Shown here: piece by piece, positions 1 through 62,634 of the stretch
Layout of the letters: each line of letters opens with the position of its first letter
Numbering within the stretch: the stretch's first letter is position 1
Position numbers and translations under genes: made by a program
Virus record (IMG/VR): IMGVR_UViG_3300028298_000008
Span: 1-62,634 of that record
Origin: a virus
Taxonomy: Duplodnaviria > Caudoviricetes
Strand: one strand, 5' to 3'
Length of the DNA: 62,634 nt
The notes under the pieces: model-generated
Databases searched by the model: none
What the model saw: only the letters and a program-made list of their open reading frames with translations
Told to the model about the DNA's origin: nothing

Positions 1-2
1 CT

Positions 3-263
3 GAGAAAGAGACTGAGAAAGAGACTGAGAAAGAACCTGTTGCTGATGCAGATGTAGATGAGCCATCTGATTGCCCTTATGACTTCGTTTTCGGTGTTGA
101 TGTTGATACTTACGATGAATGTGCCGATTGTGGAGTGAACGCCGGCTGCCTGGCCAGATTCGAAGAAATACAAGAAGAAAAAGAAGCTCGAAGAAAAGCC
201 AGGGAAGCGGCCAAGAAGAAGGAAGAACCCGCACAAGGAAGGTCTCGCAGGAGTTCAAGATGA
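3..263 (+). CDS. C-terminal fragment of an acidic protein with a Cys cluster, probably a phage ssDNA-binding protein (truncated by window edge)
   Basis: Open frame from base 3: EKETEKETEKEPVADADVDEPSDCPYDFVFGVDVDTYDECADCGVNAGCLARFEE...SSR*. Its TGA overlaps the recA ATG (ATGA 260-263). The SSB call rests on position and acidity only. Confidence 0.5.
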   Translation, partial: EKETEKETEKEPVADADVDEPSDCPYDFVFGVDVDTYDECADCGVNAGCLARFEEIQEEKEARRKAREAAKKKEEPAQGRSRRSSR

Positions 264-1354
264 CCAGACAAAGAAGTAGAGCTGTTGAGGAAGTGAAAGA
301 CGCCGCTTATGATGAGGAGAAAAGGGTTGACCTTGCCCTCATCAATCGGGAAGTGTGTGTCGATAAGGTAATCTCTACCGGATCGACACTTCTCGATCTC
401 GTTATAAGTGGCGGTAGAAGGCGAGGAGGAGGGATTCCTGGTGGGATAGTTATTGAAGTGTCCGGCAGACCGGCCACTGGAAAGACTGCTCTTCTTGCTG
501 AAATGTGTGCTTCAGCTCAAAGCCGAGGCGGGGAAGCCCGCTTTGGTGACCCTGAAGCCCGCCTCGATCAAGAATATACTCGTACATATGGTGTTAGTTT
601 AGCGGACAATTTTGCCTACTGCCGACCTGATACTGTAGTTGAGTTATTTGATGACATATGGGAATGGTCACCAAGCAACCCTGGAGCAATTAATATCTAT
701 GCTGGTGACTCCTTAGCGGCTTTATCTACAGAAATGGAGATGGAAGAGGAGGACAAACGTGGGCAGAAAAGAGCCAAAGACTTTTCTCAAGAACTGAGAA
801 AATCCTGTCGCATGATTGCCAAGAACAACTGGCTGATTGCCTTTTCTAATCAAGTAAGACAAGGCGATATGGGAGACACTACTCCTGGTGGAATGGCGCT
901 GCCTTTCTATGCCTCTTTGAGAATAAGACTGACTTTTGCGAGACAGAATTCTCAGTTGATTCGAGAAATAAAAATTGGTAAAGAGGAAAAGGAAGAAACC
1001 AAAAAGAGAAGAGGAAAGGAGAAAGAAAAGAAAACAACAGCTTCAGGAGTTTATGGAATCCGAAGCGTGGCAAGGGTAATCAAAAGTTCCATCGACGTTC
1101 CCTTTGGAGAAGCCCCCATAACAATTATATTTGGTTATGGTATAGACTCCATTAGGGATGAACTGCAATATTACAAAGACATGACCGGGGAACCCTCCTA
1201 CAATTGTTTTCATAAAACTTATGTATCAATGGAACAAGCTATTAGTTTCATTGAGGAGCATGATCTTGAGTTGGATCTTAAAGAAAGGACTATCAACCTT
1301 TGGGAAAGAATTCAAAAGGAACTCAAAATAGAACGGAAACCAAAAACCCGATAA
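260..1354 (+). CDS. recA: RecA/UvsX-like recombinase
   Basis: ISTGSTLLDL, Walker A GRPATGKT, DPEARLD, GDSLAAL, FSNQVR, TPGGMALPFYASLRIRL. Start moved to ATG 260 (AGGAG RBS, ATGA overlap). Confidence 0.93.
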   Translation: MTRQRSRAVEEVKDAAYDEEKRVDLALINREVCVDKVISTGSTLLDLVISGGRRRGGGIPGGIVIEVSGRPATGKTALLAEMCASAQSRGGEARFGDPEARLDQEYTRTYGVSLADNFAYCRPDTVVELFDDIWEWSPSNPGAINIYAGDSLAALSTEMEMEEEDKRGQKRAKDFSQELRKSCRMIAKNNWLIAFSNQVRQGDMGDTTPGGMALPFYASLRIRLTFARQNSQLIREIKIGKEEKEETKKRRGKEKEKKTTASGVYGIRSVARVIKSSIDVPFGEAPITIIFGYGIDSIRDELQYYKDMTGEPSYNCFHKTYVSMEQAISFIEEHDLELDLKERTINLWERIQKELKIERKPKTR

Positions 1355-2187
1355 CGATCATCATTGACAGCAATGGGCTTGCTCACAGAGAAGCCCATAA
1401 GCTGGACAATCTTTCTTGGGATGAAAAAAAGACAGGTGTTATCTTCGGTTTCTTGAGGGAAATTCTTCGTTTGAGCAAAGCCTACAAAACTGACAAGTTC
1501 ATTTTTTGTTGGGACTCTCAATTGTCATTGAGAAAAGAAGTTTACCCTGATTACAAAGGCAATAGGAAGAAAAATAAACTCGATCCTTCCATTTATACAC
1601 AGTTTGATACACTAAGAATGGAAGTATTATATGAGATAGGGTTTAATAACATTTTTATTCAGGAAGGATATGAATCAGATGATCTTATTGCCTGGATAGT
1701 TATCCATTATGCAGATGATAAATTTGTGATCGTTACTTCAGATAATGATATGTACCAATTACTATTCGAAAATGAGATTCACATTTATGGTCTGCATACA
1801 AAAAAAGAATTCACAGAAAGGGACTTCGCAATAAAATATGGAATCCTTCCCAACAATTGGGTGGATGTGAAATCTATTGCTGGTTGCAAAACAGATAATG
1901 TGCAAGGAATAGCAGGTGTCGCAGTACTTACCGCAATCAAATATCTAAAAGGTGAGCTAAACAAGACAAGTGCCGCTCACAAAAAGATTGTTTCGGAAGA
2001 TGGGAAGGGTGTTATTAATCGTAATAAAGGATTGGTGCATCTGCCATTAATAGGCACATCTTCTGTTTTGTTACGTGAAGACAATCTCAACATTGATGGG
2101 TTTTTAAATGTGTGCAAACGATACGGATTTTCTTCCTTCTTATATAAAGAAAATCTTTCCAAATGGAAGGAGTTGTTAATGCAATGA
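1300..2187 (+). CDS. 5'-3' exonuclease / flap endonuclease (T5 D15, T4 RNase H, PolI N-terminal family)
   Basis: IIIDSN, FCWDS, RKEVYPDYKGNR, GYESDDLIA, VTSDNDMYQL, H3TH motif AGCKTDNVQGIAGV. Start uncertain. Confidence 0.9.
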   Translation: MGKNSKGTQNRTETKNPITIIIDSNGLAHREAHKLDNLSWDEKKTGVIFGFLREILRLSKAYKTDKFIFCWDSQLSLRKEVYPDYKGNRKKNKLDPSIYTQFDTLRMEVLYEIGFNNIFIQEGYESDDLIAWIVIHYADDKFVIVTSDNDMYQLLFENEIHIYGLHTKKEFTERDFAIKYGILPNNWVDVKSIAGCKTDNVQGIAGVAVLTAIKYLKGELNKTSAAHKKIVSEDGKGVINRNKGLVHLPLIGTSSVLLREDNLNIDGFLNVCKRYGFSSFLYKENLSKWKELLMQ

Positions 2188-3239
2188 TAAAATCCATCCA
2201 CATTCGTAACTTTCAGGCGCATAAGGACACCTTATTAGAACTGCATGACGGAGTTAATGTCATTACTGGTGCAAGCGATAGTGGCAAAAGCTCTATCATT
2301 CGAGCAATTCGTTGGTCTCATGAGAACCGTCCTGCAGGGGACTCATTCAGAAATTGGGACTGTGAGGAAGAAAAGGTTTCTGTAGTGATCACTACGAAGG
2401 ATAATTTAAGAATAAGTAAGTCAAGGAGCAAAACAAACAGCTATACTTTGGGAAGAAAAACATTTGATGTTTTAAAGGCTGAGGTGCCACAAGAAATTCT
2501 CGACGCCTTTGATCTGTCAGAATACAATATACGGTCTCAGCATCAACCTTATTTTCTTTTAAGTGATTCTCCCGGTGAAGTAGCAAGGAAATTAAACGAG
2601 ATTGCTGGACTGGACATCATTGATAAAATTTTCAAGAATTTGAACAGTAAAATACTCGCCTCAAAAAGAGGAGTGGTTTCTCAAACCGAGACAATTAAAA
2701 CACTCACGGAGGACATTGACAAGCTCTCGTATATCGACGCTGCTGACGCTGACCTATCAATTATTGAGTCTTTGCTTGTAAAAAGAGAGAAAATGCAAAA
2801 GAGAGTCGGTTCTGTAAGGAATTTAATAGAAAATATCATAGCTGTCAACGAAGAAATTGACAGATCAAAGACGTTAAGAGGTCTTGAAAAGCAAGCTAAA
2901 GAACTGAAGGAGCAAATAGCTGACCAAAGCAGCAGGAAAGGGAAACTTACCACAATAAAAACCCTTGTATCCAATATATCGACAATACGAGAAGATTTAC
3001 AGACGGAATTAAACTGGTTGGAGATAGAGAAAGAGATCGCTCCTTTAAGGAAAAGAATTTCTGAGAGGAATACCAGAAAGTTAAATACAGACAAATTAAA
3101 AATCTTGCTTAAAGAAATACAGGATATTCGGAGGCAGATAATTATCCAAGAAGGAACATTCCTTGCTTTAAAAGCAGATAAAGAAGCTTTTATGAAAAAA
3201 CATAAGGTGTGCCCGTTATGCGGAGGGAAATTCAAATGA
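2184..3239 (+). CDS. Rad50/SbcC-like ATPase, N-terminal half (Walker A, coiled coil, zinc hook)
   Basis: IHIRNFQAH, Walker A GASDSGKSS, Q-loop SQHQP, coiled coil, ends at CPLCGG. No Walker B. Confidence 0.88.
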   Translation: MIKSIHIRNFQAHKDTLLELHDGVNVITGASDSGKSSIIRAIRWSHENRPAGDSFRNWDCEEEKVSVVITTKDNLRISKSRSKTNSYTLGRKTFDVLKAEVPQEILDAFDLSEYNIRSQHQPYFLLSDSPGEVARKLNEIAGLDIIDKIFKNLNSKILASKRGVVSQTETIKTLTEDIDKLSYIDAADADLSIIESLLVKREKMQKRVGSVRNLIENIIAVNEEIDRSKTLRGLEKQAKELKEQIADQSSRKGKLTTIKTLVSNISTIREDLQTELNWLEIEKEIAPLRKRISERNTRKLNTDKLKILLKEIQDIRRQIIIQEGTFLALKADKEAFMKKHKVCPLCGGKFK

Positions 3240-4129
3240 AATTGTTGATAGCAGGTGATCTTCATTTATCAGAGAAACGCCCCGAACACCGAATCGATGG
3301 CTATGCAGAAACAGTTATTAACAAATTTCTATATATTCTCAACTGTGCGGAAAAAGAAGCGGACCTCATTTTATTCCCCGGAGATTTCTTCGATTCCCCA
3401 AACCCTTCTTATTCCTTCTATACAAAGGTGGTTTCTTGCGTGGGATGCTTTGCAACTCCCATTATCATCGTTTTCGGTCAGCATGATCTTCGTTTCAGAA
3501 ACCCTGACAACACTGCCCTCAAAGCATTGGCAAAGTCATTCCCCAATCGCATCTTCCTTCTTGAAAACAATAATCAACAATTGTTTCACAGCCAAGTAAT
3601 GATTTATGGAGCTGGTTTTAATGAAGAAGTCCCTGAGCCAGATAAAGAGCGTTTTGATGTTCTTCTCACCCACCGTATGATTATTGATGAGAAGTTGTGG
3701 GATGATCAAACTGATTACTCCTGGGGGAATCACTTCCTCAGAAAGCATAAATTTGATCTCATAATAAGTGGAGACAATCATAAAAACTTTTCCTGTCTTC
3801 ATGGTGAGCGAATGTTATTCAATTGTGGTTCCATGATGCGATCATCGATTACTCAAATGGAGCACCATCCTTCAATAGTCCTTCTTGATACAGGGACGAT
3901 GCTTTTTAATACAATTCCAATACCGATTCAGCCTCCAGAAGAAGTATTTGAAATGGAGCGGGTTATGAAAGAAAAAGAACGAGACGAAAAGATAACAGCC
4001 TTTATCAGTGGTTTGTCTGATCAGAAAGAAATAGGTCTTTCATTTGAGTCCAATCTGAATGCCCATTTCAGAGAAAATAAAACAAAACAAGAAATCATTG
4101 ACATTATTGAGGAGTGCAAAAATGAATAA
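3236..4129 (+). CDS. Mre11/SbcD-like metallophosphoesterase nuclease
   Basis: GDLH, GDFFD, GQHD, LTH, SGDNH, NCGS motifs. ATGA overlap with the upstream gene. Confidence 0.9.
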   Translation: MKLLIAGDLHLSEKRPEHRIDGYAETVINKFLYILNCAEKEADLILFPGDFFDSPNPSYSFYTKVVSCVGCFATPIIIVFGQHDLRFRNPDNTALKALAKSFPNRIFLLENNNQQLFHSQVMIYGAGFNEEVPEPDKERFDVLLTHRMIIDEKLWDDQTDYSWGNHFLRKHKFDLIISGDNHKNFSCLHGERMLFNCGSMMRSSITQMEHHPSIVLLDTGTMLFNTIPIPIQPPEEVFEMERVMKEKERDEKITAFISGLSDQKEIGLSFESNLNAHFRENKTKQEIIDIIEECKNE

Positions 4130-4361
4130 TATTACAAAGGAGCTAACCAACCTTATCGAACAAGTGGATGAAGCAAAGCAAAAAGTTTCTGTTCTTCGAG
4201 GAAGGGAAGAGGAAAGTCTGAAAAGATTAAAGGAGGAACTCGGCTCCGACTCAGTTGAAAAAGCCAGCAAGTGGCTCGGTAAGGAAGAAACAGACATTGA
4301 AAAGATTGATAAGGATATTACACAGAAATTCGAGGAGCTGAAGGAGAATTATGCATGGTAA
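4122..4361 (+). CDS. small coiled-coil protein within the Mre11-Rad50 locus
   Basis: 79 aa with heptad-like K/E/L pattern, GGAG RBS, overlaps both neighbours. Confidence 0.7.
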   Translation: MNNITKELTNLIEQVDEAKQKVSVLRGREEESLKRLKEELGSDSVEKASKWLGKEETDIEKIDKDITQKFEELKENYAW

Positions 4362-4987
4362 GAAGCTCGGACTTGGAGATGCTCCGAAAACATATTGAGA
4401 GGAAGAAGGGGGAGCAAAGCCTCTTGCTCTCTCAAAAGAAAGAGGCTGAAAAGAAGAAAACCTCTCTCGAAGAATACTATGAAAATACTTTAAATGCCCG
4501 AATAGTGGTTCAACTTGTTGCGGAGGGCACTCAGAAGCATCTCGAATACCAAATCAGCTCCCTTGTTTCTGCGGCACTCGCATCTGTCTTCCCTGACCCA
4601 TATACATTTGAGCTACGTTTTGTGCAGAGAAGGAATAAAACAGAAGCGGACATGATCTTCATTAAGAATGGAAATGAAACTGATGACATCCTTAATTCAG
4701 GTGGGGGTGGAGTTGCTGATATATCAGCAAATATCTCTCTACCATTTGCTCTTTGGTCCATAAAGAAAACAAGACCTTTCTTTCTTATTGATGAACCAAC
4801 TAAATATCTGCACAATCCTCTTTATCAAGAGAAGGCTTCCGCAATGATAAAAGAAGTGTCTAAACAACTTAGGATACAAATTCTAATGGTGTCTGATCAA
4901 GACAGTATTATCAAATCCGCAGACAGAGTATTTGTGTGTGAGAATAAAAAAGGGGTTGCTTATGTCACCCAAAAGGAGAATTTGTAA
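4355..4987 (+). CDS. Rad50/SbcC-like ATPase, C-terminal half (ABC signature, Walker B)
   Basis: Coiled coil followed by signature-like NSGGGG, Walker B FLIDEP, LMVSDQ, ADRVF. Confidence 0.85.
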   Translation: MVRSSDLEMLRKHIERKKGEQSLLLSQKKEAEKKKTSLEEYYENTLNARIVVQLVAEGTQKHLEYQISSLVSAALASVFPDPYTFELRFVQRRNKTEADMIFIKNGNETDDILNSGGGGVADISANISLPFALWSIKKTRPFFLIDEPTKYLHNPLYQEKASAMIKEVSKQLRIQILMVSDQDSIIKSADRVFVCENKKGVAYVTQKENL

Positions 4988-5319
4988 TGGTTGTCAAACA
5001 AGTCATTCGGAATAAAAGACAAGGGAGAGCTGTTCAAAGCAAGATGGCTAAAAGACTTGGTGGAAAATCTGTCGGGACAATTGAAGGTCAGGATATTGAG
5101 CATTCTGTATTCTCAGTGGAAGTAAAACACCGCAAGAAATTTGTGGGCAACACCTTTATGAATCAAGCTGTAAAGAACTGCCCGAAAGGCAAAGTCCCTC
5201 TTGTCATTGTACATGAACTCAATCAGCGATTTGATAAGTCCCTGGTAATGATACGTCTCAAGGATTGGGAGGATTGGTATGGTAAATTTGAAATAAAGGA
5301 GGAAAAGAAAGATGTCTAA
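4987..5319 (+). CDS. PD-(D/E)XK nuclease, putative Holliday junction resolvase
   Basis: GQDI...VEVKHRK, QA...PLVIVH pattern; sits at the end of the recombination operon. Confidence 0.7.
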   Translation: MVVKQVIRNKRQGRAVQSKMAKRLGGKSVGTIEGQDIEHSVFSVEVKHRKKFVGNTFMNQAVKNCPKGKVPLVIVHELNQRFDKSLVMIRLKDWEDWYGKFEIKEEKKDV

Positions 5320-5602
5320 AGATGAGATACAGCCCGCAAGTAAAGAAGAAGTGCTTTACAGAGCACATCAAGAAAGATATATCGGACTGGAACAGGCGGG
5401 AGAAATCAAAGTCTTCATCGAGGGCTGGAGAACGAGATTTGCCAAACTTCAAAACTGGATATTGATTATCTTCTTGCTGGGCATACTTACAGGAGGAACC
5501 ATTTCTTATTATGTGTTCCAAGCAGAACTCAATAAAGCTACCCGTATTGGTGGTATGATCATCAACGATTTACCTTACAATGTGACGAAGAGGTTGTTGT
5601 AA
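5312..5602 (+). CDS. single-pass membrane protein
   Basis: Hydrophobic segment WILIIFLLGILTGGTISYYVF; AGGAGG RBS. Confidence 0.65.
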   Translation: MSKDEIQPASKEEVLYRAHQERYIGLEQAGEIKVFIEGWRTRFAKLQNWILIIFLLGILTGGTISYYVFQAELNKATRIGGMIINDLPYNVTKRLL

Positions 5603-5606
5603 AGAT

Positions 5607-6053
5607 ATGAAGAAACTTAAAACACCAGATTTGAAAGTTAAGACGTATCCTCACAAAGTCATATACTTTTGTGATCCGATGCACACTTTAGGTATTAAAA
5701 CAGACAAAGAGGAATACAAAAAGATGGTTGCATTTCCTCTTGAAACAGCCGGTATCAAATTCAAGAATGTGAAATGCACAATTGACTCCAGTGTGCTGGA
5801 GGAAATGTGTGATGTTTTCTTTTTTGATTGGGGAGGAATGTCTCTTGGAAATTCCTGCCTTGAAGGATTTTCAAGAGAAATCAGAAGGCTGGCAGAGGAT
5901 AGACCGAATACCTATTATGTTATGACCTCCGCTTTTACAAGACAAGCAATGGAAGATGCAATTGAAGATTTCGGAACAGACAGGCCTGTAAATCTATTTC
6001 TTGATCTTGACGACTTTATTTCCTTTTTCAAGAAAATGGAAGGTAGTGCATGA
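5607..6053 (+). CDS. hypothetical protein, possible receiver (CheY-like) fold
   Basis: VIYFCD, DVFFFDWGGM and YYVMTS resemble receiver beta1, beta3-Asp and beta4-Thr/Ser. Confidence 0.45.
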   Translation: MKKLKTPDLKVKTYPHKVIYFCDPMHTLGIKTDKEEYKKMVAFPLETAGIKFKNVKCTIDSSVLEEMCDVFFFDWGGMSLGNSCLEGFSREIRRLAEDRPNTYYVMTSAFTRQAMEDAIEDFGTDRPVNLFLDLDDFISFFKKMEGSA

Positions 6054-6313
6054 AACGTAAACGAAAACTCGATCCAAAAATAATCCGTGTCGGTGATCAG
6101 GTCAAAATCATCATTCCTGATTTCTTTGAAGCCTGTCGTTATGATAATAACATCATAACAAAGACTGAAGAGGTAGTAGAACAGCATGGCAAGGAAATTC
6201 GGGACTTCATACATAAAATGACAGTTGGTGGGTCAGTGCCAGTGTTGTTTGGTTATCTTATACCAATGAGTGTAAAGAGTGAAAATTATCCTTACAAAAA
6301 GGAGGAGAAATGA
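6050..6313 (+). CDS. hypothetical protein
   Basis: ATGA overlaps on both sides. Confidence 0.6.
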   Translation: MKRKRKLDPKIIRVGDQVKIIIPDFFEACRYDNNIITKTEEVVEQHGKEIRDFIHKMTVGGSVPVLFGYLIPMSVKSENYPYKKEEK

Positions 6314-6528
6314 ACCGACAAGAACATTTAGAATGTTGTAAAAAAAGAGCATTGGAATACGTAGACCGAGGTTGTGTGCAAGAGGCTTTTGCTTCAATGG
6401 CATCTGATCTTAGAAAACATCCTGAGACAGAAAAACATTCTGGAATAGAATTGGGTTTAATGCATTTGCTGTTTGGAACAATTAAAACTCCAGAACAAAT
6501 GCGTAAATTCATAGAAGGGTTTAGATGA
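6310..6528 (+). CDS. hypothetical phage protein
   Basis: AGGAG RBS, ATGA overlap. Confidence 0.7.
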   Translation: MNRQEHLECCKKRALEYVDRGCVQEAFASMASDLRKHPETEKHSGIELGLMHLLFGTIKTPEQMRKFIEGFR

Positions 6529-6616
6529 CTGATTTAAAGAGAGCAATGTAAGGATTCTGGCATCAAAGTGATGAAGAATTATGGATTGAAGCAAAGAATG
6601 TGGAGAAGGTGATAAT

Positions 6617-6811
6617 ATGAGAAATTGCAATGTGAATAATTGTGATGAGCCAGGAATTATTGATAATTGCTGTTATGATCATGCTATAATATGCAGGTCA
6701 TGTCAAGATAACCCTGCTCATCCCGAAGTAGGATTATGTGCAGAATGTTTGGAGGAGGCTAAAAATGAAAACAACAAAACTTCTGATAACAACGGTTTTG
6801 ATCGTCCTTAA
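6617..6811 (+). CDS. small Cys-rich (Zn-binding) protein
   Basis: CNVNNC, CC, CRSC, CAEC; AGGTG RBS. Confidence 0.55.
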   Translation: MRNCNVNNCDEPGIIDNCCYDHAIICRSCQDNPAHPEVGLCAECLEEAKNENNKTSDNNGFDRP

Positions 6812-7256
6812 TCTGGCGATCTTGTTTCAGACAAATAGACTGGCGATTGCTATTGCAACAAATGAACCTGATCAGAGAATTGAGCAATGCCTTGAAAGAG
6901 TAGGTGTTCCAGAAGGAAGAACGGAGAGGATTGCAGAAGGTGTTCGTCTTGCCGCAAATCACCATGATCTATCACCGGAATTTCTCATAGCATTGGCCTT
7001 TACTGAATCAAGTTTCAAAGAGAGAGCAATCTCCTCTAAGAATTATAAAGGTTATTTGCAGATACCTCATGCTTTATGGGAACCTGCTGAGAACTTTCTT
7101 GTTGGTGCACGTATCATGAAAGAAAAATTAGAGATGGCAAGAGGAAATGTCAGAAAGGCTATCATTCTATACAAAGGTTGGCCTGTAGATAGTCCAAGAG
7201 GAATTTACGAAGCAAACAAAGTCCTCCGACTTTATAATCGGTTGTTGAAGGCATAA
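6765..7256 (+). CDS. SLT-family lytic transglycosylase with N-terminal hydrophobic anchor
   Basis: LIALAFTESSF (catalytic Glu), AISSKNYKGYLQI, AIILYKG; N-terminal LLITTVLIVLNLAILF; GGAGG RBS. Confidence 0.82.
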   Translation: MKTTKLLITTVLIVLNLAILFQTNRLAIAIATNEPDQRIEQCLERVGVPEGRTERIAEGVRLAANHHDLSPEFLIALAFTESSFKERAISSKNYKGYLQIPHALWEPAENFLVGARIMKEKLEMARGNVRKAIILYKGWPVDSPRGIYEANKVLRLYNRLLKA

Positions 7257-7262
7257 TATTAT

Positions 7263-7381
7263 GGCGGGGATAGCTGAAGAGTATAGATGCTATAGGCAGA
7301 TTTAAGGGATACGGTGCTCGGCCAACAGTTCTGTTAAGGAAGTGAAAATCCCATGCAGGTATCGAATCCTGCTCCCCGCCA
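7263..7381 (+). tRNA. tRNA-like element / atypical or pseudo-tRNA, anticodon not assignable
   Basis: Acceptor stem GGCGGGGA(7263-7270)/TCCCCGCC(7373-7380), T-arm GCAGG-TATCGAAT-CCTGC and a Leu-like D region. The central region is 64 nt and has no canonical anticodon arm. Confidence 0.55.
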
Positions 7382-7412
7382 CCTTTAATGAACAGTAGAA
7401 AGTGAGGAAGTA

Positions 7413-7604
7413 ATGAAGGTGCATTATTTTGAACAGGAAGAACCAGATCGGGATGATATATTTCTGAAGATGGCAAAAGGACAGGGATACGTTCCTGAAG
7501 CGTGTAAACTTGGCGGCCAAACTGTTATGGGATTAGTAAATAAAGGAGTCGATCCCTGTAATGGATGTAATTGTCCGCGAGAAAAATGTGGAGGGCGTAA
7601 ATGA
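7413..7604 (+). CDS. small Cys-containing hypothetical protein
   Basis: GAGG RBS; DPCNGCNCPREKC. Confidence 0.65.
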   Translation: MKVHYFEQEEPDRDDIFLKMAKGQGYVPEACKLGGQTVMGLVNKGVDPCNGCNCPREKCGGRK

Positions 7605-7665
7605 AAGAAGAACTTAAAATCCTGTCCAGATCAAAGGTGCAGAGGTTTATTAATCGGAGAGGACC

Positions 7666-7836
7666 ATGAGTAAATTTAAACCATTAAAGTATTGTGCGAA
7701 CGGAGACGGCAATCCAGTTTGTCCGCCATCAAAAGTTATCTGCCGCAAATGCCTCGATAAAATATCATCTACCCTTCAAGAGATGGTTGACGAAATGAGG
7801 CACGAGAGGGAGGCAAACCAGGAAAGCCATGACTAA
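7666..7836 (+). CDS. small Cys-containing hypothetical protein (56 aa, not in ORF track)
   Basis: GAGG RBS; MSKFKPLKYCANGDGNPVCPPSKVICRKCLD...; overlaps the next gene. Confidence 0.55.
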   Translation: MSKFKPLKYCANGDGNPVCPPSKVICRKCLDKISSTLQEMVDEMRHEREANQESHD

Positions 7837-8092
7837 AAAAGAGCTTCAAAAATCACGCGATTATCTGCTTCAAGATCGGCAACATATGTTGCATTGCTTG
7901 GGGATCATAAGAACAATTCTTATCCCTAACTGTAAACATGATGGAGTTGCTCCAGAAGCTGTTGTTGCTGCCGTTTTGAGAGCAGAAGAGATAGGAAACA
8001 TAAAGCCTTTTACTGAACTCCAGATAAGGGAGTGGCAACAAAGTATAGGTCAAGAAATTATCAAAAACATTGCGGAGGCAATCCATGAATAA
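7829..8092 (+). CDS. hypothetical protein
   Basis: ORF in a tightly packed co-directional array. Confidence 0.6.
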   Translation: MTKKELQKSRDYLLQDRQHMLHCLGIIRTILIPNCKHDGVAPEAVVAAVLRAEEIGNIKPFTELQIREWQQSIGQEIIKNIAEAIHE

Positions 8093-8459
8093 ACACACCG
8101 ACCTTGAATTGACGCGCATATGCTCGGAGTGGTTGGGTTGGAAAAGGGGATTTGGCACCCTGCGTATTGGAGGAAAAGATTTTAGCGATAAATACTGGTG
8201 GGACAAAAATAAAAAGATTGTCGCTGCTTTTGATCCCCTCTACAATGACAATGACCTATGGAAAAGGGTTATCCCAAAATTGCCCAAAAGATACGTCGTT
8301 TGCATTTGCGGCGGAACATATGACCTATACGATTCGGAAAGCAAATGCCCGATACCGTCAAGGGGCGATGTGAGCAACCTCCCCCGCGCCATTCTTGAGC
8401 TTGTGGCGGAGATTGCAGAAAAGGAGGCGAAAGATGAAAATCATCCAAAAGATTCTTGA
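8085..8459 (+). CDS. hypothetical phage protein (NinX / ABA-sandwich-like)
   Basis: GGAGG RBS; EWLGW...FDPLYNDNDLW...LPRAI pattern. Confidence 0.55.
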   Translation: MNKHTDLELTRICSEWLGWKRGFGTLRIGGKDFSDKYWWDKNKKIVAAFDPLYNDNDLWKRVIPKLPKRYVVCICGGTYDLYDSESKCPIPSRGDVSNLPRAILELVAEIAEKEAKDENHPKDS

Positions 8460-8607
8460 AAAACTCTTGCCCATCAAGCAGATTCCTTTATGGGCAAGAT
8501 ATGGATCGGTTTATAAAGGAAATATGCATCAGCCAAGACAGATGTTCTCGTTTGATCCACAGGAGAGGTTTAGTCATATTCAATTCGAGGAGAGATCAAT
8601 AAAATAA
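8434..8607 (+). CDS. hypothetical protein
   Basis: AGGAGG RBS before ATG 8434. Confidence 0.5.
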   Translation: MKIIQKILEKLLPIKQIPLWARYGSVYKGNMHQPRQMFSFDPQERFSHIQFEERSIK

Positions 8608-8652
8608 GATTGACAGTAATTGTTACATAGGACAGTTACATGGAGGATGGGC

Positions 8653-8997
8653 ATGGCGAAGAGAACATCCGTTGTACATTGCAAGAAAGATCCTTATGAT
8701 ATTTATATTGGCAGACCTTCTCCGTGGGGGAATCCTTTTATTGAGGGAAGGCATGGAGATAGAGCAAAAGTTATAGAGAAATTTCATCGCCATGCAGCAA
8801 AAGACCCATTTATTATAAGCAATCTCTACCTATTGAAAGGCAAAGTGCTTGGCTGCTGGTGCAAGCCCAAACCATGTCACGGGGACGTTTTAGCTGCTAT
8901 GGTTTATATGACTTGTGCCAATTGTGAAAGCAATCTGAAATGTGAGACCGCTTTCGATTGGTATAATACAAACGATGCTTGTCTGATGGAGAAATGA
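8653..8997 (+). CDS. DUF4326-family protein
   Basis: VVHCKKDPYDIYIGRPSPWGNPF...LKGKVLGCWCKPKPCHGDVL; GGAGG RBS. Confidence 0.85.
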   Translation: MAKRTSVVHCKKDPYDIYIGRPSPWGNPFIEGRHGDRAKVIEKFHRHAAKDPFIISNLYLLKGKVLGCWCKPKPCHGDVLAAMVYMTCANCESNLKCETAFDWYNTNDACLMEK

Positions 8998-8998
8998 G

Positions 8999-9223
8999 AT
9001 GGTAAGACAATGTATATTCATGTATGAAATAAAGACCTTATTTTTTACTTTTATGCTTTCATTTAGTTGTATAATCTTAATTCCTTTTGGGATTAATCCG
9101 TTTCTTGGGCTTCCTATAAGTTTGTTGTCAGGATTAATTTACCTTAAATGTCGCAGGAAGTTAATGTATAAAATATATACGCAACAAGAAATAAAAAATT
9201 TACAAGGAAGTATTTGGGCGTAA
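8999..9223 (+). CDS. small membrane protein
   Basis: Two hydrophobic segments. Confidence 0.45.
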   Translation: MVRQCIFMYEIKTLFFTFMLSFSCIILIPFGINPFLGLPISLLSGLIYLKCRRKLMYKIYTQQEIKNLQGSIWA

Positions 9224-9243
9224 ATATAAAGAGGAGAAAGGAA

Positions 9244-9327
9244 ATGTTTAAAAAATGGTTCTCTAAAAAGAAAGAAGAAAAGACTCCTGCAGAAAGCAAT
9301 CAGAAACCAGAATGGGAAGTGAAATGA
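9244..9327 (+). CDS. micro-ORF (27 aa)
   Basis: GAGGAG/AAGG RBS; MFKKWFSKKKEEK...; ATGA-coupled to the next ORF. Confidence 0.4.
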   Translation: MFKKWFSKKKEEKTPAESNQKPEWEVK

Positions 9328-9488
9328 AAAATACAATTTTTAATTCCGACGAGTGCCAAGCTTTGCTTGATTTAATTGATAAAGTAGGAGACAATACACC
9401 TTGGCCTCTTTTAACAGATGAAGAACATGTGGTGTATAATAAACTTAAAAAGGCTGGAGCGTTCTACGTTCCAAAAAAGCAATTATAA
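9324..9488 (+). CDS. small hypothetical protein (54 aa)
   Basis: ATGA overlap; MKNTIFNSDECQALLDLIDK... Confidence 0.45.
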   Translation: MKNTIFNSDECQALLDLIDKVGDNTPWPLLTDEEHVVYNKLKKAGAFYVPKKQL

Positions 9489-9514
9489 AGAAAGCGTTGG
9501 AGAAGCGAAGAGTT

Positions 9515-9643
9515 ATGAGTACAGAATGGTTATGTATTAAAGATTATGAAGAAATGTGTAAACAAGAAGGGAAGGAATATGAAGTCAAGACAATCCCTAA
9601 TTGGTTTGACTTCCCTTGCATAATTTGTGGAGAAATGAAATGA
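9515..9643 (+). CDS. small hypothetical protein (42 aa)
   Basis: MSTEWLC...PCIICGEMK; ATGA-coupled to 9640. Confidence 0.45.
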   Translation: MSTEWLCIKDYEEMCKQEGKEYEVKTIPNWFDFPCIICGEMK

Positions 9644-9903
9644 TAATTAATGTTGAGGGAGACATAATTGCACCTGATGGCAATATTTATGCTTTATGGT
9701 CTTTTATGGGCAAAATGTCAATACTTGAATACTTGTACATACTGGCTGGCTTTCAAAAAGAAATGTCTCCTTTTCCTTTACAAATTAATATGCCTTGCGG
9801 GAAGGAATATCATTATGAAAGTGAAGCAAGTATTCCATCTAAATCTATACCTTGTAGATGTGGCGACGAAACCCATTACGTTTTCAAATATTTTCATAAT
9901 TAA
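9640..9903 (+). CDS. hypothetical protein
   Basis: ATGA overlap; PCG...PCRCG. Confidence 0.55.
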   Translation: MIINVEGDIIAPDGNIYALWSFMGKMSILEYLYILAGFQKEMSPFPLQINMPCGKEYHYESEASIPSKSIPCRCGDETHYVFKYFHN

Positions 9904-9914
9904 AGGAGGAACAA

Positions 9915-10268
9915 ATGAAAGAGTTTTATTATTATTTCAGAGACAAAGACAGGCATCCAAGAATCACCGTTTGCCTGATTGAGAATGGTAGTTGTTATCA
10001 TCGAGGGATTTCATTATGCTCTTTCTCCGAGAAAGAATTATCTAAAGAAAGAGGACGAAGGACGGCAAGAAGCCGAGCGATTCGAGCAATGTATACTTTC
10101 TCAAATTCATCTCCGGCGTTAAGAAAGGAGTCCCATGAAGTTTTGAAGGCGTGTAATGTGCCTTTTGGTCTTTTTGTACCTTATGAAGAATTCAAAAGCA
10201 TGTACAAAGTAGAGCTAACACCATTCGAACAGAAACTGGTGGATTATGGCAAAGAAAAGTCTGTATGA
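9915..10268 (+). CDS. hypothetical phage protein
   Basis: AGGAGG RBS; RGISLCS...GRRTARSRA. Confidence 0.7.
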   Translation: MKEFYYYFRDKDRHPRITVCLIENGSCYHRGISLCSFSEKELSKERGRRTARSRAIRAMYTFSNSSPALRKESHEVLKACNVPFGLFVPYEEFKSMYKVELTPFEQKLVDYGKEKSV

Positions 10269-10914
10269 CGAACTTGGCGTCAAAAAAGACGCCTCAAAAG
10301 AGGAGATCAAGAAAAAGTTTCGCAAGTTGGCAAAGCGATTCCACCCTGATGTAAACGGTGGTAGTGGTGAGAAATTCAAAAAGCTAACAGAAGCGTATAA
10401 AATCTTGATCTCAGACGATCTCAGGGCGCACTACGACGCAACTGGGGAACAAAGAAAACGAGATGATCCTGGGAAGGTATATGTAACTGCACTGAATATG
10501 TTTGCTTCATTATTTTTAAGCCTGGCGGAGGAGGATATGGATGGCGAAACAGATTATATAAGGAGTATAAGAGAATCTTGTAAAAGCTCCCTCATTCTGA
10601 CAGACAAAGAAATAACAAAGGCCACAAAAAAAATAAAAAAATGGGAAGACTTAAAGGACAGAATAGTGTATAAAGGAAAGACGACAAACATCCTTGCAGA
10701 TCATATTGATGAGAAAATCCGTGCCTTACACCTCGCCATATCAGATACCAATCTTGATATTAAAATAATGAGGAAGGTTCTGGAAATAATAGAGGAATAT
10801 GAAGTGATGCAGCCAGAAATGATTTTTGCTCAAATAGCTTCTATCCCATTTCAGCCATATGCACACGGAAGATCCATATTTGAAGACATATTTAAAGACT
10901 ACAAAGTGAGCTGA
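10246..10914 (+). CDS. J-domain (DnaJ-like) co-chaperone
   Basis: LYDELGVKKDASKEEIKKKFRKLAKRFHPD...EAYKIL...RAHYD with HPD motif, then a helical C-terminal region. Confidence 0.9.
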   Translation: MAKKSLYDELGVKKDASKEEIKKKFRKLAKRFHPDVNGGSGEKFKKLTEAYKILISDDLRAHYDATGEQRKRDDPGKVYVTALNMFASLFLSLAEEDMDGETDYIRSIRESCKSSLILTDKEITKATKKIKKWEDLKDRIVYKGKTTNILADHIDEKIRALHLAISDTNLDIKIMRKVLEIIEEYEVMQPEMIFAQIASIPFQPYAHGRSIFEDIFKDYKVS

Positions 10915-10946
10915 ATAAAAAGCTCATCTTATAAAAGGAGGGATTA

Positions 10947-13058
10947 ATGATCAAAATTCTTTTGGTTGGAGACCATCCGGAAGGACCAACAGGTAATGCT
11001 CACATGATGCATGGTATAGCAAGCCAGATAGACCCGGAGAAATTTCAAGTAGCTATATTAGCGATAAACCCAAGGCTGGCCATTACATCTGAACGAACTT
11101 TTGAACATTCCAAATGGCCTATCCTGGATGTTCATTCCGTGACAAACCCTTGTGCATGGGAGCATTCTCTTATTGGATTGGTTGCCGGCAAGCAACCAAT
11201 TGATATTGTCTTGTTTGTCGGATTGGATATATGGATGTTTGCTTTTACTTTATCTTCTTTGGTTGAGATAAAAAAGAAAAGAAAGATTATAATTGCATCC
11301 TTATTTCCATACGAATTTTATTCGGTGAAAAAAGAATGGCTCGATTGGTTAGCTATGATAGATATTCCTCTTGTTTATTCAGAATTTGGCTTTAATAAAT
11401 TAAAGCCTTTCGTAAATAAAGTGCAATACTTTCGTCCTCCCCTATTCGACGCAAAACAATTTCTTCCTTTCTCGAAAGAGAAACGATTTGAGGCAAGGAA
11501 AAAGCTGTTTAAGTCTATCAATGATGAAAACTTTGTCTTTGGGTTTTTCGGCAATAATCAGTATAGAAAGGATCCACAAAGAGTAATACGTTCCTTTTTC
11601 CAGACAAAACAAATATGCCCAAACAATAAATTATACCTGCATACAGAAGTAACCACAGGCCCATTTAATATACCAAGATACTTAAAAGACTGCGGAAATC
11701 AACTTGGAGACGTGTTTATTAAAAAACAAAAATATCAATATGATACCACAGCTATGGTAGAGATGTATAATGCTGTGGATTGTCTTGTGAGTGCCTCCTG
11801 GCAGGAGGGATTAAGTTGGACGATCTTAGAAGCCATGCTATGCGGAACTCCTGTTGTGGCAGCAAACAATACAGCACACATTGAACTTTTAAAAGGTGGT
11901 GCAGGGTTGCCTGTAAAATGTGACGAGCTTGCTTACCTACCAATTGATATGGGAGAAAACTGCACTTATATTGAAACATACGCTTGCAACCCAGACTCCC
12001 TGACAAAAGCCATGTTAAAAGTAATGAAACCAAAGGTAAGAGAAGGTTTAATAAAACGGGGATTTGAACGAGCCCGTGAATGGTTAGCAGGGGTGGGAGA
12101 CATAAATGATGTCTTTATAAAAGCCATCGAATCTTCTCAGACAAACATCTCTGAAAAAACAAAGAAAGAGATAGGGATAAAAACTGAAAGGAAGAAAGAA
12201 GTTTTATTCGCTCAATACTCTTCCGCAGGTGATGTTTTAATGACAACAAGAGCATTAAAAGGCATTAAAGAAATGTTTAAAGGACTACCATTGACCTATA
12301 TGACTTCTCCTCAATACATGGACATTTTGATTCACAATCCTCACATTGATAAAATAAGGTCATGGAACGAAAAAGCATTCAATGAATATGAATTTGTTTT
12401 GAATCCACATGGTGACAGAATTGGTCCTGGTCATTGGGGGAGAAACAGTAATTCCCTTCTTTCTGATTTCTATTGGAAGATATTGATGGTGCAGCCCTGT
12501 GACTTTTTTATTGAGAAAGTGATGCCTCCTCAAAATATTTCCCTTTCAATTACTACAGCAAGGAAACCAATTCTTATTCTTCATACTACAGGAGGGGATG
12601 CTGAATTTCGAACATACAAATATATGGTTGACATAGCCGAAGCAACCAAAGAAAAATACTTTACTGTTCAGGTAGGTGCGGCAACCGACTATCCTGCAGG
12701 TTCACAACTTGATCTAAGAGGAGCTTTGTCCTTCAGGGAATCTGCTTGGGTTGTAAGTAAAGCCGAGTTAGCAGTCACAGTAGATTCCTTCATCAGTCAT
12801 TTATGTGGGGCTTTAGGAGTGTCCCAAGTTTGTTTATTTGGTTGTGGTAATTGTAATGTGGTGAGACCGAATCAAATGAATGGCATTCTTACTTGCATGG
12901 TAATTGATTATGTGAACGATTGCTTAGGACTTGGTCCTTGCTCTGCATCAGTAAGAAACTGCCCTCTCCCTTGTACAGGGCGGCACAATCCTAAATCTGT
13001 GCTAAAGGAAATCGAGGAGATAGAAAAAGATTTGGCGAAACAGAAGAGAATGGAATAA
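10947..13058 (+). CDS. bifunctional glycosyltransferase: GT4 (GT-B) fused to GT9 heptosyltransferase-like domain
   Basis: GT4: GNNQYRKD, YNAVDCLVSASWQEGLSWTILEAMLCGTPVVA. GT9: SAGDVLMTTRALKGIK, LDLRGALSFRES, VTVDSFISHLCGALGVSQVCLFG. Confidence 0.88.
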   Translation: MIKILLVGDHPEGPTGNAHMMHGIASQIDPEKFQVAILAINPRLAITSERTFEHSKWPILDVHSVTNPCAWEHSLIGLVAGKQPIDIVLFVGLDIWMFAFTLSSLVEIKKKRKIIIASLFPYEFYSVKKEWLDWLAMIDIPLVYSEFGFNKLKPFVNKVQYFRPPLFDAKQFLPFSKEKRFEARKKLFKSINDENFVFGFFGNNQYRKDPQRVIRSFFQTKQICPNNKLYLHTEVTTGPFNIPRYLKDCGNQLGDVFIKKQKYQYDTTAMVEMYNAVDCLVSASWQEGLSWTILEAMLCGTPVVAANNTAHIELLKGGAGLPVKCDELAYLPIDMGENCTYIETYACNPDSLTKAMLKVMKPKVREGLIKRGFERAREWLAGVGDINDVFIKAIESSQTNISEKTKKEIGIKTERKKEVLFAQYSSAGDVLMTTRALKGIKEMFKGLPLTYMTSPQYMDILIHNPHIDKIRSWNEKAFNEYEFVLNPHGDRIGPGHWGRNSNSLLSDFYWKILMVQPCDFFIEKVMPPQNISLSITTARKPILILHTTGGDAEFRTYKYMVDIAEATKEKYFTVQVGAATDYPAGSQLDLRGALSFRESAWVVSKAELAVTVDSFISHLCGALGVSQVCLFGCGNCNVVRPNQMNGILTCMVIDYVNDCLGLGPCSASVRNCPLPCTGRHNPKSVLKEIEEIEKDLAKQKRME

Positions 13059-13081
13059 TATATATGAATAAAGGAGGAGCG

Positions 13082-13771
13082 ATGAAGAAACTGGTTGTGG
13101 CATCAAATATGTTTAATGAACACCATCAATTAGAGGAATGGTTTGCTTTTGTAAAGCAGATCGCGGATGCCGGCATTGTTATTGTAGACACAGGTTCTAC
13201 TGATGGAACAATCGAATATGCCAGAGAACAAGGAGCCGTCGTCATTATTGACGACATTATTCTGCGTGAGGGATATGGACCAGCTCGTAATCACCTACGA
13301 GAAATGTCAATAATACATTTCCCCAAAGCTCATTGGATGATCTATCTCGATGGCGATGAGAGAATTCTTGAAAAGGATTTCCACAATCTTCGTTTTACAA
13401 AAGATTATCTGATTGATGCTTTTGACGTGGTAGCTCTTCCACGTGTCGATTGGATGAACAAAGAAATGACTGAAGCGGCAAAAGACTGGCGAGTATACCC
13501 AGACTGGCAGGCTCGCATGTCAAGATTAAATAGTGGAGTAAAATATATTCGGAGACTCCACGAACAGATTGAAGGCCATAAAGCCATATATACAAATCTG
13601 AATCTGCCCAAGATCAATCATTTCCACCGCTCAGCAGGGAAAGAAACAAGGGATCGGATAGGGCGTATCTGTGCGAAGTTGCACGCAGAGGATCAAGATT
13701 ATGGGCATACTTATCCAAAGCATCCCAAAGAGGATTTATATTATGAACAGTATAAAAAAGAAGGATTGTAA
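13082..13771 (+). CDS. GT2 (GT-A) glycosyltransferase
   Basis: MFNE, IVDTGSTDGT, ARN, WMIYLDGDE (DxD), PDWQARM, RLHE. Confidence 0.88.
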   Translation: MKKLVVASNMFNEHHQLEEWFAFVKQIADAGIVIVDTGSTDGTIEYAREQGAVVIIDDIILREGYGPARNHLREMSIIHFPKAHWMIYLDGDERILEKDFHNLRFTKDYLIDAFDVVALPRVDWMNKEMTEAAKDWRVYPDWQARMSRLNSGVKYIRRLHEQIEGHKAIYTNLNLPKINHFHRSAGKETRDRIGRICAKLHAEDQDYGHTYPKHPKEDLYYEQYKKEGL

Positions 13772-14417
13772 TGCTCCTAATTGCAACAGAAGCTCCTTTA
13801 GGCACAGTTTGTACTGTGAGCGTCACAATAAACAGTTGAAACTGTTCGGTAGGATACGCACGGAATTTGTTAGAAGCAAAAAAGAACCTAATGAAATTAT
13901 TGTGGAACAAAACATAGGAAGGATTCTTTTGTATAATGAATTTGGTGAGGTAATAAAAGAAACAATAATTGATATTAATCAGATTGACAAAGTAAAAAAA
14001 TATAAATGGACTTTTGATGGGAGGTATGCCATAAACATAAATAATAGACTGTATCTACACCATCTCATTTTCAACTTTCAAAAAGAAAAGGGAAGGTTTA
14101 TTGATCATAAAAACGGAAATGGTCTTGATAATCGATTATCCAATTTGAGATCATGTACACAGGCCCAAAATTTATGGAATAGAACATATCAGATAAATAA
14201 TAAAATAGGATATAAAGGTGTTTCCTGGTGCAACAAGAGAAACAAATGGAGGGTAGCAATTTCGTTTAATGACACTTACAAACACATAGGATACTTCCAT
14301 ACAATTAAAGAGGCTGTAGAGGCACACAGAAAAGCCTGTATCCAGTATCATGGAAAGTTTGCTTATCCTGAACATCATAAAGAAGCGGAGTACGCTGAAT
14401 ATGGAGGAATGAAATGA
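13743..14417 (+). CDS. free-standing HNH homing endonuclease with AP2-like C-terminal domain
   Basis: LHHLI...IDHKNGNGLDNRLSNLR; GYKGVSW...KWRVAI...HIGYF. Confidence 0.9.
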   Translation: MNSIKKKDCNAPNCNRSSFRHSLYCERHNKQLKLFGRIRTEFVRSKKEPNEIIVEQNIGRILLYNEFGEVIKETIIDINQIDKVKKYKWTFDGRYAININNRLYLHHLIFNFQKEKGRFIDHKNGNGLDNRLSNLRSCTQAQNLWNRTYQINNKIGYKGVSWCNKRNKWRVAISFNDTYKHIGYFHTIKEAVEAHRKACIQYHGKFAYPEHHKEAEYAEYGGMK

Positions 14418-14674
14418 AAAAAGAAGATTTCGTAAATTTTATAAAAAAAACATTAAAAGCAGTAGAAAATGATGACTCCGCAGAAGGAAGCATTAGATAC
14501 GAATGGGGGAAAGAAAGAGACCTCTATAATGTCAATGCCTTTGTCCGAGTGGGTAACTCAATGGGTCAAGGAGGTTGTGTGCTTGTTAATGAAAAATTGA
14601 GGGACGATCCTCCGCAAGGACCAGAAGAAATTGAGGAAAGCAGCGATGCCGTAACAGAATGTGGAGATAAGTAA
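14414..14674 (+). CDS. hypothetical protein
   Basis: GGAGG RBS, ATGA overlap. Confidence 0.65.
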   Translation: MKKEDFVNFIKKTLKAVENDDSAEGSIRYEWGKERDLYNVNAFVRVGNSMGQGGCVLVNEKLRDDPPQGPEEIEESSDAVTECGDK

Positions 14675-14686
14675 AAGGAGCTTGAA

Positions 14687-14752
14687 ATGGCAGAAGGCGT
14701 CCACCGCATTACAGAAGAAAGGGAACGCTTCCTGAAGGAAGGATTAAAATGA
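14687..14752 (+). pseudogene. 21-codon remnant resembling the N-terminus of the DegT aminotransferase at 16939
   Basis: AGGAG RBS; MAEGVHRITEE versus MSEGVYRITQE; stop overlaps the ATG at 14749. Confidence 0.6.
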
Positions 14753-15456
14753 TCCAGGAAATCCCGGAAGAAACAAAGTATTTCTTTCTTGAAAGTGTCT
14801 GGAAAGATTACTTCCGATACAAAATGGAAGATATGAAAATGATAAGGTTTGGTTGGGAGGGAGAAGATAAGAATCTGAAAGCCTTCAATAGTAAAAAAGA
14901 GTATATAGAATGGTATTGCTTTCATCCAAAAGCACCAGAGCCTTATAGAGATTTTGGTTTCTATACTCGTGAGCTGACAGCATTATCAAATTTTATGCGA
15001 CCAAAAGTAATCGTTGAGATTGGCACGGGTCTTGGAGCAGGTACTTTTCTTCTTTATCACTTGAATCCAGATGCCCATCTAATCACAATAGACAGAAAGC
15101 AATTCCAGAAAGCCCCTGAGAACATGGTATTTCAAACAGGTGATCTTGCTATAATTAATGGTATTCCTTACAATTTTATATGGGGGAATTCGTCCTCTGC
15201 TATCATAACAAAGAAATTCAATCTGTGCTTCATTGACGGAGATCATTCTTTTGCAGCCGTTTGGGAAGACAGTTTATGGGCTTGGGAAAACAAGGACGAG
15301 GACAACTTTGTAATTATTTGGCATGACTTTCGTGAGGACAACCCTGAGTTTGAAGGATTAAGGAAGGCAATAAAGTTGTTTTCTGAATGGGCAAATATTG
15401 ACATTCATAAATTGAAAGACAGCTCAACGGCGTGGTGCTACAGGAGATCAGAATGA
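14749..15456 (+). CDS. class I SAM methyltransferase (Methyltransf_24-like, sugar O-methyltransferase type)
   Basis: IVEIGTGLG, ITID, FIDGDHS, IWHD. Confidence 0.85.
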   Translation: MIQEIPEETKYFFLESVWKDYFRYKMEDMKMIRFGWEGEDKNLKAFNSKKEYIEWYCFHPKAPEPYRDFGFYTRELTALSNFMRPKVIVEIGTGLGAGTFLLYHLNPDAHLITIDRKQFQKAPENMVFQTGDLAIINGIPYNFIWGNSSSAIITKKFNLCFIDGDHSFAAVWEDSLWAWENKDEDNFVIIWHDFREDNPEFEGLRKAIKLFSEWANIDIHKLKDSSTAWCYRRSE

Positions 15457-16151
15457 AAAGAATACCAATCTTAATCCTGTGCATTGGTGAGCAAGGAGCA
15501 AGTGTCTTGTCAAAGACTTTTAATTTATGTGGAATGTCCTTGGGCAATGAAAAAACATATTGGCACCCTGAATACAATACCCCAAATTGGGAGCACTCTT
15601 ATGTAACTGCAATAATGGCTTGGGTGCATCAACGACCAAAAGAAGAATGGCAGTTGGCGTTAAGAAAAGTTCTTCAATCTTACAAAGCAGAAGCCGAAAA
15701 TGAAAACTGGAAATGTTATGGAATAAAAACGTCAAGCGGTATCTGCAATTCAAAATGGGGAATGGGAGTGAGTGATATTCTCAAGGAAGAATGGCCAGAC
15801 GCTCTTTATTTTAGTGTGCTAAGAAGACCTAACGTAAATCACCCTGATGCAAATGATCATTGGAACAGTGTTTGGGTAGGAAGAAAAGGAATCGTTGATA
15901 GAGGAGGAGTGTTTGTTCTTTTTCCAGATGCTTGGCTGGACGGAACAATACAAAAGGTTATTGAGGCCTCAGGCCTTGTCTGGAAAGAAGAAGCCATCTC
16001 TGCATTTGAAAAAAGAGAAGCGGAAACTCCTTTGCCTACTATTGAAGAAGAAAAAGTATATTATGATATTTATCCCATAGAGAAAGAGCAAAGGGATTAC
16101 TTATGGAATAAAAACAAAGAAAACTTCCAGAGGATGAAGGAAATGAAATGA
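15453..16151 (+). CDS. sulfotransferase-like P-loop protein (divergent)
   Basis: ILCIGEQGASVLSKTFNLCGMSLG, WEH, YGIK and VLRRP follow the layout of the G-x-x-R-S-G-T-S sulfotransferase family, but the PAPS loop is degenerate. Confidence 0.45.
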   Translation: MKRIPILILCIGEQGASVLSKTFNLCGMSLGNEKTYWHPEYNTPNWEHSYVTAIMAWVHQRPKEEWQLALRKVLQSYKAEAENENWKCYGIKTSSGICNSKWGMGVSDILKEEWPDALYFSVLRRPNVNHPDANDHWNSVWVGRKGIVDRGGVFVLFPDAWLDGTIQKVIEASGLVWKEEAISAFEKREAETPLPTIEEEKVYYDIYPIEKEQRDYLWNKNKENFQRMKEMK

Positions 16152-16939
16152 AATACCCATTTGATTACTGTATAATTGCTATAAATGAGGTGAAACCTTT
16201 TGTAAAACTTCAGCTGGAGAGTCTGGTCAAACCTAATCCAAGATTCAACATTGCTGGAGGATGCTCTTATAAGGACTTTGCCTCTTTTCATATTGTTGAT
16301 AAAGGCACAAAAGATGGAGTTGTGGATTATTGCAAAAAAACGATTCCGTCCATTGTAATCCATGAATTGGATTACTACTCTCCACAAAACAAAAATTGTA
16401 GTGTGCGAGATTCTTTCTGGCAATGGGATTTAGCTTATTCTATTCAACACGCCATCGAAAATTGTGGAACCTCAGATTGGATTTTGATAATGCATCCAGA
16501 CATTGTGTATTGGGATTCAAAAAAGTATTTCGATGGATTGTGGGGAATGACTGGAAACGATGTTGGTCAAGTATGGGAAGGGGGGGTTATTCTTACTAAT
16601 AGAGAAGCCTATTATCAATCCCATTTAGGATTTTGGCCATTGTTCGAATCCACCATATACACAAATAAAGAAACAAATGCAAAATATCTTATCCACAACC
16701 GTGATGAAAGGAAACAAGAGGATTCTCTTCGTATTCAAGGAATAGAAGCAGGGGAGCTTTTCTTAATTGAATTACTTCTTTTAGGCTGGAGAACACCAAT
16801 AGTCCCTTATAAAATTTCCAGAAATAAAGAGCACACAGCCCAAAGCACAGGTCATGATATTGGCCCTGCACAAGCTGAATTGTGGAACAACAAGATTAAT
16901 CTTTTAAAGGAACGATTGGCTTATTATGGAGGCGTGTAA
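16148..16939 (+). CDS. GT-A-fold glycosyltransferase-like protein
   Basis: IVDKGTKDG, AIENCGTSDWILIMHPDIV. Confidence 0.6.
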   Translation: MKYPFDYCIIAINEVKPFVKLQLESLVKPNPRFNIAGGCSYKDFASFHIVDKGTKDGVVDYCKKTIPSIVIHELDYYSPQNKNCSVRDSFWQWDLAYSIQHAIENCGTSDWILIMHPDIVYWDSKKYFDGLWGMTGNDVGQVWEGGVILTNREAYYQSHLGFWPLFESTIYTNKETNAKYLIHNRDERKQEDSLRIQGIEAGELFLIELLLLGWRTPIVPYKISRNKEHTAQSTGHDIGPAQAELWNNKINLLKERLAYYGGV

Positions 16940-17586
16940 TGAGTGAAGGCGTATATAGAATCACTCAGGAATTTGAAGAAGCTTTGGCCAGATACACAGG
17001 GTCTGCTTATGCTGTTACAATTGATAATCAAAGCAATGCTTTATTTCTTGCTCTAATATACACTGGTATAGAGGGAAAGGTAATAACTATCCCTTCAAGA
17101 ACATATCCTTCCGTCCCTTGTGCAATAATACATGCTGGAGGAAAGGTCAAATTTTATGCATCTGAAAAGGGCACTTTAAAAGGAGAGTACCAGCTCGTTG
17201 GCTCGAATGTATGGGATTCTGCTTTACGATTTACACATAATATGTATAGACCAGGACAATTACAATGCCTGTCGTTTACTGGTCCTTATAAACACTTGAA
17301 GCTTGGAAAAGGAGGAGCGATTCTAACGGACAATGTTGATGCTTGGCGATGGCTTAAAAGAGCCAGGTTTTCTGGAAGAAGAGAATGCTCCTACCATGAA
17401 GATCATTTTGATATGCTGGGATGGAATTATTATCTTATGCCAGAGATAGCAGCCAGAGGATTGTTGTTGATGAATCAATTTTATGATATAGAAGGAAATC
17501 CAAAGAATAACGATGATCTTGAGCTTCCTTATCCTGATCTTAGCAAATTTTCAATTTACACAGATTCCAATAGGACAGAAAAATGA
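16939..17586 (+). CDS. DegT/DnrJ/EryC1/StrS PLP-dependent sugar aminotransferase (short form)
   Basis: FEEALARYTGSAYAV, SNALFLAL, IPSRTYPSV, DSA, SFTGPYKHL (PLP Lys), GKGGAILTD, GWNY. Confidence 0.88.
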   Translation: MSEGVYRITQEFEEALARYTGSAYAVTIDNQSNALFLALIYTGIEGKVITIPSRTYPSVPCAIIHAGGKVKFYASEKGTLKGEYQLVGSNVWDSALRFTHNMYRPGQLQCLSFTGPYKHLKLGKGGAILTDNVDAWRWLKRARFSGRRECSYHEDHFDMLGWNYYLMPEIAARGLLLMNQFYDIEGNPKNNDDLELPYPDLSKFSIYTDSNRTEK

Positions 17587-18179
17587 CATTTGAAGAATGC
17601 TTACTCTTATGGAAAGAATTTGAAGGTCAAACAGATCCTACAGAAGGGGTTGAATTGTATAATGCTGTTATAAATACGCCTCCTGGCGCCGTTGTGGAAG
17701 TAGGCTCTGCTTCAGGTGGTACTACTATCATCTTAATAAAAGCTGCGGAACTTGTTGGCAAAATGGTTTATTCCATTGATATTTATCCAGAAGAGTTAGA
17801 AGGGAAAGCCCTGCATTGTCCTCCTGGATTAATGAGGGCATTAAAGGACAAATTCAAAAAGAATATCTTAAATGGTGATTATAAAAACATCATCCAATTC
17901 AATACAGACGTAAAAGGAAGTATTAGCAAATTGCCTAAAGAACTCTCCGTTGTGTTTATTGATGGGTGCCATGAGTTTTCTTTCGTTCAAGAGGAGTTTA
18001 ATCTGCTTTATCCATTAGTGATTGCTGGAGGATGGATTTTCATTCACGATACGACATGGGAACTTGGTCAAATATCTCTCACAGAAGAAACGGCTTTAAA
18101 ACAAGTTTGGCATAGAATCAACAAGGAATTGTTTTCAGAAATAAAAAAGGAAGGATCCATGTTCTGCGGAAGGAAATGA
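17583..18179 (+). CDS. class I SAM methyltransferase (Methyltransf_24-like)
   Basis: VVEVGSASGGTT, YSID, VFIDGCHE, GGWIFIHD. Confidence 0.87.
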   Translation: MTFEECLLLWKEFEGQTDPTEGVELYNAVINTPPGAVVEVGSASGGTTIILIKAAELVGKMVYSIDIYPEELEGKALHCPPGLMRALKDKFKKNILNGDYKNIIQFNTDVKGSISKLPKELSVVFIDGCHEFSFVQEEFNLLYPLVIAGGWIFIHDTTWELGQISLTEETALKQVWHRINKELFSEIKKEGSMFCGRK

Positions 18180-18180
18180 C

Positions 18181-18894
18181 ATGAAACTTGGAATAATGCA
18201 ACCTTATTTTTTGCCTTATATTGGTTATTTTCAATTAATGAATGCTGTTGATGAATTTGTTATTTATGACAACATTCAATACACAAAGAAGGGCTGGATA
18301 AATAGGAACAGAATCTTGGTGAATGGTAAAGCCAGTTACATTACTCTGCCTATCAAGAAAGATTCTGACCATTTGAATATAGTAGAGAGACGATTGGCTG
18401 ATGATGGAAAGGAAAGGATAAAACTGATTCGTAGAATAGACAATTTATATCACAAAGCTCCGAAGTTTAAATCAGTCTTTCCTTTAATCGAGGCGATCAT
18501 ATTGTTTAACACCAATAATTTATTTGGGTTTTTGCTCCATTCTCTCTATCAAACAAAATTCTATTTAGGAATATTAACTCCTCTTGTAATATCCTCAACG
18601 ATTACTATTGATCATTCTTTAAAGTCTGAGGAAAAAGTTATTAGTATCTGTAGGAGCAGAGAAGCAAAAATTTATATAAATGCCATAGGAGGAACCAGCT
18701 TATACAAAAAAGAAAATTTTGAGAAGGAAAGAATTGCTTTGAGGTTTATAAAGTCTGATCATATCGAATACAAACAGTTTGATAATCCATTCATGCCTGC
18801 TCTTTCTATAATAGATGTTATGATGTTCAACCCAAGAGAAAAAATAGCTGAGTATTTGTCCAAATACACATTGATCGGAGCAGATAATGAGTAA
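18181..18894 (+). CDS. WbqC-family protein (putative glycyl transferase for amino sugars)
   Basis: IMQPYFLPYIGYFQLM...DEFVIYDNIQYTKKGWINRNRI, YINAIGG, LSIIDVMMF. Confidence 0.92.
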   Translation: MKLGIMQPYFLPYIGYFQLMNAVDEFVIYDNIQYTKKGWINRNRILVNGKASYITLPIKKDSDHLNIVERRLADDGKERIKLIRRIDNLYHKAPKFKSVFPLIEAIILFNTNNLFGFLLHSLYQTKFYLGILTPLVISSTITIDHSLKSEEKVISICRSREAKIYINAIGGTSLYKKENFEKERIALRFIKSDHIEYKQFDNPFMPALSIIDVMMFNPREKIAEYLSKYTLIGADNE

Positions 18895-20188
18895 ACCTAC
18901 CCTGCTGATTAATTTGTCCATAGCAAAAGAATCTACCACACAAAACTTCGTGATGCCCATAGGTATTTTATCATTAATTTCTTATCTTATCTCTCAAGGA
19001 GAGCATGTAGATTTTATAGATTTGAATGTGGACAAAGATGTTGATAAACGTCTAAATGAAGAACCAGAAATAGTCGGACTGAGTGTTATGGTGGCTGGGC
19101 AATTCAATCAGGCATACGAGATTTGTAAAAAAATAAAGCAAAGAAACACCAAAACATTAACAGTAATGGGAGGCGCACACGTTTCCCAGTTTTCCAAAGA
19201 CATAAAGAAAAATTGTAAAGAGGTTGACTTTGTTATAGAAGGAGAAGGAGAAAATAAGTTACTGAATTTAATTAGAAATGGATTAGTAAATCAAGCTGCA
19301 TACATAAAAGACCTTGACAACCTGCCTTGGCCAGCATATCATCTATTAAACTTTAAGGACTATAGAAGAGATTACTCCACTTGGAACAACCCATACAATG
19401 CAGATTTAGGAATCCGAGTTCCTATTATTACAAGCAGAGGTTGCCCAAAAGGATGTAATTTCTGTTCAGTCAAAAACCATATGGGCACAAAATATCGGTA
19501 CATGAACAGCTACAACGTCGTTAATCTACTTCAATGGCTGCATGAGAAGTATGGAGTAATATATTTTGCCTTTTATGATGCCAATTTTTCGTGCAAGCCA
19601 AATAGAATCATAGAAATCTGCAACGAGATAAAACGAAGAGGGCTGAAATTTTATTTGGATCTTCCAACAGGAATACCAATAGATAGATTTGCAATCCCTT
19701 TAATTGAAGCTCTTGTAGAAGTTGGATTAATCCGCATCACATTATCGGTAGAATCAGGGGACTCTGTTATTCGTAATAAAGTTATGAAGAAACATTCAAA
19801 CCAAAATGATATTTTTGCCATAATTGATGCTATTCACAAATACAAACATCTCTACTTACTGACTGATTTCATAATAGGTATGCCTGAAGATACAGCAGGG
19901 TCTTTAAACAACACCTGTGATTTAGTATCCTCTTTAAATGTAGATGATATAACTATATCAATTGCCACTCCATATCCAGGAACACCTTTATACGATCAAT
20001 GTATTAAAGACAATTTATTCTTACCAGAAATAAATCCTCAAGATTTTTATAAAGATGAGGAATACTCCCATTCTAATATCAACAGGTTCACTATCAAACC
20101 ATATGCCATGACCAGAGAAGAATTGATTTTTTATAGAGATAAAATGCTATCATTAAAAGAGAGGAAGTTATGTACAACAAAGACATAA
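18887..20188 (+). CDS. cobalamin-binding radical SAM enzyme (class B methyltransferase-like)
   Basis: MPIGILSL, VMGGAHVS, GEGE, LDNLPWP, TSRGCPKGCNFC, VESG, FIIGMPEDT, PYPGTPLY. Confidence 0.92.
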   Translation: MSKPTLLINLSIAKESTTQNFVMPIGILSLISYLISQGEHVDFIDLNVDKDVDKRLNEEPEIVGLSVMVAGQFNQAYEICKKIKQRNTKTLTVMGGAHVSQFSKDIKKNCKEVDFVIEGEGENKLLNLIRNGLVNQAAYIKDLDNLPWPAYHLLNFKDYRRDYSTWNNPYNADLGIRVPIITSRGCPKGCNFCSVKNHMGTKYRYMNSYNVVNLLQWLHEKYGVIYFAFYDANFSCKPNRIIEICNEIKRRGLKFYLDLPTGIPIDRFAIPLIEALVEVGLIRITLSVESGDSVIRNKVMKKHSNQNDIFAIIDAIHKYKHLYLLTDFIIGMPEDTAGSLNNTCDLVSSLNVDDITISIATPYPGTPLYDQCIKDNLFLPEINPQDFYKDEEYSHSNINRFTIKPYAMTREELIFYRDKMLSLKERKLCTTKT

Positions 20189-20577
20189 TAAATTTAATGT
20201 ATATAGAACAAGGATGTATTCCAAATATTGATGAATACCTAACAAAAATACTAAACCACGCCTCCTTCATTATTGATTACGATGAAAAAATATGCCGGGG
20301 ATTTATAGCCTATTATTGCAATAAGAACCTTGCGAAAGTATACATAACTATGGTTCTTGTAAGGGCGCAATATAGAGGATTAGGAATAGGCAAAGGATTA
20401 GTGGAATTCGTTCTAAACACTACACAACGGAACAAAGAATTCCTATCTTGCGAGCTTGAAGTGGATGATAAAAATGAGGTTGCTTACAATATGTACAAAT
20501 CAATGGGTTTTAAAATAACAAAAATCACTCCAGATAAGACACAAATGGAGAAAAGATACAATCAGGAGGAAATATGA
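20170..20577 (+). CDS. GNAT acetyltransferase
   Basis: VRAQYRGLGIGKGL, LEV...NEVAYNMYKSMGF. Confidence 0.88.
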   Translation: MYNKDIINLMYIEQGCIPNIDEYLTKILNHASFIIDYDEKICRGFIAYYCNKNLAKVYITMVLVRAQYRGLGIGKGLVEFVLNTTQRNKEFLSCELEVDDKNEVAYNMYKSMGFKITKITPDKTQMEKRYNQEEI

Positions 20578-21509
20578 AAGAAGAAACGTACACATCGACA
20601 GGACTCAAAATTCTTCATCATCCCGATGCGCTGAGATTAGCACAGAAAAAGATGGCTAAACCAATATCTTTGCAAATCTCTCCGACTTCCCGATGTAATT
20701 TAAGCTGTGTTTTCTGCTCCAATGTTAATAGAGGAAAAGACGAACAGTTGCCCTTTGATGTTATCAAAACTCTTCTACGACGACTTTGTTATTTAGGAGC
20801 GAAGACCGTTGAATGGACAGGGGGTGGAGACCCAACATTATACCCCGAAATCAACGAAGTGATTGATATAGCCTATTCTATGGGTTTAAAACAAGGATTT
20901 ATTACAAATGGGGTAGCTGTGGCTAAGAATCTTAAAAGAACATCATTAAAGCATCTTCATTGGTTGAGAATTTCCTTAAACTGCCTGGACTATGTTGATG
21001 ATATTGAAATACCAAAAATTAAAGGGACGTTAGGATTCAGCTATGTCATGAATACAGAGACGTGCCCAAACACAATCAAAAAGCTCATAGAGTATGGGAA
21101 GAAGCACAAACCTGCGTATATCCGAATTGTTCCGAATTGCCTTGCCACAGACGAAGAGCAGCTTTATAATAACAAAGTGCTTTCGGAAATGGTTGATGAC
21201 TGGGGACATCCTTTCTTTTATCAAGCGAAACTGTTTGAAAGACCTGAGCGATGTTGGTGGGGGTATTTTAAACCCTTTGTCCTTCATGATGGATGGGTCT
21301 ACCGCTGTTCCTCTGTTGTATTGAATCTTGACGCTGAGCGTAAATTTGATGAGAAATATAGATGGTGTACTGTTGAAGAACTTCCTGATATGTACCTATC
21401 AAAAATGATTCCATTCGATCCCGAACCGTGTTCACATTGTGTATTTTCCAATCAAAATAATTTAATTGATGGAGTTGTTAATCCTAATGGACAAGAAGAT
21501 TTCATATAA
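20574..21509 (+). CDS. radical SAM enzyme with SPASM/twitch-like C-terminal Cys
   Basis: CNLSCVFC, TGGGDPT, ITNG, C...DGWVYRC, CSHC. Confidence 0.88.
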   Translation: MKEETYTSTGLKILHHPDALRLAQKKMAKPISLQISPTSRCNLSCVFCSNVNRGKDEQLPFDVIKTLLRRLCYLGAKTVEWTGGGDPTLYPEINEVIDIAYSMGLKQGFITNGVAVAKNLKRTSLKHLHWLRISLNCLDYVDDIEIPKIKGTLGFSYVMNTETCPNTIKKLIEYGKKHKPAYIRIVPNCLATDEEQLYNNKVLSEMVDDWGHPFFYQAKLFERPERCWWGYFKPFVLHDGWVYRCSSVVLNLDAERKFDEKYRWCTVEELPDMYLSKMIPFDPEPCSHCVFSNQNNLIDGVVNPNGQEDFI

Positions 21510-22032
21510 AATAAGAACAAAATTTGACCCGAATGAAATCCTTATCGAGGGTCTTATTTGCAGGATGAAATTATACAACTCCAAGAATGAAGAGATAGCA
21601 GAAACGATCTTTGATATACAGCATATTAAAAAAATAGGTGCTCTTAAATGGTATTTGTGTAAAACAGGATATGCTACCAATTTAAAAACAAGAAAGAGAA
21701 TGCATCAACTGATCCTGCCTTGCCCCAGAGGAGTTGAGGTAGACCATAAAGACAGAAATAAACTTAATAATAAAAGAAACAATTTACGATATGCTTCAAA
21801 ATCACAGCAAGGACAAAATAGAGGTCCAAATAGAAACAGTCAATCAGGAATAAAAGGAGTATGGGAACTTCCAAATGGGAAATGGTCTTCTCAAATCACC
21901 TGTAATAAGAAAAGATATGTCCTGGGGGATTTCTTAACAAAAGAGGAGGCTGCCCAAGCTTATAATGAAAAGGCTCTCTTACTCTTTGGAAAATTTGCAA
22001 GTGTAAATAAAGAAGGAGGACATAATGAATAA
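21487..22032 (+). CDS. HNH homing endonuclease with AP2-like domain
   Basis: MHQLI...VDHKDRNKLNNKRNNLR; SGIKGVW...KWSSQI...EEAAQAYN. Confidence 0.9.
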   Translation: MDKKISYKIRTKFDPNEILIEGLICRMKLYNSKNEEIAETIFDIQHIKKIGALKWYLCKTGYATNLKTRKRMHQLILPCPRGVEVDHKDRNKLNNKRNNLRYASKSQQGQNRGPNRNSQSGIKGVWELPNGKWSSQITCNKKRYVLGDFLTKEEAAQAYNEKALLLFGKFASVNKEGGHNE

Positions 22033-22207
22033 AAAGTTTGATCAATTACTACAACGGATTCCTTTTTACAAACTTAACTTTCTGTCTGGTTTCTCAAAGA
22101 AAGTTTATTTCTCTTCGCATAAACCTCATCAAGGAGAACAAGAAAAAGCGAGACGAAGGAAACAGATTGAAAAGGGAATGCTAAAGGTGGACAGAGGAAA
22201 GACTTAA
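22025..22207 (+). CDS. small basic hypothetical protein
   Basis: AGGAGG RBS. Confidence 0.6.
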   Translation: MNKKFDQLLQRIPFYKLNFLSGFSKKVYFSSHKPHQGEQEKARRRKQIEKGMLKVDRGKT

Positions 22208-22530
22208 TGGTGAATCACAACTACAGACAGAAACATCCTACTTTAGGATGGGGAGATCATACTGGAGGATTCTTCTATATTCCAGAGAAGAATCTCAGAG
22301 TGATTGTATCAAATGGGTATGGATGGGACCACATATCTGTCTCCTTAATAAATCGTTGTCCGACATGGGAGGAAATGGACTTTGTAAAGAGGACGTTTTT
22401 TAAAGACGATGAAGTGGTTATCCAAATCCACCCTGCAATCAAAGATCATAAAAACGTAATGCCTTATTGTCTTCACTTATGGAGACCACAAAGAGAAATT
22501 GTGCCATTACCACCAAAATGGATGATATAA
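22207..22530 (+). CDS. conserved phage protein (WDHxSVS...CPTWEEM...CLHLWR family)
   Basis: GWDHISVSLINRCPTWEEMDFVK...HP...CLHLWRP is a widespread phage hypothetical motif set. Confidence 0.75.
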   Translation: MVNHNYRQKHPTLGWGDHTGGFFYIPEKNLRVIVSNGYGWDHISVSLINRCPTWEEMDFVKRTFFKDDEVVIQIHPAIKDHKNVMPYCLHLWRPQREIVPLPPKWMI

Positions 22531-22545
22531 AAAGGAGGTCTACTG

Positions 22546-22752
22546 ATGAAAAAAGAAATTGCTCTATGTAAATCTTTGTTAAAGAAAATCTCTACATCAT
22601 ACAAAATTATTGCCAAGGAAAGCGATAAACTCAGAGTTATTTATGATAATCTTGAAGCTGTTTTGAACTCCATAGAGTCGGCACAAGAAAATTTCGCCCG
22701 TGGCGTTGAAGAAATAGAACAAGGATTAGATGAAATAAGCCAATACTTATAA
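22546..22752 (+). CDS. small coiled-coil protein
   Basis: AGGAGG RBS; helical pattern. Confidence 0.65.
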   Translation: MKKEIALCKSLLKKISTSYKIIAKESDKLRVIYDNLEAVLNSIESAQENFARGVEEIEQGLDEISQYL

Positions 22753-22764
22753 AGGAGGTTATTA

Positions 22765-23523
22765 ATGTTTATTGTCACAAAAGAATGGTTGAAGCAAAAC
22801 TATGGAAGTAAGGATCAGTATCAAGAAGCGGACTCCGCAAAATGGCTCAATCGGTATGGACAGAAGGTGACGCCAGAGCTTATTGAAGAATGGAAAGTGT
22901 GGAAGCATTTGATAGAATATCAAGTGAACACACTCGACATTGTTCCCAAAGCTTTGGCAATGATCGGGCAGTCTTACAGGTCTGAATTAGAAGCCCATCG
23001 TCTGATCAATCTGATGAGAGTTCCTCTCGCCACATCTTATGAAGAAGCGTTATCTGTAGCACACCCAAGTTCAATTCTTGAACTTGGTGTTGGTGGGGAT
23101 TCTGCTATCAGCACAGCGGTGTTCTTATGCTATGTTGAATGGATGAAAGGGGCATTAAACTCTGTGGACATCAATCCTCTTGGCAAAACATGGGAGAGAT
23201 ATGGAAAGTTCACAGAGCTATGGAGATTCAAACAGATTCCGGCTGAAGATTATCTTTCCACATGCATAAAGATGGGGTATCGATTTGATCTGGTGTTTAT
23301 TGACACCTCTCATTCCTACGAGCCAACAATTAAAGAGATGTCATTGGCTTCTGAGATCACAAATACTATATTGATGGATGATGCCTTGTTTGAAGGCAAC
23401 GAGCCAGACAGGCTGAAAGGAGGGGTAAAGAAAGCAATAGCGGATTGGATGTTTGCTTTTGAAGACGAGTGGACAAAAACAGATTTCTGGAATGGCATGA
23501 CCATTCTATTACAACGAAAATAA
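22765..23523 (+). CDS. class I SAM methyltransferase (Methyltransf_24-like)
   Basis: ILELGVGG, SVDI, FDLVFIDTSHSYE, ILMDD, GGVKKA. Confidence 0.82.
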   Translation: MFIVTKEWLKQNYGSKDQYQEADSAKWLNRYGQKVTPELIEEWKVWKHLIEYQVNTLDIVPKALAMIGQSYRSELEAHRLINLMRVPLATSYEEALSVAHPSSILELGVGGDSAISTAVFLCYVEWMKGALNSVDINPLGKTWERYGKFTELWRFKQIPAEDYLSTCIKMGYRFDLVFIDTSHSYEPTIKEMSLASEITNTILMDDALFEGNEPDRLKGGVKKAIADWMFAFEDEWTKTDFWNGMTILLQRK

Positions 23524-23535
23524 CAGGAGGTTTTA

Positions 23536-24189
23536 ATGAAGAAAGGAGGAGAGATAATAAAATGCAAAGTAAAAGGATGCCCTTCTAAAAAGAGAAGTTT
23601 AACAGGGTTTTGCGCTCGTCATTATTGGCAGATTAAAAACTTTGGTGTGATTAAAGGAAATCCAAAGCAATCTCTTAAAACCCCTAATGAGTTTATTATG
23701 GAAGGAAGTATTTGTAGAATTAAACTTTATAATAGGTTAGGAGAAGAGATTGCTGAGGCCATAATAGATGCAGAGGATTACTCTAAGGTAAAAGGTTATA
23801 AATGGGGAATTCAAAGCCCTAAAGGACATGTAAAAACCTATTTAAAAGGGAAAAACAAAGGACTTGCTAACATAGTTTTGGGAAAGGATTCCTCCAGACA
23901 AGTCCAAATTGATCACAAAGACAGAAACCCATTGAATAACAAAAAAGACAATCTAAGATTCTGTTCTCATAAACAAAATGGTTGGAATCGTGGTCCTAAC
24001 AAAAACAATTCCTCAGGATTAAAGGGAATCAGTAGATGTAAAAATAAGTGGAGAGTTATGATACAAAGACAAAATAATAAACCCATTTACTCAAAAACTT
24101 TTGATTCCAAGGAATTAGCAGTGGAAGCTTACAATCAAAAAATAGTAGAAATTCAAGGCCGATTTGCCTATACAAATCCAACAAAATAA
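23536..24189 (+). CDS. HNH homing endonuclease with AP2-like domain
   Basis: N-terminal CKVKGC...CARHY; IDHKDRNPLNNKKDNLR; SGLKGI...KWRV...AVEAYN. Confidence 0.9.
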   Translation: MKKGGEIIKCKVKGCPSKKRSLTGFCARHYWQIKNFGVIKGNPKQSLKTPNEFIMEGSICRIKLYNRLGEEIAEAIIDAEDYSKVKGYKWGIQSPKGHVKTYLKGKNKGLANIVLGKDSSRQVQIDHKDRNPLNNKKDNLRFCSHKQNGWNRGPNKNNSSGLKGISRCKNKWRVMIQRQNNKPIYSKTFDSKELAVEAYNQKIVEIQGRFAYTNPTK

Positions 24190-24200
24190 GGAGTATTATT

Positions 24201-25217
24201 ATGTTAAAAAAAATAGCTATAGGCCTCACCCACGGCCATTGCCCAAAATGGCTTCAGACCTGCATTCATTCTCTGAAGCGGTATTACAACGAAGTTGGAA
24301 TGGACATCTATGTAGCCTGCTCATGGCCAGGGCATCCAAGCATCAAAGCTTTGACGGAAACTCCTCTCGGAGAAAATGTCACCCTGATTGATTGTGAACG
24401 AAGAAAGCACAGCCACGCAACAGGGCTTGAAGAAATTCTTGAACTCATTTGGGATAAGGATTATGATTTCTTCTTCACCTGTGAAACAGATTGCCGAGCA
24501 ATGAAGGACGGCTGGCTTGACTGGTTCCACAAGTATTTGCTGATGAGCAGTCATTTCGGAATTGCCGGCTTCTATTGGGATGAAGGAACAAATCATCAGA
24601 ACATCAATGCCTCCGGAACACTATACAGAATGGGGATGCTGAAACGCTACCATCAGGAATGTCGGGACAATAATGAAGGCATGTTTTGGCACCCAAGAGG
24701 CAATCGACACGATACAGAAATGGGGATGGATCCATCAATCAAAGACGTTGTCGGCTGTTTCGCCGAAACACGGGGAATCAAAGACCCTACAGACCCACAG
24801 AAAGAGATCATCATGCGCGGCGTTCCTCAGGCCTCTTGGTTTGAACCTGGCCAATGGTTGTATGCTCGCCTCCAAGCAGAGTGGGGGGAGGTAAGAGTGC
24901 CTTGCGATCATATTTATCTCCACACTCCAGGACAGCCAAGTGTCTACACACCAGAAGGAACATACTACGGAGGCAAAAAAGATCCGTACTTCATTCACTA
25001 TTGGGGAGGGACTCGGTGCTATGATTTCCTCAAACATCCAGTCAATGACAATTTCGTGAAGAATGGATCACCATGGTGGATCAAGCGGGAAGATGCCGTT
25101 TGGAGAGAAGAAGTTCCTGAAGAATACCGGCAGATCGTTCACCAGCTCAACATTGAAGCAAATGTAGAGCAGAAGATGAGGGAGAATCTTGGAATCTTTG
25201 TTCCGGAGGCTATGTAA
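24201..25217 (+). CDS. GT-A-fold glycosyltransferase-like protein
   Basis: WLQTCIHSLKRY, HATGLE, FFFTCETDC (DxD-like), IHYWGGT; cluster context. Confidence 0.55.
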   Translation: MLKKIAIGLTHGHCPKWLQTCIHSLKRYYNEVGMDIYVACSWPGHPSIKALTETPLGENVTLIDCERRKHSHATGLEEILELIWDKDYDFFFTCETDCRAMKDGWLDWFHKYLLMSSHFGIAGFYWDEGTNHQNINASGTLYRMGMLKRYHQECRDNNEGMFWHPRGNRHDTEMGMDPSIKDVVGCFAETRGIKDPTDPQKEIIMRGVPQASWFEPGQWLYARLQAEWGEVRVPCDHIYLHTPGQPSVYTPEGTYYGGKKDPYFIHYWGGTRCYDFLKHPVNDNFVKNGSPWWIKREDAVWREEVPEEYRQIVHQLNIEANVEQKMRENLGIFVPEAM

Positions 25218-25426
25218 TGTTTTTTGGCAAAACAACGGAGGTCGTTAAACTCCTTATTGATAATCCTAAACACATTATGGTTGTCCCTTCTAAAAAAGTG
25301 CGAAGGAGAATCATAAAGCTGTTCAAATTGCCTGTGAGTGTGTCCAGACGTATTAAGACTCCTCCTTGTCCGGACACCACGTTAGAGGGTCGATGTTTTT
25401 ATTGGTTTGATGAACCACTGGAGTGA
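25217..25426 (+). CDS. hypothetical protein
   Basis: GGAGG RBS, TAATG overlap. Confidence 0.55.
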   Translation: MFFGKTTEVVKLLIDNPKHIMVVPSKKVRRRIIKLFKLPVSVSRRIKTPPCPDTTLEGRCFYWFDEPLE

Positions 25427-25440
25427 GGAAAGGATATATT

Positions 25441-25737
25441 ATGACCAAACAAGAAATACTTGATTTTATCAACCAACTACCAGACCGTGACAATTATGAC
25501 ATCGGTCTGGAGGCGGACACCTTATATATTCATGTGAAACGGTTTAAACTCACATCTAAAGACGGGACTGCCAGGAGGCACTGCGAAGTTGAAATAGATG
25601 GAAAACTCATTAGTGGTGTGTCCCATTTAGAAATAATAGCAGACCCTAAACAACCCGGATACATTAACATCAAAATGATGCTTTTACCAAACACTATAAT
25701 AACGGAAGGGGGTGATTCCCATCAACTTCCAACTTGA
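25441..25737 (+). CDS. hypothetical protein
   Basis: AAGGA RBS, packed ORF. Confidence 0.6.
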   Translation: MTKQEILDFINQLPDRDNYDIGLEADTLYIHVKRFKLTSKDGTARRHCEVEIDGKLISGVSHLEIIADPKQPGYINIKMMLLPNTIITEGGDSHQLPT

Positions 25738-26551
25738 GACCAGCTCTTACTGTAATTTGAGATGTGTAGAATGCCCGCATCGCCTGATGAAAAGGAGACA
25801 GTCATTGATGTCCTATGATACCTTTTCCAAAATTTTGCACGACTACATTCTGCCTTATAAGGATATGAATAGATGTGCAGGGCATCAGCCAACAATTATT
25901 CTACACAAAGATGGGGAGCCGTTGCTCAACCATAATTTAACAACCTTCATAAAAATGATCTCTTACGCAGACCCAAAGTTGAAGATAGACATTTACACAA
26001 ACGGTCTCCTTCTTACGGAAGAGTTCATTCGTTTCTTAGGCACTATGCCAAATCCTATTTGGCTACTTGTATCGTTTCACTTCTATAATTATGATGAAAC
26101 AGGTAATGATTATGAAAGCACAAATGAAGTTCTGCTGAAGGCGCTTGATTATAAGCCTTCAAATGTAGACCTGATCTTCGTATCTCATGTCACCAGATTT
26201 ATAAATGAGAGAAGATTACTTGCTTGGCAAGGTTTCTGGAAAATGGAAGCCTCTTCAAGAAACGTGAAGCTTGAGGTGCACATAAATCCACACATCAACC
26301 CATGGACAGGCTTGATCGATGAACCGAATTGTGTAAAGTTCGGTGGTTGTCCGTATGCAGATTTCGGCCATATATTCTTTGGCGCCACCGGGAATGTTGT
26401 TCCTTGTTGCATGGATTTGGAGGAACAGATCACTTTCGGCAATATTCAAAAAGATGACCCTGCTGAAGTAATAGAGAAGCTGAAATTCTTCTACGAAGGA
26501 TTGAACAAAAAAGAGCTTTTACCGCCTCTATGCGAGAGATGTATGCTTTAA
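25712..26551 (+). CDS. radical SAM / SPASM-twitch enzyme
   Basis: CNLRCVECP, DGEPLL, YTNG, C...GNVVPCCMD...FGNI, LCERC. Confidence 0.88.
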   Translation: MIPINFQLETSSYCNLRCVECPHRLMKRRQSLMSYDTFSKILHDYILPYKDMNRCAGHQPTIILHKDGEPLLNHNLTTFIKMISYADPKLKIDIYTNGLLLTEEFIRFLGTMPNPIWLLVSFHFYNYDETGNDYESTNEVLLKALDYKPSNVDLIFVSHVTRFINERRLLAWQGFWKMEASSRNVKLEVHINPHINPWTGLIDEPNCVKFGGCPYADFGHIFFGATGNVVPCCMDLEEQITFGNIQKDDPAEVIEKLKFFYEGLNKKELLPPLCERCML

Positions 26552-26642
26552 AGCAGAAAAGCGCAAATAGACACAGTTTTGTGTGAAATTTAATCGGTTT
26601 TGAAGGGGCTTTACGATGAAAAATTTAATAGGCAAAGAGGAT

Positions 26643-28430
26643 ATGCTCTTGAACCAACGAAACAAACAATCTCTTCCCTCAGAGTTTTATGATGCCGACT
26701 ATTATCTCAGGGGAATTGAAACAGGTAAAAGCTGTTATCAAAACTATCGCTGGTTGCCAGAGTTGACAATGCCAATGGTCATGAGGATCATTGATTATCT
26801 TCATATTCGTCCAGATCAAACTATCCTTGATTATGGGTGCTTTCCTGCTGGAGTCAAAATCTTAATGGGGAATAAAAATTATAAAAATATAGAGGAAATT
26901 TGTGTTGGGGAGGAAATAACAACCTCCAAAGGAAGTATAAAAAGGGTGTTATCTGCTTCTAAACGAAAGGTTAAGAAAACTATTATTATACATCTTTCTC
27001 ATAAAATGAAGATAGAATCTTCTTTGGAACACCCCTTCCTTTGTCAAAAAAGAGAGGAGGTATTATGTCGCCCATCAGGATGGAATGGCACATGCAACAC
27101 AAATCACCCTAAAGGATGCTCAAAATGTCATAAAAAGGGAAAGTATGATAGTCCTTATTTTGTAAATGCAGAGGATTTAAAACCTGGAGATTATTTATGC
27201 CTCCCAAGATTTTCTAAAAAAGAATATTTCATAGAAAAAGATGATTGGGCAGAATTTCTTGGTTTTTACTTAGCCGAAGGTAATCTTATTTATTCCCATA
27301 AGCATCATAATAAACCCCATAATATAGGAGGACTTGAATTTACTTTCCATATAAAGGAAAAGAATTATGCAGAAAGAATTGTGTTTCTTTCTAAAAAACT
27401 TGGGGGAGTTTCCACATCTGTTCGTGAATGTGAAGAAAGGCACACTCTTACTGTTTTAGTTTTTGGTAAAGTATTAGCAGAAGAGGTTTTGAGATTAGGA
27501 GGTCAAAAAGCAGATAAAAAAAAGCTCGCCCCCGAAATAATTAATACTTGGAAAGATTCTTCTATCCGAAAATTAGTAATTTCTTGGTTAAAAGGAGATG
27601 GTTGTCTTTTTCATAATCCTATAAATGGAGGAACCGTTTGGGGGGGATGTTCCATATCCCATGATCTTATTTTAGGAATGAGACAAATTTTACTTAGACT
27701 TGGTATTATGAACACTTTAACAAAAATAAAAAAGAAAGTGGATAGAAGACAAGCTTATAATCTTACTATTTATGGAAGATTTAATATCAACAAACTGAAT
27801 GAGAAAGAACAAAGAACAACCAATACTTCTATTCAAAATAGAATGTCTGATGATTATATCTTTGTACCGATCAGAAAAATAAAAATAAAAAACAAAAAAA
27901 CATTTGTTTACAATATGGAAGTGCAAGGAGATCACACCTATATTGCAAATGATCTTTGTGTTCATAACTGTTCATTAGGATTTGTCGTAAAAGCTTTCCG
28001 ACTTCTCCACAGACAAGCATGGGGATTCGATATAAGCAAATATGCTATCGACAATGTGGATCCTATGGTAAAACCATACTGCTTCACCTCTACCAATCTT
28101 GTGGAGATACCAGAGAGCTTTGATTATTGTATAGCCAAGGACGTTCTCGAACATATCAGTTATGAATGCATAGAGAACATCCTTAAATATATCAATGCCA
28201 AGAACATCTTCGCCATTATTCCACTTGGTAGTAATGACAAGTATGAAGCCCCATCAAACGACCTTGATATTTCCCACATCATCTGTGAGCAATTGGATTG
28301 GTGGCTTGAAACCTTTGCTCATTCGAACTGGGAATTTATTCACTTTGGTTATCGTATTGATGGCATCAAAGATTCTTATTATAGGAAGTATCCACGAGCA
28401 CATGGATTCTTTTTTTGTAAAAGGAGGTAG
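26643..28430 (+). CDS. class I SAM methyltransferase interrupted by an intein
   Basis: After removing the intein, motif I reads ILDYGCSLG, followed by GFDISKYA and FDYCIAKDVLEHI; N-terminal FYDADYY. Start may instead be 26616. Confidence 0.88.
   Translation: MLLNQRNKQSLPSEFYDADYYLRGIETGKSCYQNYRWLPELTMPMVMRIIDYLHIRPDQTILDYGCFPAGVKILMGNKNYKNIEEICVGEEITTSKGSIKRVLSASKRKVKKTIIIHLSHKMKIESSLEHPFLCQKREEVLCRPSGWNGTCNTNHPKGCSKCHKKGKYDSPYFVNAEDLKPGDYLCLPRFSKKEYFIEKDDWAEFLGFYLAEGNLIYSHKHHNKPHNIGGLEFTFHIKEKNYAERIVFLSKKLGGVSTSVRECEERHTLTVLVFGKVLAEEVLRLGGQKADKKKLAPEIINTWKDSSIRKLVISWLKGDGCLFHNPINGGTVWGGCSISHDLILGMRQILLRLGIMNTLTKIKKKVDRRQAYNLTIYGRFNINKLNEKEQRTTNTSIQNRMSDDYIFVPIRKIKIKNKKTFVYNMEVQGDHTYIANDLCVHNCSLGFVVKAFRLLHRQAWGFDISKYAIDNVDPMVKPYCFTSTNLVEIPESFDYCIAKDVLEHISYECIENILKYINAKNIFAIIPLGSNDKYEAPSNDLDISHIICEQLDWWLETFAHSNWEFIHFGYRIDGIKDSYYRKYPRAHGFFFCKRR
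26838..27968 (+). mobile_element. intein with LAGLIDADG homing endonuclease (377 aa) in the methyltransferase
   Basis: Block A CFPAGVKI, block B SLEHPF, FLGFYLAEGN, WLKGDG, VYNMEV...YIAN...VHN followed by Cys+1. Confidence 0.95.
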
Positions 28431-28432
28431 TT

Positions 28433-28603
28433 ATGACATATGGTGAGTTTAAAAAGAAGGTTGAGGAAGCTGGTGTTGAAGACCAATTTATAATTGACAT
28501 CATAGACACCGCAGGTTATCTTTCTGATGACTTTGATCTGGATGTGCACATTGATGCGTGGTCTATTGATAGAAAACGAGTTAGGATATTTTTACGAGGA
28601 TAA
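28433..28603 (+). CDS. small acidic protein (56 aa, not in ORF track)
   Basis: AGGAGG RBS; MTYGEFKKKVEEAGVEDQ... Confidence 0.6.
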   Translation: MTYGEFKKKVEEAGVEDQFIIDIIDTAGYLSDDFDLDVHIDAWSIDRKRVRIFLRG

Positions 28604-28613
28604 GGGGGTAGTT

Positions 28614-29012
28614 ATGAACAAAGGAATCAGACATAAAATTCTTGACTGGCTGATAGAATTGTGGGGAGGAGAACCAAACGGGATGATACCAAAATCACTT
28701 ATGCCATTCGCCTGCTTGTTGTTTCCACTAAAAGCTTTTTGGTGGTACAATCCCTGGTTCAAATATAATATATACAGAGATGCTTTTTTTTATGATAACA
28801 TTTGGATCAGTCCTCCCTTTCTACGCAGTTTAATAAATTCTCCACCACATTGTTTATTTCGTATAGTAAACAAAGAGGACGAAACCCTAACCATAGAACA
28901 ATTCTACTTTGAAGACTTCTGGAAAGACGCAACTTACGAAGTTGAATTCAAAGAAGGCAAACTTTACACAATACGGAGGAAATATGAAAGACATACCAAT
29001 ATTAATCACTGA
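28614..29012 (+). CDS. hypothetical protein
   Basis: GGGGG RBS before ATG 28614. Confidence 0.6.
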   Translation: MNKGIRHKILDWLIELWGGEPNGMIPKSLMPFACLLFPLKAFWWYNPWFKYNIYRDAFFYDNIWISPPFLRSLINSPPHCLFRIVNKEDETLTIEQFYFEDFWKDATYEVEFKEGKLYTIRRKYERHTNINH

Positions 29013-29232
29013 TCTTATGCGAGCGTTTGAAAAACTACCTGATCCAAAACTATTCAAAGGTCCACATGAAATAATCATTACAATAAAAGACAGCGTTACC
29101 TCAATGGATCGCCATATACTGTTTCGTCGGAGAGAGGTAATGATGAAACATGATGATAAGGAAGCTGTCCCTTACTGGACGCTGTGGCAAAACGTGGCTG
29201 TCGATGTTAAAAATTGGAAGGAGAAGAAGTGA
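28984..29232 (+). CDS. hypothetical protein
   Basis: GGAGG RBS. Confidence 0.6.
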   Translation: MKDIPILITDLMRAFEKLPDPKLFKGPHEIIITIKDSVTSMDRHILFRRREVMMKHDDKEAVPYWTLWQNVAVDVKNWKEKK

Positions 29233-29420
29233 TGCAACTATCAGAAATTAAGAAAATGCGAAACGATCTGGCAAATGTAATCTTCCTGATGATAAATGAT
29301 TTCAAAAAAGAAACAGGGGTTGATATGGTAGATATTCATGTTAATTATATTAAAATGGAAACAGTGGGCATGGAACCTTCTTACCAACTCAACAAAGTCA
29401 CTGTTAGCTTAACCATCTAA
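29232..29420 (+). CDS. hypothetical protein
   Basis: TGATG overlap with the upstream gene. Confidence 0.55.
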   Translation: MQLSEIKKMRNDLANVIFLMINDFKKETGVDMVDIHVNYIKMETVGMEPSYQLNKVTVSLTI

Positions 29421-29433
29421 GAGAGGGACTATC

Positions 29434-29952
29434 ATGTGGATGCAAACATTCACTGGAAAAAGAATCTGCCCCCAGGCTCTGAAAGTTGAAGACATAAATA
29501 TTGAGGACATTGCTCATTCTCTTTCAATGACGTGCAGATTTAATGGCCATTGTAACCAGTATTATTCGGTGGCGGAACATTGTGTGCGTCTTAGTTTGAT
29601 GGAAGACAAAAGTTCTCCTCAATGGAGATTGCTTCACGACGCTTCAGAAGCTTATATTGGTGATATTATCACCCCTGTAAAATCACTGCTCCGTACATTC
29701 TCTACCTTGGAAAACACTATTCATCTTGTGATCGCCAAGCGATTTGGATTGGATATTAAAGATTATAATTATGCAGTAATGTCCGCTGATATGAAACTAC
29801 TCGCTACAGAAGCAAGGGATTTAATGAACGCAGATCCTATCAAAGACTGGAAGATGAAGACCTCTCCTTTACCAGACAAAATCATACCATGGACGATACA
29901 TGGAGCCAAAAAGAAATTTCTTGATCGAGCAATTGAGCTTGGAATAAAATGA
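29434..29952 (+). CDS. HD-domain nucleotide phosphohydrolase (YfbR/YfdR-like 5'-deoxynucleotidase)
   Basis: IEDIAHSLS...RFNGH...YSVAEH...LLHDASEAYIGD...ADMKLLATE. Confidence 0.88.
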   Translation: MWMQTFTGKRICPQALKVEDINIEDIAHSLSMTCRFNGHCNQYYSVAEHCVRLSLMEDKSSPQWRLLHDASEAYIGDIITPVKSLLRTFSTLENTIHLVIAKRFGLDIKDYNYAVMSADMKLLATEARDLMNADPIKDWKMKTSPLPDKIIPWTIHGAKKKFLDRAIELGIK

Positions 29953-30024
29953 AAGGCCACTCAAAGTTGGGGAACAAAGGGGAAAGGAGTTAAAACCCTT
30001 CGTTTTCTTCGAGTGACCTTTTTT
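29953..30024. terminator. inverted repeat at the junction of the convergent arms, probable terminator
   Basis: AAGGCCACTCAAAG (29953-29966) / CTTCGAGTGACCTT (30007-30020), 12 of 14 Watson-Crick complementary, followed by a T run. Confidence 0.5.
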
Positions 30025-30027
30025 GCC

Positions 30028-30099
30028 TTACGGCTTCATCTTTGGGCAGAATTTACATCTCTGAGCAAATATAACTTTGCCCCCTGATAATTTTTGCAT
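30028..30099 (-). CDS. 23-aa micro-ORF downstream of the endolysin
   Basis: AGGAGGT RBS; MQKLSGGKVIFAQRCKFCPKMKP*. Confidence 0.35.
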   Translation of the reverse strand: MQKLSGGKVIFAQRCKFCPKMKP

Positions 30100-30107
30100 A
30101 AGACCTC

Positions 30108-30704
30108 CTACCAATAAGGAAGCACCCCTGTCCCAGCAGGATAATTTTGCCCATAATGATACACCCGTATGGAGTAGTCATAATTGACTTCGCAAAAATC
30201 AAGAACGCCCCACTTCATTTGGAGTTTCTTCCTTGTACACACTGCTTTCATTTTAGTCCAATCAGCAGTTCCGGCTCTCTGAAATTCTTTATACAATGTT
30301 GGTCGGCCACCATTATAAATTTGAAAGGTGCTCCAGAGCTTACCTGTCCAGTTTTCAATCTTATGAATCCTCCAAATATAATACGCTTGCAAACGACAAG
30401 CATCTCTTGTGTTATAAGGATTAAGATTCTCCTTCATCAAGGAATTGATCCATGTGGTTGTCTTTGGCATGAATTGAGCAACGCCCTGTCCACCATCAAA
30501 AGCAGTCACGTTACGGCAATTCGATTCTTGTCTCAACTGCCCCATCCCAAATGCCCATGGAGCAGCCCAGCCAAACCGCAAAGTAAATTGCTGTCTGACT
30601 TCAGGGACAAGAGTTTGACACCTGTTTACCGCAAAACTATTACTTGTGGCCAAACAAATTATTATCCCGAATAAAATCAGGATCCTTCCACATGCAATCC
30701 CCAC
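30108..30704 (-). CDS. endolysin, SLT lytic transglycosylase with N-terminal signal/SAR segment
   Basis: QLRQESNC, GQGVAQFMPKT, YNGG; hydrophobic N-terminus; lysis-cassette context. Confidence 0.88.
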   Translation of the reverse strand: MGIACGRILILFGIIICLATSNSFAVNRCQTLVPEVRQQFTLRFGWAAPWAFGMGQLRQESNCRNVTAFDGGQGVAQFMPKTTTWINSLMKENLNPYNTRDACRLQAYYIWRIHKIENWTGKLWSTFQIYNGGRPTLYKEFQRAGTADWTKMKAVCTRKKLQMKWGVLDFCEVNYDYSIRVYHYGQNYPAGTGVLPYW

Positions 30705-30864
30705 AAATCAACTCCTCTCCTTGACGAAAGTATTTATGTTCCACTCCCATAGCTTTGGAGTAAAAGCCATGTTTGCAAAGTTGGTGGCAGCGGTTGCATT
30801 CCGGATATAAACCTGATGTCAGCCAACGCCTGTTATTCACTTCAACCACCTGTTTGCCATCCAT
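30640..30864 (-). CDS. small Cys-containing protein
   Basis: CNRC...CGDC; packed between the holin and endolysin. Confidence 0.45.
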   Translation of the reverse strand: MDGKQVVEVNNRRWLTSGLYPECNRCHQLCKHGFYSKAMGVEHKYFRQGEELICGDCMWKDPDFIRDNNLFGHK

Positions 30865-31171
30865 AAATTATTACTCCATACCAAATGGCAATGAAAATTA
30901 AAGTCCCCAGGTTCTTTTCCTTCACAGCGACTTCCAAACTTATGGATGGAAACAAAAACTTCCTTGAGAAATCAGCCCATAAAATACCCATCACTGTTGC
31001 ATAGGCTTTTGTCAGCATTAAACTTACAAACGCCATTTTCGCCGTGATATTACCTGGCTCAAATAAACGATCAGGTATGAGATAAATTACCAGTGTCAAC
31101 AATATCAACGCAATCCCATCAAAAGATCGCTTCCTTGTCCTCATCCACGTTCTCGAATACCAAGGATACAT
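30842..31171 (-). CDS. putative holin
   Basis: Three hydrophobic segments, AGGAGG RBS, upstream of the endolysin. Confidence 0.65.
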   Translation of the reverse strand: MYPWYSRTWMRTRKRSFDGIALILLTLVIYLIPDRLFEPGNITAKMAFVSLMLTKAYATVMGILWADFSRKFLFPSISLEVAVKEKNLGTLIFIAIWYGVIIYGWQTGG

Positions 31172-31181
31172 AACAACCTCC

Positions 31182-31601
31182 TTACAAAATCAGTCCAAGA
31201 ATAATGCCCAGACCCAGAAAACCAAGTGCCTTCAAAGCCTGATCCATAAATTTTGGTTTTTGTTCATTGCAGATTTTCTCCTGCTCGTCTGCAACCTTCT
31301 TCCACTTTTCAATATTTTCATTGCAAATAATGAGCTGTCTTTCATACAAACCGATCTTATCCTTCAACAGGGCGGCTTGATTGTTGTCCTCAATAGTCTG
31401 TTGTTTCATAATCTCGATCTGTCCTTTGATATTCTGACAAACTTCCAGCTCAACGACCAACTTCTTTGCAGATTCTTCTGTAAAGCAAACATCAGTGGCT
31501 TGGCAACTTTTTGCAAAAGCAAAAATAACAAAGCCAGTAAGAAAGGCGGTAATCAATAGAACCCACAAACAATCCTTCTTTGTTCCCTTATCTAATCTCA
31601 T
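31182..31601 (-). CDS. putative spanin component (N-terminal signal, coiled coil, C-terminal TM)
   Basis: Hydrophobic N-terminus ending FAKSC; C-terminal ALGFLGLGIILGLIL; overlaps the i-spanin-like gene. Confidence 0.5.
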   Translation of the reverse strand: MRLDKGTKKDCLWVLLITAFLTGFVIFAFAKSCQATDVCFTEESAKKLVVELEVCQNIKGQIEIMKQQTIEDNNQAALLKDKIGLYERQLIICNENIEKWKKVADEQEKICNEQKPKFMDQALKALGFLGLGIILGLIL

Positions 31602-31914
31602 ACCCTGCTCCTTTCAATCGATCAATGATCTCTTTTCTGTTTGCAGGAGGTTTTATACTGGCAAGTTCTGCCTCCTTACGTCTCAATCGTTCCTGCAATA
31701 CCCCTTTTTGCTGTTCAGATATTCTTAATGCAGCATCCTTACTCGCAATATCTGATTGGAATTTTGTTATGGTCTCCTGATACTTCTCCTCGATCTTTGC
31801 CTTTTCATCATCGAGCAATGCCTGAGAATAAGAATTTCCTATCCTATAACCAACAAAGAATAGTGCAATAAACAGCATCCCGATAACGATTGCAATCACA
31901 GTCTCCTTTTTCAT
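31588..31914 (-). CDS. putative inner-membrane spanin (Rz-like)
   Basis: N-terminal TM followed by a coiled coil. Confidence 0.6.
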   Translation of the reverse strand: MKKETVIAIVIGMLFIALFFVGYRIGNSYSQALLDDEKAKIEEKYQETITKFQSDIASKDAALRISEQQKGVLQERLRRKEAELASIKPPANRKEIIDRLKGAGYEIR

Positions 31915-31924
31915 GGTGTCTCCT

Positions 31925-32362
31925 TTATTTTGATTTTCTTACAACATCTCCATCTTCACCAGACAAACCTCTGTGACCATGATGATTTATGCCTTCCCAA
32001 GCCTCAGTCATAGCTCCTTCACAATGTTTTGTAGTAACGGCATTACCAACAGCCTTTTCAACATTATCAACAGACTCTTTTATTCCACATAAGGCTTTGG
32101 CAGTGTCTTCCTTCCATTTATTCAGAGTTTCCTCCCTGAGTTTATTATAAGCGTCCCAACCCGCATAATATCTATCCATTTTTCTACTTTGCCATGCCCC
32201 TAACAAAGTAACGCAAAGAGGAACTAAAAATATAGTGATGAACAGATTATAGGTCAACACAGGTTCATTGACAATCTTCTCTCCAGCATCAACACAAAGA
32301 GGAATCAACAATAGCACCACACCAAGAATCCACAATAACCGTCTCTCACCTTTAGTCCACAT
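31925..32362 (-). CDS. membrane protein (two TM segments plus coiled coil), lysis-associated
   Basis: Hydrophobic segments, GAGG RBS. Confidence 0.6.
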   Translation of the reverse strand: MWTKGERRLLWILGVVLLLIPLCVDAGEKIVNEPVLTYNLFITIFLVPLCVTLLGAWQSRKMDRYYAGWDAYNKLREETLNKWKEDTAKALCGIKESVDNVEKAVGNAVTTKHCEGAMTEAWEGINHHGHRGLSGEDGDVVRKSK

Positions 32363-32425
32363 TTTATATTCCTCCTATAGTCAGAAATGCCTGCTTTACA
32401 CACAAGGATGGCGCAGGCGGCCTCT

Positions 32426-33376
32426 CTAAACTGAACAGGTCTTGTTTATGATATTTAATCTCTCAAAGAATTCGACATCAACAACGTCAACAAGCCGTGT
32501 TTCATAATAGCCACCAAATCCCTTTTTAATTTCTTCAATCTCAGCTTCACCCATTTTTGAATATTTAGAAAACATTTTCTGCGAATAAATCCAGTAACCA
32601 CCGTATGCTTTCTGACAATATTTAAGATATTCAAAAAACCTATTGAGAGGAAGAGTTTCAATGAAGATACCAGGAACAACAGTGTATCTTACACCATGAT
32701 AGACTCTATCCCAAAGTCGTTTTAACCGGAACATCCAAAGAGTCTTGAATCTATCTCTCTGGTCAGAGTAAGTATCTTCCGTAAATAGAAAGGGTGTATC
32801 AGGATATCTATCCAACGACCAATAGGTATTATAAGGGAAATGACCATTGAATTGCAACCCCTGTAATTTAAACTTCACATAATTTCTATGCTTCTTCCAC
32901 TGTTCTTCCCAAGTAAGAGCTTCGCAATTTTTACATTCACACCTGACCCCTTTATCATCTTTGCCAAAGAACGGAATTATGTTTGTTCCCTTTTTTGCTT
33001 CATAATGTTCTGTATCCCATAAAATACCTTGAGCAAACCCTTGATTAATTAATTCAAGAGCAGGATCAATCCTATTGTCGATATAATCCTGACTTATGGG
33101 ACATGGTGTGCCTAACAATAATTTTCCATTCTGAACAAACCTTTGATCTTCTGGAATTATATACCAAGGTCTTGTCCAACAAGGAGCAATAATCATGTTG
33201 ATTGTTGTATTCTTATATCTCTCCAATACCTTTATTGGAGGAATATACGATTCATAATATTCTACGTAAGGATCGTGGGGCAAATTGTAAAAGGCCACGA
33301 TAAGAGTATCAATTCCTGATGCAATCATCTTATCAAGATAATCAAAATCCGGCCATAGTACATATAATGCTTTCAT
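32426..33376 (-). CDS. hypothetical protein, possible glycoside hydrolase-like TIM barrel
   Basis: SGIDTLIV, TPCP, GILWDTEHY, CECKNC; fold guess is weak. Confidence 0.45.
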   Translation of the reverse strand: MKALYVLWPDFDYLDKMIASGIDTLIVAFYNLPHDPYVEYYESYIPPIKVLERYKNTTINMIIAPCWTRPWYIIPEDQRFVQNGKLLLGTPCPISQDYIDNRIDPALELINQGFAQGILWDTEHYEAKKGTNIIPFFGKDDKGVRCECKNCEALTWEEQWKKHRNYVKFKLQGLQFNGHFPYNTYWSLDRYPDTPFLFTEDTYSDQRDRFKTLWMFRLKRLWDRVYHGVRYTVVPGIFIETLPLNRFFEYLKYCQKAYGGYWIYSQKMFSKYSKMGEAEIEEIKKGFGGYYETRLVDVVDVEFFERLNIINKTCSV

Positions 33377-33745
33377 TTATTTCGCCATCGCCTTCGTCAG
33401 AGCATCAATCTTCACTGTCAGCTCGTCCACCTTTTCTTCCAGAACTTTCAATCTGTCAACAGACGGTTCAGGTGGAGGCAAAGCGGCAATTCGAGCTTCC
33501 TCCGCATCCACAGCAGTCTTTTCTTCTTTACTCATTTCAAGCATCACGTTATCCACAACCTTGATATACTTCCGCTCACAAGTCGGCACGAGATACAATT
33601 CAACCTTATTCGGGTCAACCCTATAAAGCTCAGGATTCTTTGCCTGTTGGTTCGTCAGTTTGATTGTGAGAAGCCCCGGATGTCTGTGATCCTTCTCGTC
33701 ATAGACTTTTTTGATTGTTCCGTCTGGTCTGTATATGGCTTCCAT
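33377..33745 (-). CDS. tail-fibre-associated / chaperone-like protein
   Basis: KVVDNVMLEMSKEEKTAVD and a C-terminal coiled coil; follows the receptor-binding-like gene. Confidence 0.5.
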   Translation of the reverse strand: MEAIYRPDGTIKKVYDEKDHRHPGLLTIKLTNQQAKNPELYRVDPNKVELYLVPTCERKYIKVVDNVMLEMSKEEKTAVDAEEARIAALPPPEPSVDRLKVLEEKVDELTVKIDALTKAMAK

Positions 33746-33754
33746 TGCGCCTCC

Positions 33755-34393
33755 TTATTTGGTCATAATCGTTTTAATGTTTGCCGCTGCCACTGTCATC
33801 ACCTTACCAGGAGCGATGCCGAAGATTTTGTGAGTCCAGCCAGACGTAGCATCATGCGTGATCTTAGGAATTAAACTGGGATCAACGGCATAATGTCTTG
33901 ACCAGTAGCTAACCCAATTTTCATCATTAATATTAAGGACAAGACTGAGTGTGCTTTGCGCTGCACCAACAGCATCATTCCAGATGTTTGTTATATTAAA
34001 ATTATGCCACGCGTATCGTGCTGGAACAGAAACACTTACCGCATTTGTCGTCGTGTAGTCAGTGCCACTTCCCGAACACCCCCCGCCATTCCAATTTGTT
34101 GAGGCTTTATACTGATTCCAGTTACTGACGACAGGGTTCCAGCCACCTGCACCTTCCGTCCAGTCTGTAATTAACATTCTCGATACAACCCCTTTGTCAG
34201 CAACGGCAGATCTATTTGAAACGTAAAGTGATAATACTGCTGAGGTAACTGTAGATAGCCCAGTAATATTAAATGCTATAATACCCCGGCGAGTCGTGGT
34301 TCCATCTAATATTATTTCTGTATCAGCACCCCAATTGGTAGTAGAGTATCCTGCCCTCATAAAATTGTCTTTTAGTGCATTTAATACAGTCAT
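33755..34393 (-). CDS. DNRLRE/CBM96-like beta-sandwich virion protein
   Basis: KDNFMRAGYSTTNWG...RRGIIAFNITGL...VTSAVLSLY...WTEG...WN...FNITNI...PKIT; GGAGG RBS at the true start 34393. Confidence 0.72.
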   Translation of the reverse strand: MTVLNALKDNFMRAGYSTTNWGADTEIILDGTTTRRGIIAFNITGLSTVTSAVLSLYVSNRSAVADKGVVSRMLITDWTEGAGGWNPVVSNWNQYKASTNWNGGGCSGSGTDYTTTNAVSVSVPARYAWHNFNITNIWNDAVGAAQSTLSLVLNINDENWVSYWSRHYAVDPSLIPKITHDATSGWTHKIFGIAPGKVMTVAAANIKTIMTK

Positions 34394-34893
34394 ACCACCT
34401 CCACCAGCACTAAAGCGGGCAGGAATAACAGTATATCCGCAGCCAGAGCCACGCCGACCACCTGAATCTGATCGCCAGTTTGATTTGGTACAGTTTGATT
34501 TAATGCACCTGCTGTATGTGCTGTATCCGCTCCTGAACCAGCATAGACCAGATCGCCCACTGTCCATCCCGGATTAAGGGTATGAAGGTGAACAATAGTC
34601 CCTGGTAGCAGAAAGACGCCTACCGCATCTGCGCTGATAGTTGCCGCCGCCATCACACTACCGGGCATAGTCGCCGCGCCGTCCGCATCAGTCAAGGCCG
34701 CCTCACCGCTTGCATTGATAAAACATAGCTGGCCGAGGGCTACGTTTTCATGGGCTGTCAAGGTAACTATATTCCCTTCCCATGTATCAGCAGCAGGGGC
34801 AGGAGCTGTATCAATGGAATGGCCATTTAGGTCAAGATCCCCACCAAGTTGTGGAGTGGTATCTTTGACGATATTCTCTCCCAATTTAAGCAT
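34390..34893 (-). CDS. virion structural / tail accessory protein
   Basis: DTTPQLGGDLDLNG; Ala/Gly/Thr-rich; WTVGDLVY, QVVGVA. Confidence 0.65.
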   Translation of the reverse strand: MLKLGENIVKDTTPQLGGDLDLNGHSIDTAPAPAADTWEGNIVTLTAHENVALGQLCFINASGEAALTDADGAATMPGSVMAAATISADAVGVFLLPGTIVHLHTLNPGWTVGDLVYAGSGADTAHTAGALNQTVPNQTGDQIQVVGVALAADILLFLPALVLVEVV

Positions 34894-34904
34894 CAAACAC
34901 CTCC

Positions 34905-35231
34905 TTAGCTCCTCCTCATACCAGATAGATGGAATGAGCAAGATTCCCCAGAATTTGCTTTCACTCTGATCTGTTCCAGATTCCGAGCATTTACACTTAA
35001 CTCGTGTATATCATTTCCATCAATTGTTTTATCATAGGCAAGAAAGGATGCCACCGCAGCAGGGGATTCCCCTGATGGAGAATGGGCTACTCTGTAAGAT
35101 TGAATCAAAGCAGACTGATTTACAATCCTAACAATCCCAACAACATCTGCATTTGCAGGCACCTCATATAGTTGAGCCTCTGTCACATTTGCTGGTTTCA
35201 GCGCAGCTAATCTTAAATACTGAACAGTCAT
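34905..35231 (-). CDS. small virion accessory protein (beta-rich)
   Basis: LYEVPA...IVNQ...FLAYD...SFHLSG; two SGE motifs. Confidence 0.65.
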   Translation of the reverse strand: MTVQYLRLAALKPANVTEAQLYEVPANADVVGIVRIVNQSALIQSYRVAHSPSGESPAAVASFLAYDKTIDGNDIHELSVNARNLEQIRVKANSGESCSFHLSGMRRS

Positions 35232-35250
35232 TTTAATTCCCTCCTTTTAA

Positions 35251-35535
35251 TTATAGAGTGCTATAAAAGAAACCAATAGTTTCTTCAGTATCCACTGCTG
35301 TCTTGGTAGCCTTCTGTGTTGCAATTACCGTATCACTGTTTGCCGCCAAAGTTCCATCTGTATCGTAAGTCAACCCCCAAGAAGCATCACCATTAGCATC
35401 TCCCGTCAATATGGTGCTCGCAGCTTTGCCTGTAAGCAAGCGAATAGTGTAAAAGAAACCCTTCAGCCATGCTTTTGCAGTGGTTCCAATTCCACCTTCA
35501 TTATCTGCTCGCGGCACTATGTTTTTCGTAGCCAT
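35251..35535 (-). CDS. tail fibre-like small protein
   Basis: NIVPRADNEGGIGTTAKAW, DGTLAANSDTVIATQKATK. Confidence 0.65.
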   Translation of the reverse strand: MATKNIVPRADNEGGIGTTAKAWLKGFFYTIRLLTGKAASTILTGDANGDASWGLTYDTDGTLAANSDTVIATQKATKTAVDTEETIGFFYSTL

Positions 35536-35545
35536 TTCTTCCTCC

Positions 35546-36790
35546 TTAATGAGACAGATATTCAATATCAATAAGCATCTTTGTACCTATGCCAGTATTT
35601 ACTGTTTGTCTTGCTTGTAAAACTCCAGCAACAAATTGAAGTTCTATATGTGCACCATTAGGTCTGGATAAATAAGTTATGTTCTCATATCCCAAACAAC
35701 CTCCAGCATGAGCCAAGCAAGTTCGATCATTCTCATGTCCAAACTCATCTTCATATAAAACGCCCACAAGAGCGGAGAATCCCATCCCTGAAGAAATGAC
35801 CAATTTTGTATTATACCACATTCCGTTTTCAGGCAGTGTGATACGTGTCTTTACATTTGTCACGGAGCTGTAAGTGTTCTGCAAAAGCATGTTCAAGAAT
35901 TGTGGTGTTGATCTATGACCAAGAACCTCATCAATTCTTCTGATCATATTCAAAGACAAATGGGTCTTCCAATCAATGTCTCCTACCAACACTTCACAAA
36001 GCTTCAGTGTAGAAGTGAATCTCCTTGATATTTGGTATTCTATATCTTCTACAGATGCTCCTTCGAAGAAATCCTTTAATGTGACTTGTCTGTTGGAATC
36101 AACAGAAGCTATCTCATAGACAACTTTACCGTTCCTCACCTTGAGGAAATGTGTTAAAGGATCAATATTGTATTGCCACAAAGTTCTCTTGCCCATAATT
36201 GTTTTGGAGTTTCTTGTTGCCGAAATCACACCTTCTATATATTGAGTAAGTCCTCCAAATAGAATTGCTGCTGCTCCCCCCACAACAGCTCCGCCGATCA
36301 TAGAGCTTTCATCCTCAATTATGTCAATATCCGCAGAGCCACCAGCAACAGCACCACCAAGAAACTCCCAAATAAGTTTTCTTAGGACTACTGCCTCTCC
36401 ACCAGCAACAGCGCCACCAAGCATATCAACAATATATTGATGCAAAGTGGAATAATCAAAAGAACCTCCAGCAACTCCTCCACCAGACATTGCCATTAGT
36501 AATCGAGCATACCAACTTGTCAATCCGCCAGCAACAGCACCACCAAGCATATTAACAAGTTGTGTTCTGTTAAAGCCTGCTGATCCTCCGGAGATTCCCC
36601 CTCCCACCATATCAAATACATAGGCATTCCTTTCAAAGAGATCGTCTCCATCCAAAGACCAATACAGATCAAAATCTGTGCCTACAGAAGGCATCAAATC
36701 CCCAGAGCCATCAACTTCCCATTGCCCCTCTGTAGAAACAGAAGCCAACGGCTGTAAATCATTATTAATATCTCTTTCCCACGTGGACAT
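35546..36790 (-). CDS. virion protein with GGAVAGG repeats; C-terminal half paralogous to 37251-37982
   Basis: Six (M/F)xGGxxxGG repeats; shared GDIDW, IRRID, LYEDE, CLAH, YLSRPNG motifs. Confidence 0.7.
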   Translation of the reverse strand: MSTWERDINNDLQPLASVSTEGQWEVDGSGDLMPSVGTDFDLYWSLDGDDLFERNAYVFDMVGGGISGGSAGFNRTQLVNMLGGAVAGGLTSWYARLLMAMSGGGVAGGSFDYSTLHQYIVDMLGGAVAGGEAVVLRKLIWEFLGGAVAGGSADIDIIEDESSMIGGAVVGGAAAILFGGLTQYIEGVISATRNSKTIMGKRTLWQYNIDPLTHFLKVRNGKVVYEIASVDSNRQVTLKDFFEGASVEDIEYQISRRFTSTLKLCEVLVGDIDWKTHLSLNMIRRIDEVLGHRSTPQFLNMLLQNTYSSVTNVKTRITLPENGMWYNTKLVISSGMGFSALVGVLYEDEFGHENDRTCLAHAGGCLGYENITYLSRPNGAHIELQFVAGVLQARQTVNTGIGTKMLIDIEYLSH

Positions 36791-36802
36791 ATAATCTATT
36801 CC

Positions 36803-37231
36803 TTATGTAGGAGTTCCTTTTGACAACTGAAATTTTGGTGTCACCAAAATCTGGTCGCCGTTGTTTACAGGAGTAAATGCCTGAGCAAACTTCTCCGCCC
36901 AAACAAGAACACCATCTGCATCAACAACAAAATAACCGTAGACCGTTCCATTTGTTGTTAGTGGTCCAGTGAAAGCAAACGTCTGTTGGGCGTAGATGGC
37001 ATCACTTGGATCATTAGCAGGGGTTACTGTCCAGCTCCCATTACTCAGGGTTTTCGCTGCATAGCCTCCTCCCAATGCCTCAGTGTAGGTGCCTGCCACA
37101 TCGGTGTCGGCGGGTGTTACATCCGTAGCGAACAGTTTTAAAGTTAAATCTTTTCCTCCAGCCGCCCAATCATCATTGAAAAAAGCCTTTAAAGCCACAT
37201 CCGCTCCAACATCTGCAAGTACAAGAGCCAT
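36803..37231 (-). CDS. tail/virion structural protein
   Basis: LKLF...YTEA.GGGYAAKTL...W...YGYFV...WAEKF, a common phage tail-associated pattern. Confidence 0.7.
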   Translation of the reverse strand: MALVLADVGADVALKAFFNDDWAAGGKDLTLKLFATDVTPADTDVAGTYTEALGGGYAAKTLSNGSWTVTPANDPSDAIYAQQTFAFTGPLTTNGTVYGYFVVDADGVLVWAEKFAQAFTPVNNGDQILVTPKFQLSKGTPT

Positions 37232-37250
37232 TTTCCTTACCTCCTATATT

Positions 37251-37982
37251 TTATACATGAATCATATAATTACCAAACACAGTCAGCTTTGAATCCAAAC
37301 TCGAATTAACAATCTGCCTAACCTGCATCTCACCTGATATAAACTGAAGTTCAATATGCTCTCCATTTGGTCTTGATAAGTATGCTACAGCTTCTCCACT
37401 AACAGGACCACCATAGCCACCAATATGAGCGAGACATGATCTATCATTCCCATGAGCGTTTTCGTCTTCATAGAGCACGTTAATGAGGCCAGAGAACGCT
37501 TCCGCAGCATCAACTACAAGATCAGTATCATACCAAGTGTTCACAACAGGATTCAATTGGGTGAAGAATAAAGTATTTGACTCTCCACTCGCAGAACTCA
37601 GCTTCAGCCCTGCAAACTGAGGCACTGCATTATGACCAAGCAGTGTATCAATCCTCCTGATAACATTCGTGGTCAAATGAATTGGCCAATCAATGTCGCC
37701 AGGATTGATTTCTTGAAGCTCCAGAGTAGGCGTCCAATCTCTTGAAATCTGATACTCACCAGAGATAATATTCTCTCCACTATAAGCAGGGGTGATTGTG
37801 AGGGCTTCATTGCCATCAACAGAACTAACGGTGTGGATATTCCAATCATTCAGAAGTTTGAAGGAATCACCAACTTCGACTTCGGTTAAGAAGGTTGTGC
37901 CTATTCCCCGAACCTCATTCAAACTTCCTCCAAGAAGGAGAGATTCCCCACTTATAGTAACATACCCCGTTCTGTATTGCAT
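37251..37982 (-). CDS. tail accessory protein carrying six SGE motifs
   Basis: QYRTGYV...VRGIGTTF...VGD tail-fibre N-terminal-like motif; six SGE; paralog of the C-half of 35546-36790. Confidence 0.72.
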   Translation of the reverse strand: MQYRTGYVTISGESLLLGGSLNEVRGIGTTFLTEVEVGDSFKLLNDWNIHTVSSVDGNEALTITPAYSGENIISGEYQISRDWTPTLELQEINPGDIDWPIHLTTNVIRRIDTLLGHNAVPQFAGLKLSSASGESNTLFFTQLNPVVNTWYDTDLVVDAAEAFSGLINVLYEDENAHGNDRSCLAHIGGYGGPVSGEAVAYLSRPNGEHIELQFISGEMQVRQIVNSSLDSKLTVFGNYMIHV

Positions 37983-37985
37983 AAT

Positions 37986-38147
37986 TTACTCCTCTTTTTT
38001 CGGAGTCAATTCCTCTATCTCTTTTGCCAGTTTATCACATTGATCTTTGCTTGCAAGCAATTGTTGGTTTAAATCTAATACCATTGCGTCCCTTTCTGCA
38101 ATGATGTCGGCCATTATCTGTTCTCTAACTATTATTTTCACTTCCAT
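37986..38147 (-). CDS. small coiled-coil protein (53 aa, not in ORF track)
   Basis: AGGAG RBS; MEVKIIVREQIMADIIAERD...EELTPKKEE*. Confidence 0.55.
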   Translation of the reverse strand: MEVKIIVREQIMADIIAERDAMVLDLNQQLLASKDQCDKLAKEIEELTPKKEE

Positions 38148-38297
38148 ATCTTTTCTCCTTTCACCAACCCATTTTCATTCCTACTCCACTACAAACAACT
38201 CCAATCCTATTGCGCCCCCACTTTTCCCCAAGCAGTTCCTCCATCTGTATTTATATATAAAACACCTGCTGATGTAATCCACAAAGTGCTCTTTAAT

Positions 38298-41200
38298 TTA
38301 TCTTTTAATTTCCAGCAAAACCAAAGATCGACTGGAAGCTATCACAGCATCTTCCCCAGACCAAGCATAAACAGCTAAAGAGTAAGTATAAGTTCCTGCA
38401 TCAGGATTGTCCAAATAACTAAGAGGAACGGAACAATTGGTATAAATACCAGCATGCCCCCCATGCACAAAACTAATAGCCGTTATCTGTGTAACTCCTC
38501 GATATAGGAGGAGGATACCTATTAAAACTGCACCTGCTGTAGTTGCCCTTGCTTGAATACCGCCAGTGACAAGCACTTTTCCTCCTGTTACTGTTATTTC
38601 ACAAGACAACACCGTCTCTGCTGTGTTGTCAGCAGGGCAAGAGATGTCATTTCCATTATACGAGGAGGAAGTCGTTGTTACTGCATTTGCCACCAAATTC
38701 CCTGTGACAATAATATCTCCACCAATTGTTAATTCAGTCCCATTCCAATTTAAATATTTACTGGAATCCCCAATATAGAATTTTGCCCTATCTGAATCAG
38801 AATCATCAATTCCGAGGATAAATCCAGATTCAGTATTTGTAAAATCTGTCTTCCCTGCCCGAATAACTGAATCCCCTGTCCCAGCAGCAACAGCCAAAAC
38901 AATATCCTTCGATGTAATAGTACCAGCAAGAAGTTTACTCACTGCTAATTCATCCACAGTAATAATATTTCCTGTGGTTGTGTTTACTAAAGCAACCCCT
39001 GAGGTATTTGTTATCTGAATACCATAGACTCCTGTGGACAACAAACCAATTTTTATTCGATCTCGAATCCCATCATTAACAACAATATTCTTATTGGTTC
39101 CCGACAACAACAAAGAGTTTGCTCCAAGATAAATTTCCTGGGCACCAATGGTTCCTGCTGTAAGTTTGCTAACAGCTAAAGAATCAATCTTTGCATTTGT
39201 AATTATTGCGTCTTTAATCTGAGCCGACAGGGTGATCAACTCTCCAGTGGTTACTTTGTCCGAAGTAACAGCCCCTGCTTGAATGTCTGCTGTTCCTACC
39301 TGAGCTGTTGTGGCATTTAATTCAGAAGCATAATTGGAATAATTTCCAGACCAATCATAAGCTCGAACTTTGGCATAATATTTTATAGCAGGAGAGCCAT
39401 CATAAACAACGACTGTGGAAAGGCCTTTGTAGAAAACGGAATATACACCACCATCAGGTTTTATTGAGACCTCATACCCCGCTAAATCCTCTTCAGTATT
39501 AGCTGTCCAAGAACAAATGATTTTTTTCAAGCCAGCAGCAACGGCAAATCCTGTAGGCGTTGCCGGAGCTGAAGAGTCTGCTATGCAAGTGGTATCTACT
39601 TCTGCACTGAAAGCAGATTCATTCCCCCATTTATCCACACCTTTTATTTTAACATAATATTTAATACCTGGCAAAAGACCAATAAACTTATGCTTCAATG
39701 CAGTGGAAAAAACCTCAGTGTACCTCGTTTCTCCATCTCGTCTCAATTGAAGAGCATAATTATTAAAATCATCCTCAGTATTAGCATTCCAAGTGGCTTC
39801 AATATAAGCAGTAATCGCCTGAGCAATTTGCTCAACCCCTGAAGACAAAGCAAGCCCTGTAGGCACATCCGGAGGAACATTATCTGTTGGATCAGTGGAA
39901 GAAATCCGAACCAAAGTTTCCGTTGAATAATTAAGTTCATCCAATCCAAACGTATCATAAGCAGCAACCTTAAAGTACCAATTCCCTGAATCCAGTTGAA
40001 TTAGTGGGTGAGTATCCTTGCCTTGATACAACAAATTTGCTGAACTCGGAGTAAAATCCGCTGTTGTTGATCCATAAATAACATATCCTTGAAAATCAGG
40101 CTCATCATTCGCATCATACACTATCAGAACCGCTTTAATTCGTGCAGTGTAAACAACATTGCTTGGCATATCTGGAGCAGGGTTTAAAACTGTTAATCTG
40201 GCCGGTATCCTTGAAGTACGGTAATACCTATCTCTTGCTCTCACTTCAATAGTAAAATGACGATCAATGCCATCTTCATAATTTTTCTCATAAGTATAAA
40301 CATAGGTATTTACCGTTACATATTCAGTCCTCCTCAACGTGTTAACGGCGTCAAATATTTTCACTTGATAATCTTTAAACCATTGAGGAGGATAATGATA
40401 ACCAGCACCAGTAGGTTCTTCGCCTGCCGGATGCACATCTAATCCCACAGCAGATATTTCATTCCAAACCAATTTACAATCTCTGCCAGTAAACTCCACA
40501 GCATTGCCCTGACCATCAATATGAAGACCAGACACAATATCCTCTAAAGTTTCATCACCTGACCAATCACCACTCCCTGTGGTAGTGATGCTTATTGTAG
40601 GCGAAACACTGTCTCTTGATCTGACGCCACTCCAAGATTCACTGATTATGAGAAAAGTATATGTTATTTTTGGTTCAGCATTAATAAAAACATAACTCTC
40701 GGAAATGGTCAAGCCTGCATATGAATAAACCGATTGTCCTGTCTTCTTAAAAAACACTAAGGCTTGTTTATATAGAGCATCATTTGGTCGCTTGAAAGTA
40801 ATCAGAATGTCTCTGACAACATTACCAGACTCATCCAGTCGAGAACTTTCGGCAACTGTAATATTAGTTACCACAGATACAGAACCCTGAGGAGTATAAT
40901 CAGGTGTTTGTACAATAGGTGTTCCTGTGTCAACAGAATACACATTTGCATTATATTCAATAGCTCTAATGGTGGCTATCTGATCATCAGTCTTTGATAT
41001 ATCTACTACTCGAAAAGGCTTTGTCTCAACCCCAAGTTGACCAAAAGCATAAACATCATATTGAACAGGAATTTCTGAAAATGGAGTAGACACAGTAAGA
41101 ACAGTATAGGAACCTGCCACATTCGTCACTGTTTTGGTAACCAAAGTATCATTCGCTAAGCGAATAAGAATGCCATAAGTAATATCAGCATCAATAGTAA

Positions 41201-43898
41201 CCGTTTGATCAAGCGTCACAGAATTAACTGTGGCACTGACAATCCTCCCTCCAGCATCTCCCCATCTTGGTGTATCATGTTGAAAATCAATGACATCACC
41301 AATCATACAAGCGATTGCGTCAATGTCTGCGGCAAACTGTATCGTGCGCTTCCGGTATTGATTCCCCAATAAGCAGTATTGAGCAAATCGCCAAGCTTCC
41401 GATTCCCTTACAGCCCCAACCAAATAAGTTGACACTTTGTTTGTGGGTCGGTCTATTGAATTATTAAAAATAGAAACGGCATCTTTTTCATAATCTTTAT
41501 CTATATTTCTGTAGGAAACTTCAATTTCTCCCGCCCGATCTTCCAATGGCAGAAAAATTTCCTCAAAAGAATTCTCGATCACATTACCTGAAGAGAATAA
41601 CTGAACGGGAGAGGCGGCTTGCTCAATAACCACAGACAAGTTATATCCATACCAAACAAGCACTGCTCTACAAGTACCACTTATCTGTAATGCAGCCTCC
41701 CAAATAGTTGTAGCCGCATCAAATCCACCATTAAAAGTCAACCTTCTTTCAAGTCCACCACTTCCATCGTTGACAAGGACATCACAAAAATCAGCCCATG
41801 CTTGAAAATCTGTGGTTATAAGACGAGCAGAATCAAACCCTTCAAAGCGAACAACTCCATCAGTGGCAGCTCCAGCAATACATTCCCACCTAACAGTGCC
41901 ATCAACGACCGTCTGTCCTATTGTTGTTGGCCATATCGGCTCTATAGTTCCGGGCACTCCTGCAACAATACATTTATATAAACGACCATTTAGAACATTT
42001 GGTCTCACTTTCTTATTCACTGAATATGTCGGTCTGTAAGTAGAAGACATCCAATTATCATAAAACACAGGCTGTGTTAGTACATCAGAACAAACCCAAG
42101 CAGGATTTGAACTATATTCAATCCGCCAAGAGGCTGTGGCAGAATAATTTACACCAGAAATCCAAATGAAGGAGACGTTGTCTTTTAAAGGAGGAGCGAC
42201 ATTATCTACAGAACTGCTACCAAGTTGAGACCAATAAGCAGCCCAACTGGCTCCGGTAATAGGTCGCTTATCTGCACTTGCAATATGAGCTGCTTTACAA
42301 CGATAATTTTTACCATCTGTCCCAAGAACCTCATCCTTACGATATACACGAACATAACGACCTTCTAAAAGGCAAGAAAATTTTAAACTTCCAGAAAGCT
42401 GATCTGTAGCAAGAGCTTTTATGCCAACCAACACTTTTCGTGGATAGATAAAATCATCGTTGAATACTTCCCTTACAGATAAGAACCAAGAGTCATCAGC
42501 ATATTTAATATCAGAATAATTCTCGTTTATCCTTGTGACAATAATATCGTAATGTCCTTTTGTAAAGGAAACGGGATCTTTCAGGATAAAAGTTTTTGTG
42601 AAGGCACTGTTTTTATTGCTGATTATTCTTGAATAAGCATAGCTTGTTGTCCCGACATCACTTGAAGTTATCCAATGCCAATGCAAAGCTTGGTAGGAAG
42701 TAATGGTTGTTTCCAAACCTGTTTCTGGATCAATTGTCTTAGAAGTAATTGCCTTTGTTACTTGCTGACCTTCATAATGATCCGCATAAACAACTGAACC
42801 TGCTTCTTCTTCGTGCCATAAATTCTGATAGTAAATTCCTCCTTGAACACCAGGCGCATCTGTCCAATAACCAAGACTCCATCTCAAATGAACAGTTGTC
42901 ACATCTCCTGTCCAACCAGATAAGATATATCTCTTTGTTGGGTCGCTCATATGAACAGCTTCCACTTGTATATCAATCTCATGATCCTTAAAGTTTCCGC
43001 TTGAATCCATATGATAAACACCCTTTGGAAAAGTTATATCAACTTCAAGACCATCAAAAACATCTCCCCGTGTTCTGTACACGACAGGAGAGCCAAACAT
43101 AACCTTTCTATTGACAGTGTATTCTGCTTTGGTGTCGTCAAAATTAGGAATTAAAGACTGCGTTATATAACCACCCCGAACGCGGATTTCTATTTTTGTA
43201 TAAGTAGAAATATCCTGATCATTTATCTCAAAAGAAGATAAACTTTTTACTGGTCCCATTTCTAAACAGATTAACAGATTAATGTAATTTTTATCTTCGA
43301 TGTTTTCTGTAAAGGCATCAATTATATTACCAAATACTTTGCTCTTACCATAGAAATAAGGGATTGGTAAACCTTGCTGTTGCGTAGTTACAGGTGACCA
43401 AGAAGCCGTTTGTGACAATGGAGAATCACCAAATGACAAATTGTTTGCATTTAAAGGCAGGAGGGCATCGATCAGCATTCCACCAAGCATCATTCCTCCC
43501 ATACCAACAGCAGCATAGGTGCCATAGTATACTGCTGCCTGAGCTAAACCAGACAATCCTCCTAACCCAGGAACAAGTCCCGACATATATGCTGCCGCAT
43601 ATGGAGCTGCCCACGCAACGGCAACGGTCAAGGCAATAAATGCGATAGTTCGTAAAGCATCCCCATCTTCAACAGAAGGAATAAAAACAGCTTGATCTCC
43701 ATTCCGCAAAGAAACTAAAGGCCAGTCTTCCTCTTTAATCACTCTTCCATTGACAACTACTCGAACATTAATCCCAATAGGGAAATGCAATTGTCTCAGT
43801 TCAAGCAGGGACTCTTTATGATAGGCTATTAAAGAAGTCTCCCGATCTCTCCTTGTGAATGGGTCTTTTATTTTTACAAGACTAATTCGCTCTTCCAC
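38298..43898 (-). CDS. tail tip / central fibre protein (lambda I+J-like fusion) with FN3 repeats
   Basis: N-terminal ubiquitin-like part and hydrophobic stretch, PIPYFYG, SNPAW, FNGGFD, IGDVI, FN3 motifs (YFKVAAYD, YYVKIKGVDKWGNES), IKDAIITNAKI. Confidence 0.9.
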   Translation of the reverse strand: MEERISLVKIKDPFTRRDRETSLIAYHKESLLELRQLHFPIGINVRVVVNGRVIKEEDWPLVSLRNGDQAVFIPSVEDGDALRTIAFIALTVAVAWAAPYAAAYMSGLVPGLGGLSGLAQAAVYYGTYAAVGMGGMMLGGMLIDALLPLNANNLSFGDSPLSQTASWSPVTTQQQGLPIPYFYGKSKVFGNIIDAFTENIEDKNYINLLICLEMGPVKSLSSFEINDQDISTYTKIEIRVRGGYITQSLIPNFDDTKAEYTVNRKVMFGSPVVYRTRGDVFDGLEVDITFPKGVYHMDSSGNFKDHEIDIQVEAVHMSDPTKRYILSGWTGDVTTVHLRWSLGYWTDAPGVQGGIYYQNLWHEEEAGSVVYADHYEGQQVTKAITSKTIDPETGLETTITSYQALHWHWITSSDVGTTSYAYSRIISNKNSAFTKTFILKDPVSFTKGHYDIIVTRINENYSDIKYADDSWFLSVREVFNDDFIYPRKVLVGIKALATDQLSGSLKFSCLLEGRYVRVYRKDEVLGTDGKNYRCKAAHIASADKRPITGASWAAYWSQLGSSSVDNVAPPLKDNVSFIWISGVNYSATASWRIEYSSNPAWVCSDVLTQPVFYDNWMSSTYRPTYSVNKKVRPNVLNGRLYKCIVAGVPGTIEPIWPTTIGQTVVDGTVRWECIAGAATDGVVRFEGFDSARLITTDFQAWADFCDVLVNDGSGGLERRLTFNGGFDAATTIWEAALQISGTCRAVLVWYGYNLSVVIEQAASPVQLFSSGNVIENSFEEIFLPLEDRAGEIEVSYRNIDKDYEKDAVSIFNNSIDRPTNKVSTYLVGAVRESEAWRFAQYCLLGNQYRKRTIQFAADIDAIACMIGDVIDFQHDTPRWGDAGGRIVSATVNSVTLDQTVTIDADITYGILIRLANDTLVTKTVTNVAGSYTVLTVSTPFSEIPVQYDVYAFGQLGVETKPFRVVDISKTDDQIATIRAIEYNANVYSVDTGTPIVQTPDYTPQGSVSVVTNITVAESSRLDESGNVVRDILITFKRPNDALYKQALVFFKKTGQSVYSYAGLTISESYVFINAEPKITYTFLIISESWSGVRSRDSVSPTISITTTGSGDWSGDETLEDIVSGLHIDGQGNAVEFTGRDCKLVWNEISAVGLDVHPAGEEPTGAGYHYPPQWFKDYQVKIFDAVNTLRRTEYVTVNTYVYTYEKNYEDGIDRHFTIEVRARDRYYRTSRIPARLTVLNPAPDMPSNVVYTARIKAVLIVYDANDEPDFQGYVIYGSTTADFTPSSANLLYQGKDTHPLIQLDSGNWYFKVAAYDTFGLDELNYSTETLVRISSTDPTDNVPPDVPTGLALSSGVEQIAQAITAYIEATWNANTEDDFNNYALQLRRDGETRYTEVFSTALKHKFIGLLPGIKYYVKIKGVDKWGNESAFSAEVDTTCIADSSAPATPTGFAVAAGLKKIICSWTANTEEDLAGYEVSIKPDGGVYSVFYKGLSTVVVYDGSPAIKYYAKVRAYDWSGNYSNYASELNATTAQVGTADIQAGAVTSDKVTTGELITLSAQIKDAIITNAKIDSLAVSKLTAGTIGAQEIYLGANSLLLSGTNKNIVVNDGIRDRIKIGLLSTGVYGIQITNTSGVALVNTTTGNIITVDELAVSKLLAGTITSKDIVLAVAAGTGDSVIRAGKTDFTNTESGFILGIDDSDSDRAKFYIGDSSKYLNWNGTELTIGGDIIVTGNLVANAVTTTSSSYNGNDISCPADNTAETVLSCEITVTGGKVLVTGGIQARATTAGAVLIGILLLYRGVTQITAISFVHGGHAGIYTNCSVPLSYLDNPDAGTYTYSLAVYAWSGEDAVIASSRSLVLLEIKR

Positions 43899-44287
43899 TT
43901 ATGAAAACCTCGTATCCGTTTTTGCCACAAAATATTATCCAATCGTTCCACAGCCACATTCTGTTTTCTCAAAATATGGATGAACCTTCTGCAATCCTCT
44001 AACACCACCCCAATGTGCGTGACATAAGGATAGCGAATGCAGAAAGTAACTTTGCAAAAGGGTTCTGGTTCCGATAATTCAACTGATACCTCTTCCTTCT
44101 CTTCCTTTATAATCTGATCAATCAAATTGTACTCTTCTGGAGAATCATAATCAGGTGTGATTACTCCTCTCCAATTATCAATTACCTTAACAAGACCTAA
44201 ACAATCAAGCCCAGTCATATCCCTGCCGTTCTTCTTATAAGGAACTCCAATCAGGTTTTGTATTAAATTATGCAAAACGCACCCCAC
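43874..44287 (-). CDS. NlpC/P60 tail-tip peptidase (lambda K-like)
   Basis: IGVPY...GRDMTGLDCLGL...HIGV...FIH. Confidence 0.88.
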   Translation of the reverse strand: MGCVLHNLIQNLIGVPYKKNGRDMTGLDCLGLVKVIDNWRGVITPDYDSPEEYNLIDQIIKEEKEEVSVELSEPEPFCKVTFCIRYPYVTHIGVVLEDCRRFIHILRKQNVAVERLDNILWQKRIRGFHKWKSELVL

Positions 44288-44900
44288 CTTTTCCTAATCC
44301 AGGAAAACCTCCAAAATGAACGCTGTTCCCTTTTAATTTACATGCAGCTAATGTGCCTTCACAAGTAGCATCAGTTCCTGCATAACCACATTCTTCAGCA
44401 ACATCGCCTACACCCTTAAAATATCCCGCCCAAGCACAATAATCTGACAAATATCGATGGAGGGGGAATCTGCGTTTCATTGGACTGGGCGCACCAAGTT
44501 CGAAATTAACACCCATAACAGATGCCGAACAACTAAGTATTTGAAAAGCATATGTCAACTCCGCATAATTTTCAGAGAGAAGGGCATTACTTACAATCCG
44601 CATAACAACAACCTGCCCAACAAGACCTTCATAATCTTCAATATAGGAGTGAATGGTTCTCGTGGGGTCTTCGATTGACAACTTAACTATTGGAAGCTCC
44701 CCTTTTGAAGATTGCTTTGGGCCATCAAAAGAAAAAGGAAATGCTGTGTATGTTCTACCTTCAAAAACAACATCCTCTGTATTTTTTACAATATAGATAG
44801 GTAAGATTGGTGTCAAATACACATCAAGCAGAATCAGCCATTCCCCAGTATCAATGAGCAGATTTTTCTGCAAAATAATGTTTCGAGGCAGAGTTTTCAT
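44268..44900 (-). CDS. minor tail protein (lambda L-like, Cys cluster)
   Basis: YTAFPF, C-terminal C...ECGY...CEGTLAACK...HFGGFPG. Confidence 0.85.
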   Translation of the reverse strand: MKTLPRNIILQKNLLIDTGEWLILLDVYLTPILPIYIVKNTEDVVFEGRTYTAFPFSFDGPKQSSKGELPIVKLSIEDPTRTIHSYIEDYEGLVGQVVVMRIVSNALLSENYAELTYAFQILSCSASVMGVNFELGAPSPMKRRFPLHRYLSDYCAWAGYFKGVGDVAEECGYAGTDATCEGTLAACKLKGNSVHFGGFPGLGKGGVRFA

Positions 44901-45250
44901 AAAGTCACCAAAACAAAATCATAATCTGAGAGATACTGAGCACCGTCATATCCTGTATTGCTTTTCTTTGGAGGAGCCTCAAATCTTACTGTATAAGAAG
45001 TTCCTGTTACAGGGTGTGTCCAAGTAAAACTGTCTGTTGCTCCATCTACTGTATCAATAAAAGCATCGAGCAACGCTGTGTCAACAGACCCCAAATTCAT
45101 GTACTTGATCTGAAATTTTCTCCTTACTCTGGTATATCGAGAACGGGTCTTCTGATAACCAGATTCAAAACGAGATTTTATCGTATTGTCTTCCCGTTCT
45201 TCTGATAATGGGTATGTTGGTTTTTTCGATAAAGTTGGATACATAGGCAT
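44897..45250 (-). CDS. distal tail protein (lambda M-like)
   Basis: FESGYQKTR...SFTWTHP...VRF; follows the tape measure gene. Confidence 0.8.
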   Translation of the reverse strand: MPMYPTLSKKPTYPLSEEREDNTIKSRFESGYQKTRSRYTRVRRKFQIKYMNLGSVDTALLDAFIDTVDGATDSFTWTHPVTGTSYTVRFEAPPKKSNTGYDGAQYLSDYDFVLVTL

Positions 45251-48200
45251 TACCGTCCTCCTCTCATCAAATGATATGAAGGCCCAAAAGCCTGGTAATC
45301 TTGAATAAAGGCATCAACCACCATCTTGTTAAAACCGGTCATTTTTGGTTGACTTACTTTTGCAGTGAGTGGCTGTCCACTTTGATTATAAAGATTGAAC
45401 TCTATAGAAGGGGCGTTCCCTCCTGCGGCCATCTTTTCAAACATACTGCTTTGTTCTCTGGAGAGAACACGCTCATCAGTAAGAACTTTAACCATCCGTT
45501 CATCTCCCACCAGTCCACCAATATGAAAAGAAGGAATCTTACCCCCCTCATGCGCTGTTAATGTGGGCGTGGAAAAAGCTCCTTTTAACAAACCCCAAAT
45601 ACCAGAAGCTGCGGCACCTGAACCCAGCAATGTTGCCGCCGCCAACTGTTGTGCAAGGATTTGGAACATTGCATTTCTAACTGCTTTGGCAAAGGAGTTA
45701 AAATAATCCCAAAGTCCTTTCAAATTTCCTTCCGCAAGATCAATAAAAGCTTCCTTGAATGTATCGGAAAGAGCCTTACAAGTCTCTGAAAATAAGCCGT
45801 TTAGCTGCTTTCCCCAATCAGTAAACTCTTCAAACATATCCTTTAGAGTTTTATCCCAAACAGCTCCAATACCTTTAGTCCCAAAGAGAGCAGAAAAATC
45901 CAGTGCTTTCTTTAGTTCCAAACCAAGTCCTTTTGTTTTGGTTCCTTCTACAGCTTTGGTAAGATCCGCTTCCAATTGTTCCTTATCAACAACTAACTCT
46001 CCCATAATAGCCATGCCACGGGGGCTTTTTACTCCTACTTTAACAAGCTCCGCCCGCTTCCTTTCTTCCACTTTCTTAGCATGATCTATGAGAGTATTGG
46101 TTTCATTCTCAAGTTCCTTCTGCAAAAGCTGACTCATTCTATTATAATAAGTAATTGCAGAAATCTCTCTCTCTTTGTACAGAAATTCCGTTATTTCTCG
46201 ATCTCTGGCTATTTCCGACTTTCTTAAATCTGATTGAGTGTTGATGAATATTTGTGCAAGCTTTTCCCTTTGCTTAAAGCCCTCAATAGCGATCTTTGTT
46301 TTTTCCTCATAAACCTTTTTCTCCGTTGCAAGCTCTTGTGTATAAGTCTTATCCCTGGAAACTTTAATGGCATTGTCAATAGCTTCTAACTCAGATACCA
46401 TTGTGGCTTTAAGATTGCGTGTCCTTTCATCTGCTCCCTTTCCAGAAACTCCCCCAATCCGTCGCTCAAATTCTTTCTCTATCTTTTCTCTCTTATCAGT
46501 GAGAAAAAAAATCTCCATGTCCCCAGCATCTCGTATTATCTGGAGTCTCTTCGCCTCATACTCAGAAGCAGAAATCAATCCTTTATAATGATGAACTTCT
46601 AACTCAGCAAGTTGCTCCTTCTCACCACTCTTAATTGCTTCTATTGCGGAATTGTATGTCTTTTTGATTGCACTTACATCAGACAATAGATGAGTGTCTT
46701 CTTTTGGAATAATTGGAAGACCAGCATCCTTCTTTTCTTTCTCAGCATCATAAATATCTTGTACATTCTTTCTCGCCACTGCGGTTTCATACGCAGCCAG
46801 GCGTTTGCGTTCATTATAAGCATCCATATCCTTCTTAAACATTTGATCCAATACTATCTGCTGAGTAGCAGAAGTGGCCGTGTACTTACTCAAGTCAGGT
46901 TTTTTTATCTGCTCCTCTGCTTGCAAAGCCTTATTAAACTCCTTTACGGCATTGAACTTATCTTTTGCAGAGGCCATCCTGGCGGAAAATTCACGATCTC
47001 GCTTATCCAGAGCATCATATTCAGCGTTCAATGCTCTAAACAAAAGGATGATTGCAGTAACACCAACTGCTAAAACACCAAAGGCGACATTCAACTGCAT
47101 AACACTGGGAGCAAGTTGACCTACTCCTTTTGTCATTATCATGACAAGCCCATGAGCGGAACTAAACACCGCTGCTATTCGAGCCATAAGAACAATAAGA
47201 GCTGGCAAAGCTAATTTTACAAGATAAGCGGTAATAGCCCCTGCAAGTAATGCCATAGCATCCTTCCATTGAAGAGTCCACCCTACCACATTAGTTAAAC
47301 CAGATATAGGAAAAAGAATCGCTGTGCCAAAAGAGGTAATTGCAGTAGTCAAAGTAGACACCACATCTTTCAACAAAGCGAAAGCATTATAAGTGAAAGT
47401 ACCTGCTCTGCCAAGCCCTTGAATCTTCTCATCAAAAGCATGAGTGGAATCCAAAGCAAATAACATTCCACTTGACATATCCACCAATACCGATGTCAAA
47501 TTTCTCAAAGAGCCTTCACTGAGTCCAGAGACAGCCGCACTTAAAGCGTCAAGAATATTTAGAAAGATTTTCCATTGTGCACCACTGGTTAAAGTCATTT
47601 CACTTGCGGCCAAATCCAATGATCCGCCCACTGTTTTTAATCCTTCAGTCAGTTTTATATACTTTTCATATTGTGTTAAGAAGGCGACAAAAGCCCTCCC
47701 TTGCTCCTTTCCCATCATTCCACCAAAGAATGACATTATTCCAACAGGCACAGCACCTCCTCCCGCTTTTGTCTTGCTAAGAAGCTGAGACACAATAGAA
47801 TCAAATTGAGAGGCCAATGTCTTGGTCGCATCCATTTCAATGTTCAATTTCTTTAACTCTTGACGAGCCTTTGGTTGCTGAAGAGCGGTCATAAAACTTG
47901 CCGTCAAACGACCAGCCGAAGAGGCCTTCTGACCTGTATCTGTAACAGCAACGGCAATAGCTATCATTTGCTGTAGGGTAAAATCTGACAGCTTAGAAAC
48001 AACGCCCATGTACTGGATAACCTTTGTAAATTCTTCCGGTCTTATGATACCAACTGCCTGACCTCGGAGTAGGGTTTCCACAATAGTCTTGAACTTCTCC
48101 GCCTCCGTTCCCGCCATCTGTAGCTGATCTTTAAAATTGTTAAACGCTGCGGTAACAGCCACAGCAAACTGCTTCATGTCAATTTCACCAAAAGCAGTCT

Positions 48201-48843
48201 TCAGATTGGCGAGCATGGGAAGCATATCAGCAACGGTTTGCTCCGCAATACCAGCACCAACAAAAGCCTGTCCTATCTCACTTAAATCCTTCATAACAAC
48301 AGGTTTCTCAATAGCGGCTACTCTCATTGCAGCAACAGCCGATCTTGTTCCCATCCTTGCTTCTGGAGAGATTTTGCCTGAAGTGGCACTAAAACGTATC
48401 ATCTCAGCAGCGGCTTGATCTAAAGCAGCTATGTATTTAAACGCACCTGTTGTAGCTGCTGCAAAGCCTGCCGCAATGGTGTCCAAAACAAGACGTGTGC
48501 TGTACCATCTCATCTGTATCTGGATGAGGTATTCCATGCCTTCGTACAAAGACTTTATGGAATAACTCATGTTCTTTAAGGGATTGGTGGAACTGGTGGC
48601 CGCACTACCCACACTCTTCATACTCGTTGACAGTTTACTTACAGAACTTGAAAGGGTGTCGACAGAAGTGCGAACCTTTTCCATCTCAGAATTCATCCGA
48701 GACATTACTTGAGGAACCTTATTAAAAGAAGTTTGAAGCTCAGCCCCTAACTTATTGACTGCTTCAGAAACAGCGGTGAACCCTTTTGCTTGGGCCTCAA
48801 TCAACAGAGATGTTTTAATCGGTCCTGATCCTGGTCCTCCCAT
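45250..48843 (-). CDS. tail tape measure protein
   Basis: 1197 aa, Ala-rich and helical, hydrophobic middle, C-terminal AHEGG/FHIGG; canonical position. Confidence 0.92.
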   Translation of the reverse strand: MGGPGSGPIKTSLLIEAQAKGFTAVSEAVNKLGAELQTSFNKVPQVMSRMNSEMEKVRTSVDTLSSSVSKLSTSMKSVGSAATSSTNPLKNMSYSIKSLYEGMEYLIQIQMRWYSTRLVLDTIAAGFAAATTGAFKYIAALDQAAAEMIRFSATSGKISPEARMGTRSAVAAMRVAAIEKPVVMKDLSEIGQAFVGAGIAEQTVADMLPMLANLKTAFGEIDMKQFAVAVTAAFNNFKDQLQMAGTEAEKFKTIVETLLRGQAVGIIRPEEFTKVIQYMGVVSKLSDFTLQQMIAIAVAVTDTGQKASSAGRLTASFMTALQQPKARQELKKLNIEMDATKTLASQFDSIVSQLLSKTKAGGGAVPVGIMSFFGGMMGKEQGRAFVAFLTQYEKYIKLTEGLKTVGGSLDLAASEMTLTSGAQWKIFLNILDALSAAVSGLSEGSLRNLTSVLVDMSSGMLFALDSTHAFDEKIQGLGRAGTFTYNAFALLKDVVSTLTTAITSFGTAILFPISGLTNVVGWTLQWKDAMALLAGAITAYLVKLALPALIVLMARIAAVFSSAHGLVMIMTKGVGQLAPSVMQLNVAFGVLAVGVTAIILLFRALNAEYDALDKRDREFSARMASAKDKFNAVKEFNKALQAEEQIKKPDLSKYTATSATQQIVLDQMFKKDMDAYNERKRLAAYETAVARKNVQDIYDAEKEKKDAGLPIIPKEDTHLLSDVSAIKKTYNSAIEAIKSGEKEQLAELEVHHYKGLISASEYEAKRLQIIRDAGDMEIFFLTDKREKIEKEFERRIGGVSGKGADERTRNLKATMVSELEAIDNAIKVSRDKTYTQELATEKKVYEEKTKIAIEGFKQREKLAQIFINTQSDLRKSEIARDREITEFLYKEREISAITYYNRMSQLLQKELENETNTLIDHAKKVEERKRAELVKVGVKSPRGMAIMGELVVDKEQLEADLTKAVEGTKTKGLGLELKKALDFSALFGTKGIGAVWDKTLKDMFEEFTDWGKQLNGLFSETCKALSDTFKEAFIDLAEGNLKGLWDYFNSFAKAVRNAMFQILAQQLAAATLLGSGAAASGIWGLLKGAFSTPTLTAHEGGKIPSFHIGGLVGDERMVKVLTDERVLSREQSSMFEKMAAGGNAPSIEFNLYNQSGQPLTAKVSQPKMTGFNKMVVDAFIQDYQAFGPSYHLMRGGR

Positions 48844-48855
48844 ATTACACCTCTC

Positions 48856-49209
48856 CTAATTTTCTTTCCTATCTACTTTTATCTGGCTTTTATCACACTT
48901 AGAGCAATCTAAATCGGGCTTTGCTTTCTTACAGGCTTTGCAATAATCACTTTCCAGCCTGACACGATCCTTCTCTTTAGGAACAAGAGCGGCAATAACC
49001 GATTCTCGAAATAATTCTTCTCTCAGACGGTGATCCATGTAGGGGACACTCTCTTTAGGAGTAGCCCCCCACAAAATTAAGTCTCGCTTGGAGATGTCTC
49101 CTCCGCTAAGGAGGAGGACAACTTCGCTAATGAACTGATCTGTCCTGGCACTTCGATCTTCCCGATCAGCTTCTCTATTTTTTCGAGATATATAGCTGTC
49201 GGGTTGCAT
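48856..49209 (-). CDS. tail assembly chaperone, frameshifted C-terminal part (gpT-like)
   Basis: Lies in the -1 frame of 49077-49499 directly after a T TTT TTC slippery site; LLSGGDISKRD; CxxC...CxxC. Confidence 0.72.
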   Translation of the reverse strand: MQPDSYISRKNREADREDRSARTDQFISEVVLLLSGGDISKRDLILWGATPKESVPYMDHRLREELFRESVIAALVPKEKDRVRLESDYCKACKKAKPDLDCSKCDKSQIKVDRKEN

Positions 49210-49499
49210 TCGAAAAAATCTTCAATCACCATAACCATCATTTTAACAGGTATGTGAAATCCCAAAAACTCCGAAAGGGAAGTCAAATCCTTATCCTTTA
49301 CAGACCCCCCTTTCTCAGTTAAAACAACGGCCAGAGCATCAGGCATTTTGTCACCAATCAATGAAATTATATCCATTGGAGACACGGCTTCAGTTAGATC
49401 AACACCTTTTAAGACAGCCAGTAATTGCCTCACTTGCCCCCATACAAGAGGCTTCTGAACAAATTCCCGTCCTTCTATGGTATAGCTTGTCTCTTCCAT
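49077..49499 (-). CDS. tail assembly chaperone (gpG-like)
   Basis: Between tail tube and tape measure; AGGAG RBS. Confidence 0.8.
   Translation of the reverse strand: MEETSYTIEGREFVQKPLVWGQVRQLLAVLKGVDLTEAVSPMDIISLIGDKMPDALAVVLTEKGGSVKDKDLTSLSEFLGFHIPVKMMVMVIEDFFECNPTAIYLEKIEKLIGKIEVPGQISSLAKLSSSLAEETSPSET
49212..49218 (-). promoter_or_regulatory. -1 programmed ribosomal frameshift slippery heptamer T TTT TTC
   Basis: Minus strand reads GAT TTT TTC GAA; a -1 slip gives TTT TTT CGA ATG CAA CCC, the frame of 48856-49209. Confidence 0.7.
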
Positions 49500-49528
49500 A
49501 TTAAAACACTCCTTTCAAAATCCCTATT

Positions 49529-50500
49529 TTATTCATACGAAGTTGTTGGGCTCAGCAAGACCATTCTTGCTGCTGTCGCCGCGGCCGCATCGCTGTAGTA
49601 AGCCTCAAACGGCAGCTCTACCAACACCCCTGCAGGACCGGTTACTACTGGCGCCTGTGGTTTCAATATAACCTCATCAAAAGAGAAGGTCATCTTTTCA
49701 TTCCCGGATGAACCGTCCCCATTGCCTTTGGTGAAACAAATTGTAAGAGCAATTTCTGTGTTAGCAATGGCAAGATCATACAATGTGGTGCTGTCAAAAA
49801 TAGCCCTCAGTGTCCCTGTTACTTTCGCAGATCCGGCTGGCAATGAATCCCTCTCCCCAGTACCATCAATGACATAGTTACTGCCATCAAGATTATTTTC
49901 AAGAGTAAACTCAAACTCAGTCACTCCCGCCAAGGCTGATCCGTCCTTGGTAAGAGCCGCCTCAAAGGCATCAAATGGAGTGAAACCAAGATCAGTGGGA
50001 GTAGAGTCCATTGTATTTACTGCTTCCGTTTCCTTTGCTCCCATAATATTCACAGAACACTCAATCATGCCTTCTGACTTACAAGACATGGTAAAGCTGT
50101 TCACCCGGCAGCCGTTGTACTGAAAATATTTTGGTGAGGCGAGATCAAGGAACTGCTTTTCAATAACCAATCCGTTAGGAAGGGAGCCGACTTTGAATGT
50201 GTGAGTTGACATTTCACCTGTTGCTGCATACCCATAATGACCATAGATATGCTGAAACAGCCTTCCATGCTGAGGAGACAGTTCAAAGGGAATATCCCCA
50301 GAAATCTCTGTATTGCCTCTTACAGGCTGTTGTGGATTTCTATCAGACCGAATTGTGTTTGAAGAGATCAGGTTCCTATTCAACCGCAAACTCTCGCTCA
50401 CAAATGGAAGATACATGGCATCCACTACGGCCGGATTTGTTTTGAAAGTGTCCTCAGTGTCGTAAATAAGTTTTACATTACTTCCCTGTTGCTGTGCCAT
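49529..50500 (-). CDS. major tail tube protein
   Basis: PFVSESL...SNTIRSDRN...GDIPFEL...YNGCRVNSF...FTLENNL...VTGTL. Confidence 0.85.
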   Translation of the reverse strand: MAQQQGSNVKLIYDTEDTFKTNPAVVDAMYLPFVSESLRLNRNLISSNTIRSDRNPQQPVRGNTEISGDIPFELSPQHGRLFQHIYGHYGYAATGEMSTHTFKVGSLPNGLVIEKQFLDLASPKYFQYNGCRVNSFTMSCKSEGMIECSVNIMGAKETEAVNTMDSTPTDLGFTPFDAFEAALTKDGSALAGVTEFEFTLENNLDGSNYVIDGTGERDSLPAGSAKVTGTLRAIFDSTTLYDLAIANTEIALTICFTKGNGDGSSGNEKMTFSFDEVILKPQAPVVTGPAGVLVELPFEAYYSDAAAATAARMVLLSPTTSYE

Positions 50501-50505
50501 TTTAC

Positions 50506-50727
50506 TTACCTCCTTCCTCTATTTTTTCTTGGTTCTATTACGTCTTCCTTCTTTTTAGAAGACATTAAGGGAGGAGGGAAGTCAAACACCTCTCTCACCC
50601 TTCCTTTTCGCACCAACTGATCAATGGCATCATCTGGAAGATCATCCCTCATCTGTCCTTTTGTAAACACATAAGGACCAAAGGCAATCTTGTCTGGACC
50701 ACGCTCATATATTACTTTCCTTGACAT
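50506..50727 (-). CDS. small protein between tail terminator and tube
   Basis: GGAGG RBS. Confidence 0.6.
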   Translation of the reverse strand: MSRKVIYERGPDKIAFGPYVFTKGQMRDDLPDDAIDQLVRKGRVREVFDFPPPLMSSKKKEDVIEPRKNRGRR

Positions 50728-50728
50728 A

Positions 50729-51145
50729 TTACATACCTCCCTTAATATGACGATAAATAATCGAATAATCGATCAGCATTGCTTCCATCGCTTGTGTAGG
50801 ATCGATTACATAAATATCTGCCCCTGTTCTGAATGAGGTAACAGCATATCCTGACATCGTTTCTCCAGAATGCATCTTTTCGTGTATTGCCCCCAACAAA
50901 ACTTCCATATCGGAGTCCTGTGCCCACACTTCAATGGCAATACTCCAATCCCACGTTTCGTAACCGATAACAGAATAGTTGGGTTCTACTATTCTCCTCT
51001 CAACCCCTGAGTAAACAAATGCACAAGGCATTTTTACTGTTTCCATATCGATAAGGGTGTTTTTGTTTACTTGAACCTCTTGTAAAGCAGAAACACCTTC
51101 AAGTATTGTCTTTATTGTGGTTAAAATATTTGCTCTTGTGGTCAT
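50729..51145 (-). CDS. tail terminator protein
   Basis: TTRANILTTIKTIL...MPCAFV; position and size. Confidence 0.7.
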   Translation of the reverse strand: MTTRANILTTIKTILEGVSALQEVQVNKNTLIDMETVKMPCAFVYSGVERRIVEPNYSVIGYETWDWSIAIEVWAQDSDMEVLLGAIHEKMHSGETMSGYAVTSFRTGADIYVIDPTQAMEAMLIDYSIIYRHIKGGM

Positions 51146-51822
51146 TCTCCAAACCCACCCACTACAGTTCCACCTGTTATTCTCAAACTGAGAAAACCAA
51201 AATCATAACCGCTAAAAGCATCTCGCATGGCTTCTGCCATCTGTCTCTTTCTGTATGCAGCAATCTCATCAAGCTTCACACGCTGAGGAATTCTTATGGT
51301 CTTCTTTAATATAAATGCTGGTCTTATTTCCTTCCCCACCTTCCAATAAAGGGTATTCTCTTTTAATTTACTCTCCGATCCTCTTCTTGGTCTAAATAAT
51401 CTTGGATACAAATTCATCAATTGCCCTGGGACAAAAGGGGAAATCCAACCCCCGTCTTTTTTTCTCACCCAAGGCATTGGTACTGTGAACTTTTTCCCAC
51501 TGGTAGTAAAAACCCCACTGCTTCCAGTACCAACATGCAATGAGGCATATCTCGTTCCTTCCCCCACAACAAGAGCACCGATCACCGTTCCAGCACTTGT
51601 TCTCTGCACTGTATAAGTAGTCCCCTTATACAACTTGCCTGACTTATATGCAACAGAATCACTTCCTTTTCTACTCAAATGCTGTATCTTCAAATAAGAA
51701 ACAAAATCACTCATCTCCTTATGCATTACATCTTCCATGATGCCAGGAACGCTCATACCTCGCCGGACAACCCGCTGCTTAACATCCGGTTTCAATCTCA
51801 TTTGAAAGTTAATTGTTGGCAT
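51142..51822 (-). CDS. tail completion / neck protein (HK97 gp10-like)
   Basis: Basic; KSGKL...YASLHVGTG; LKKTIRIPQR. Confidence 0.65.
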   Translation of the reverse strand: MPTINFQMRLKPDVKQRVVRRGMSVPGIMEDVMHKEMSDFVSYLKIQHLSRKGSDSVAYKSGKLYKGTTYTVQRTSAGTVIGALVVGEGTRYASLHVGTGSSGVFTTSGKKFTVPMPWVRKKDGGWISPFVPGQLMNLYPRLFRPRRGSESKLKENTLYWKVGKEIRPAFILKKTIRIPQRVKLDEIAAYRKRQMAEAMRDAFSGYDFGFLSLRITGGTVVGGFGE

Positions 51823-51824
51823 CT

Positions 51825-52562
51825 TTACCTCATTGTTGGCACTCTTCTATAAGGTCTTAAAATATCAACGACTTCAGCGAGTAATTTCATAGGAACAAGC
51901 TTTGAGAAAGACCCATCAGGCATGGAAATAGATGATATGCCTATGTCCTTCCTTCGCCTAAAAGCAAAAGCCATCTGCATCAATGCTGCAAGGCGAGCAT
52001 CATCTGGGCAACCACTCAAATAAGAATGATCTAAATACTGAGTCCCAGATGCCCACGCCACACCTACTGCGCCAAGCTGAGACCAATAAGTAGCATAATC
52101 CTCTCCAGTAATGGGCTTGTTGGTGGCTGCGGCAGTATGAGTTAATCTGCAACGATAATTCAAACTGTCTGTCCCAATAACCTCAGAAATAGAGGCTTCA
52201 GCATAACCACCTGTCCAAGCAATCAAAAGCTCCTTTGGATCAGCGTAAGGCGTTTCTGTGGCAAACTCAATCAAGCCTTCCTCCGCCCAGACGTAGTAAG
52301 CACTATTTAAAGTCTGAACGGAGCCGTCAAGTGTTACTGTTAAAGCCACATCTGTGTCAATGGGATAAGCAGGAAGATAATAAAATTTGCGTCCGGAATC
52401 AAAATATTTACTATATGCAGCTTTGACGAGATTTCTATTCAACCACGTCTCGATGCGCTTAGAAACAACATCATCAAAAATAGCCAACAGAGAATCTTGT
52501 GATACCTTATCAGTATCGATCTCCAAGAATGCTTTTAAATCCGGGACGCTGACGATCTTCAT
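51825..52562 (-). CDS. head-tail adaptor (gp6/gp15-like) with inserted CBM-like module
   Basis: VSVPDLKAFL...IETWLNR...WTGGY...PDDARLAAL...ILRPYRR; insert EVIGTDSLNYRC...YWSQLG. Confidence 0.8.
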   Translation of the reverse strand: MKIVSVPDLKAFLEIDTDKVSQDSLLAIFDDVVSKRIETWLNRNLVKAAYSKYFDSGRKFYYLPAYPIDTDVALTVTLDGSVQTLNSAYYVWAEEGLIEFATETPYADPKELLIAWTGGYAEASISEVIGTDSLNYRCRLTHTAAATNKPITGEDYATYWSQLGAVGVAWASGTQYLDHSYLSGCPDDARLAALMQMAFAFRRRKDIGISSISMPDGSFSKLVPMKLLAEVVDILRPYRRVPTMR

Positions 52563-53287
52563 GTCTTACTTCTCCGTTTCAAACCAGACCTGCCAGGCTG
52601 GCGCAGGATGGCTCTATGTTTCTTTGTGTCCATGAGCTTGTCTTCTACCTCACCCTCTTTGGTCTTTTCAACTCCTTCTTCGGCTCCACTTTTTTCTTCT
52701 TTTTCTTTTTCCTCTCCTTCATTCACTTTTCCCTCCTTTACTTTTTCTGTTTTGTCTTCCCCCTGCACCTTTGAAGACTTTTCCAAGGTGATAGTGATAA
52801 CTTCTTCAATTGGAGGCACTCTCTTCACAACAGGGACAATGCTTTCTTTTGGAACAACAAGAATAAGACCAACACCTTCCCCCATTTCTTCTTCCTCCTC
52901 TTTCTCCTTTTCTGAGGGAGGATCCACCCTGTCAAAAACCCAATACCTTTCCATGTATTCTTGTTCTGTTAAGGAAATAATTGTCCCTGATGGGGAGTCC
53001 TTTCCTGTGATAGAATCGGGGTAGGTATACCCTCCACGAATTTTCACTTTGATTTTGTTCACTGTTGTGGCATGATTGCCGTCCTTAATTTCCTGAAGTT
53101 TTCTGTCATAGAAATCTCTCTCTGCCTGATTCTTTGGAATGATCTTTTCAAGAATATGACTTGCCTTACCATATTCTTCCTCCGTAACTTCCAGAACAGA
53201 GTCCTCAGGATAAACTCCATCACTTCTTGATTTCTTCTCTTTGAGTTCGAGATTGAAAGTGTATCCATGTCTGACTTTTACTAACAT
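52559..53287 (-). CDS. hypothetical protein with two internal repeats and a Glu/Lys-rich tail
   Basis: VKVRHGYTF...EVTEEEY and VKIRGGYTY...SLTEQEY; AGGAG RBS at 53287. Confidence 0.65.
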   Translation of the reverse strand: MLVKVRHGYTFNLELKEKKSRSDGVYPEDSVLEVTEEEYGKASHILEKIIPKNQAERDFYDRKLQEIKDGNHATTVNKIKVKIRGGYTYPDSITGKDSPSGTIISLTEQEYMERYWVFDRVDPPSEKEKEEEEEMGEGVGLILVVPKESIVPVVKRVPPIEEVITITLEKSSKVQGEDKTEKVKEGKVNEGEEKEKEEKSGAEEGVEKTKEGEVEDKLMDTKKHRAILRQPGRSGLKRRSKT

Positions 53288-53310
53288 TGCCGCTCTCCTT
53301 TCTTTTTTAA

Positions 53311-53337
53311 TAAGGGGCAGGCAGAACCTGCCCCTTA
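53311..53337 (-). terminator. perfect 11-bp hairpin downstream of the capsid/decoration genes
   Basis: TAAGGGGCAGG-CAGAA-CCTGCCCCTTA; the U tract on the minus strand is weak, so it may be a partial terminator or mRNA stabiliser. Confidence 0.65.
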
Positions 53338-53355
53338 CTTTTAACAAAACCGACT

Positions 53356-53775
53356 TTACACAGCCGGTACTATCGTGGCTTCACCAAGAACAACGGCTAC
53401 GCTCACATTTGCCGTCGGAGAAGATCCTCCCGTAAATGTAGGAGTGACTGTTGGTTTCACCCATCTCTTTCGTGCCTTGAGATCAACATTCACCTCAAGA
53501 TAGGAACCGGGAATATCCGCATTCTCACCTGTGATCGTTGTCGTTTCCGAAATGGTAACTGCGGCATAGGTGCCACTTTCCGTGTCACTTTCCTGCAAAC
53601 CAAATTCGATCTGCACATTCGTGGGAGAATTTGCGGTATAACCGCAACCAATTCCGAACTTGGCACTCTCGTATCCTTTACGATCAAAAGCAATGCCGGA
53701 CACCACCGTTTCTCCTGAAACAATCTGTGGATAGAACTTTAACAAAGTCTTCAATTCTTCGCTTACTTGCTTCAT
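53356..53775 (-). CDS. capsid decoration / cement protein
   Basis: Directly after the MCP; FDRKGYESA...LQESDT...KRWVK beta-rich pattern. Confidence 0.72.
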   Translation of the reverse strand: MKQVSEELKTLLKFYPQIVSGETVVSGIAFDRKGYESAKFGIGCGYTANSPTNVQIEFGLQESDTESGTYAAVTISETTTITGENADIPGSYLEVNVDLKARKRWVKPTVTPTFTGGSSPTANVSVAVVLGEATIVPAV

Positions 53776-53789
53776 GATTTCACCTCCCC

Positions 53790-54995
53790 TTATTCTGCCG
53801 ACTTGGCGTCGTTGATTAAGCAGAAGGATTGACCATGACGCGGAGCAATGTCAACTTCCTGAAGAATTCTGATCCAGGTCTGATCCTTCTCGAAGGAATC
53901 ATGAGCTTCCTGAGAAGCCATCATTTCCATACCACCCCACTGACCGATCATTAACTCTGCCCAGTTGCCGAAATAGACTTCGGTCAAATCCGTTCCTGTA
54001 GTGCCTTTGGTCAGATTAATAGGAATCTGTGTGGTCATTTTGTAGGGGTATCCGAGCCAATTCTGGAACACGGACTCGGTGATGGGAGCAATGATGTACT
54101 GCCCACCTGTATCACCACTGTACTGAGCAACCTTCAACTTGAGCAACTTCCGTCTGATCGCCGGATGGAAAATGTATCCCAGCTTGCCTCTCAAGGCATT
54201 GTCAACAGCCAGTTCGTACTCCATGTCAATCAGATTGTCAAAGGTCAAATTCCCACCATTGGTGCCGATTGCTACCGTATTCAAATCAGTGGCGATATTT
54301 ACGCCAGACGGCTGATTCGAAGATCCGGAGCCTCTTAACGCCTTCAAGTCGATCTGAAGAGCAATGGCTGTGGCGATGTCACTTCGAACAAGAGCTTCTG
54401 CCGAAGGATTCGACAGTTTGACCAAGGTGTTGGAAAGCTTTACCAACGCCCCGACTTTCTTCGGGGTCATGGTGAGCTGACCAAGGGTCAAATCAGATGG
54501 TGTAATGGCAATATTCTCACCAACCCAATACCCCGTAGCTCCACCGGTCTGTTTGGGAATCTGCACCGGAGAACCAACCAATCCTGAAAGGATTGTGGCG
54601 CCGGAGGCGACGACTACAGACTCCGCCCGTAAAAGTTCAATGATCTGAGCAATGTATTCCGCAGGCACGATGTACGCACCCGCTGAACCAGCACCCAGAC
54701 CGCCCATATCCTTTACCCGTTTGCGTGTCTCGGCAAAGACCTCTTTCTCATATCCAGCCTCAGACCAATCATTCCAACGCATGGCATGAGCTGCTCTGAA
54801 GAAAGAGAACACATCCTTCCCTATATCAACACCAGGCAAGGACACCTTTCGCGGAACAACAATGGCTTCAAGGTCTTTCATCTTCTGATCCAGACGAGCA
54901 AAGTCCTGACGAAGCCCCTCATTCATCTCACCAAACTGATCGATGAGATTCTTTTTGTGTTCTGCGAGTGCCGCTTTAATCTGTTCCAACATCAT
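53790..54995 (-). CDS. major capsid protein, HK97 fold
   Basis: AGAYIVPAEY...IPKQTGGATGYWVGE...TPKKVGAL...GSGSSNQPSG...LGYPY...YFGNW. Confidence 0.95.
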   Translation of the reverse strand: MMLEQIKAALAEHKKNLIDQFGEMNEGLRQDFARLDQKMKDLEAIVVPRKVSLPGVDIGKDVFSFFRAAHAMRWNDWSEAGYEKEVFAETRKRVKDMGGLGAGSAGAYIVPAEYIAQIIELLRAESVVVASGATILSGLVGSPVQIPKQTGGATGYWVGENIAITPSDLTLGQLTMTPKKVGALVKLSNTLVKLSNPSAEALVRSDIATAIALQIDLKALRGSGSSNQPSGVNIATDLNTVAIGTNGGNLTFDNLIDMEYELAVDNALRGKLGYIFHPAIRRKLLKLKVAQYSGDTGGQYIIAPITESVFQNWLGYPYKMTTQIPINLTKGTTGTDLTEVYFGNWAELMIGQWGGMEMMASQEAHDSFEKDQTWIRILQEVDIAPRHGQSFCLINDAKSAE

Positions 54996-55045
54996 TTACG
55001 TTTCCTCCTATTCTTAAAAATTATTTTTACTATGAACAGACATTC

Positions 55046-56584
55046 TCACTGCTCCTTGCCTGATGGCGGAACTGAAAATATCTTTTTCATCTCTTGATTA
55101 ATGTCCGCAACAAATTCCTTAACATAAGAAACAGCTTCTTCGTTTGCTTCCTCTGTACCAAGACCAAGCGATAAACGAATTCCATCTGACATCTCCTTCA
55201 GTTTTTCAGGACTGACGGTGTCTTCAATGTCCTCTTCCTCTGCCTCCACAGAAGAGTCCCCTTCTTTTGGAATAATCACAGGGGTTTCTTCTTCTGCCAG
55301 GTCTGTTTCCTTTTTCTCATCGGCTGGTATTAATGTTACAGGGGTTTCTTTCTGCACAGAAAGAGCATTGACCCCATCCCGAATCTCAATCAACATGTCT
55401 TTCAAGTCCCGAAGGAAGGTCTTGTCAACGTAGACAATCATTTCCAACTCATGACTATCTTCAAAACTCAGGGCTGCCCCTTCCTCATCAAAATCAACGT
55501 AATTGGTTTCCCAGATGACATCCACTTCCTTAATAGGATGATCTTTGTACCACTTCTTCGCTTCCGCCATCGTCCATCCATCAGCTTTCGGAAAACGTAA
55601 AGACTGGATCGCCCATTCGTCTTTGCCTTTATATTTCCCGTAAATGCCATTGACTCTCGGCTTCGTTTTCTTGAGGGAAGTATAACGAAATTTTTCGAAC
55701 AAAGATGGGTCTTTCAAACGGTGACGAATTTCCTTTTCTGTCTCCTCCCATTTCTTTGCCTCAATTTCTAATGCCTCCAACTGCTCTGGAGTAAGGGCTA
55801 CTTCTTCCTGTGGGTCCGATTCTTTTCCAGGACCAGGACGTTCCACTCTTCGCATCTCTCCACCACATTTTGGGCATTTGATATCCGAACAATGCTTGGC
55901 AGATTCCACCTTATGGCTGCATTTAATACACTCGCAACTGAATTTTTCTTTGTTCTCTTCTTCTTCAGCCACTTTCTCCAAAATAAGTGTTTCAATATCC
56001 TCAAGCTCTTTAAGGAAAGGATCATCCGGATTCAATTCCTTCAAAAACAACTGAATCTCCTCCTCCATCTCTTTTGACACCACACCAGAGTCAAAGCTTC
56101 TCTGCAATGCCGATGGGTTAGCCGGAATCAGAACCTGACTTGTCTCCAACAATTCAATTTCTGTGTAATCGCATCGACTACCATCATGCTTCTTTGATTC
56201 CTCGTCATTATGCTCGACATAAGAAACAGGGATAAAACCGATGCTGAACGCAGCGATTCCTTTCTCGGCAAGCTTCCAGCCCCAATCCGCTTCTGGATTT
56301 CCTTCACCAACATACCATTTGGGACGAGCAACCACCTCATTCCCCTCGATCTTGATTTTTTCAAACTCACCGATCTGATTCATCAGACCACGATAAGCAT
56401 GAGAAGAAAGCAAAACAGGGTGCTCCATAAAAGACTTGATTGTTTTCTTAAAAGAAGAAGCCAAGACTCGCTCGCCGTGCCTGTCCAATACTTCACTGGA
56501 AATCACAACCTCCGCTGTGTATTTCGTAGGGTCGATACTCCTCACTTTAGCCTTGAAATATTTAATTTTCTTGTTGGCTGGCAT
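55046..56584 (-). CDS. prohead protease (HK97 type) with zinc ribbon and acidic scaffold-like extension
   Basis: LDRHGERV, PVLLSSH, AFSIGF (catalytic Ser), ELLETSQVLIPANPSA. Confidence 0.9.
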   Translation of the reverse strand: MPANKKIKYFKAKVRSIDPTKYTAEVVISSEVLDRHGERVLASSFKKTIKSFMEHPVLLSSHAYRGLMNQIGEFEKIKIEGNEVVARPKWYVGEGNPEADWGWKLAEKGIAAFSIGFIPVSYVEHNDEESKKHDGSRCDYTEIELLETSQVLIPANPSALQRSFDSGVVSKEMEEEIQLFLKELNPDDPFLKELEDIETLILEKVAEEEENKEKFSCECIKCSHKVESAKHCSDIKCPKCGGEMRRVERPGPGKESDPQEEVALTPEQLEALEIEAKKWEETEKEIRHRLKDPSLFEKFRYTSLKKTKPRVNGIYGKYKGKDEWAIQSLRFPKADGWTMAEAKKWYKDHPIKEVDVIWETNYVDFDEEGAALSFEDSHELEMIVYVDKTFLRDLKDMLIEIRDGVNALSVQKETPVTLIPADEKKETDLAEEETPVIIPKEGDSSVEAEEEDIEDTVSPEKLKEMSDGIRLSLGLGTEEANEEAVSYVKEFVADINQEMKKIFSVPPSGKEQ

Positions 56585-56605
56585 ATTCTTTACCTCCCGT
56601 CCTGT

Positions 56606-56839
56606 TTATTTAATCTTTTTAAAACCTAAGCACTTGCCATCAGCGTCAAGGTGAACATCCATACAACCACATTGATAAACCCCAGGCATCGGGCTTACAT
56701 TGAATGCACACTCGCCATTGTCGCACGTCAATCCGACCTTCCTTAACAAGCACCCGTTTTCCGTCCATTTTTTACATTCCTTAGCTTCACAGAAGTATCT
56801 TCCTTCAGCCTTCTTCCAAGTAACTTTTGATTTACTCAT
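56606..56839 (-). CDS. small Cys-rich protein
   Basis: Eight Cys in two similar halves; AGGAG RBS, ATGA overlap with the portal stop. Confidence 0.6.
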   Translation of the reverse strand: MSKSKVTWKKAEGRYFCEAKECKKWTENGCLLRKVGLTCDNGECAFNVSPMPGVYQCGCMDVHLDADGKCLGFKKIK

Positions 56840-59800
56840 ATCACTAACTCCTTTTGCAATAGATAAACGACTACACTATGAATGTGAGTGCCATTTTCAT
56901 CCTTATCCTTAGTTTCAAAGCGCCACTTATCTCGCACTTCTAAAGAATTCTTCTTATACAACTCCTCAATTTCACTGATTTTGAAATTGATCTCCGTTCT
57001 GTCCTCCTCCCCACCAGGAGTATAATATGTCGTTTTGATGTAAAGGTAAAGCAGAGACATTCCTTTATTCTTTAATACCCTGCTCACCTCTTTAATACTT
57101 GCATCCATTTTAGTGGAATGAAGAACGGACAAAGAATAAACGAGATCAAAAGTATTTCTTCCAAAGCGTAAAGCTTCCGCATCCCCAACTTCAAAGGAAA
57201 CATTCTTCAGTTTGTTATTCCCTTTAGCAATTTCCACTGCTTCAGGCGACAAATCAATTCCAATGACATTATAACCCTGTTCCCCAAAGAAAATAGAGTC
57301 CCGACCATTACCACATCCTATATCAAGAACATTGGAGATGGTGGTATTCATCATTTCTGCTTTCACTGCCGCTTTTGCAAGAGGGGAAGGATTCAAACTT
57401 GTTGCCCAATGAGGGTCATTCTTCCAAGCCTCAATCCAATCGTCTCTCGACATATCCTGTTTCGTAATAGCGAGAGCAGTGTTAATCTCTTTCCTTGCTC
57501 TTTCCATTTCAATGTTCCTGCCAAAATAAAAAGCTGTGTCAACTTCGTTCTCTGCTACAGTATAACTTTTCTGCGTCAAGTAATTATATATCTCCCGTAC
57601 CTTCTCAGCAAAAACCTCTTTATCATTACCATTTTTACTCTTAAATTGCTCAAAAGCATCTATTAAATTGCCTATTAGGGCTTTAAAATTGCTTACTACA
57701 AACGAGGTTTTTGCATCAATAAAACGGGCAATTTCTGCGTCGTTGCCATTTGAAGGCTGTTCTGAGCTTGCGCCTATCTCATTCCAAACAGAATATTGTC
57801 CTCTGTAGACAGCAGTGAAGAAAACTTCCTTTAATTCTCGCTGAAGTTTACCATAACACTTCTCAGATCGATCAATATCCCTATCTTCATATACTGCCTC
57901 AAGAGCATCCTTTCTCTGATTAAAAAGCAATGTCTTAATCTTTGCTTTAAACTCCTTTTCGATTGGTTGTTTATATATTTGATAAGGATTGTTTTCGATC
58001 ATTGGGGTTTTTACCATCTCAATTACTTTCTTTGATTCTTCTTTCGGAGCTTCTGGTTTGTCCTTCCCTGGAGCTTGGTTCTGTGCTCCACCATGAGCCA
58101 TAATATAAGCATAAGAAGAATAACCTCCAGGAATGAAGGCGTCATTGCCCCATTTTACGTCCTGCATACCAAGCTGAAGTCTTTTGTTTATCATATTGAT
58201 TGGCCAACCCATACTCCACATAAGTTTGGCAGTAACCACCTTATCCTTATAATTCTCCTGCAATGCTCCGACAGTGGCAAGATCAAACTCACCCCAAATT
58301 CTCCCCTTGCCTCTGCGGACACCTATCCTGGAGAAGAACTTCGCCCAAAGCACTTCTTCAAAATAAGTAACCTTCGGCATCAAGCACTCTTCCCAAAACG
58401 CCTTGTGTGCTGCCTTTGATCCTTCATAGGACTTCACGTCCTTAAAAAGCCCCAATACGACTTCGTTCACACTGTAGGCGGCAAAGATTTCCTCACGGGA
58501 CATCTTCTTGCCATCGATAAATTCCATGTCCCGCTGACCAAGCCTGCTTTCTGTGATCTTTGCTCCACCTTCTGCAATAACAATCCTATGCGCCTTCTTT
58601 GATCCTTTATGCCTATCTTCAAACTGCTTCAACATCCTATCATAACTATCATCATTCAACTCTTCCGGTACAGTGATATTCAAAGATGTGACCGCCCCAT
58701 TCTCGAAGAATACCTTATTATACATCGATGCATGATAATCTGACTCTACGCTTAACTTGGATGCTTCGAGTGGGGATAATCCTCGTAAATCATTGTATGG
58801 ATTAAACATTTTGAAATGGATGATTTGGCTCAGAGGGAATATTACTTCTATTTTCCCCGAGTATTTCCAACCCAACAACCAATTTGTTTTTATATCTATC
58901 ACAGGCTCAAAGCGGGAAGGTGGAAATGTCCATATCTCTTTAGGTATCTGGGAAACATCGTCTCGTCCTTCAAGAATCCAAAAGGCTTCACCAGCCATTT
59001 CATAGAAACCGAAAGTGGCCTCAATCAACTTACTCAAGGTCATCAGAGGATTTGGATTTTGAAAAAGTTCGTAAATTGGTCCTTCTTCAACTCTCTTTGG
59101 CTCAATATCGTCTCCAGCGTCTTTGCGAATGATAAAAGGAACTCTTGCTATGTTTGACATGATGGCATTGATGCAATTATGAGTGGCAACACCAAATGCC
59201 AAATAAGAATGCTCCTTCCTCACCTCCAAATTAAAAACAGGTAGGTTGTTGACCTTCTCATATCCAATTTTATTAACTGGAAACTTTGCATATCCTTTTT
59301 CTATAGCACAAATACTTTTACCAGCATTCCACGAACCCTTCTCCTTCTTCCAAAGCATGTTTTTAAAAATCAAATTTGCCCTTCGTTTATAACCCCCACC
59401 AATTCTTAATCGGAAACTATCACGACAATCACACATTTGGTTAATTACCCAACGTCTACAACCTTCTTTTTTAAAAACATAAGGAACAATCCCTTGTCGC
59501 AACAGCAAAAATCTTAATCCTTCAACAAGAGAAGGGGAAATTGTATCAAGATTAAAATCACCATTAGGACTTTCACAACCATCCCCCCTCCAAAACCCCC
59601 TCAAGAGGAACATTGTTTTTTCAATTGGGAGTTTAGCAACCCAATCAGGTATCTTCTTATAAGATGCCCCGGTTCCAAACAAAAGGAAAAAGTCACTGGC
59701 TATTCTTGAATTAAAAAGAACGGAAACCCTTCCCTCAGAAGGTGCTTCCAAAGAATGACTAATACCAAAACACTTTTGCATCAAGGATTTAGTCTCATCA

Positions 59801-60504
59801 ACAAAGAAACGCTCCTCAATAGAAAAGGTAAATTGCACTGTGCTGGGAAAAACTCGACCAGGACCACACTTCTTAACTCGTACATTTCCTTCGGCCAAAT
59901 AATACCCTATCAACAATAATAGATCATTATTAACAAGGACCTCCTGTTCATGTTTTTTATATTTATCCTTCCTTCCTTTATTCTCAACTTTGACAACCCA
60001 TTTCTCCTTGTCCTCTATAATATCAATAACAGGTGTTAGTAAATAATCACCAATCTGAATGTCCTTAGTCTCTACCCATTGCCTGCCTCCGTCCCGCTCC
60101 ACATAAAATGGATGCTCTGAAGTAGCTTGAATAGGAGGAAGGCCATTGCATTTCAAACTAAACAATTTACCAGTATAATCTAAAATTTTTACCTCGATCA
60201 CTTCATCCTGCTTACCAAGATGATTGTAAACAACATCTCCAACTTCCATATCTTCAATGTTACAAACACCATTATCAGTTAATATCGGTGTGCCTGCCGG
60301 AAAGCAAGCATACACCCAAACAGACTGTTTGTAAGGCTGCTGCACTACAGCAGAATAAGGACCAAGCAGTTCTCTCAAGGAGCGAAAAATACGGTGATCA
60401 TCAATGAGAGGACCAACAACACCCTTCATAGCATGTCTCTGCTGACGAGAATATTCCCACGACAACAGATTGTAACCAACTTTACCAACCAACTTCTCAA
60501 ACAT
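56836..60504 (-). CDS. portal protein (HK97 family) with intein, minor-head-like region and C-terminal class I SAM methyltransferase
   Basis: WVYA|CINAIMSNIARVP, GEAFW, IIHFK...GLSPL, FFENGA, DMEFI, INMIN; C-terminal VLDIGCGNGRD...GIDLS...GDAEAL...FDLVYSLSVLH...RVLKNKG. Start may instead be 60519. Confidence 0.92.
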   Translation of the reverse strand: MFEKLVGKVGYNLLSWEYSRQQRHAMKGVVGPLIDDHRIFRSLRELLGPYSAVVQQPYKQSVWVYACFPAGTPILTDNGVCNIEDMEVGDVVYNHLGKQDEVIEVKILDYTGKLFSLKCNGLPPIQATSEHPFYVERDGGRQWVETKDIQIGDYLLTPVIDIIEDKEKWVVKVENKGRKDKYKKHEQEVLVNNDLLLLIGYYLAEGNVRVKKCGPGRVFPSTVQFTFSIEERFFVDETKSLMQKCFGISHSLEAPSEGRVSVLFNSRIASDFFLLFGTGASYKKIPDWVAKLPIEKTMFLLRGFWRGDGCESPNGDFNLDTISPSLVEGLRFLLLRQGIVPYVFKKEGCRRWVINQMCDCRDSFRLRIGGGYKRRANLIFKNMLWKKEKGSWNAGKSICAIEKGYAKFPVNKIGYEKVNNLPVFNLEVRKEHSYLAFGVATHNCINAIMSNIARVPFIIRKDAGDDIEPKRVEEGPIYELFQNPNPLMTLSKLIEATFGFYEMAGEAFWILEGRDDVSQIPKEIWTFPPSRFEPVIDIKTNWLLGWKYSGKIEVIFPLSQIIHFKMFNPYNDLRGLSPLEASKLSVESDYHASMYNKVFFENGAVTSLNITVPEELNDDSYDRMLKQFEDRHKGSKKAHRIVIAEGGAKITESRLGQRDMEFIDGKKMSREEIFAAYSVNEVVLGLFKDVKSYEGSKAAHKAFWEECLMPKVTYFEEVLWAKFFSRIGVRRGKGRIWGEFDLATVGALQENYKDKVVTAKLMWSMGWPINMINKRLQLGMQDVKWGNDAFIPGGYSSYAYIMAHGGAQNQAPGKDKPEAPKEESKKVIEMVKTPMIENNPYQIYKQPIEKEFKAKIKTLLFNQRKDALEAVYEDRDIDRSEKCYGKLQRELKEVFFTAVYRGQYSVWNEIGASSEQPSNGNDAEIARFIDAKTSFVVSNFKALIGNLIDAFEQFKSKNGNDKEVFAEKVREIYNYLTQKSYTVAENEVDTAFYFGRNIEMERARKEINTALAITKQDMSRDDWIEAWKNDPHWATSLNPSPLAKAAVKAEMMNTTISNVLDIGCGNGRDSIFFGEQGYNVIGIDLSPEAVEIAKGNNKLKNVSFEVGDAEALRFGRNTFDLVYSLSVLHSTKMDASIKEVSRVLKNKGMSLLYLYIKTTYYTPGGEEDRTEINFKISEIEELYKKNSLEVRDKWRFETKDKDENGTHIHSVVVYLLQKELVI
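59176..60306 (-). mobile_element. intein with LAGLIDADG homing endonuclease (377 aa) in the portal protein
   Basis: CFPAGTPI, TSEHPF, LIGYYLAEGN, FWRGDG, VFNLEV...SYLAFGVATHN followed by Cys+1. Confidence 0.95.
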
Positions 60505-60515
60505 GCTCTCTCCTC

Positions 60516-61799
60516 TCATATCACCCGTATACGAACACCGGCCGCCCCTTTAGTTGAATTGTGTATAGCATATCTTTTCGCATCCATCAAGTGATTTGCC
60601 CAATCGATAGGAATATCAAGAACATTGCCATTCTTATCCTTCCGCCAAGAATAACTCCGATGCTCAGAGATGAGATCAACACTACCACTATAAATATGGC
60701 AAACCATTCTCTTAACAGAATCAATCCCAACCTGAATTATCTTATGGGCGGCCTTGGCATTGAACCCCGCTCTTCGGATCTCTTCGATTCTATCAGGTTC
60801 AGCAGAATCCGCCCATATTATACGAGAACGTCTGAACTCCTTTGGAATCAAACTTTGCAGCTTTAAGATCAAGTCTGAGTTGGTGAGATTCTTGTGATAC
60901 AACAACTGCTCTTCCCAGCATTCCTTCCCTTTGATGTATTCCTTAATGAGAGCAGTCGGCATATTATAACCAAAGTCAAGACCATAAGCGATCTTGTCAA
61001 CGGCTCCTTCATCAGGCAGCCAGTCTACAATATCCCAGTTCTTGTAGATCAAATTCTCAAGCCGCCCCCAATTGCCCAGCGTGAAGATATTATACAACGA
61101 AGGATCCTGCGTCTCAAGATCGAGAAGCATCTGCACGTAGTCTTCTGGCAGGAATGGATTGTCTTTGTAGTTAGATATTATTTCTTCTGCATGAATGGTT
61201 GGATCGTCTACAATCTTCGTCTTGATCCAGTGATGCTCATCAATTGGGTTGAAGCTAAGGAATATCTGATTGCGAAGACCGTCTCTCGAAGGCTCCCTAA
61301 CGCAGAAACGAATGTCCTGGAAGGAATCATAATCTATTTCAGTAGCTTCTTCAATCCAGACATAGTTCCAGTTAGAGGATCGAATCTTAGCGGCGTCGTC
61401 AACAGAACCATAATGAAGCAAAGAGCCATTGTAATACCAATTCAGATGAACCTTCTCTTCAATGATCCTATCCCTGACACCATATTCCATAGCGAGATCA
61501 TTCATCAGAGGGTACACTGACTGGCGCAGGGATGGCAGAGACTTACGAAGTATGAGTATTTTCTTCCTCTCCTCAGTGAAGAACTTATAATGCATGAGCT
61601 GGGCTAAACTATGGGATTTGCTCGAACCTCTTCCCCCGCGGTCAATGACAATAGGCGCCTTTGATGCCTGGTTCCTGAAGAAAATGTCGGTAGCGACAAA
61701 AGAAAGCTCCCGCTCCTCAGGATTCTCATCATGCAATAACTCGTGCAAGTAATCCTCAGTCTGCGCCTGAGCTTGAGCGACCTTACTCCGTCGTGCCAT
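60516..61799 (-). CDS. terL: terminase large subunit (PBSX/SPP1-like)
   Basis: Walker A GGRGSSKS, Walker B VWIEEATE, SFNP, YKDNPFL, nuclease GLDFGY, ADSAEP, NHLMDA. Confidence 0.95.
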   Translation of the reverse strand: MARRSKVAQAQAQTEDYLHELLHDENPEERELSFVATDIFFRNQASKAPIVIDRGGRGSSKSHSLAQLMHYKFFTEERKKILILRKSLPSLRQSVYPLMNDLAMEYGVRDRIIEEKVHLNWYYNGSLLHYGSVDDAAKIRSSNWNYVWIEEATEIDYDSFQDIRFCVREPSRDGLRNQIFLSFNPIDEHHWIKTKIVDDPTIHAEEIISNYKDNPFLPEDYVQMLLDLETQDPSLYNIFTLGNWGRLENLIYKNWDIVDWLPDEGAVDKIAYGLDFGYNMPTALIKEYIKGKECWEEQLLYHKNLTNSDLILKLQSLIPKEFRRSRIIWADSAEPDRIEEIRRAGFNAKAAHKIIQVGIDSVKRMVCHIYSGSVDLISEHRSYSWRKDKNGNVLDIPIDWANHLMDAKRYAIHNSTKGAAGVRIRVI

Positions 61800-62412
61800 C
61801 AGCAACCTTCCTCTTAAACTCTAAAACGGTCTTCTGAGCACCCATCTTCTTCCGAGTAGCCGCATCCGCTTTAGAAGCAGGAATGATCCTTATCTTAACA
61901 GGAGCTTTCCTTGACGAAGCAACCGGGGCTTCCATCCAACCACGAGATTTCCCTAAACACTTCAGCATGAAAATCATAGCAACCGTATCCTGTTTATTAC
62001 GAATCTTGTCCATCAAATGACATTCCACCTCATCGATAAGAGCCTCCCGAAACTCTTCAAACATCTTTGACAGAGAAGGATACTTACGCAATACATTCTT
62101 CACGTGATAGACAGACAAGGATAACTTACGAGCAATGTTCGTAATCAGCCCTCCAGAAGTCCAGATAGCTTCCTCAACATTCCCATAAGTAATCTCGCCA
62201 AACACCTTCTTAGTGCGAGACACCTTGGCTCCCTTGGTAGAAGTGGCAGCTTCCCACATCGACAAGTCTCTGTCTGCATTATAATTAGTAAGAGTTGTAA
62301 TATCTGCTATGATTGGTTTTGTAGGAGGAATCTCTGGGGTGGGAATTCTGCTCTTCCTTTCAGGAGTTGGCACACTCTCTTCCTTATTATCACGTGATAC
62401 AAGCCGAGCCAT
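61783..62412 (-). CDS. terminase small subunit
   Basis: HTH-like GGLITNIARKL, IDEVECHL...AMIFMLKCLGKSRGW; directly upstream of terL; GGAGGTG RBS. Confidence 0.8.
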   Translation of the reverse strand: MARLVSRDNKEESVPTPERKSRIPTPEIPPTKPIIADITTLTNYNADRDLSMWEAATSTKGAKVSRTKKVFGEITYGNVEEAIWTSGGLITNIARKLSLSVYHVKNVLRKYPSLSKMFEEFREALIDEVECHLMDKIRNKQDTVAMIFMLKCLGKSRGWMEAPVASSRKAPVKIRIIPASKADAATRKKMGAQKTVLEFKRKVADGTTE

Positions 62413-62439
62413 GAGCATCACCTCCATTACTACATTCGA

Positions 62440-62480
62440 CCACTAACACTCCAAAAACATTCTGTCAAGAATTATTTTTA
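62440..62480 (-). promoter_or_regulatory. possible sigma70-type promoter of the late operon
   Basis: Perfect TTGACA (62468-62463) with an AT-rich upstream element; -10 at 17 bp spacing is only TG-T-TAGTGG. Confidence 0.35.
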
Positions 62481-62509
62481 ATGCATGTGATTAATGTGGG
62501 AAGATGGAA

Positions 62510-62551
62510 GGGTTAAACTGGATGGATTAAGCTGGATGGATTAAACTGGGT
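62510..62551. repeat. three tandem 14-bp direct repeats
   Basis: GGGTTAAACTGGAT GGATTAAGCTGGAT GGATTAAACTGGGT. Confidence 0.8.
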
Positions 62552-62634
62552 TATATGATGTGTATATGTAATTACATTGTAATGACGTATGGGTTAGACC
62601 CATAAATTATAGAGGTATACTTCTATAGACGTGA

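Follow-up and report, generated by a model that had tools for sequence, protein, structure and literature searches.

On balance, the gene cluster at positions 10947-28430 of this phage probably encodes a wholly cytoplasmic glycosylation system that decorates the phage's own virion proteins, which we regard as the candidate acceptor. The window is the whole 62,634-nt record, which is classed as linear and has a CheckV completeness of 69%, so a gene missing from it may still be present in the phage. The proposed role is partly supported by the placement of a related module in the head/neck block of other phages and by complete relatives that have neither a tyrosine integrase nor a ThyA-type enzyme.

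A cluster of predicted glycan enzymes

Counting ORFs of at least 80 aa, the cluster comprises 21 co-directional genes, all on the + strand and tightly packed, with neighbours often overlapping by 1-8 nt (Table 1). From their domains or folds, 15 of these are predicted to be soluble glycan enzymes: a GT4-GT9 fusion, a GT2 protein, two GT-A folds, four methyltransferases, a sulfotransferase-like protein, a short DegT-like protein, WbqC, GNAT, a B12 radical SAM enzyme and two further radical SAM enzymes. The remainder are three HNH endonucleases, a DUF7694 gene and two small ORFs without family assignment. The cluster closes a + strand arm in which recombination genes and a DnaJ-domain gene precede it, and a dNMP phosphatase gene (phrog_318, 3.2e-52) follows.

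Table 1 Features of the cluster, with coordinates in the window and supporting matches
Coordinates	Strand	Group	Feature	Evidence
10947..13058	+	Core	GT4-GT9 two-domain glycosyltransferase, 703 aa	Pfam Glyco_trans_1_4 1.4e-9, GT9 3.6e-5
13064..13771	+	Core	GT2-type GT-A glycosyltransferase, 235 aa	Pfam Glyco_tranf_2_4 5.1e-8; DGD residues 96-98
13671..14417	+	Insert	HNH-AP2 homing endonuclease	HNH_3 1.1e-8, AP2 7.2e-5, phrog_99 1.1e-41
14414..14674	+		86-aa ORF	No Pfam, PHROG or NCBIfam match
14749..15456	+	Cassette	Class I SAM methyltransferase (Methyltransf_24)	Pfam 7.3e-8
15432..16151	+	Cassette	Sulfotransferase-like protein (tentative), 239 aa	ESM Atlas only
16148..16939	+	Cassette	GT-A/GT2-like glycosyltransferase, 263 aa	ESM Atlas only
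16939..17586	+	Cassette	Short DegT-like PLP-fold protein, 215 aa	Pfam DegT 6.2e-16, profile positions 25-97 only
17583..18179	+	Cassette	Methyltransf_24 / CmcI-type (sugar O-) methyltransferase	Pfam 3.1e-13; RMNT_CmcI 1.8e-6
18181..18894	+	Cassette	WbqC-family protein, 237 aa	Pfam 1.3e-68
18887..20188	+	Cassette	B12-binding radical SAM, class B	Pfam B12-binding 2.6e-18, Radical_SAM 1.5e-18; CxxxCxxC 186-193
20170..20577	+	Cassette	GNAT N-acetyltransferase, 135 aa	Pfam 2.2e-11
20574..21509	+	Core	Radical SAM enzyme, 311 aa	Pfam Radical_SAM 1.5e-11; CxxxCxxC 41-48
21466..22032	+		HNH homing endonuclease	HNH_3 3.8e-9, phrog_99 1.3e-35
22207..22530	+		DUF7694 protein, 107 aa	Pfam 9.9e-25
22765..23523	+	Core	Methyltransf_24 methyltransferase, 252 aa	Pfam 6.4e-6
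23536..24189	+		HNH homing endonuclease	HNH_3 5.8e-7, phrog_99 7.2e-32
24201..25217	+	Core	GT-A-fold glycosyltransferase (GT-A338), 338 aa	Predicted structure; invariant E95, D97
25423..25737	+		104-aa ORF, overlaps start of 25712..26551	No family match
25712..26551	+	Core	BtrN-like radical SAM, 279 aa, SPASM/twitch-type C-terminal Cys	SPASM 2.3e-8
26616..28430	+	Core	Class I SAM methyltransferase split by intein	phrog_27380 6.8e-27
26838..27968	+	Insert	LAGLIDADG intein, 377 aa (residues 75-451)	Intein_splicing 1.4e-10, LAGLIDADG_3 8.1e-7, intein C-terminal region

This layout confirms the co-directional glycan-enzyme cluster of the preliminary description, whose five glycosyltransferase domains are also recovered: GT4, GT9 and GT2 by Pfam, GT-A338 by structure and the 263-aa cassette protein by ESM Atlas comparison only (feature score 0.97; TM 0.65 to GT2 clusters). 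All four of its class I methyltransferases were found, but the intein in the fourth had been overlooked, and the gene list also missed the three HNH endonucleases and the DUF7694 gene. The protein named there as a DegT aminotransferase retains the Pfam domain and, compared with perosamine synthetase, the Schiff-base lysine position, but it is a short form that is missing ~40 internal and ~90 C-terminal residues. Both supposed SPASM-type enzymes are radical SAM proteins, and Pfam SPASM matches only the BtrN-like one. The sulfotransferase-like protein does resemble sulfotransferase clusters in the ESM Atlas (feature score 0.96; TM 0.70-0.74), a label we keep as tentative because it has no Pfam match and its family profile finds no solved relative by sequence. 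Judged against its relatives, the enzyme set is, as had been remarked, unusually large, with 15 enzyme genes compared with 7-8 in most related loci.

A seven-gene core shared with uncultured phages

Seven genes, common to many uncultured phages, form a core in fixed order, namely GT4-GT9, GT2, 311-aa radical SAM, Methyltransf_24, GT-A338, BtrN-like radical SAM and class I methyltransferase. The same order is found at 40-63% identity in loci L020-L027, L041, L051 and L057, whereas L028-L032, L019 and L033 carry reduced versions. Because the core genes of this phage match the relatives' copies in length, we consider them intact.

The GT4-GT9 gene is the conserved anchor of the module and the only gene retained in all of its versions. 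Its product joins an N-terminal GT4-like GT-B domain to a C-terminal GT9-like GT-B domain, the latter scoring 23.6 bits against a Pfam cut-off of 22 and bearing four invariant cysteines (C659, C665, C672 and C676). Homologues in L020-L032 share 27-54% identity, and the single match among GenBank phages is Tetrasphaera phage TJE1 (24.6% identity over 44%). The best solved match of the family profile, over positions 3-391, is chlorovirus NY-2A B736L (3oy2, E 1.5e-14), and the GT9 part matches 3tov and WaaC at ~1e-5. The GT2 gene is 59-68% identical to its counterparts in L020-L023, L027, L041, L051 and L057.

Judging from its predicted structure, GT-A338 is a GT-A fold in a family without a Pfam model. 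No Pfam domain is found in any of its 81 homologues (33-74% identity), and neither GT-A338 nor the 263-aa cassette glycosyltransferase nor the sulfotransferase-like protein matched Pfam even at E 5. In a Foldseek search of the PDB, the AlphaFold2 model (pLDDT 93.7) matched 6p61 best (3e-8), followed by SpsA and WrtF; there were 366 matches at E<=0.001, and almost all among those listed are GT-A glycosyltransferases. The family had no match among 50,697 GenBank phage records, and a pattern-based scan of 185,579 species genomes returned one, a 10-kb MAG contig bearing the module.

Five additional cysteines lie near the C terminus of the 311-aa radical SAM enzyme, which the Pfam SPASM search did not match and whose solved relatives (PqqE, viperin, MoaA and BlsE) reach only ~1e-5; identity is 52-58% in L020-L023, L027, L040, L041, L051 and L057 and 39% in L024 and L029/L032. 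The 279-aa enzyme has CxxxCxxC at residues 14-21 and further cysteines at 207, 213, 232, 233, 274 and 277. Its sole solved relative is BtrN (7.5e-10), a protein of similar size, with the match limited to the radical SAM core (residues 7-110); identity is 38-49% in L020-L023, L025, L027, L041 and L057 and 22-24% in L024 and L028-L032. The core Methyltransf_24 enzyme is 47-55% identical in L020-L027, L041 and L057. For the last core gene, an intein-less homologue (L022:11826-12461), which carries Methyltransf_23 (2.1e-8), aligns to residues 22-75 and 414-604.

A variable cassette

Between the GT2 and 311-aa radical SAM genes lies a slot whose content differs from phage to phage, and the cassette of this phage (13671-20577) is the largest seen among related loci. 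Its methyltransferase at 14749..15456, a paralogue of which holds a core position in relatives, is 25-47% identical to genes between MT24c (Methyltransf_24) and GT-A338 in L020-L024. Homologues of the sulfotransferase-like protein occur in L023, L027, L047 and L057, and the 263-aa glycosyltransferase has one in L023 (35% identity). WbqC homologues are found at 18 viral loci (53-63% identity), although sequence and profile searches gave no solved relative; at 16 of the 18, a short DegT-like homologue (216-222 aa, 60-70% identity) lies directly upstream, and L023 also has one. The B12 enzyme is a probable methylase. Its NCBIfam matches (P-methyltransferase, HpnJ and BchE) are partial and all far under family cut-offs, and many of its 777 homologues are on bacterial MAG contigs.

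Proposed pathway

Because the phage encodes no sugar-nucleotide synthesis genes, host nucleotide sugars would serve as donors. The GT4-GT9 protein, as the one gene kept in every version, probably recognizes the acceptor and starts the chain, which three or four GT-A enzymes would lengthen. Tailoring would follow, with the glycan itself or nucleotide sugars as substrate: the BtrN-like radical SAM enzyme may oxidize a sugar hydroxyl to a ketone, the short DegT-like protein may in this phage transaminate that ketone, and WbqC, GNAT or both may acylate the new amine. The Methyltransf_24 enzymes would O-methylate, the B12 radical SAM enzyme would C-methylate and the sulfotransferase-like protein may add sulfate. 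The radical SAM, WbqC and sulfotransferase steps are assigned solely by similarity that is weak or at family level.

Genomic position and alternative acceptors

The preliminary description had proposed a soluble, cytoplasmic acceptor among virion proteins. Genomic position in related phages favours this: every one of the 11 related lineages whose flanks are readable has the module among its virion structural genes, and these lineages span three unrelated head-gene sets. It is flanked by the major head and tape measure genes in L022/L026 and lies between portal and capsid in L019 and L033; its genes bracket the head genes in L024, and tail genes come after it in L020. In L032/L065 the order is portal, protease, scaffold, head gene, 126-aa ORF, module, neck, tube and tape measure. 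This phage is the only exception, with its cluster outside the structural block, which counts against the virion-protein reading. So do two further observations: its own head type is shared by six loci whose structural genes include none of the module, and its head genes and those of the relatives that carry the module are unrelated, which would have required any capsid-specific acceptor to change. Morons directed at the host, too, typically lie inside late operons.

Among 37 evaluable lineages of one head type (type A), 15 carry the GT4-GT9 gene immediately after one and the same head gene, with variable genes downstream. A Ser/Thr-rich protein (~140-165 aa) is encoded just after the capsid gene in 11 of these 15 lineages, leaving 4 with the glycosyltransferase gene only, and in 0 of the 22 without that gene. 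This association is confounded by relatedness, because the capsid tree needs only 3 gains or losses of the gene, giving 3 independent pairs (sign test p ~0.25).

Consistent with the earlier statement that flippase, Wzy, undecaprenyl-phosphate transferase and polytopic proteins are missing, a crude Kyte-Doolittle scan of the coding strands of the ~69%-complete record found two or more hydrophobic segments only in the tape measure protein, the large tail protein J and small ORFs of the lysis-to-tail arm, and six-frame searches of that record gave no match to PF02397, PF00953, PF00303 or PF02511. In G001, the one relative scanned in this way, no protein has more than two hydrophobic segments, that is, none is a polytopic membrane protein. 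The argument built on these missing genes is weaker than had been stated, because the GT9 and GT4 enzymes of the LPS core are soluble or peripheral and need no phage flippase.

Alternatively, the substrate could be a glycolipid or wall polymer of the host envelope, such as the LPS inner or outer core, modified at the cytoplasmic face and then exported by host machinery; receptors would be masked, superinfection blocked or progeny kept from sticking to debris. The enzymes that assemble the LPS core belong to GT9 (WaaC/WaaF) and GT4 (WaaG), the solved relatives of the GT9 domain are LPS heptosyltransferases, and WbqC and DegT are typical of O-antigen clusters by their family descriptions. WbqC takes its name from the E. 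coli O121 / Shigella dysenteriae 7 cluster, and the DegT, WbqC and acetyltransferase trio of O-antigen amino-sugar branches is present here. We nevertheless consider an envelope acceptor unlikely. No Wzx, Wzy, initiating phosphotransferase or ABC exporter was found in this ~69%-complete record, and the two complete module-bearing genomes, G001 (82.5 kb) and G004 (62.0 kb), have no tyrosine integrase (PF00589), which makes classical lysogenic seroconversion unlikely. The head/neck position in relatives also argues against it, as does the phage-restricted core GT-A family, whose single hit in the pattern-based scan of species genomes is unexpected for enzymes recently borrowed from host envelope pathways.

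It is quite improbable that the product stays off the virion, as a free oligosaccharide, an aminoglycoside-like small molecule or a glycan on a soluble host or non-structural phage protein. The mix of GT4, DegT-family, BtrN-like dehydrogenase, B12 radical SAM methylase, N-methyl/O-methyl transferases and GNAT is aminoglycoside-like, the DegT-like protein weakly matches 2-deoxy-scyllo-inosose aminotransferases, and the cluster lies here among early/middle genes beside the DnaJ-domain gene. As in butirosin logic, where BtrN dehydrogenase precedes a DegT-family aminotransferase, the cluster has BtrN-like and DegT-like proteins and acyltransferases. Unlike butirosin, however, it has no 2-deoxy-scyllo-inosose synthase and a truncated DegT-like protein; family searches recognized no cyclitol synthase, nucleotidyltransferase, exporter or resistance-type gene. 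The core, moreover, has the BtrN-like enzyme but no aminotransferase, GNAT or B12 enzyme to give the aminoglycoside resemblance, and the head-block position in relatives is left unexplained.

Hypermodification of phage DNA, with the tailored glycan on a hydroxymethylated pyrimidine or other modified base, is highly improbable: as had been noted for a thymidylate-synthase-like gene, no ThyA-type enzyme is found in this ~69%-complete record (PF00303, 0 matches), nor in five related records, which include the complete genomes G001 and G004; of this record and G001, G002, G003 and G004, only G004 has a C5 cytosine methyltransferase, and its gene is distant from the module; Tet_JBP matched none of five records, a weak result as the same search matched no control genome either; and the five glycosyltransferase domains plus sulfation, amination and acylation exceed the mono- to trisaccharides described in the accessible part of one preprint (bioRxiv 10.1101/2023.12.21.572611). 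That part does provide precedent, with phage glycosyltransferases akin to LPS/teichoic-acid enzymes that add hexose, HexNAc or heptose to 5hmC and some clusters near structural genes. The incompleteness of the record and the dNMP phosphatase gene after the cluster also lean this way, as does complete relative G001, whose FolE and QueE-like genes suggest some DNA base modification; these deazaguanine-type genes are, however, ~30 kb from the module on the opposite strand. Soluble GT-A/GT-B enzymes acting on host nucleotide sugars are shared with T4 alpha/beta-GT and the 5hmC-glycan clusters of Pyle et al., but a ThyA-like hydroxymethylase, or a C5 methyltransferase with a TET-like dioxygenase, was not found as a module partner.

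Comparison with known virion glycosylation systems

The proposed decoration of virion proteins has counterparts in cultured phages. In the accessible part of one report, Cluster J mycobacteriophages carry 8-10 glycosyltransferase and methyltransferase genes between capsid and connector genes (PMC3706429), much as the module is lodged among head genes in its bearers; excerpts of two others report virion glycosylation in Che8, Corndog and Myrna, where capsid and tail-tube subunits bear the glycans (PMC12619734 and PMC12363180, citing Freeman et al. 2023). Like these tailed-phage systems, the module combines predicted soluble glycosyltransferases with SAM methyltransferases. Searches of GenBank phages with the GT4-GT9 and GT-A338 proteins gave no detectable sequence relationship to those systems. 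Further differences are two or three radical SAM enzymes, a GT9-like domain, an amino-sugar branch (DegT-like/WbqC/GNAT) and a sulfotransferase-like protein.

Soluble chlorovirus glycosyltransferases and methyltransferases place an unusual methylated glycan on the major capsid protein, according to the accessible text of PMC9614988, which gives the acceptor of B736L itself as not known. Those of PBCV-1 and NY-2A (A064R, A061L and A546L/B736L) are likewise cytoplasmic and multi-domain, and B736L is the closest solved relative of the GT4 domain family, a family-level similarity only. Chloroviruses differ in being eukaryotic giant viruses without radical SAM enzymes. Beside both systems, the present module has an enzyme set of its own, with putative radical-SAM tailoring.

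Mobile inserts

The HNH-AP2 gene is a selfish insert rather than a glycan enzyme. The intein, whose boundaries were set by alignment to intein-less homologues, sits in SAM-binding motif I of its host methyltransferase. In relatives the GT-A338 and BtrN-like genes abut, and the 104-aa ORF between them here may not be a real gene.

A membrane-free cluster for glycan synthesis and tailoring

The window is an entire IMG/VR virus record (62,634 bp, classed as linear, CheckV completeness 69%); it belongs to a siphovirus and is divided into two arms. The + strand arm (1–30 kb) carries RecA-like, 5'-3' exonuclease, SbcCD-like and RusA-like genes, a DnaJ-domain gene, the glycan cluster and a dNMP phosphatase gene, and the − strand arm (30–62.6 kb) is made up of lysis and tail genes followed by those for head, portal and terminase; this 69%-complete record contains no replication genes. 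The cluster consists of 21 tightly packed + strand ORFs of at least 80 aa, 15 of which encode glycan synthesis or tailoring enzymes: a GT4-GT9 fusion, a GT2 and two GT-A-fold proteins, which together hold five glycosyltransferase (GT) domains; four class I methyltransferases; sulfotransferase-like, short DegT-like, WbqC and GNAT proteins; and one B12-binding and two other radical SAM enzymes. Of the other six ORFs, three encode HNH(-AP2) endonucleases, one is a DUF7694 gene and two are small and without assigned function. Family calls of the Pfam, PHROG and NCBIfam type, together with fold and Atlas matches, agree in substance with the enzyme list of the preliminary description, and its observation of the cluster is confirmed. 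Three of the 15 enzymes, namely both GT-A-fold proteins and the sulfotransferase-like protein, have no family match.

The last methyltransferase contains a 377-aa LAGLIDADG intein located exactly in SAM-binding motif I, as aligned to intein-less homologues. Because Rfam (0 matches) and ARAGORN (0 tRNAs) searches of the window were empty, we rejected group I introns and other RNAs as gene interrupters and ascribe the interruptions to free-standing HNH genes and the intein. The variable cassette has the lowest G+C of the window genome (0.34–0.36 at 18–22 kb). Promoter and terminator scans of positions 10100–30099 returned counts at chance level (71 versus 62.8 ± 8.4 and 19 versus 13.7 ± 3.4, respectively). 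A 222-aa J-domain (DnaJ) protein (1.4e-19) is encoded directly upstream of the cluster; we rejected it as a module member, as neither the module-bearing loci nor the complete related genome G001 contain a homologue.

A shared module with a variable slot

Scans with the core GT-A recovered 15 viral and 33 metagenome loci, one locus in 185,579 species genomes (on a 10-kb MAG contig that also bears the module) and no matches in 50,697 GenBank phage records. When the window proteins are mapped on these loci, the module begins with GT4-GT9, GT2, the 311-aa radical SAM enzyme and a Methyltransf_24 methyltransferase, often with a second one directly after, and ends with the core GT-A, the BtrN-like radical SAM enzyme and a class I methyltransferase. 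Loci L020–L027, L041, L051 and L057 have the full module at 40–63% identity, and L028–L032/L065 have reduced forms at 22–45% identity. A minimal form (L019 and L033) comprises GT9, GT2-like, methyltransferase, core GT-A and radical SAM genes, with a PIG-L deacetylase gene also in L019. Pattern scans of viral contigs with GT4-GT9 alone, or with the B12 radical SAM enzyme alone, found no relatives, and relatives of GT4-GT9 came only via loci fetched with other genes.

The slot between the GT2 and 311-aa radical SAM genes varies in content from phage to phage. In the window it holds HNH, an 86-aa ORF, methyltransferase, sulfotransferase-like, GT-A, short DegT-like, a further methyltransferase, WbqC, B12 radical SAM and GNAT genes; in L023, sulfotransferase-like, GT-A, short DegT-like and hexapeptide acyltransferase genes with one gene of no assigned function; in L027, methyltransferase and S-adenosylmethionine (AdoMet) decarboxylase genes; and in L022 and L020, one gene each, again without assigned function. 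The AdoMet decarboxylase (PF02675, 2.1e-22), encoded beside the methyltransferase, hints at possible aminopropyl transfer in that phage's glycan. The window's short DegT-like/WbqC pair has 53–70% identity with counterparts in different phage glycan clusters. Among the 18 viral WbqC loci that represent these clusters (L001–L018), the short DegT-like gene lies directly upstream in 16. In the two examined closely (L001 and L004), the pair is found within a cluster of GT4, GT2, GH130/GH43-like beta-propeller, GNAT and methyltransferase genes (TylF-type in L001) that adjoins clamp-loader ATPase and PD-(D/E)XK nuclease genes, and L001 also encodes a GroEL-type chaperonin.

HNH(-AP2) genes occupy different intergenic positions of the module across several lineages (see table). 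Because these positions vary and a methyltransferase carries an intein, our comparisons suggest that the module may be exchanged frequently between co-infecting phages that bear it. L045 has a transposase gene insertion (phrog_506, 3.4e-120) that separates the core GT-A gene of its module from the radical SAM gene.

Coordinates of features in the window and in related loci (L-numbers, from viral and metagenome scans)
Feature	Record	Coordinates	Strand
DnaJ-domain protein	window	10246–10914	+
Glycan cluster	window	10947–28430	+
GT4-GT9	window	10947–13058	+
HNH(-AP2) genes	window	13671–14417, 21466–22032, 23536–24189	+
Sulfotransferase-like protein	window	15432–16151	+
Second GT-A-fold protein (GT2-like)	window	16148–16939	+
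B12 radical SAM	window	18887–20188	+
311-aa radical SAM	window	20574–21509	+
Core GT-A	window	24201–25217	+
BtrN-like 279-aa radical SAM	window	25712–26551	+
Probable lysis cassette (endolysin-like protein and small ORFs)	window	30108–30704, 30842–32362	−
CBM96 protein	window	33755–34567	−
Post-capsid Ser/Thr-rich protein	window	53356–53775	−
Post-capsid Ser/Thr-rich protein	L022	2241–2732	
Post-capsid Ser/Thr-rich protein	L032	7487–7867	
Portal protein	window	56836–60519	−
HNH(-AP2) gene	L020	~6085–6705	
HNH(-AP2) gene	L025	~3055–3528	
HNH(-AP2) gene	L040	~2975–3571	
HNH(-AP2) gene	L051	~4200–4691	
AdoMet decarboxylase	L027	7908–8288	
Transposase	L045	6637–7782	
G001 base-modification-type genes	L036	2619–3299, 11643–12293, 14239–14811, 16094–16759	
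G001 base-modification-type gene	L035	17969–18364	

The module lies among virion structural genes in related phages

In all 11 related lineages with readable flanks, the module is located inside the virion structural genes; loci with short or unrecognizable flanks were set aside (L025, L031, L034, L040, L043–L045, L047–L049, L052, L055, L056, L058–L064 and L067–L072). Seven lineages (the L022 group, L023, L027, L041, L051, L057 and L024) have one type of head genes, type A, which the module directly follows in six and brackets in L024. A tape measure gene lies downstream of the module in L022/L026, and the L020 contig begins within the GT4-GT9 gene and continues into tail genes. The gene order in the L032 group is portal, protease, scaffold, major head, 126-aa ORF, module, neck, tube and tape measure, and in L019 and L033 the module is placed between the portal gene (P22-type or phrog_156) and the capsid gene. 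These three groups have head genes that are related neither to one another nor to the HK97-type head of the window, in which a profile search found no type-A head genes. Only in the window lineage does the module lie outside the structural block, with the cluster on the opposite arm, and six loci with the window's head type (capsid identity 64–81%), on contigs of at most 25 kb, have no module genes among their structural genes. The proposal in the preliminary description of a soluble acceptor, for which virion proteins fit better than O-antigen seroconversion, is partly supported: gene position in the related lineages, the principal piece of new evidence, speaks for it and gene position in the window against it, and we interpret virion proteins as candidate targets.

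A scan with the type-A capsid yielded 77 loci in 44 lineages at 90% capsid identity, 37 of them with enough flank. In 15 of these 37 lineages, the same head gene is immediately followed by the GT4-GT9 gene, which the other 22 do not have; the module is thus accessory and uses the same insertion site throughout. In several type-A lineages only GT4-GT9 matches the window's panel, and because the genes after it differ between lineages, we regard it as the conserved anchor. A Ser/Thr-rich protein of ~140–165 aa is encoded just after the capsid gene in 11 of the 15 lineages with the GT gene versus 0 of the 22 without (Fisher 1.6e-6), an association that does not survive a control for relatedness (p ~0.25). 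As few as three changes explain the distribution of the GT gene on the capsid tree, and they leave three independent pairs; the small protein goes in the same direction in 2.8 of these on average and never in the opposite one. We treat this protein as a pointer to the acceptor and not as an established result. The small post-capsid protein has ~21% Ser+Thr in three unrelated head types, the window's included, against a window genome mean of 10.7% (sd 3.9), with structural proteins being generally Ser/Thr-rich.

Host envelope, DNA and small molecules as possible alternatives

Because the window record is a fragment, we repeated key searches on its relatives, two of which, G001 (82.5 kb) and G004 (62.0 kb), are complete genomes bounded by terminal repeats. 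A crude hydrophobicity scan of the coding strands of the window found no ORFs with two or more hydrophobic segments except the tape measure, the large tail protein J and small ORFs in the arm that runs from lysis to tail genes. Six-frame searches of the window for initiating transferases (PF02397 and PF00953), ThyA and ThyX gave no matches, and the corresponding control searches were positive in 6–13 of 14 genomes. In this 69%-complete record, the virus-encoded soluble GTs thus come with no lipid-carrier or export machinery that these analyses could find, and G001 also encodes no polytopic membrane protein. Of the marks of lysogenic seroconversion or O-antigen cassettes, the membrane components (GtrA/GtrB-type, Wzx, Wzy, initiating transferase) were not found in the window, and a tyrosine integrase, as a sign of a temperate lifestyle, was not found in its relatives. 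The soluble GT9 and GT4 domains could nevertheless act on the LPS core of the host envelope, a reaction that needs no phage membrane protein. Against such a role stand the membrane-protein result for G001 and a search for tyrosine integrases (PF00589) that matched none of five related records, two of them complete.

Transfer of sugar to phage DNA bases finds less to recommend it. Published 5hmC-glycan clusters are described as dependent on a neighboring ThyS or 5mYOX enzyme (bioRxiv 10.1101/2023.12.21.572611). ThyA-type genes (PF00303) are absent from all six records searched, namely the window and five relatives, two of these complete with terminal repeats; for the window, where ThyX was not matched either, this upholds the earlier statement that it has no thymidylate-synthase-like gene. 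Tet_JBP (PF12851) matched none of five records, a weak negative as the family matched no control genome, and C5 methyltransferase (PF00145) was found only in G004. Neither hallmark of sugar hypermodification, a ThyA-like hydroxymethylase or a C5 methyltransferase plus TET/JBP dioxygenase, was found in these records, a result that is provisional for the 69%-complete window. Judged by its protein identities to the window phage (RecA 51%, SbcCD 35–43%, ATPase 55%, tail protein J 37% and module 41–61%), G001 is a true, distant relative. Its genes for ThyX, GTP cyclohydrolase I and two small radical SAM proteins, one of them QueE-like and with Fer4_12, are on the opposite strand at a distance of ~30 kb from the module and suggest a 7-deazaguanine DNA modification pathway that would be unrelated to the glycan module. 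G001 also encodes a dATP/dGTP diphosphohydrolase domain and a fusion of DNA polymerase A with a UDG-like domain. A small-molecule product is unpersuasive, as the cluster's resemblance to an aminoglycoside-like pathway comes mostly from cassette genes that the core is without.

Enzyme families and a proposed pathway

The core GT-A, folded from an alignment of 25 homologues (pLDDT 93.7), matches GT-A glycosyltransferases (best 6p61 at 3e-8; 366 matches at E ≤ 0.001). Its family, in which E95 and D97 are invariant, comprises at least 81 clusters at 33–74% identity, none with a Pfam domain. The assignments of the second GT-A-fold protein as putatively GT2-like and of the sulfotransferase-like protein come solely from ESM Atlas matches, those of the latter being structure and feature matches. 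The sulfotransferase-like family has no Pfam match and, by profile search, no solved relative; its invariant G22, S24, R131 and S146 resemble what we take to be PAPS-binding positions. Profile searches of solved structures gave nothing significant for the WbqC, core GT-A or sulfotransferase-like families, and no biochemical description of WbqC appeared among the listed papers that mention it.

In the anchor, the nearest solved relative of the GT4 domain family is chlorovirus B736L (1.5e-14), and the GT9 domain has a weak likeness to LPS heptosyltransferases. Four invariant C-terminal Cys residues of the GT9 domain presumably recall the iron-finger of TibC, but sequence similarity to bacterial TibC/Aah autotransporter heptosyltransferases, GT9 relatives that glycosylate proteins, did not appear in PDB searches: the domain alone, at E up to 10, retrieved LPS heptosyltransferases and not TibC, and the GT4-GT9 family profile retrieved LPS heptosyltransferases with no TibC among the best 60 of 83 matches. 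A profile of the GT4-GT9 protein recovered 545 representatives at E ≤ 1e-30 in a 50%-identity library, and among the best 150 of these, 35 cover 600 or more of the profile's 693 positions.

The 279-aa radical SAM enzyme has the features of SPASM/twitch proteins (CxxxCxxC at 14–21, six C-terminal Cys and a Pfam SPASM match at 2.3e-8), and its sole solved relative is BtrN, a sugar/cyclitol dehydrogenase (7.5e-10). The 311-aa enzyme has CxxxCxxC and five C-terminal Cys with no SPASM match, and the closest relatives of the B12 radical SAM enzyme include proteins on bacterial MAG contigs. The short DegT-like protein keeps the lysine position and lacks ~130 residues of the full PLP fold of about 360–390 aa seen in DegT/DnrJ/EryC1 sugar aminotransferases. 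Because the short form is kept beside WbqC in 16 of 18 loci, we rejected a truncated pseudogene, and these proteins form a distinct subfamily of predicted aminotransferase relatives.

No nucleotidyltransferase or dehydratase was recognized, so the donors are likely host nucleotide sugars. With BtrN as its only solved relative, the 279-aa radical SAM enzyme would form a sugar ketone, which the short DegT-like protein could then transaminate, and WbqC or GNAT could acylate the resulting amine. The short DegT-like gene is followed by WbqC in those 16 of 18 loci, whereas in L023 a gene for a hexapeptide acyltransferase takes this place; both arrangements fit the amine-then-acyl sequence.

Comparison with known systems

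Gene blocks of GTs and methyltransferases between capsid and connector genes are described in Cluster J mycobacteriophages (PMC3706429), virion glycosylation is attributed to Che8, Corndog and Myrna in citing papers (PMC12619734 and PMC12363180) and autonomous capsid glycosylation to chloroviruses (PMC9614988). No sequence relationship of the window GTs searched to those of cultured phages of the Che8/Corndog type was found: tblastn of GT4-GT9 against 50,697 phage records returned only Tetrasphaera phage TJE1 (24.6%), the core GT-A had no match in these records, and megablast of the cluster gave no match. Full-text queries of the literature on phage radical SAM/SPASM, glycosyltransferase and capsid yielded no description of a module of this make-up. 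As far as these comparisons indicate, the kind of system is already known, and the enzyme set is different and occurs in no cultured phage searched.

A wider reading, which we offer tentatively and consider rather unlikely, is that a 'virion serotype' system exists in many uncultured tailed phages: a conserved priming GT4-GT9 and a small radical-SAM/methyltransferase core among the head genes would be joined by an exchangeable cassette that diversifies the glycan coat as O-antigen loci do in bacteria. The window would be its most elaborate version, with a glycan that is aminated, acylated, O-/C-methylated and possibly sulfated, and sharing of the module by co-infecting phages would account for the spread of homing endonucleases and an intein within it. 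To our knowledge, published demonstrations of phage virion glycosylation concern only a few actinobacteriophages, in which the modification changes recognition by antibodies, and we know of no link between radical-SAM chemistry and protein glycans. If correct, this reading would make the window's cluster the first case in which radical-SAM and cobalamin-dependent enzymes tailor a glycan on a virus particle.

Should the module indeed glycosylate virions, glycan-coated virions would be common among environmental phages, their coats built by an enzyme set, radical-SAM chemistry included, that is absent from the cultured phages searched. Such coats would matter for how phages adsorb, for how stable their particles are, for their recognition by hosts and grazers and for phage engineering, and the module would offer a compact enzyme set that makes unusual sugars without membrane proteins. 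The GT4-GT9 anchor, the Pfam-less GT-A family, the short DegT-like/WbqC pair and the BtrN-like radical SAM enzyme are targets for biochemistry.

Other features of the window phage

The 1,227-aa portal ORF contains a LAGLIDADG intein at residues ~72–448 and a C-terminal class I methyltransferase domain (Methyltransf_25, 2.9e-21), for which a BLASTP E of 0.16 led us to reject paralogy with the module methyltransferase. In the relative L152, a match is found for only ~560 residues of the portal ORF. The endolysin-like protein is strongly hydrophobic at its N-terminus, possibly a signal-anchor, and is followed by four small ORFs with one or two hydrophobic segments each, with which it probably forms a lysis cassette. 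Among the distal tail genes, a gene for a 270-aa protein carrying a CBM96 carbohydrate-binding module (1.2e-9) stands out, as this protein has the highest Ser+Thr content of the genome (21.5%).

What the first reader, a model, noticed from the sequence alone, without database searches (positions are those of the whole stretch)
34390..53775. Recurrent Ser-Gly-Glu motif in small virion proteins: candidate sequon for a phage-encoded virion glycosylation system
Seen: the 243-aa protein 37251-37982 has six SGE tripeptides (ISGES, YSGEN, ISGEY, ASGES, VSGEA, ISGEM). They use different codons (AGT GGG GAA, AGT GGA GAG, TCT GGT GAG, AGT GGA GAG, AGT GGA GAA, TCA GGT GAG), so this is not a DNA repeat. 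Chance expectation is well below one per protein of this size. SGE also occurs in 34905-35231 (PSGES, NSGES), 34390-34893 (ASGEA), the capsid decoration protein (VSGET, plus ITGEN), the tail terminator (HSGET) and the tail-tip C-terminus (WSGED). TGE occurs in the tail tube (twice) and the head-tail adaptor. On the + arm I noticed SGE only once, in DnaJ. Established: some phages glycosylate their own virion proteins with encoded glycosyltransferases, and Ser-Gly with neighbouring acidic residues is the acceptor in proteoglycan O-xylosylation. Inference: (S/T)-G-E is the acceptor sequon for the glycan made by the 10947-28430 cluster, giving the virion a coat that could shield it or change adsorption.
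Basis: partly seen in the sequence, partly recalled or inferred. Interest (0 to 1): 0.92.

Follow-up and report, generated by a model that had tools for sequence, protein, structure and literature searches.

The report
Ser-Gly-Glu motif on phage virion proteins
A three-residue motif, Ser-Gly-Glu, is far too frequent on the outward-facing particle proteins of this uncultured tailed phage and some relatives to be chance, which suggests a surface mark such as a modification site, although its link to the phage's own sugar genes is not supported.

Summary
The 243-aa protein (37251-37982) has six SGE; 0 of 200,000 shuffles reach six. It is a side-fibre-type protein with a PyoF13-like N-terminal attachment domain.

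After homologous contexts were removed, SGE is the most enriched of all tripeptides in 141 virion-arm proteins of this phage and its relatives: 44 sites against 14.1 expected, P 1.5e-10. The excess sits in the cement/decoration-like protein, tail tube, side fibres and distal tail proteins. It is absent from terminase, portal, protease, capsid, tape measure, J and non-virion proteins.

It behaves as a property of whole genomes or proteins. Fibres with SGE in their N-domain carry tenfold excess SGE in non-homologous C-terminal parts, and SGE-free fibres carry none. All three residues are specific, and TGE is not enriched.

The flanks suggest strand-turn-strand loops. No structure could be predicted.

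The link to the 10947-28430 glycosyltransferase cluster is not supported. One complete SGE-rich genome lacks all five glycosyltransferase families that detect the window's enzymes. A relative lacks the cluster at the matching junction.

Best reading: a selected surface motif, probably a serine modification site with an unknown writer.

The parts
37251..37982 (-). 243-aa side-fibre-type protein. It has an N-terminal attachment domain (about residues 1-116) and a C-terminal domain (about 130-242). Six SGE sites lie at nt 37944-37952, 37773-37781, 37755-37763, 37581-37589, 37392-37400 and 37329-37337.
   Evidence: Searches give counts, codons and shuffles; a profile of its family matches the F2-pyocin side fibre 25ve_A residues 2-72 (E 3.9e-15) and chain 23gd_B (E 3.6e-12). 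One search finds 381 homologs, mostly of the N-domain. P0002 (77% identical) keeps 6 of 6 sites.
35546..36790 (-). 414-aa paralog. A Gly/Ala-rich repeat region is followed by a copy of the 243-aa module. It has no SGE.
   Evidence: 44% identity over 202 residues. The five aligned SGE sites read EGA, DIE, a non-SGE stretch, a 3-residue deletion and AGV.
34905..35231 (-). 108-aa protein of unknown family with two SGE (residues 53 and 94).
   Evidence: No PHROG or Pfam match. Expected SGE is 0.03.
34390..34941 (-). Fibre-tip-like protein with one SGE (residue 78).
   Evidence: residues 60-182 are 44% identical (E 1e-27) to the C-terminal domain of fibre homolog P0065. P0065 does not have SGE at the aligned place.
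35251..35571 (-). 106-aa protein that shares a 30-residue fibre segment with the SGE-rich fibre of L005. It has no SGE.
   Evidence: 66.7% identity over 30 residues, E 6e-8.
53356..53775 (-). 139-aa cement/decoration-like protein encoded directly after the major capsid gene. SGE at residue 20, TGE at residue 82.
   Evidence: phrog_5707. Atlas neighbour clusters in which 13-18% of members carry PF21190 Bbp16 (a lead only); in 60 close homologs the sites at residues 20-22 and 82-84 are SGE in 59 and 56 sequences.
49529..50500 (-). Tail tube protein. TGE at residues 94 and 214 in the window; orthologs carry SGE at four different positions.
   Evidence: phrog_290, E 2.7e-56, and gene order; alignment of 6 orthologs; 6 SGE against 0.96 expected in the orthogroup.
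50729..51145 (-). Tail terminator with one SGE (residue 93) that orthologs do not share.
   Evidence: phrog_4204; 1 of 6 orthologs has it; 1 against 0.31.
51825..52562 (-). Head-tail adaptor with TGE at residue 152.
   Evidence: phrog_442; orthogroup 2 SGE against 0.27.
38298..43898 (-). Central tail fibre J (1866 aa) with one SGE near the C-terminus (1847). Not enriched.
   Evidence: phrog_31, E 6e-123; orthogroup 1 against 1.7.
10947..13058 (+). 703-aa fused glycosyltransferase, GT4-type (about residues 197-323) plus a GT9-like part (about 419-648). Candidate writer, unproven.
   Evidence: PF13692 1.4e-9, PF00534 1.2e-8, PF01075 3.6e-5; heptosyltransferase models, all far below their cut-offs; only weak matches to solved structures.
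13064..13771 (+). 235-aa GT2-type glycosyltransferase.
   Evidence: PF13704 5.1e-8; the best solved-structure match is GmaR at E 0.033, which is not significant.
10947..28430 (+). Sugar-modification cluster: glycosyltransferases, at least 5 SAM methyltransferases, a DegT/LegC-like aminotransferase fragment, WbqC, GNAT, a B12-radical SAM, two further radical SAM enzymes (one with SPASM), and three HNH genes.
   Evidence: no multi-pass membrane protein. G018 shares the core (GT4/9 56%, GT2 62%, radical SAM 65% identity).

Best explanation
SGE is a selected short motif at loop tips of the outward-facing virion proteins: the cement/decoration-like protein, the tail tube, the side-fibre modules and distal tail proteins. 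It occurs in this lambda-like siphovirus and in a subset of its relatives, and it behaves as a property of whole genomes or proteins rather than of one fold.

The most likely mechanism is that the serine is the acceptor of a post-translational modification. The modification would be added in the cytoplasm before or during assembly. Glycine would make the turn accessible and glutamate would be part of what the writer recognises. O-glycosylation is the leading candidate chemistry.

The writer is not identified. It need not be the + arm glycosyltransferase cluster, and it may be host-encoded.

Shown: the enrichment, its restriction to exterior proteins, its specificity at all three residues, its conservation and positional turnover, and its occurrence without the window's glycosyltransferase families.
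Inferred: loop exposure, any modification, and the chemistry.
For: 1. Unbiased ranking. Among all tripeptides in 141 virion-arm proteins (41,263 aa) of the window and its relatives, after homologous contexts were removed, SGE ranks first with 44 sites against 14.09 expected (P 1.5e-10). The next is ISG at 5.1e-5.

2. Placement. Decoration-like 13 against 0.56, tail tube 6 against 0.96, fibre 16 against 0.49. In contrast: TerL 0 against 0.32, portal 0 against 1.27, protease 0 against 1.35, MCP 1 against 1.02, tape measure 2 against 2.1, J 1 against 1.7. The 87 non-virion proteins have 4 against 5.35.

3. Trait of the whole protein. Of 121 fibre homologs, the 36 with SGE in the N-domain have 17 SGE against 1.65 expected in non-homologous C-terminal parts (P 3e-12). 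The 85 without have 1 against 4.76. This was repeated on contigs: 18 against 0.81 compared with 1 against 1.92.

4. Specificity. In SGE-bearing fibres SGE is 84 against 3.8, while every other SGx, xGE and SxE lies near or within about threefold of expectation.

5. Conservation. In 60 decoration-like homologs (mean pairwise identity 0.49), S20, G21 and E22 are 98% each, and S82, G83 and E84 are 98, 100 and 95%. SGE per protein across 120 homologs is 0 in 60, 1 in 1, 2 in 24, 3 in 27 and 4 in 8.

6. Turnover. Tail tube orthologs carry SGE at four different positions. The serine codon class differs between orthologs at homologous sites: TCA, AGC and AGT.

7. Context. Hydrophobic residues stand at -1 (67%), -2 (57%) and +2/+3 (53-54%), against a 42% background, in 83 non-redundant sites. 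Indels or turn-type variants occur at the sites in homologs.

8. Precedent read in passages. TibC heptosylates serine but not threonine, including an N-S-G-G turn (PMC4358343). The abstract of PMC13445384 reports a host enzyme modifying a phage tail protein.
Against: No modification can be seen in sequence, and no writer was found.

A gene-content comparison of 13 SGE-rich and 29 SGE-poor loci turned up only structural tail proteins. These loci are mostly structural-module fragments, so genes elsewhere in the genomes were not compared.

The paralogous 414-aa protein in the same genome has none of the five aligned sites.

The major capsid protein, which is also exposed, is not enriched.

Much of the decoration-like signal is inherited from two to four ancestral sites, so those counts are not independent events.

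In SGE-free fibres the first site reads T-N-G-S, so SGE occupies ordinary turn positions.

Confidence: 0.45

Rival explanations
1. One reading: (S/T)-G-E is the acceptor sequon for the glycan made by the phage's own cluster at 10947-28430. One of its soluble glycosyltransferases would transfer the sugar to virion proteins in the cytoplasm.
For: The cluster is real, and all its proteins lack multi-pass membrane segments and export components. That fits a cytoplasmic acceptor. Part of the 703-aa enzyme is GT9-like (PF01075, 23.6 bits against a cut-off of 22; 25.6 bits). According to PMC4358343, the serine-specific autotransporter heptosyltransferase TibC structurally resembles the GT-B enzyme WaaC (passages). 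Five genomes with SGE-free decoration-like proteins have no PF13692 match and no PF00535 match above the family cut-off.
Against: G049 is rated 100% complete and has SGE 11 against 3.76 expected, 9 of them in the block 11744-22780, which includes 2 in an SRAP peptidase gene. It has no match to the five families that all detect the window's enzymes. G012 has 11 SGE against 2.46 and no cluster at the syntenic arm junction, and it matches none of the five families in its 30 kb. G038 (10 against 3.34) and G054 (7 against 2.61) also have none, but both are fragments. TGE is not enriched. TibC does not appear among the 9 solved-structure matches at E up to 10. The G020 and G021 genomes carry GT2 genes without any SGE excess, but their virion genes are unrelated.
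Confidence: 0.12
2. SGE is a functional surface element that is not modified. It could be a multivalent weak adhesion or ion-binding hairpin tip. It could also be a docking site for another virion or host component. The closest analogy is the accessory Ig-like domains found on decoration, tube and fibre proteins of other phages.
For: The same set of exterior proteins is affected. There is specificity at all three residues. Copy number is kept while positions turn over. No writer enzyme was found. The trait occurs without phage glycosyltransferases.
Against: A tripeptide offers little binding surface by itself. No partner is known. The strict need for serine over threonine is typical of enzymes, though it does not prove one. 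Nothing was tested directly.
Confidence: 0.25
3. SGE is only a favoured way of building a tight turn. It would have been inherited within lineages and spread by module exchange, with no function of its own.
For: The sites lie where homologs have other turn sequences: T-N-G-S, SGS, SGH, SGK, AGT. NG is lower in SGE-bearing fibres (59 against 64 expected) than in SGE-free fibres (303 against 225). Most decoration-like counts descend from a few ancestral sites.
Against: This does not explain why unrelated proteins of one genome adopt the same tripeptide while close relatives use none. It does not explain why all three residues are fixed. It does not explain why only exterior proteins are affected. 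It does not explain why the fold tolerates other sequences in the paralog. Control sets sit at expectation: 22 against 16.9 in five genomes and 21 against 17.96 in 15 loci.
Confidence: 0.13
4. SGE marks cleavage sites of the prohead protease. Morphogenetic proteases that cut after glutamate in short motifs are known from T4 and phiKZ; this is recalled, not checked.
For: The most conserved site lies at residues 20-22 of the decoration-like protein, a typical propeptide length. The phage has an S78-type prohead protease.
Against: Tail tube, side fibres and distal tail proteins never meet the prohead protease. Six cuts would destroy the 243-aa protein. The head-internal proteins (portal, protease/scaffold) have no SGE.
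Confidence: 0.03

Closest known systems
Virion glycosylation of mycobacteriophages by phage-encoded glycosyltransferases (Freeman et al. 2023, Cell Host Microbe). I saw only the reference-list entry. The paper is not held. The content below is recalled.
   Same: A tailed phage with its own glycosyltransferases, and exterior head and tail tube proteins as the proposed targets.
   Different: No glycan is shown here. As far as I recall, no short defined acceptor tripeptide was reported there. Here the motif also occurs in genomes without the glycosyltransferase families.
Bacterial autotransporter heptosyltransferases TibC/AAH (PMC4358343; passages read).
   Same: A cytoplasmic GT-B enzyme resembling WaaC that modifies serine but not threonine at many sites of a beta-rich surface protein, including a Ser-Gly turn. 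The window's 703-aa enzyme has a GT9-like part.
   Different: No detectable sequence match to TibC among solved chains. The iron site, the dodecamer and the catalytic residues were not tested. The acceptors there are beta-helix repeats, not SGE.
Proteoglycan O-xylosylation at Ser-Gly flanked by acidic residues
   Same: A serine-specific acceptor with glycine next to it and an acidic neighbour.
   Different: It is a eukaryotic secretory-pathway enzyme of another family. No such family was found among the cluster's Pfam or NCBIfam matches.
PyoF13 side fibre of the F2-type pyocin (PDB 25ve; PMC13455828, passages read).
   Same: The N-terminal domain of the 243-aa protein is homologous (E 3.9e-15). 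The gene lies just after the central fibre gene, as in lambda-like tails.
   Different: PyoF13 reads T-L-N-S-E-A and A-S-G-Q at the two N-domain sites, with no SGE. The window's protein is short, and its fibre parts are spread over several small genes.
Accessory Ig-like domains on decoration, tail tube and fibre proteins of many phages (recalled).
   Same: The same set of exterior proteins carries a shared accessory feature thought to act at the particle surface.
   Different: Here the feature is a tripeptide in loops, not a domain.
Host-enzyme-dependent methylation of a mycobacteriophage tail protein (PMC13445384; title and abstract seen).
   Same: A covalent mark on a tail protein written by a host enzyme. 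This is a model for a writer that lies outside the phage genome.
   Different: Different chemistry. No motif of this kind is known to me from that work.

Membership tests
Phage-encoded virion glycosylation system | The phage encodes glycosyltransferases. | tested here: met
   GT4+GT9 fusion and GT2. The window as control matches five glycosyltransferase families.
Phage-encoded virion glycosylation system | Glycan is covalently attached to virion proteins. | not testable with these tools
   Needs mass spectrometry or glycan staining of virions.
Phage-encoded virion glycosylation system | The acceptor motif and the glycosyltransferases occur together among relatives. | tested here: not met
   G049 (rated complete, SGE 11 against 3.76) matches 0 of 5 families. 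G012, G038 and G054 (fragments, SGE-rich) match none. 0 of 32 related records match PF13692, and 1 of 32 matches PF00535 below its cut-off.
Autotransporter heptosyltransferase (TibC/AAH) type | A GT-B catalytic domain related to LPS heptosyltransferases. | tested here: inconclusive
   PF01075 scores 23.6 and 25.6 bits against a cut-off of 22, over about 55 residues only. NCBIfam heptosyltransferase models score far below their cut-offs.
Autotransporter heptosyltransferase (TibC/AAH) type | Sequence similarity to TibC itself. | tested here: not met
   No TibC chain among the 9 solved-structure matches at E up to 10 for residues 400-703.
Autotransporter heptosyltransferase (TibC/AAH) type | Four-cysteine iron site, dodecameric ring and conserved catalytic residues. 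| not tested
Proteoglycan xylosyltransferase acceptor | A xylosyltransferase-type enzyme is present. | tested here: not met
   Only GT4, GT9-like and GT2 families were found among the 20 cluster proteins scanned.
Side tail fibre with PyoF13-like N-terminal attachment domain | A homologous N-terminal domain. | tested here: met
   The family profile matches 25ve_A residues 2-72 at E 3.9e-15. 381 homologs of varied length share the domain at their N-terminus.
Side tail fibre with PyoF13-like N-terminal attachment domain | The gene lies next to the central fibre gene of a lambda-like tail module. | tested here: met
   37251-37982 follows J (38298-43898) on the - strand.
Bbp16-like capsid cement protein | A match to PF21190. 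| tested here: not met
   No Pfam match at E up to 0.1 apart from a weak OMP_b-brl hit. The only link is Atlas neighbour clusters in which 13-18% of members carry PF21190.
Bbp16-like capsid cement protein | A small protein encoded directly after the major capsid gene. | tested here: met
   53356-53775 follows 53790-54995 on the - strand. The same order holds in L022 to L027.

The most novel reading that the evidence does not exclude
SGE is the defined acceptor sequon of a serine-specific modification system for virion proteins that works in the cytoplasm. The writer may be host-encoded or an unrecognised phage enzyme. The system marks the capsid cement protein, tail tube and fibres in a scattered set of environmental siphoviruses. 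This would be the first short sequon known for a covalent surface coat on phage particles.
Probability: 0.4. Interest if true: 0.85.

Novelty: new variant of a known kind. Interest (0 to 1): 0.74.

Why it matters
If the serines are modified, this gives a readable sequence signature for covalent surface marks on phage particles. Such marks could then be predicted from metagenomes. Particle surface chemistry bears on adsorption, stability and immune recognition, and it could be tied to lineages and hosts.

Even without a modification, the pattern needs a mechanism. One tripeptide is selected on unrelated exterior proteins of a genome and is absent from close relatives, which implies an agent that reads the particle surface.

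My text searches found no phage paper naming this motif. One search returned 23 papers holding one of four phrasings, and none of the 15 listed concerns phages. The claim is directly testable by mass spectrometry on two small proteins.

Tried and rejected
Chance was rejected by shuffles and by the unbiased ranking of all tripeptides.

A DNA repeat was rejected. Only the 8-nt core of three sites is shared, and codons differ.

Internal duplication of the 243-aa protein: the flanks of the six sites are unlike each other. A spacing of 63-64 residues recurs three times among the 15 pair distances, but random placements reach this in 2904 of 100,000 trials, and I noticed it after the fact.

The '(S/T)GE' extension was rejected.

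A general excess of SGE in phage structural proteins was rejected. Controls sit near expectation: 15 fibre loci 21 against 17.96; five genomes 22 against 16.9; 78 tail-tube loci 108 against 89.9, SGE-rich ones included.

My first ORF picker used both strands and dropped some real genes. For example, it lost the decoration-like gene of L150. I repeated the table with match-strand ORFs only and use that one.

DNA glycosylation as the cluster's role: no hydroxymethylase, TET-type or base-exchange family turned up in the + arm proteins scanned. Several ORFs have no match, and the record is rated 69% complete, so this stays open.

A search for a writer by gene content used 13 SGE-rich and 29 SGE-poor loci, followed by Pfam on 10 proteins. 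It gave only baseplate or tail families and one SRAP peptidase.

Searches that found nothing:
- megablast and tblastn against the phage collection
- viral contigs with the 243-aa protein alone
- genome contigs
- viral contigs with the 703-aa glycosyltransferase

G020 and G021 share only the replication module with the window, so they say little. G018 has the cluster core but no virion genes on its fragment.

Supplementary files of papers were not opened. Those of PMC4358343 and of the Freeman paper may list acceptor sites that bear on the comparison.

Full report
What the window is. The window is a whole virus record of 62,634 bases, rated 69% complete. It has two convergent arms that meet near base 30,000.

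The + arm holds recombination and repair genes: a RecA-like protein, a 5'-3' exonuclease, and an SbcCD-like pair. It also holds a DnaJ-domain protein and the sugar cluster at 10947-28430. That cluster comprises a 703-aa GT4+GT9-like fusion, a GT2, several SAM methyltransferases, a DegT/LegC-like aminotransferase fragment, WbqC, GNAT, a B12-radical SAM and two further radical SAM enzymes.

The - arm is a lambda-like siphovirus structural module. It runs terminase, portal, prohead protease, major capsid protein, a 139-aa protein, adaptor, terminator, tail tube, tape measure, the L/M/K-like proteins and the central fibre J. A string of small genes follows, starting with the 243-aa protein.

The observation. 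The 243-aa protein has six SGE. 0 of 200,000 shuffles reach six, and 0 of 20,000 shuffles give any tripeptide six times.

The rest of the - arm has 8 against 3.28 expected (85 of 5000 shuffles). The named region without that protein has 7 against 2.09 (27 of 5000). The + arm has 1 against 2.33. TGE alone is not enriched: 6 against 3.14, reached in 486 of 5000 shuffles.

What the 243-aa protein is. A search of 1.84 billion representatives found 381 homologs. Most share only residues 1-116, at the N-terminus of proteins of 112 to 1369 residues. A profile of 114 of them matches the N-terminus of the F2-pyocin side fibre (25ve_A residues 2-72, E 3.9e-15) and chain 23gd_B. The paper on that structure describes this part as an OB-like domain that fastens the side fibre to the central fibre (PMC13455828, passages).

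So the protein is a side-fibre-type module. Its neighbours are further pieces of fibre. 35546-36790 ends in a 44% identical copy of it. 34390-34941 matches the tip domain of fibre P0065. 35251-35571 shares a fibre segment with L005.

SGE in the fibre family. In 151 sequences (51,630 aa) there are 90 SGE and 8 TGE. Two of the window's sites (residues 11 and 68) fall at places where many homologs also read SGE. At the first site the commonest reading is T-N-G-S.

I split 122 proteins at the end of the N-domain. Leaving out the close relative P0002, the 36 with SGE in the N-domain carry 17 SGE in their unrelated C-terminal parts against 1.65 expected (P 3e-12). Without P0015 as well, the figure is 11 against 1.39. 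The 85 without N-domain SGE carry 1 against 4.76.

The same split on 39 contigs from two collections gives 18 against 0.81 and 1 against 1.92. Five loci were dropped there because no fibre ORF was picked.

In SGE-bearing fibres SGE is 84 against 3.8. The other SGx, xGE and SxE tripeptides lie near or within about threefold of expectation, with TGE at 2 against 4.5. That set was chosen for having SGE, so at least one per protein is built in.

The paralog in the same genome has none of the five aligned sites. P0002 (77% identical) keeps all six, and P0003 (37%) keeps none.

SGE in the other virion proteins. Six relatives found through the capsid protein (L022 to L027, fragments of 4 to 25 kb) have 23 SGE against 7.76 expected.

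The 139-aa protein after the capsid gene has SGE at up to four aligned places in its orthologs. Tail tube orthologs carry SGE at four different places. At two places where the window reads TGE, some orthologs read SGE.

G012 is a 30-kb fragment whose RecA, exonuclease, SbcCD, tape measure and J genes match the window's. It has 11 SGE against 2.46 expected, 10 of them in genes after J.

I pooled 141 virion-arm proteins and dropped sites with similar flanks. SGE is then the most enriched of all tripeptides: 44 sites against 14.09, P 1.5e-10, with ISG next at 5.1e-5.

By orthogroup the excess lies in the decoration-like protein (13 against 0.56), the tube (6 against 0.96) and the fibre (16 against 0.49). 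It does not lie in terminase, portal, protease, capsid, tape measure or J. The 87 non-virion proteins have 4 against 5.35.

The decoration-like family. A profile search listed 120 homologs. SGE per protein is 0 in 60, 1 in 1, 2 in 24, 3 in 27 and 4 in 8. In total there are 162 against 6.24 expected, with TGE at 7 against 7.43. All fall at four aligned places.

In the 60 SGE-bearing sequences (mean pairwise identity 0.49), the residues of the two core sites are 95 to 100% conserved and are among the 15 most conserved columns. The window is the only one with threonine at the second site. SGE-free members read S-G-S at the first site.

These counts reflect inheritance and conservation, not independent gains.

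The protein has no Pfam family and no natural solved relative. Atlas neighbour clusters in which a minority of members carry PF21190 Bbp16 give a lead that it is a capsid cement protein.

Context of the sites. In 83 non-redundant sites, hydrophobic residues stand at -1 (67%), -2 (57%), +2 (54%) and +3 (53%), against a 42% background. At several sites homologs show indels or other glycine turns. This fits strand-turn-strand loops.

Distribution among relatives. Among 78 loci found through the tail tube, the total is 108 against 89.9, so most relatives lack the trait.

Loci whose capsid protein is 64-81% identical to the window's all have SGE in the decoration-like protein: 7 of 7, two of them near-identical. 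Tube SGE is present in 5 of these 7, and in 5 of all 8 loci with decoration-like SGE; the eighth, L163, has a 58% identical capsid protein. Of 19 loci with an SGE-free decoration-like protein, 18 have none in the tube.

Many loci with a 59-64% identical tube have another head module and no SGE. Three loci with other heads (L162, L181, L183) are SGE-rich in distal tail genes.

Five genomes with SGE-free decoration-like proteins have 22 against 16.9.

The link to the glycosyltransferase cluster. The cluster's proteins have no multi-pass membrane segments. An acceptor in the cytoplasm is therefore plausible.

G049 is rated 100% complete. It has 11 SGE against 3.76, and 9 of them lie in the block 11744-22780. 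That block contains tail proteins, and 2 of the 9 lie in an SRAP peptidase gene. G049 matches none of PF13692, PF00535, PF13704, PF01075 and PF00534, while the window matches each.

G012 has its two arms abutting directly after the homolog of 4355-4987, where the window carries about 25 kb including the cluster. It matches none of the five families either. It is only 37% complete.

G038 and G054 are SGE-rich fragments and also match none. 0 of 32 related records of 15 kb or more match PF13692, and 1 of 32 matches PF00535 below its cut-off.

G018 is the closest relative of the + arm. It keeps the cluster core but holds no virion genes.

The 703-aa enzyme's GT9-like part recalls the serine-specific autotransporter heptosyltransferases (PMC4358343, passages). 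However, TibC does not appear among its solved-structure matches. The GT2's best match, GmaR, is not significant at E 0.033.

Reading. One tripeptide is fixed at all three residues. It is enriched only on exterior particle proteins. It is shared by unrelated proteins of a genome and missing from close relatives. It is kept in number while its positions shift. Together these features point to an agent that reads or writes the particle surface.

I rate a serine modification as the most likely mechanism (0.45), with glycosylation as the leading chemistry. The other readings are an unmodified functional loop (0.25), a mere turn habit (0.13), the phage's own cluster as the writer (0.12) and protease sites (0.03). 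Nothing here shows a modification.

Limits. Expected counts come from each protein's own composition. My ORF calls are simple and were not curated. Many related records are fragments. The key paper on mycobacteriophage virion glycosylation was not held.

Noticed in passing
window:56836-60519 (-): The portal gene encodes 1227 aa. It has an intein with a LAGLIDADG domain (about residues 72-448) and a C-terminal SAM methyltransferase domain (about 1064-1154). In relative L026 the matching methyltransferase part is joined to the protease/scaffold gene instead.
   Followed up: partly
window:26616-28430 (+): A second intein with a LAGLIDADG domain. It interrupts a SAM methyltransferase. The homolog in G018 is 214 aa, has no intein, and matches methyltransferase families.
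   Followed up: partly
window:13671-14417, 21466-22032, 23536-24189 (+); 16939-17586 (+): Three HNH endonuclease genes, one with an AP2 domain, lie inside the sugar cluster. The DegT/LegC-like ORF is only 215 aa, and its best stretch covers positions 25-97 of the 360-position family model. It may be truncated or split.
   Followed up: no
window:35546-36790 (-): The 414-aa paralog of the SGE-rich protein begins with Gly/Ala-rich repeats (GGA five times, GGAVAG-like). Homologs P0005 and P0006 share this build. It has no SGE at all.
   Followed up: partly
window:37329-37952 (-): Three of the six SGE sites use the same 8 nt (AGTGGAGA) and lie 189 and 192 nt apart. A spacing of 63-64 residues occurs three times among the 15 pair distances. 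Random placements reach this in 2904 of 100,000 trials, and I noticed it after the fact.
   Followed up: partly
window:33755-34567 (-): A 270-aa protein with a carbohydrate-binding module, CBM96 (E 1.2e-9), among the small genes after the fibre modules.
   Followed up: no
window:34390-34941 and 35251-35571 (-): Parts that are fused into one fibre in other phages (the tip domain of P0065 and a mid-fibre segment of L005) are separate small genes here.
   Followed up: partly
fibre homologs P0003 to P0151: In SGE-free fibres the dipeptide NG is over-represented (303 against 225 expected) and the first N-domain turn reads T-N-G-S. In SGE-bearing fibres NG is at expectation (59 against 64). SGE seems to take the place of Asn-Gly turns.
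   Followed up: partly
L199:11744-12358 (G049): An SRAP-family peptidase gene (E 6e-68) lies next to the tail genes of G049 and carries two SGE, although it is not a virion protein.
   Followed up: no
window:10246-10914 (+): A DnaJ-domain protein is encoded immediately before the glycosyltransferase fusion. It holds the only SGE of the + arm.
   Followed up: no

What the first reader, a model, noticed from the sequence alone, without database searches (positions are those of the whole stretch)
35546..37982. Paralog pair as a natural control: one copy has six SGE motifs, the other has none at the aligned positions
Seen: the C-terminal half of 35546-36790 aligns by eye with 37251-37982 (YQISR, GDIDW, IRRID..LGH...PQF, WY.T.LV, VLYEDE..H.NDR.CLAH.GG, YLSRPNG.HIELQF). 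Where one has YSGENIISGEYQ, PVSGEAVAY and QFISGEMQ, the other has FEGASVEDIEYQ, LGYENITY and QFVAGVLQ. Inference: SGE is not needed for the fold and was gained or lost specifically in one copy, as expected for a modification tag. The SGE-free copy instead carries a Gly-rich N-terminal extension.
Basis: partly seen in the sequence, partly recalled or inferred. Interest (0 to 1): 0.78.

Follow-up and report, generated by a model that had tools for sequence, protein, structure and literature searches.

The report
Ser-Gly-Glu-studded phage side fibre
One of two related side-fibre proteins of an uncultured lake-water phage carries the exact tripeptide Ser-Gly-Glu six times in its surface loops, a motif that other uncultured phages also scatter over their fibres, so it may be a tag read by an enzyme or partner, though no modification has been shown.

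Summary
The 243-aa protein A (37251-37982, minus strand) has six SGE. The 414-aa protein B (35546-36790, minus strand) has none. They share 44% identity over 202 residues. Six SGE is far above chance: 0.14 are expected, and 0 of 200,000 shuffles reach even five.

Both are short side fibres of a lambda-like siphovirus. Each has an N-terminal OB anchor domain like the F2-pyocin side fibre PyoF13, a trimerising helix and a beta-sandwich tip. They are old paralogues, not a recent duplication. All six SGE arose on the branch leading to A and its 77%-identical relative P0002. No other full-length homologue has any at these sites.

New here:
- SGE recurs at seven or more loop positions of this OB domain across the family.
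- Fibres with SGE in the OB domain carry about ten times more SGE in their unrelated C-terminal parts.
- In two other phages a neighbouring central fibre is also SGE-rich.
- The motif depends on residue order and on Ser specifically.

"Not needed for the fold" and "gained in one copy" are supported. "Modification tag" is plausible (about 0.4) but untested. A hairpin-turn variant is a serious rival. Earlier notes from this scan report similar Ser-Gly motifs on other phage DNA.

The parts
37251..37982 (-). Protein A, 243 aa: short side-fibre protein with six SGE. OB anchor domain aa 1-81 (37740-37982), neck and helix aa 82-126 (37605-37739), beta-sandwich tip aa 127-243 (37254-37604).
   Evidence: ORF. 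PDB profile hit of the N-domain to F2-pyocin side fibre 25ve_A, E 1.9e-15. AF2 model, mean pLDDT 82.6. C-domain best match 6c72_A residues 664-773, Z 8.4, rmsd 3.0, 104 aligned. Trimer model score 0.85 against best control 0.00.
37944..37952 (-). SGE 1 (aa 11-13), in the loop after strand 7-10 of the OB domain. This is the position of the family's usual TNGS hairpin turn.
37773..37781 (-). SGE 2 (aa 68-70), in loop 65-71 of the OB domain.
37755..37763 (-). SGE 3 (aa 74-76), at the bulge between strands 72-75 and 77-80.
37581..37589 (-). SGE 4 (aa 132-134), the first residues of strand 132-143. Residues 132-133 are listed in the predicted trimer interface.
37392..37400 (-). SGE 5 (aa 195-197), in the long loop 190-209, within a short insertion relative to homologues. 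Residue 196 is listed in the predicted interface.
37329..37337 (-). SGE 6 (aa 216-218). S216-G217 form the two-residue hairpin turn between strands 210-215 and 218-223.
35546..36790 (-). Protein B, 414 aa: paralogous side-fibre protein with no SGE. Same OB-helix-sandwich body (aa ~177-414) behind an N-terminal extension.
36236..36604 (-). Gly-rich part of B's extension (aa 63-185): six ~20-residue repeats with the core GG[AG][IV][AS]GG. The same kind of extension is present in homologues P0014 and P0015.
36803..37231 (-). 142-aa ORF between the paralogues, no SGE. Only a weak PHROG match (phrog_10467, unknown function). Possible fibre accessory protein (inference from position).
34905..35231 (-). 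108-aa ORF of the fibre module with two SGE (aa 53 and 94; 35067-35075 and 34944-34952). No family match.
34390..34941 (-). 183-aa fibre-type ORF with one SGE (aa 78; 34702-34710). By my reading of the two printed sequences (no alignment run), its C-terminus resembles the C-terminus of family member P0082.
38298..43898 (-). J-like tip / central-fibre protein, 1866 aa, immediately upstream of A. One SGE at aa 1847.
   Evidence: Pfam Phage-tail_3, FNIII-A_GpJ and fn3; SGE count
10947..28430 (+). Sugar- and enzyme-rich island: a fusion of a group-1 glycosyltransferase domain (Pfam Glycos_transf_1) with a GT9-like domain, a GT2, three Methyltransf_24, a DegT fragment, a WbqC-like protein, a B12-radical SAM, a radical SAM, a radical SAM-SPASM, HNH genes, and an intein-bearing methyltransferase. 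It is a candidate source of a modifying enzyme, but no link to SGE is shown.

Best explanation
**What A and B are.** They are two anciently diverged paralogous short side fibres of a lambda-like siphovirus from lake water. Each has an N-terminal OB domain that anchors the fibre to the tail tip, as in the F2-pyocin side fibre PyoF13. Behind it come a helix that trimerises and a C-terminal beta-sandwich tip.

**What happened to A.** In the lineage of A, the exact tripeptide Ser-Gly-Glu was installed six times in loops and turns. Each gain came by point changes that completed partial matches, or sits at or next to a short insertion.

**How general it is.** This is one case of a wider habit. A subset of uncultured phages scatter SGE, usually followed by a hydrophobic or beta-branched residue, over the loops of their fibre proteins only. 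Sites are gained and lost between close relatives.

**Most likely mechanism (inferred, not shown).** SGE is a short surface tag selected as a tripeptide. An enzyme reads it and modifies the serine while the fibre is made in the cytoplasm. O-glycosylation is the leading candidate, because this phage carries a large glycosyltransferase and sugar-tailoring island. B, lacking the tag, would stay unmodified.

**Shown:** the architecture, the paralogy, the statistics, the direction of change and the family-wide pattern.

**Inferred:** that the motif is read by anything, and what the chemistry is.
For: **Architecture**
- OB-domain profile hit to PyoF13 (25ve_A, E 1.9e-15). Passages of PMC13455828 describe that OB domain as the anchor to the central fibre.
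- The gene lies directly after the J-like gene.
- AF2 model pLDDT 82.6.
- The C-domain resembles tailspike C-terminal sandwiches (6c72_A, Z 8.4, rmsd 3.0, 104 aligned).
- Trimer model score 0.85 against best control 0.00. That mark was reached by 20 of 30 solved same-chain pairs and 1 of 23 single chains. Runs agree in at least 90% of contacts and partner pLDDT is at least 88.

**Selection on the tripeptide**
- 6 observed against 0.14 expected; 0 of 200,000 shuffles reach 5.
- All 18 SGE residues are identical in P0002, against 188 of 243 identical overall (P 0.008). Flanks are identical at 26 of 33.
- None of P0013, P0014, P0015, P0016 or B has SGE at the aligned sites.
- The gains fall on the A/P0002 stem.

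**Specificity.** Among 149 family proteins, after residue 115, SGE is 34 observed against 13.1 expected. TGE is 8 against 17.3, SGD 28 against 22.0, EGS 7 against 13.1 and GSE 10 against 13.1.

**A protein- or lineage-level trait**
- Fibres with SGE in the OB domain have 20 SGE in 6,097 aa of non-homologous C-terminal sequence. Fibres without have 7 in 24,625 aa (P 1.8e-9). Without P0023 it is 14 in 5,206 aa, P 8e-7.
- In a second sample of 80 loci the figures are 28 in 3,551 aa against 9 in 12,910 aa.

**Many positions.** SGE starts at 7 or more different loop positions of the OB domain across 116 relatives.

**Turnover.** The homologous central fibres of L011 and L028 (51% identity) share 2 SGE sites and have 3 and 2 private ones.

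**Fibre-restricted.** 10 of the window's 15 SGE lie in 34390-43898.

**Exposure.** SGE 1, 2, 3 and 6 are absent from the predicted trimer interface list, and all six are at strand ends, turns or loops.

**Precedent.** In passages of PMC4358343, the cytoplasmic heptosyltransferase TibC modifies Ser but not Thr in a beta-helical adhesin, for example at N-S-G-G.
Against: - No chemistry was or could be observed.
- No link between SGE and the window's enzymes is shown. The two SGE-rich relatives with the longest records have no match to Pfam Glycos_transf_1 or Glycos_transf_2, but those records are only 37% and 15% complete, so this says little.
- The 703-aa glycosyltransferase shows no sequence likeness to TibC among solved structures.
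- At the first hairpin of the OB domain, SGE takes the place of the family's usual NGS turn. In one subgroup it does so residue for residue.
- NGS is absent (0 against 28, P 0.003) from the C-terminal parts of SGE-bearing fibres. This fits two interchangeable turn sequences at least as well as a tag.
- The association between OB-domain SGE and C-terminal SGE has only 4 phylogenetically independent, well-supported contrasts, so it cannot be tested with correction for kinship.
- Two of A's six sites (132-133 and 196) touch the predicted trimer interface.
- The C-terminal domain of the model has only middling confidence, with block means of 51-91.
Confidence: 0.4

Rival explanations
1. SGE is a structural beta-turn or loop variant. 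It is an alternative to the family's usual Asn-Gly-Ser hairpin turn that some lineages prefer, for example for folding kinetics, or for chemical stability of long-lived particles because Asn-Gly deamidates easily (recalled chemistry). Nothing reads it and it is not modified.
For: - All six sites in A are at strand ends, turns or loops. Site 6 is a clean two-residue hairpin turn.
- At the first OB hairpin, SGE replaces TNGS, and does so residue for residue in one subgroup.
- The residue after E is hydrophobic or beta-branched in 27 of 34 contexts, as at the start of a strand.
- NGS is absent from the C-terminal parts of SGE-bearing fibres (0 against 28, P 0.003).
- SG-x tripeptides are mildly enriched in these fibres in general.
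Against: - Exactness of the motif. TGE is depleted, and SGD, SGK, SGS and SGN are not raised in the SGE-bearing group.
- SGE occurs in several registers within the same loops, and in long loops that are not hairpins (A sites 2 and 5).
- Asn-Gly as a whole is not significantly lower: 6.4 against 8.0 per 1,000 aa, with NGT unchanged. That weakens the deamidation version.
- Six convergent gains on one branch are hard to explain by drift among equivalent turns.
Confidence: 0.33
2. SGE is a non-covalent interaction motif. Repeated acidic Ser-Gly-Glu loops bind a partner by avidity. The partner could be the host surface, the tail-tip or central-fibre protein to which the OB domain docks, or an assembly chaperone.
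For: - Three of A's six sites, and most family-wide sites, lie in loops of the OB anchor domain. In PyoF13 that domain contacts the central fibre (passages of PMC13455828).
- In L011 and L028 the neighbouring central fibre is also SGE-rich.
- The motif is confined to fibre proteins.
Against: - B presumably docks on the same tail without any SGE.
- The window's own J-like protein has only 1 SGE in 1,866 aa.
- Sites turn over quickly between homologues. That is unusual for a fixed protein-protein interface.
Confidence: 0.15
3. The signal is at the RNA or DNA level. SGE codons such as TCA-GGN-GAA make Shine-Dalgarno-like AGGNGA words that pause ribosomes at domain turns, or they form a nucleic-acid motif.
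For: In 32 SGE sites with DNA in hand, Ser is TCA in 17, against 60 of 318 Ser elsewhere in the same genes. Gly is GGG in 11 of 32, against 53 of 324.
Against: - Serine is required, yet it is encoded by both TCN (26) and AGY (6) codons.
- Other residues whose codons end in A before Gly-Glu are not enriched: TGE is depleted and AGE is at expectation.
- A's six sites use four different nine-base strings.
- The absence of C- or G-ending Ser codons may be simple CpG avoidance (inference).
Confidence: 0.04
4. The six SGE are chance plus shared ancestry and have no meaning.
For: A and P0002 are one lineage, so the six sites are one observation in evolutionary terms.
Against: - 0 of 200,000 shuffles reach five copies.
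- Full conservation across 23% divergence.
- Independent enrichment in non-homologous parts of other fibres and in other phages.
Confidence: 0.03

Closest known systems
F2-type pyocin side fibre PyoF13 (PDB 25ve) and its duplicated fibre modules pyoF13-15 / pyoF16-18
   Same: - The N-terminal ~70-residue OB domain is homologous (profile E 1.9e-15).
- The gene lies after the J-like central-fibre gene of a lambda-like tail.
- A trimer is predicted.
- The cluster holds two diverged copies of the fibre gene, as the paper reports for pyoF13 and pyoF16 (passages of PMC13455828).
   Different: - The C-terminal tip is not detectably the R-pyocin-type receptor-binding domain. Its best fold matches are tailspike C-terminal sandwiches.
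- A is much shorter (243 against 363 aa).
- In the passages read, the paper mentions no SGE motif and no Gly-rich extension.
- Attachment to a helical shaft could not be tested here.
C-terminal beta-sandwich domains of Acinetobacter and Klebsiella phage tailspikes and fibres (6c72_A, 6e1r_A, 5w5p_A, 7xy1_A)
   Same: Fold-level likeness of A residues 127-243: Z 8.4, 7.5, 6.9 and 6.8, with 99-109 residues aligned. The position at the distal end of a trimeric host-recognition protein is also the same.
   Different: Sequence identity is only 5-10%, and these Z values are in the range the tool calls common. There is no depolymerase beta-helix in A. Shared fold does not show shared function.
Bacterial autotransporter heptosyltransferases (TibC/AAH) acting on TibA/AIDA-I
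   Same: This is a working analogy only. A cytoplasmic glycosyltransferase hyper-modifies an adhesin at many serines but not threonines, and one mapped site reads N-S-G-G (passages of PMC4358343). SGE is likewise Ser-specific and Ser-Gly based, and lies on a host-binding protein.
   Different: - No TibC-like enzyme was found. The window's 703-aa transferase has only a weak GT9 Pfam match (E 3.6e-5) and no TibC hit among solved structures.
- The substrates there are beta-helices, not OB or sandwich domains.
- No modification is shown here.
Virion glycosylation of mycobacteriophages by phage-encoded glycosyltransferases
   Same: It is a precedent that tailed phages can sugar-coat their own structural proteins. 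I know it from recall and from the abstract of PMC11256854 in a search listing, which says two putative glycosyltransferases suggest capsid glycosylation.
   Different: The targets there are capsid and tail-tube proteins (recalled), not fibres. I know of no SGE-type sequon there.

Membership tests
PyoF13-type side fibre of lambda-like tails and F-type pyocins | N-terminal OB anchor domain homologous to PyoF13 residues ~2-72 | tested here: met
   Profile of 118 family sequences hits 25ve_A at E 1.9e-15 over chain residues 2-72. The AF2 model shows a small beta-barrel at residues 1-81 with pLDDT mostly 94-98.
PyoF13-type side fibre of lambda-like tails and F-type pyocins | Encoded downstream of the J-like central-fibre gene in a lambda-type tail-tip module | tested here: met
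   The order is tape measure, DUF2460-like, Phage_tail_L, NlpC/P60, the J-like protein (Phage-tail_3, FNIII-A_GpJ), then A.
PyoF13-type side fibre of lambda-like tails and F-type pyocins | Homotrimer held by a stem or helix | tested here: met
   In silico only. Three copies score 0.85 against best control 0.00. The mark was reached by 20 of 30 solved same-chain pairs and 1 of 23 single chains. Contacts agree at 90% or more and pLDDT is at least 88. The interface runs along helix 98-126 and the C-domain. The pass may partly reflect likeness to solved fibres.
PyoF13-type side fibre of lambda-like tails and F-type pyocins | Receptor-binding domain like that of R-type pyocin fibres | tested here: inconclusive
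   No such chain appears among the best 50 fold matches. The top matches are tailspike C-terminal sandwiches. Absence from the list does not exclude it.
PyoF13-type side fibre of lambda-like tails and F-type pyocins | [quoted passage not shown] | not testable with these tools
   This needs a structure of the tail tip. Only the paper's description was read.
Protein-modification sequon (short tag read by a transferase) | Motif over-represented in target proteins and dependent on residue order and identity | tested here: met
   6 observed against 0.14 expected in A. SGE is enriched while TGE, EGS and GSE are not. The rate is about 10-fold higher in SGE-type fibres.
Protein-modification sequon (short tag read by a transferase) | Sites lie in accessible loops or turns and turn over between relatives | tested here: met
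   DSSP of the model. Four of six sites are absent from the predicted interface. SGE occupies 7 or more loop positions across the family. L011 and L028 share 2 sites and have 3 and 2 private ones. This rests on a model only.
Protein-modification sequon (short tag read by a transferase) | Co-occurrence of the motif with a cognate enzyme gene across genomes | tested here: inconclusive
   Pfam Glycos_transf_1 and Glycos_transf_2 were found in the window but not in the records of L011 or L003, which are 37% and 15% complete. The 82-kb contig of P0002 could not be fetched.
Protein-modification sequon (short tag read by a transferase) | Covalent modification of the tagged residue | not testable with these tools
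   Needs mass spectrometry.
Two-residue beta-hairpin turn variant (alternative to Asn-Gly-Ser) | Occupies the same backbone position as the turn of homologues | tested here: inconclusive
   True for the first OB hairpin in one subgroup, and for A site 6. Not true for A sites 2 and 5, which lie in long loops, nor for the several registers seen at the OB loops.

The most novel reading that the evidence does not exclude
Ser-Gly-Glu is the sequon of an undescribed serine-modification system, most likely O-glycosylation, that decorates the host-recognition fibres of a group of uncultured freshwater and sediment phages. Sites are gained and lost like a glycan shield. In this phage the enzyme would come from the 10.9-28.4 kb sugar island, and fibre A but not its paralogue B would be coated. 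That would give one virion two chemically different side fibres.
Probability: 0.3. Interest if true: 0.8.

Novelty: new variant of a known kind. Interest (0 to 1): 0.5.

Why it matters
Phage fibres decide which bacteria a phage can infect. If a three-residue tag marks where fibres are chemically modified, it would add a hidden layer to host range, to particle stability and to recognition by defences or grazers. It would also give a simple sequence rule for finding modified virion proteins in metagenomes. The A/B pair would then be a ready-made experimental contrast, with the same fold, tagged and untagged. If the motif turns out to be only a preferred hairpin turn, it is still a clear example of convergent, lineage-specific turn engineering in a very large and modular family of fibre anchor domains (3,009 hits among representatives).

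Tried and rejected
**Homologue searches**
- tblastn of A against 50,697 GenBank phage records gave no match. P0090 found only 8 distant records, so no cultured phage carries an SGE-type fibre that I could find.
- The search for related loci with A, P0002 and the A4 alignment found no relative in viral contigs or genome contigs. The 82-kb NCBI contig of P0002 therefore stayed out of reach.
- The degenerate DNA pattern scan gave only 10 loci.
- One alignment (A5) was too diverse to search with.

**Structure**
- The first AF2 run with 4 sequences was useless, pLDDT 36.
- Foldseek on the whole model gave only weak hits.

**Link to enzymes**
- Glycosyltransferase search in the records of SGE-rich relatives was uninformative because the records are fragments.
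- PHROG and Pfam gave nothing for five island or module proteins.
- The 703-aa transferase has no close solved relative, best E 0.022.

**Other checks**
- The Atlas search of B's Gly-rich extension gave nothing above 0.77.
- Phylogenetically independent contrasts yielded only 4 supported pairs, so no test was possible.
- Sequencing runs: 11 lake-water metagenome runs were listed and no RNA holder was listed. Contigs of 4 runs laid on 35546-37982 were identical, apart from one divergent contig end in B, so they gave no population variation at SGE codons.
- Literature: the terms 'SGE motif', 'Ser-Gly-Glu' and 'phage' returned 4 irrelevant papers. I found no paper on such a motif with that search and the one.
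- Earlier scan notes hold nothing on this genome or on A.

**Explanations rejected**
- Rejected as main explanations: a single repeated DNA word, compositional bias (S, G and E frequencies are alike in both groups), and proteome-wide bias (other ORFs are at background).
Full report
**1. What is there**

The window is a single IMG/VR virus record of 62,634 bases, estimated 69% complete. The minus-strand half holds a lambda-type morphogenesis module:
- terminase
- portal, with an intein and a fused methyltransferase
- protease
- HK97-type capsid protein
- tail tube
- tape measure
- DUF2460-like protein
- Phage_tail_L
- NlpC/P60
- a 1,866-aa J-like protein

Directly after J come A (37251-37982, 243 aa), a 142-aa ORF, B (35546-36790, 414 aa) and several small fibre-type ORFs. 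Runs that hold this DNA are labelled lake water metagenome.

**2. The observation**

- BLASTP aligns A 41-242 with B 216-414 at 44% identity, E 6e-57.
- A has SGE at residues 11, 68, 74, 132, 195 and 216. B has none.
- From A's composition 0.14 SGE are expected. No shuffle out of 200,000 had more than four, and no tripeptide of any kind reached six in 20,000 shuffles.
- The nine-base strings differ and use both serine codon families.
- B's extension holds six ~20-residue repeats around GG[AG][IV][AS]GG.

**3. What the proteins are**

*Family.* An exhaustive profile search found 3,009 proteins at E <= 0.001. Nearly all match only residues ~1-112, at the N-terminus of proteins of 120 to over 2,000 aa. 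This is a modular fibre anchor domain.

*Solved relatives.* A profile of 118 members hits the solved F2-pyocin side fibre (25ve_A, E 1.9e-15) and a phage 'distal tail protein gp20' (23gd_B). Passages of PMC13455828 describe this part of PyoF13 as an OB domain that docks three fibre trimers on the central fibre. They also note that the pyocin cluster has two diverged fibre modules.

*Model.* With the deep alignment, AlphaFold2 gives pLDDT 82.6. The model has:
- a beta-barrel at residues 1-81
- a helix at 99-115
- a seven-strand sandwich at 132-242

*Fold matches.* The sandwich resembles the C-terminal domains of Acinetobacter and Klebsiella phage tailspikes (6c72_A, Z 8.4, rmsd 3.0, 104 aligned). 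The tool itself calls this Z range common.

*Trimer.* Three copies of A are predicted to form a trimer, score 0.85 against best control 0.00. That mark was reached by 20 of 30 solved same-chain pairs and 1 of 23 single chains. Contacts agree at 90% or more and pLDDT is at least 88. The interface runs along the helix and sandwich, and the OB domains stay free.

So A and B are short side fibres.

**4. Direction of change**

- Full-length homologues are few: P0002 (77% identical, all six SGE kept), P0013, P0014, P0015, P0016, and P0004 for the C-domain.
- None but P0002 has SGE at any aligned site. P0013's 14 listed cluster mates also have none.
- P0014 and P0015 share B's architecture, including the Gly-rich extension.
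- On a maximum-likelihood tree, A+P0002 (100/100) sit on a long stem (0.69), weakly sister to P0013 (76/96). B is elsewhere.
- The pair is therefore old, and the six SGE were gained on the A/P0002 stem.
- The alignment shows how they arose:
  - Site 2 was completed from xGE (P0013 has AGE, P0015 has KGE).
  - Site 3 was completed from xxE.
  - Site 6 was completed from SGx (P0015 has SGK, P0004 has SGH).
  - Site 1 sits next to an insertion, and site 5 sits within one.
- Between A and P0002, 188 of 243 residues are identical but all 18 SGE residues are (P 0.008). Their flanks are average, at 26 of 33.

**5. The motif is wider than this pair**

Among the 150 best family hits, many carry SGE.

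*In the OB domain.* It occurs at seven or more different loop positions. Counted as SGE start positions in A's numbering, the numbers of sequences are 7 at 11, 8 at 12, 2 at 25, 4 at 44, 4 at 56, 20 at 70 and 6 at 73. At the first hairpin it replaces the usual TNGS, in two registers.

*Outside the conserved domain.* SGE is 34 observed against 13.1 expected. TGE is 8 against 17.3, SGD 28 against 22.0, EGS 7 against 13.1 and GSE 10 against 13.1. The motif therefore depends on residue order and on Ser specifically.

*Association within proteins.*

| Group | C-terminal sequence | SGE |
|---|---|---|
| SGE in the OB domain (35 proteins) | 6,097 aa | 20 |
| No SGE in the OB domain (105 proteins) | 24,625 aa | 7 |

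- A, P0002 and eight multi-repeat proteins were left out. P = 1.8e-9.
- Without the richest protein, P0023, it is still 14 in 5,206 aa, P 8e-7.
- These C-terminal parts are unrelated to each other. Only one pair shares more than 10% of 5-mers.
- S, G and E frequencies do not differ between the groups.

*Second sample.* It partly overlaps the first and holds 80 loci from IMG/VR and metagenomes.

| Group | Rest of fibre | Other ORFs in the locus |
|---|---|---|
| OB-domain SGE present (23 loci) | 28 SGE in 3,551 aa | 19 in 25,119 aa |
| OB-domain SGE absent (57 loci) | 9 SGE in 12,910 aa | 35 in 109,394 aa |

Nine of the 19 in the first group's other ORFs lie in two homologous central-fibre proteins.

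*Turnover.* Those two proteins are L011 (710 aa, 5 SGE) and L028 (767 aa, 4 SGE). They are 51% identical, share two SGE sites, and have three and two private ones.

*A dense case.* A collagen-like fibre (L072/L077) packs four SGE into about 85 residues.

*This window.* Ten of its 15 SGE lie in the fibre module: A has 6, p108 has 2, p183 has 1 and the tip of J has 1.

*Context.* The residue after E is V, T, I, A or L in 27 of 34 contexts.

**6. Caveats on these numbers**

- The proteins are related through their OB domains. On the OB tree only four well-supported independent contrasts exist, so the association cannot be tested with correction for kinship.
- The two samples overlap in part.
- The representatives shown are the best 150 of 3,009.

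**7. Where the six sites sit**

| Site | Residues | Position in the model |
|---|---|---|
| 1 | 11-13 | Loop after strand 7-10 |
| 2 | 68-70 | Loop 65-71 |
| 3 | 74-76 | Bulge between strands 72-75 and 77-80 |
| 4 | 132-134 | Start of strand 132-143, in a low-confidence region |
| 5 | 195-197 | Long loop 190-209 |
| 6 | 216-218 | Two-residue hairpin turn |

Sites 1, 2, 3 and 6 are not in the predicted trimer interface list. Residues 132-133 and 196 are.

**8. Explanations**

*Tag (about 0.4).* I commit to this reading: SGE is a surface tag selected as a tripeptide and read by an enzyme that modifies the serine. What favours it:
- the exactness of the motif
- six convergent gains on one branch
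- many registers and loop types
- fast turnover between homologues
- restriction to fibres

This pattern is like that of glycosylation sequons. The window also carries a large island that holds:
- a fusion of a group-1 glycosyltransferase domain with a GT9-like domain
- a GT2
- three Methyltransf_24
- a DegT fragment
- a WbqC-like protein
- three radical SAM enzymes

A working precedent is TibC, which modifies Ser but not Thr of an adhesin, one site being N-S-G-G (passages of PMC4358343).

What counts against it:
- There is no chemistry.
- No enzyme link is shown.
- The NGS/SGE exchange also fits a structural reading.

*Turn variant (about 0.33).* The structural reading explains the positions and the NGS depletion, 0 against 28, P 0.003. 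It does not easily explain the specificity or the non-hairpin sites. Asn-Gly overall is not clearly depleted.

*Other rivals.*
- A binding motif is about 0.15.
- An RNA-level signal is about 0.04. The TCA bias of 17 of 32 is noted, but both serine codon families are used.
- Chance is about 0.03.

**9. Known or new**

The proteins are new members of a known kind, OB-anchored side fibres. I found no paper on an SGE motif in phage proteins with the searches. Earlier notes from this scan on other genomes report other Ser-Gly-type or short motifs enriched on outer tail proteins next to glycosyltransferases. Those are unchecked leads, not support. I rate the finding as a new variant of a known kind, with moderate interest. 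The statistics are solid and the A/B contrast is a neat experiment, but the mechanism is open.

Noticed in passing
window 56836-60519 (-): The portal protein (1,227 aa) carries an intein with a LAGLIDADG domain near its N-terminus and a C-terminal SAM-dependent methyltransferase domain fused to the portal.
   Followed up: no
window 10947-28430 (+): An island of sugar- and cofactor-type enzymes. It holds a fusion of a group-1 glycosyltransferase domain with a GT9-like domain (703 aa), a GT2, three Methyltransf_24, a short DegT fragment, a WbqC-like protein (E 1e-68), a B12-binding radical SAM, a radical SAM and a radical SAM-SPASM. Three HNH endonuclease genes are interspersed, one with an AP2 domain. 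A 604-aa methyltransferase is split by an intein. Its target (virion, DNA or host envelope) is unknown.
   Followed up: partly
window 36236-36604 (-), and proteins P0005-P0012, P0014, P0015: B's ~20-residue GG-x-[IV]-x-GG repeats belong to a repeat type found in many otherwise unrelated phage-like proteins of 240-710 aa. No fold or function was found.
   Followed up: partly
window 33755-34567 (-) and 34390-34941 (-): The 270-aa ORF with a CBM96 match overlaps the 183-aa fibre ORF. Its real start is probably the internal Met 59, right after the stop of the 183-aa ORF. My first ORF filter dropped the 183-aa ORF, so the window total of SGE is 15, not 14.
   Followed up: partly
L011 5714-7846 and L028 10725-13028: Homologous central-fibre proteins after the J-like gene of two other uncultured phages carry 5 and 4 SGE, only 2 of them at shared sites. 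L028's protein has a weak pb4 spike-domain match.
   Followed up: yes
L072 and L077 (match ORFs): A fibre with the OB domain, then an ~85-residue domain with four SGE, then a long collagen-like G-x-x repeat (GIQG / GVTG).
   Followed up: no
SGE codons in window, L003, L011, L024, L028: Serine in SGE is TCA in 17 of 32 sites, against 60 of 318 elsewhere in the same genes, and is never TCC or TCG. Glycine is GGG in 11 of 32, against 53 of 324. The strings often read AGGNGA, which is Shine-Dalgarno-like.
   Followed up: partly
window 35251-35571 (-): The 106-aa ORF holds the motif ...NSDxxIxTQKAxKxxVD..., which also occurs in the long fibre P0023. The module may be a mosaic of fibre pieces.
   Followed up: no
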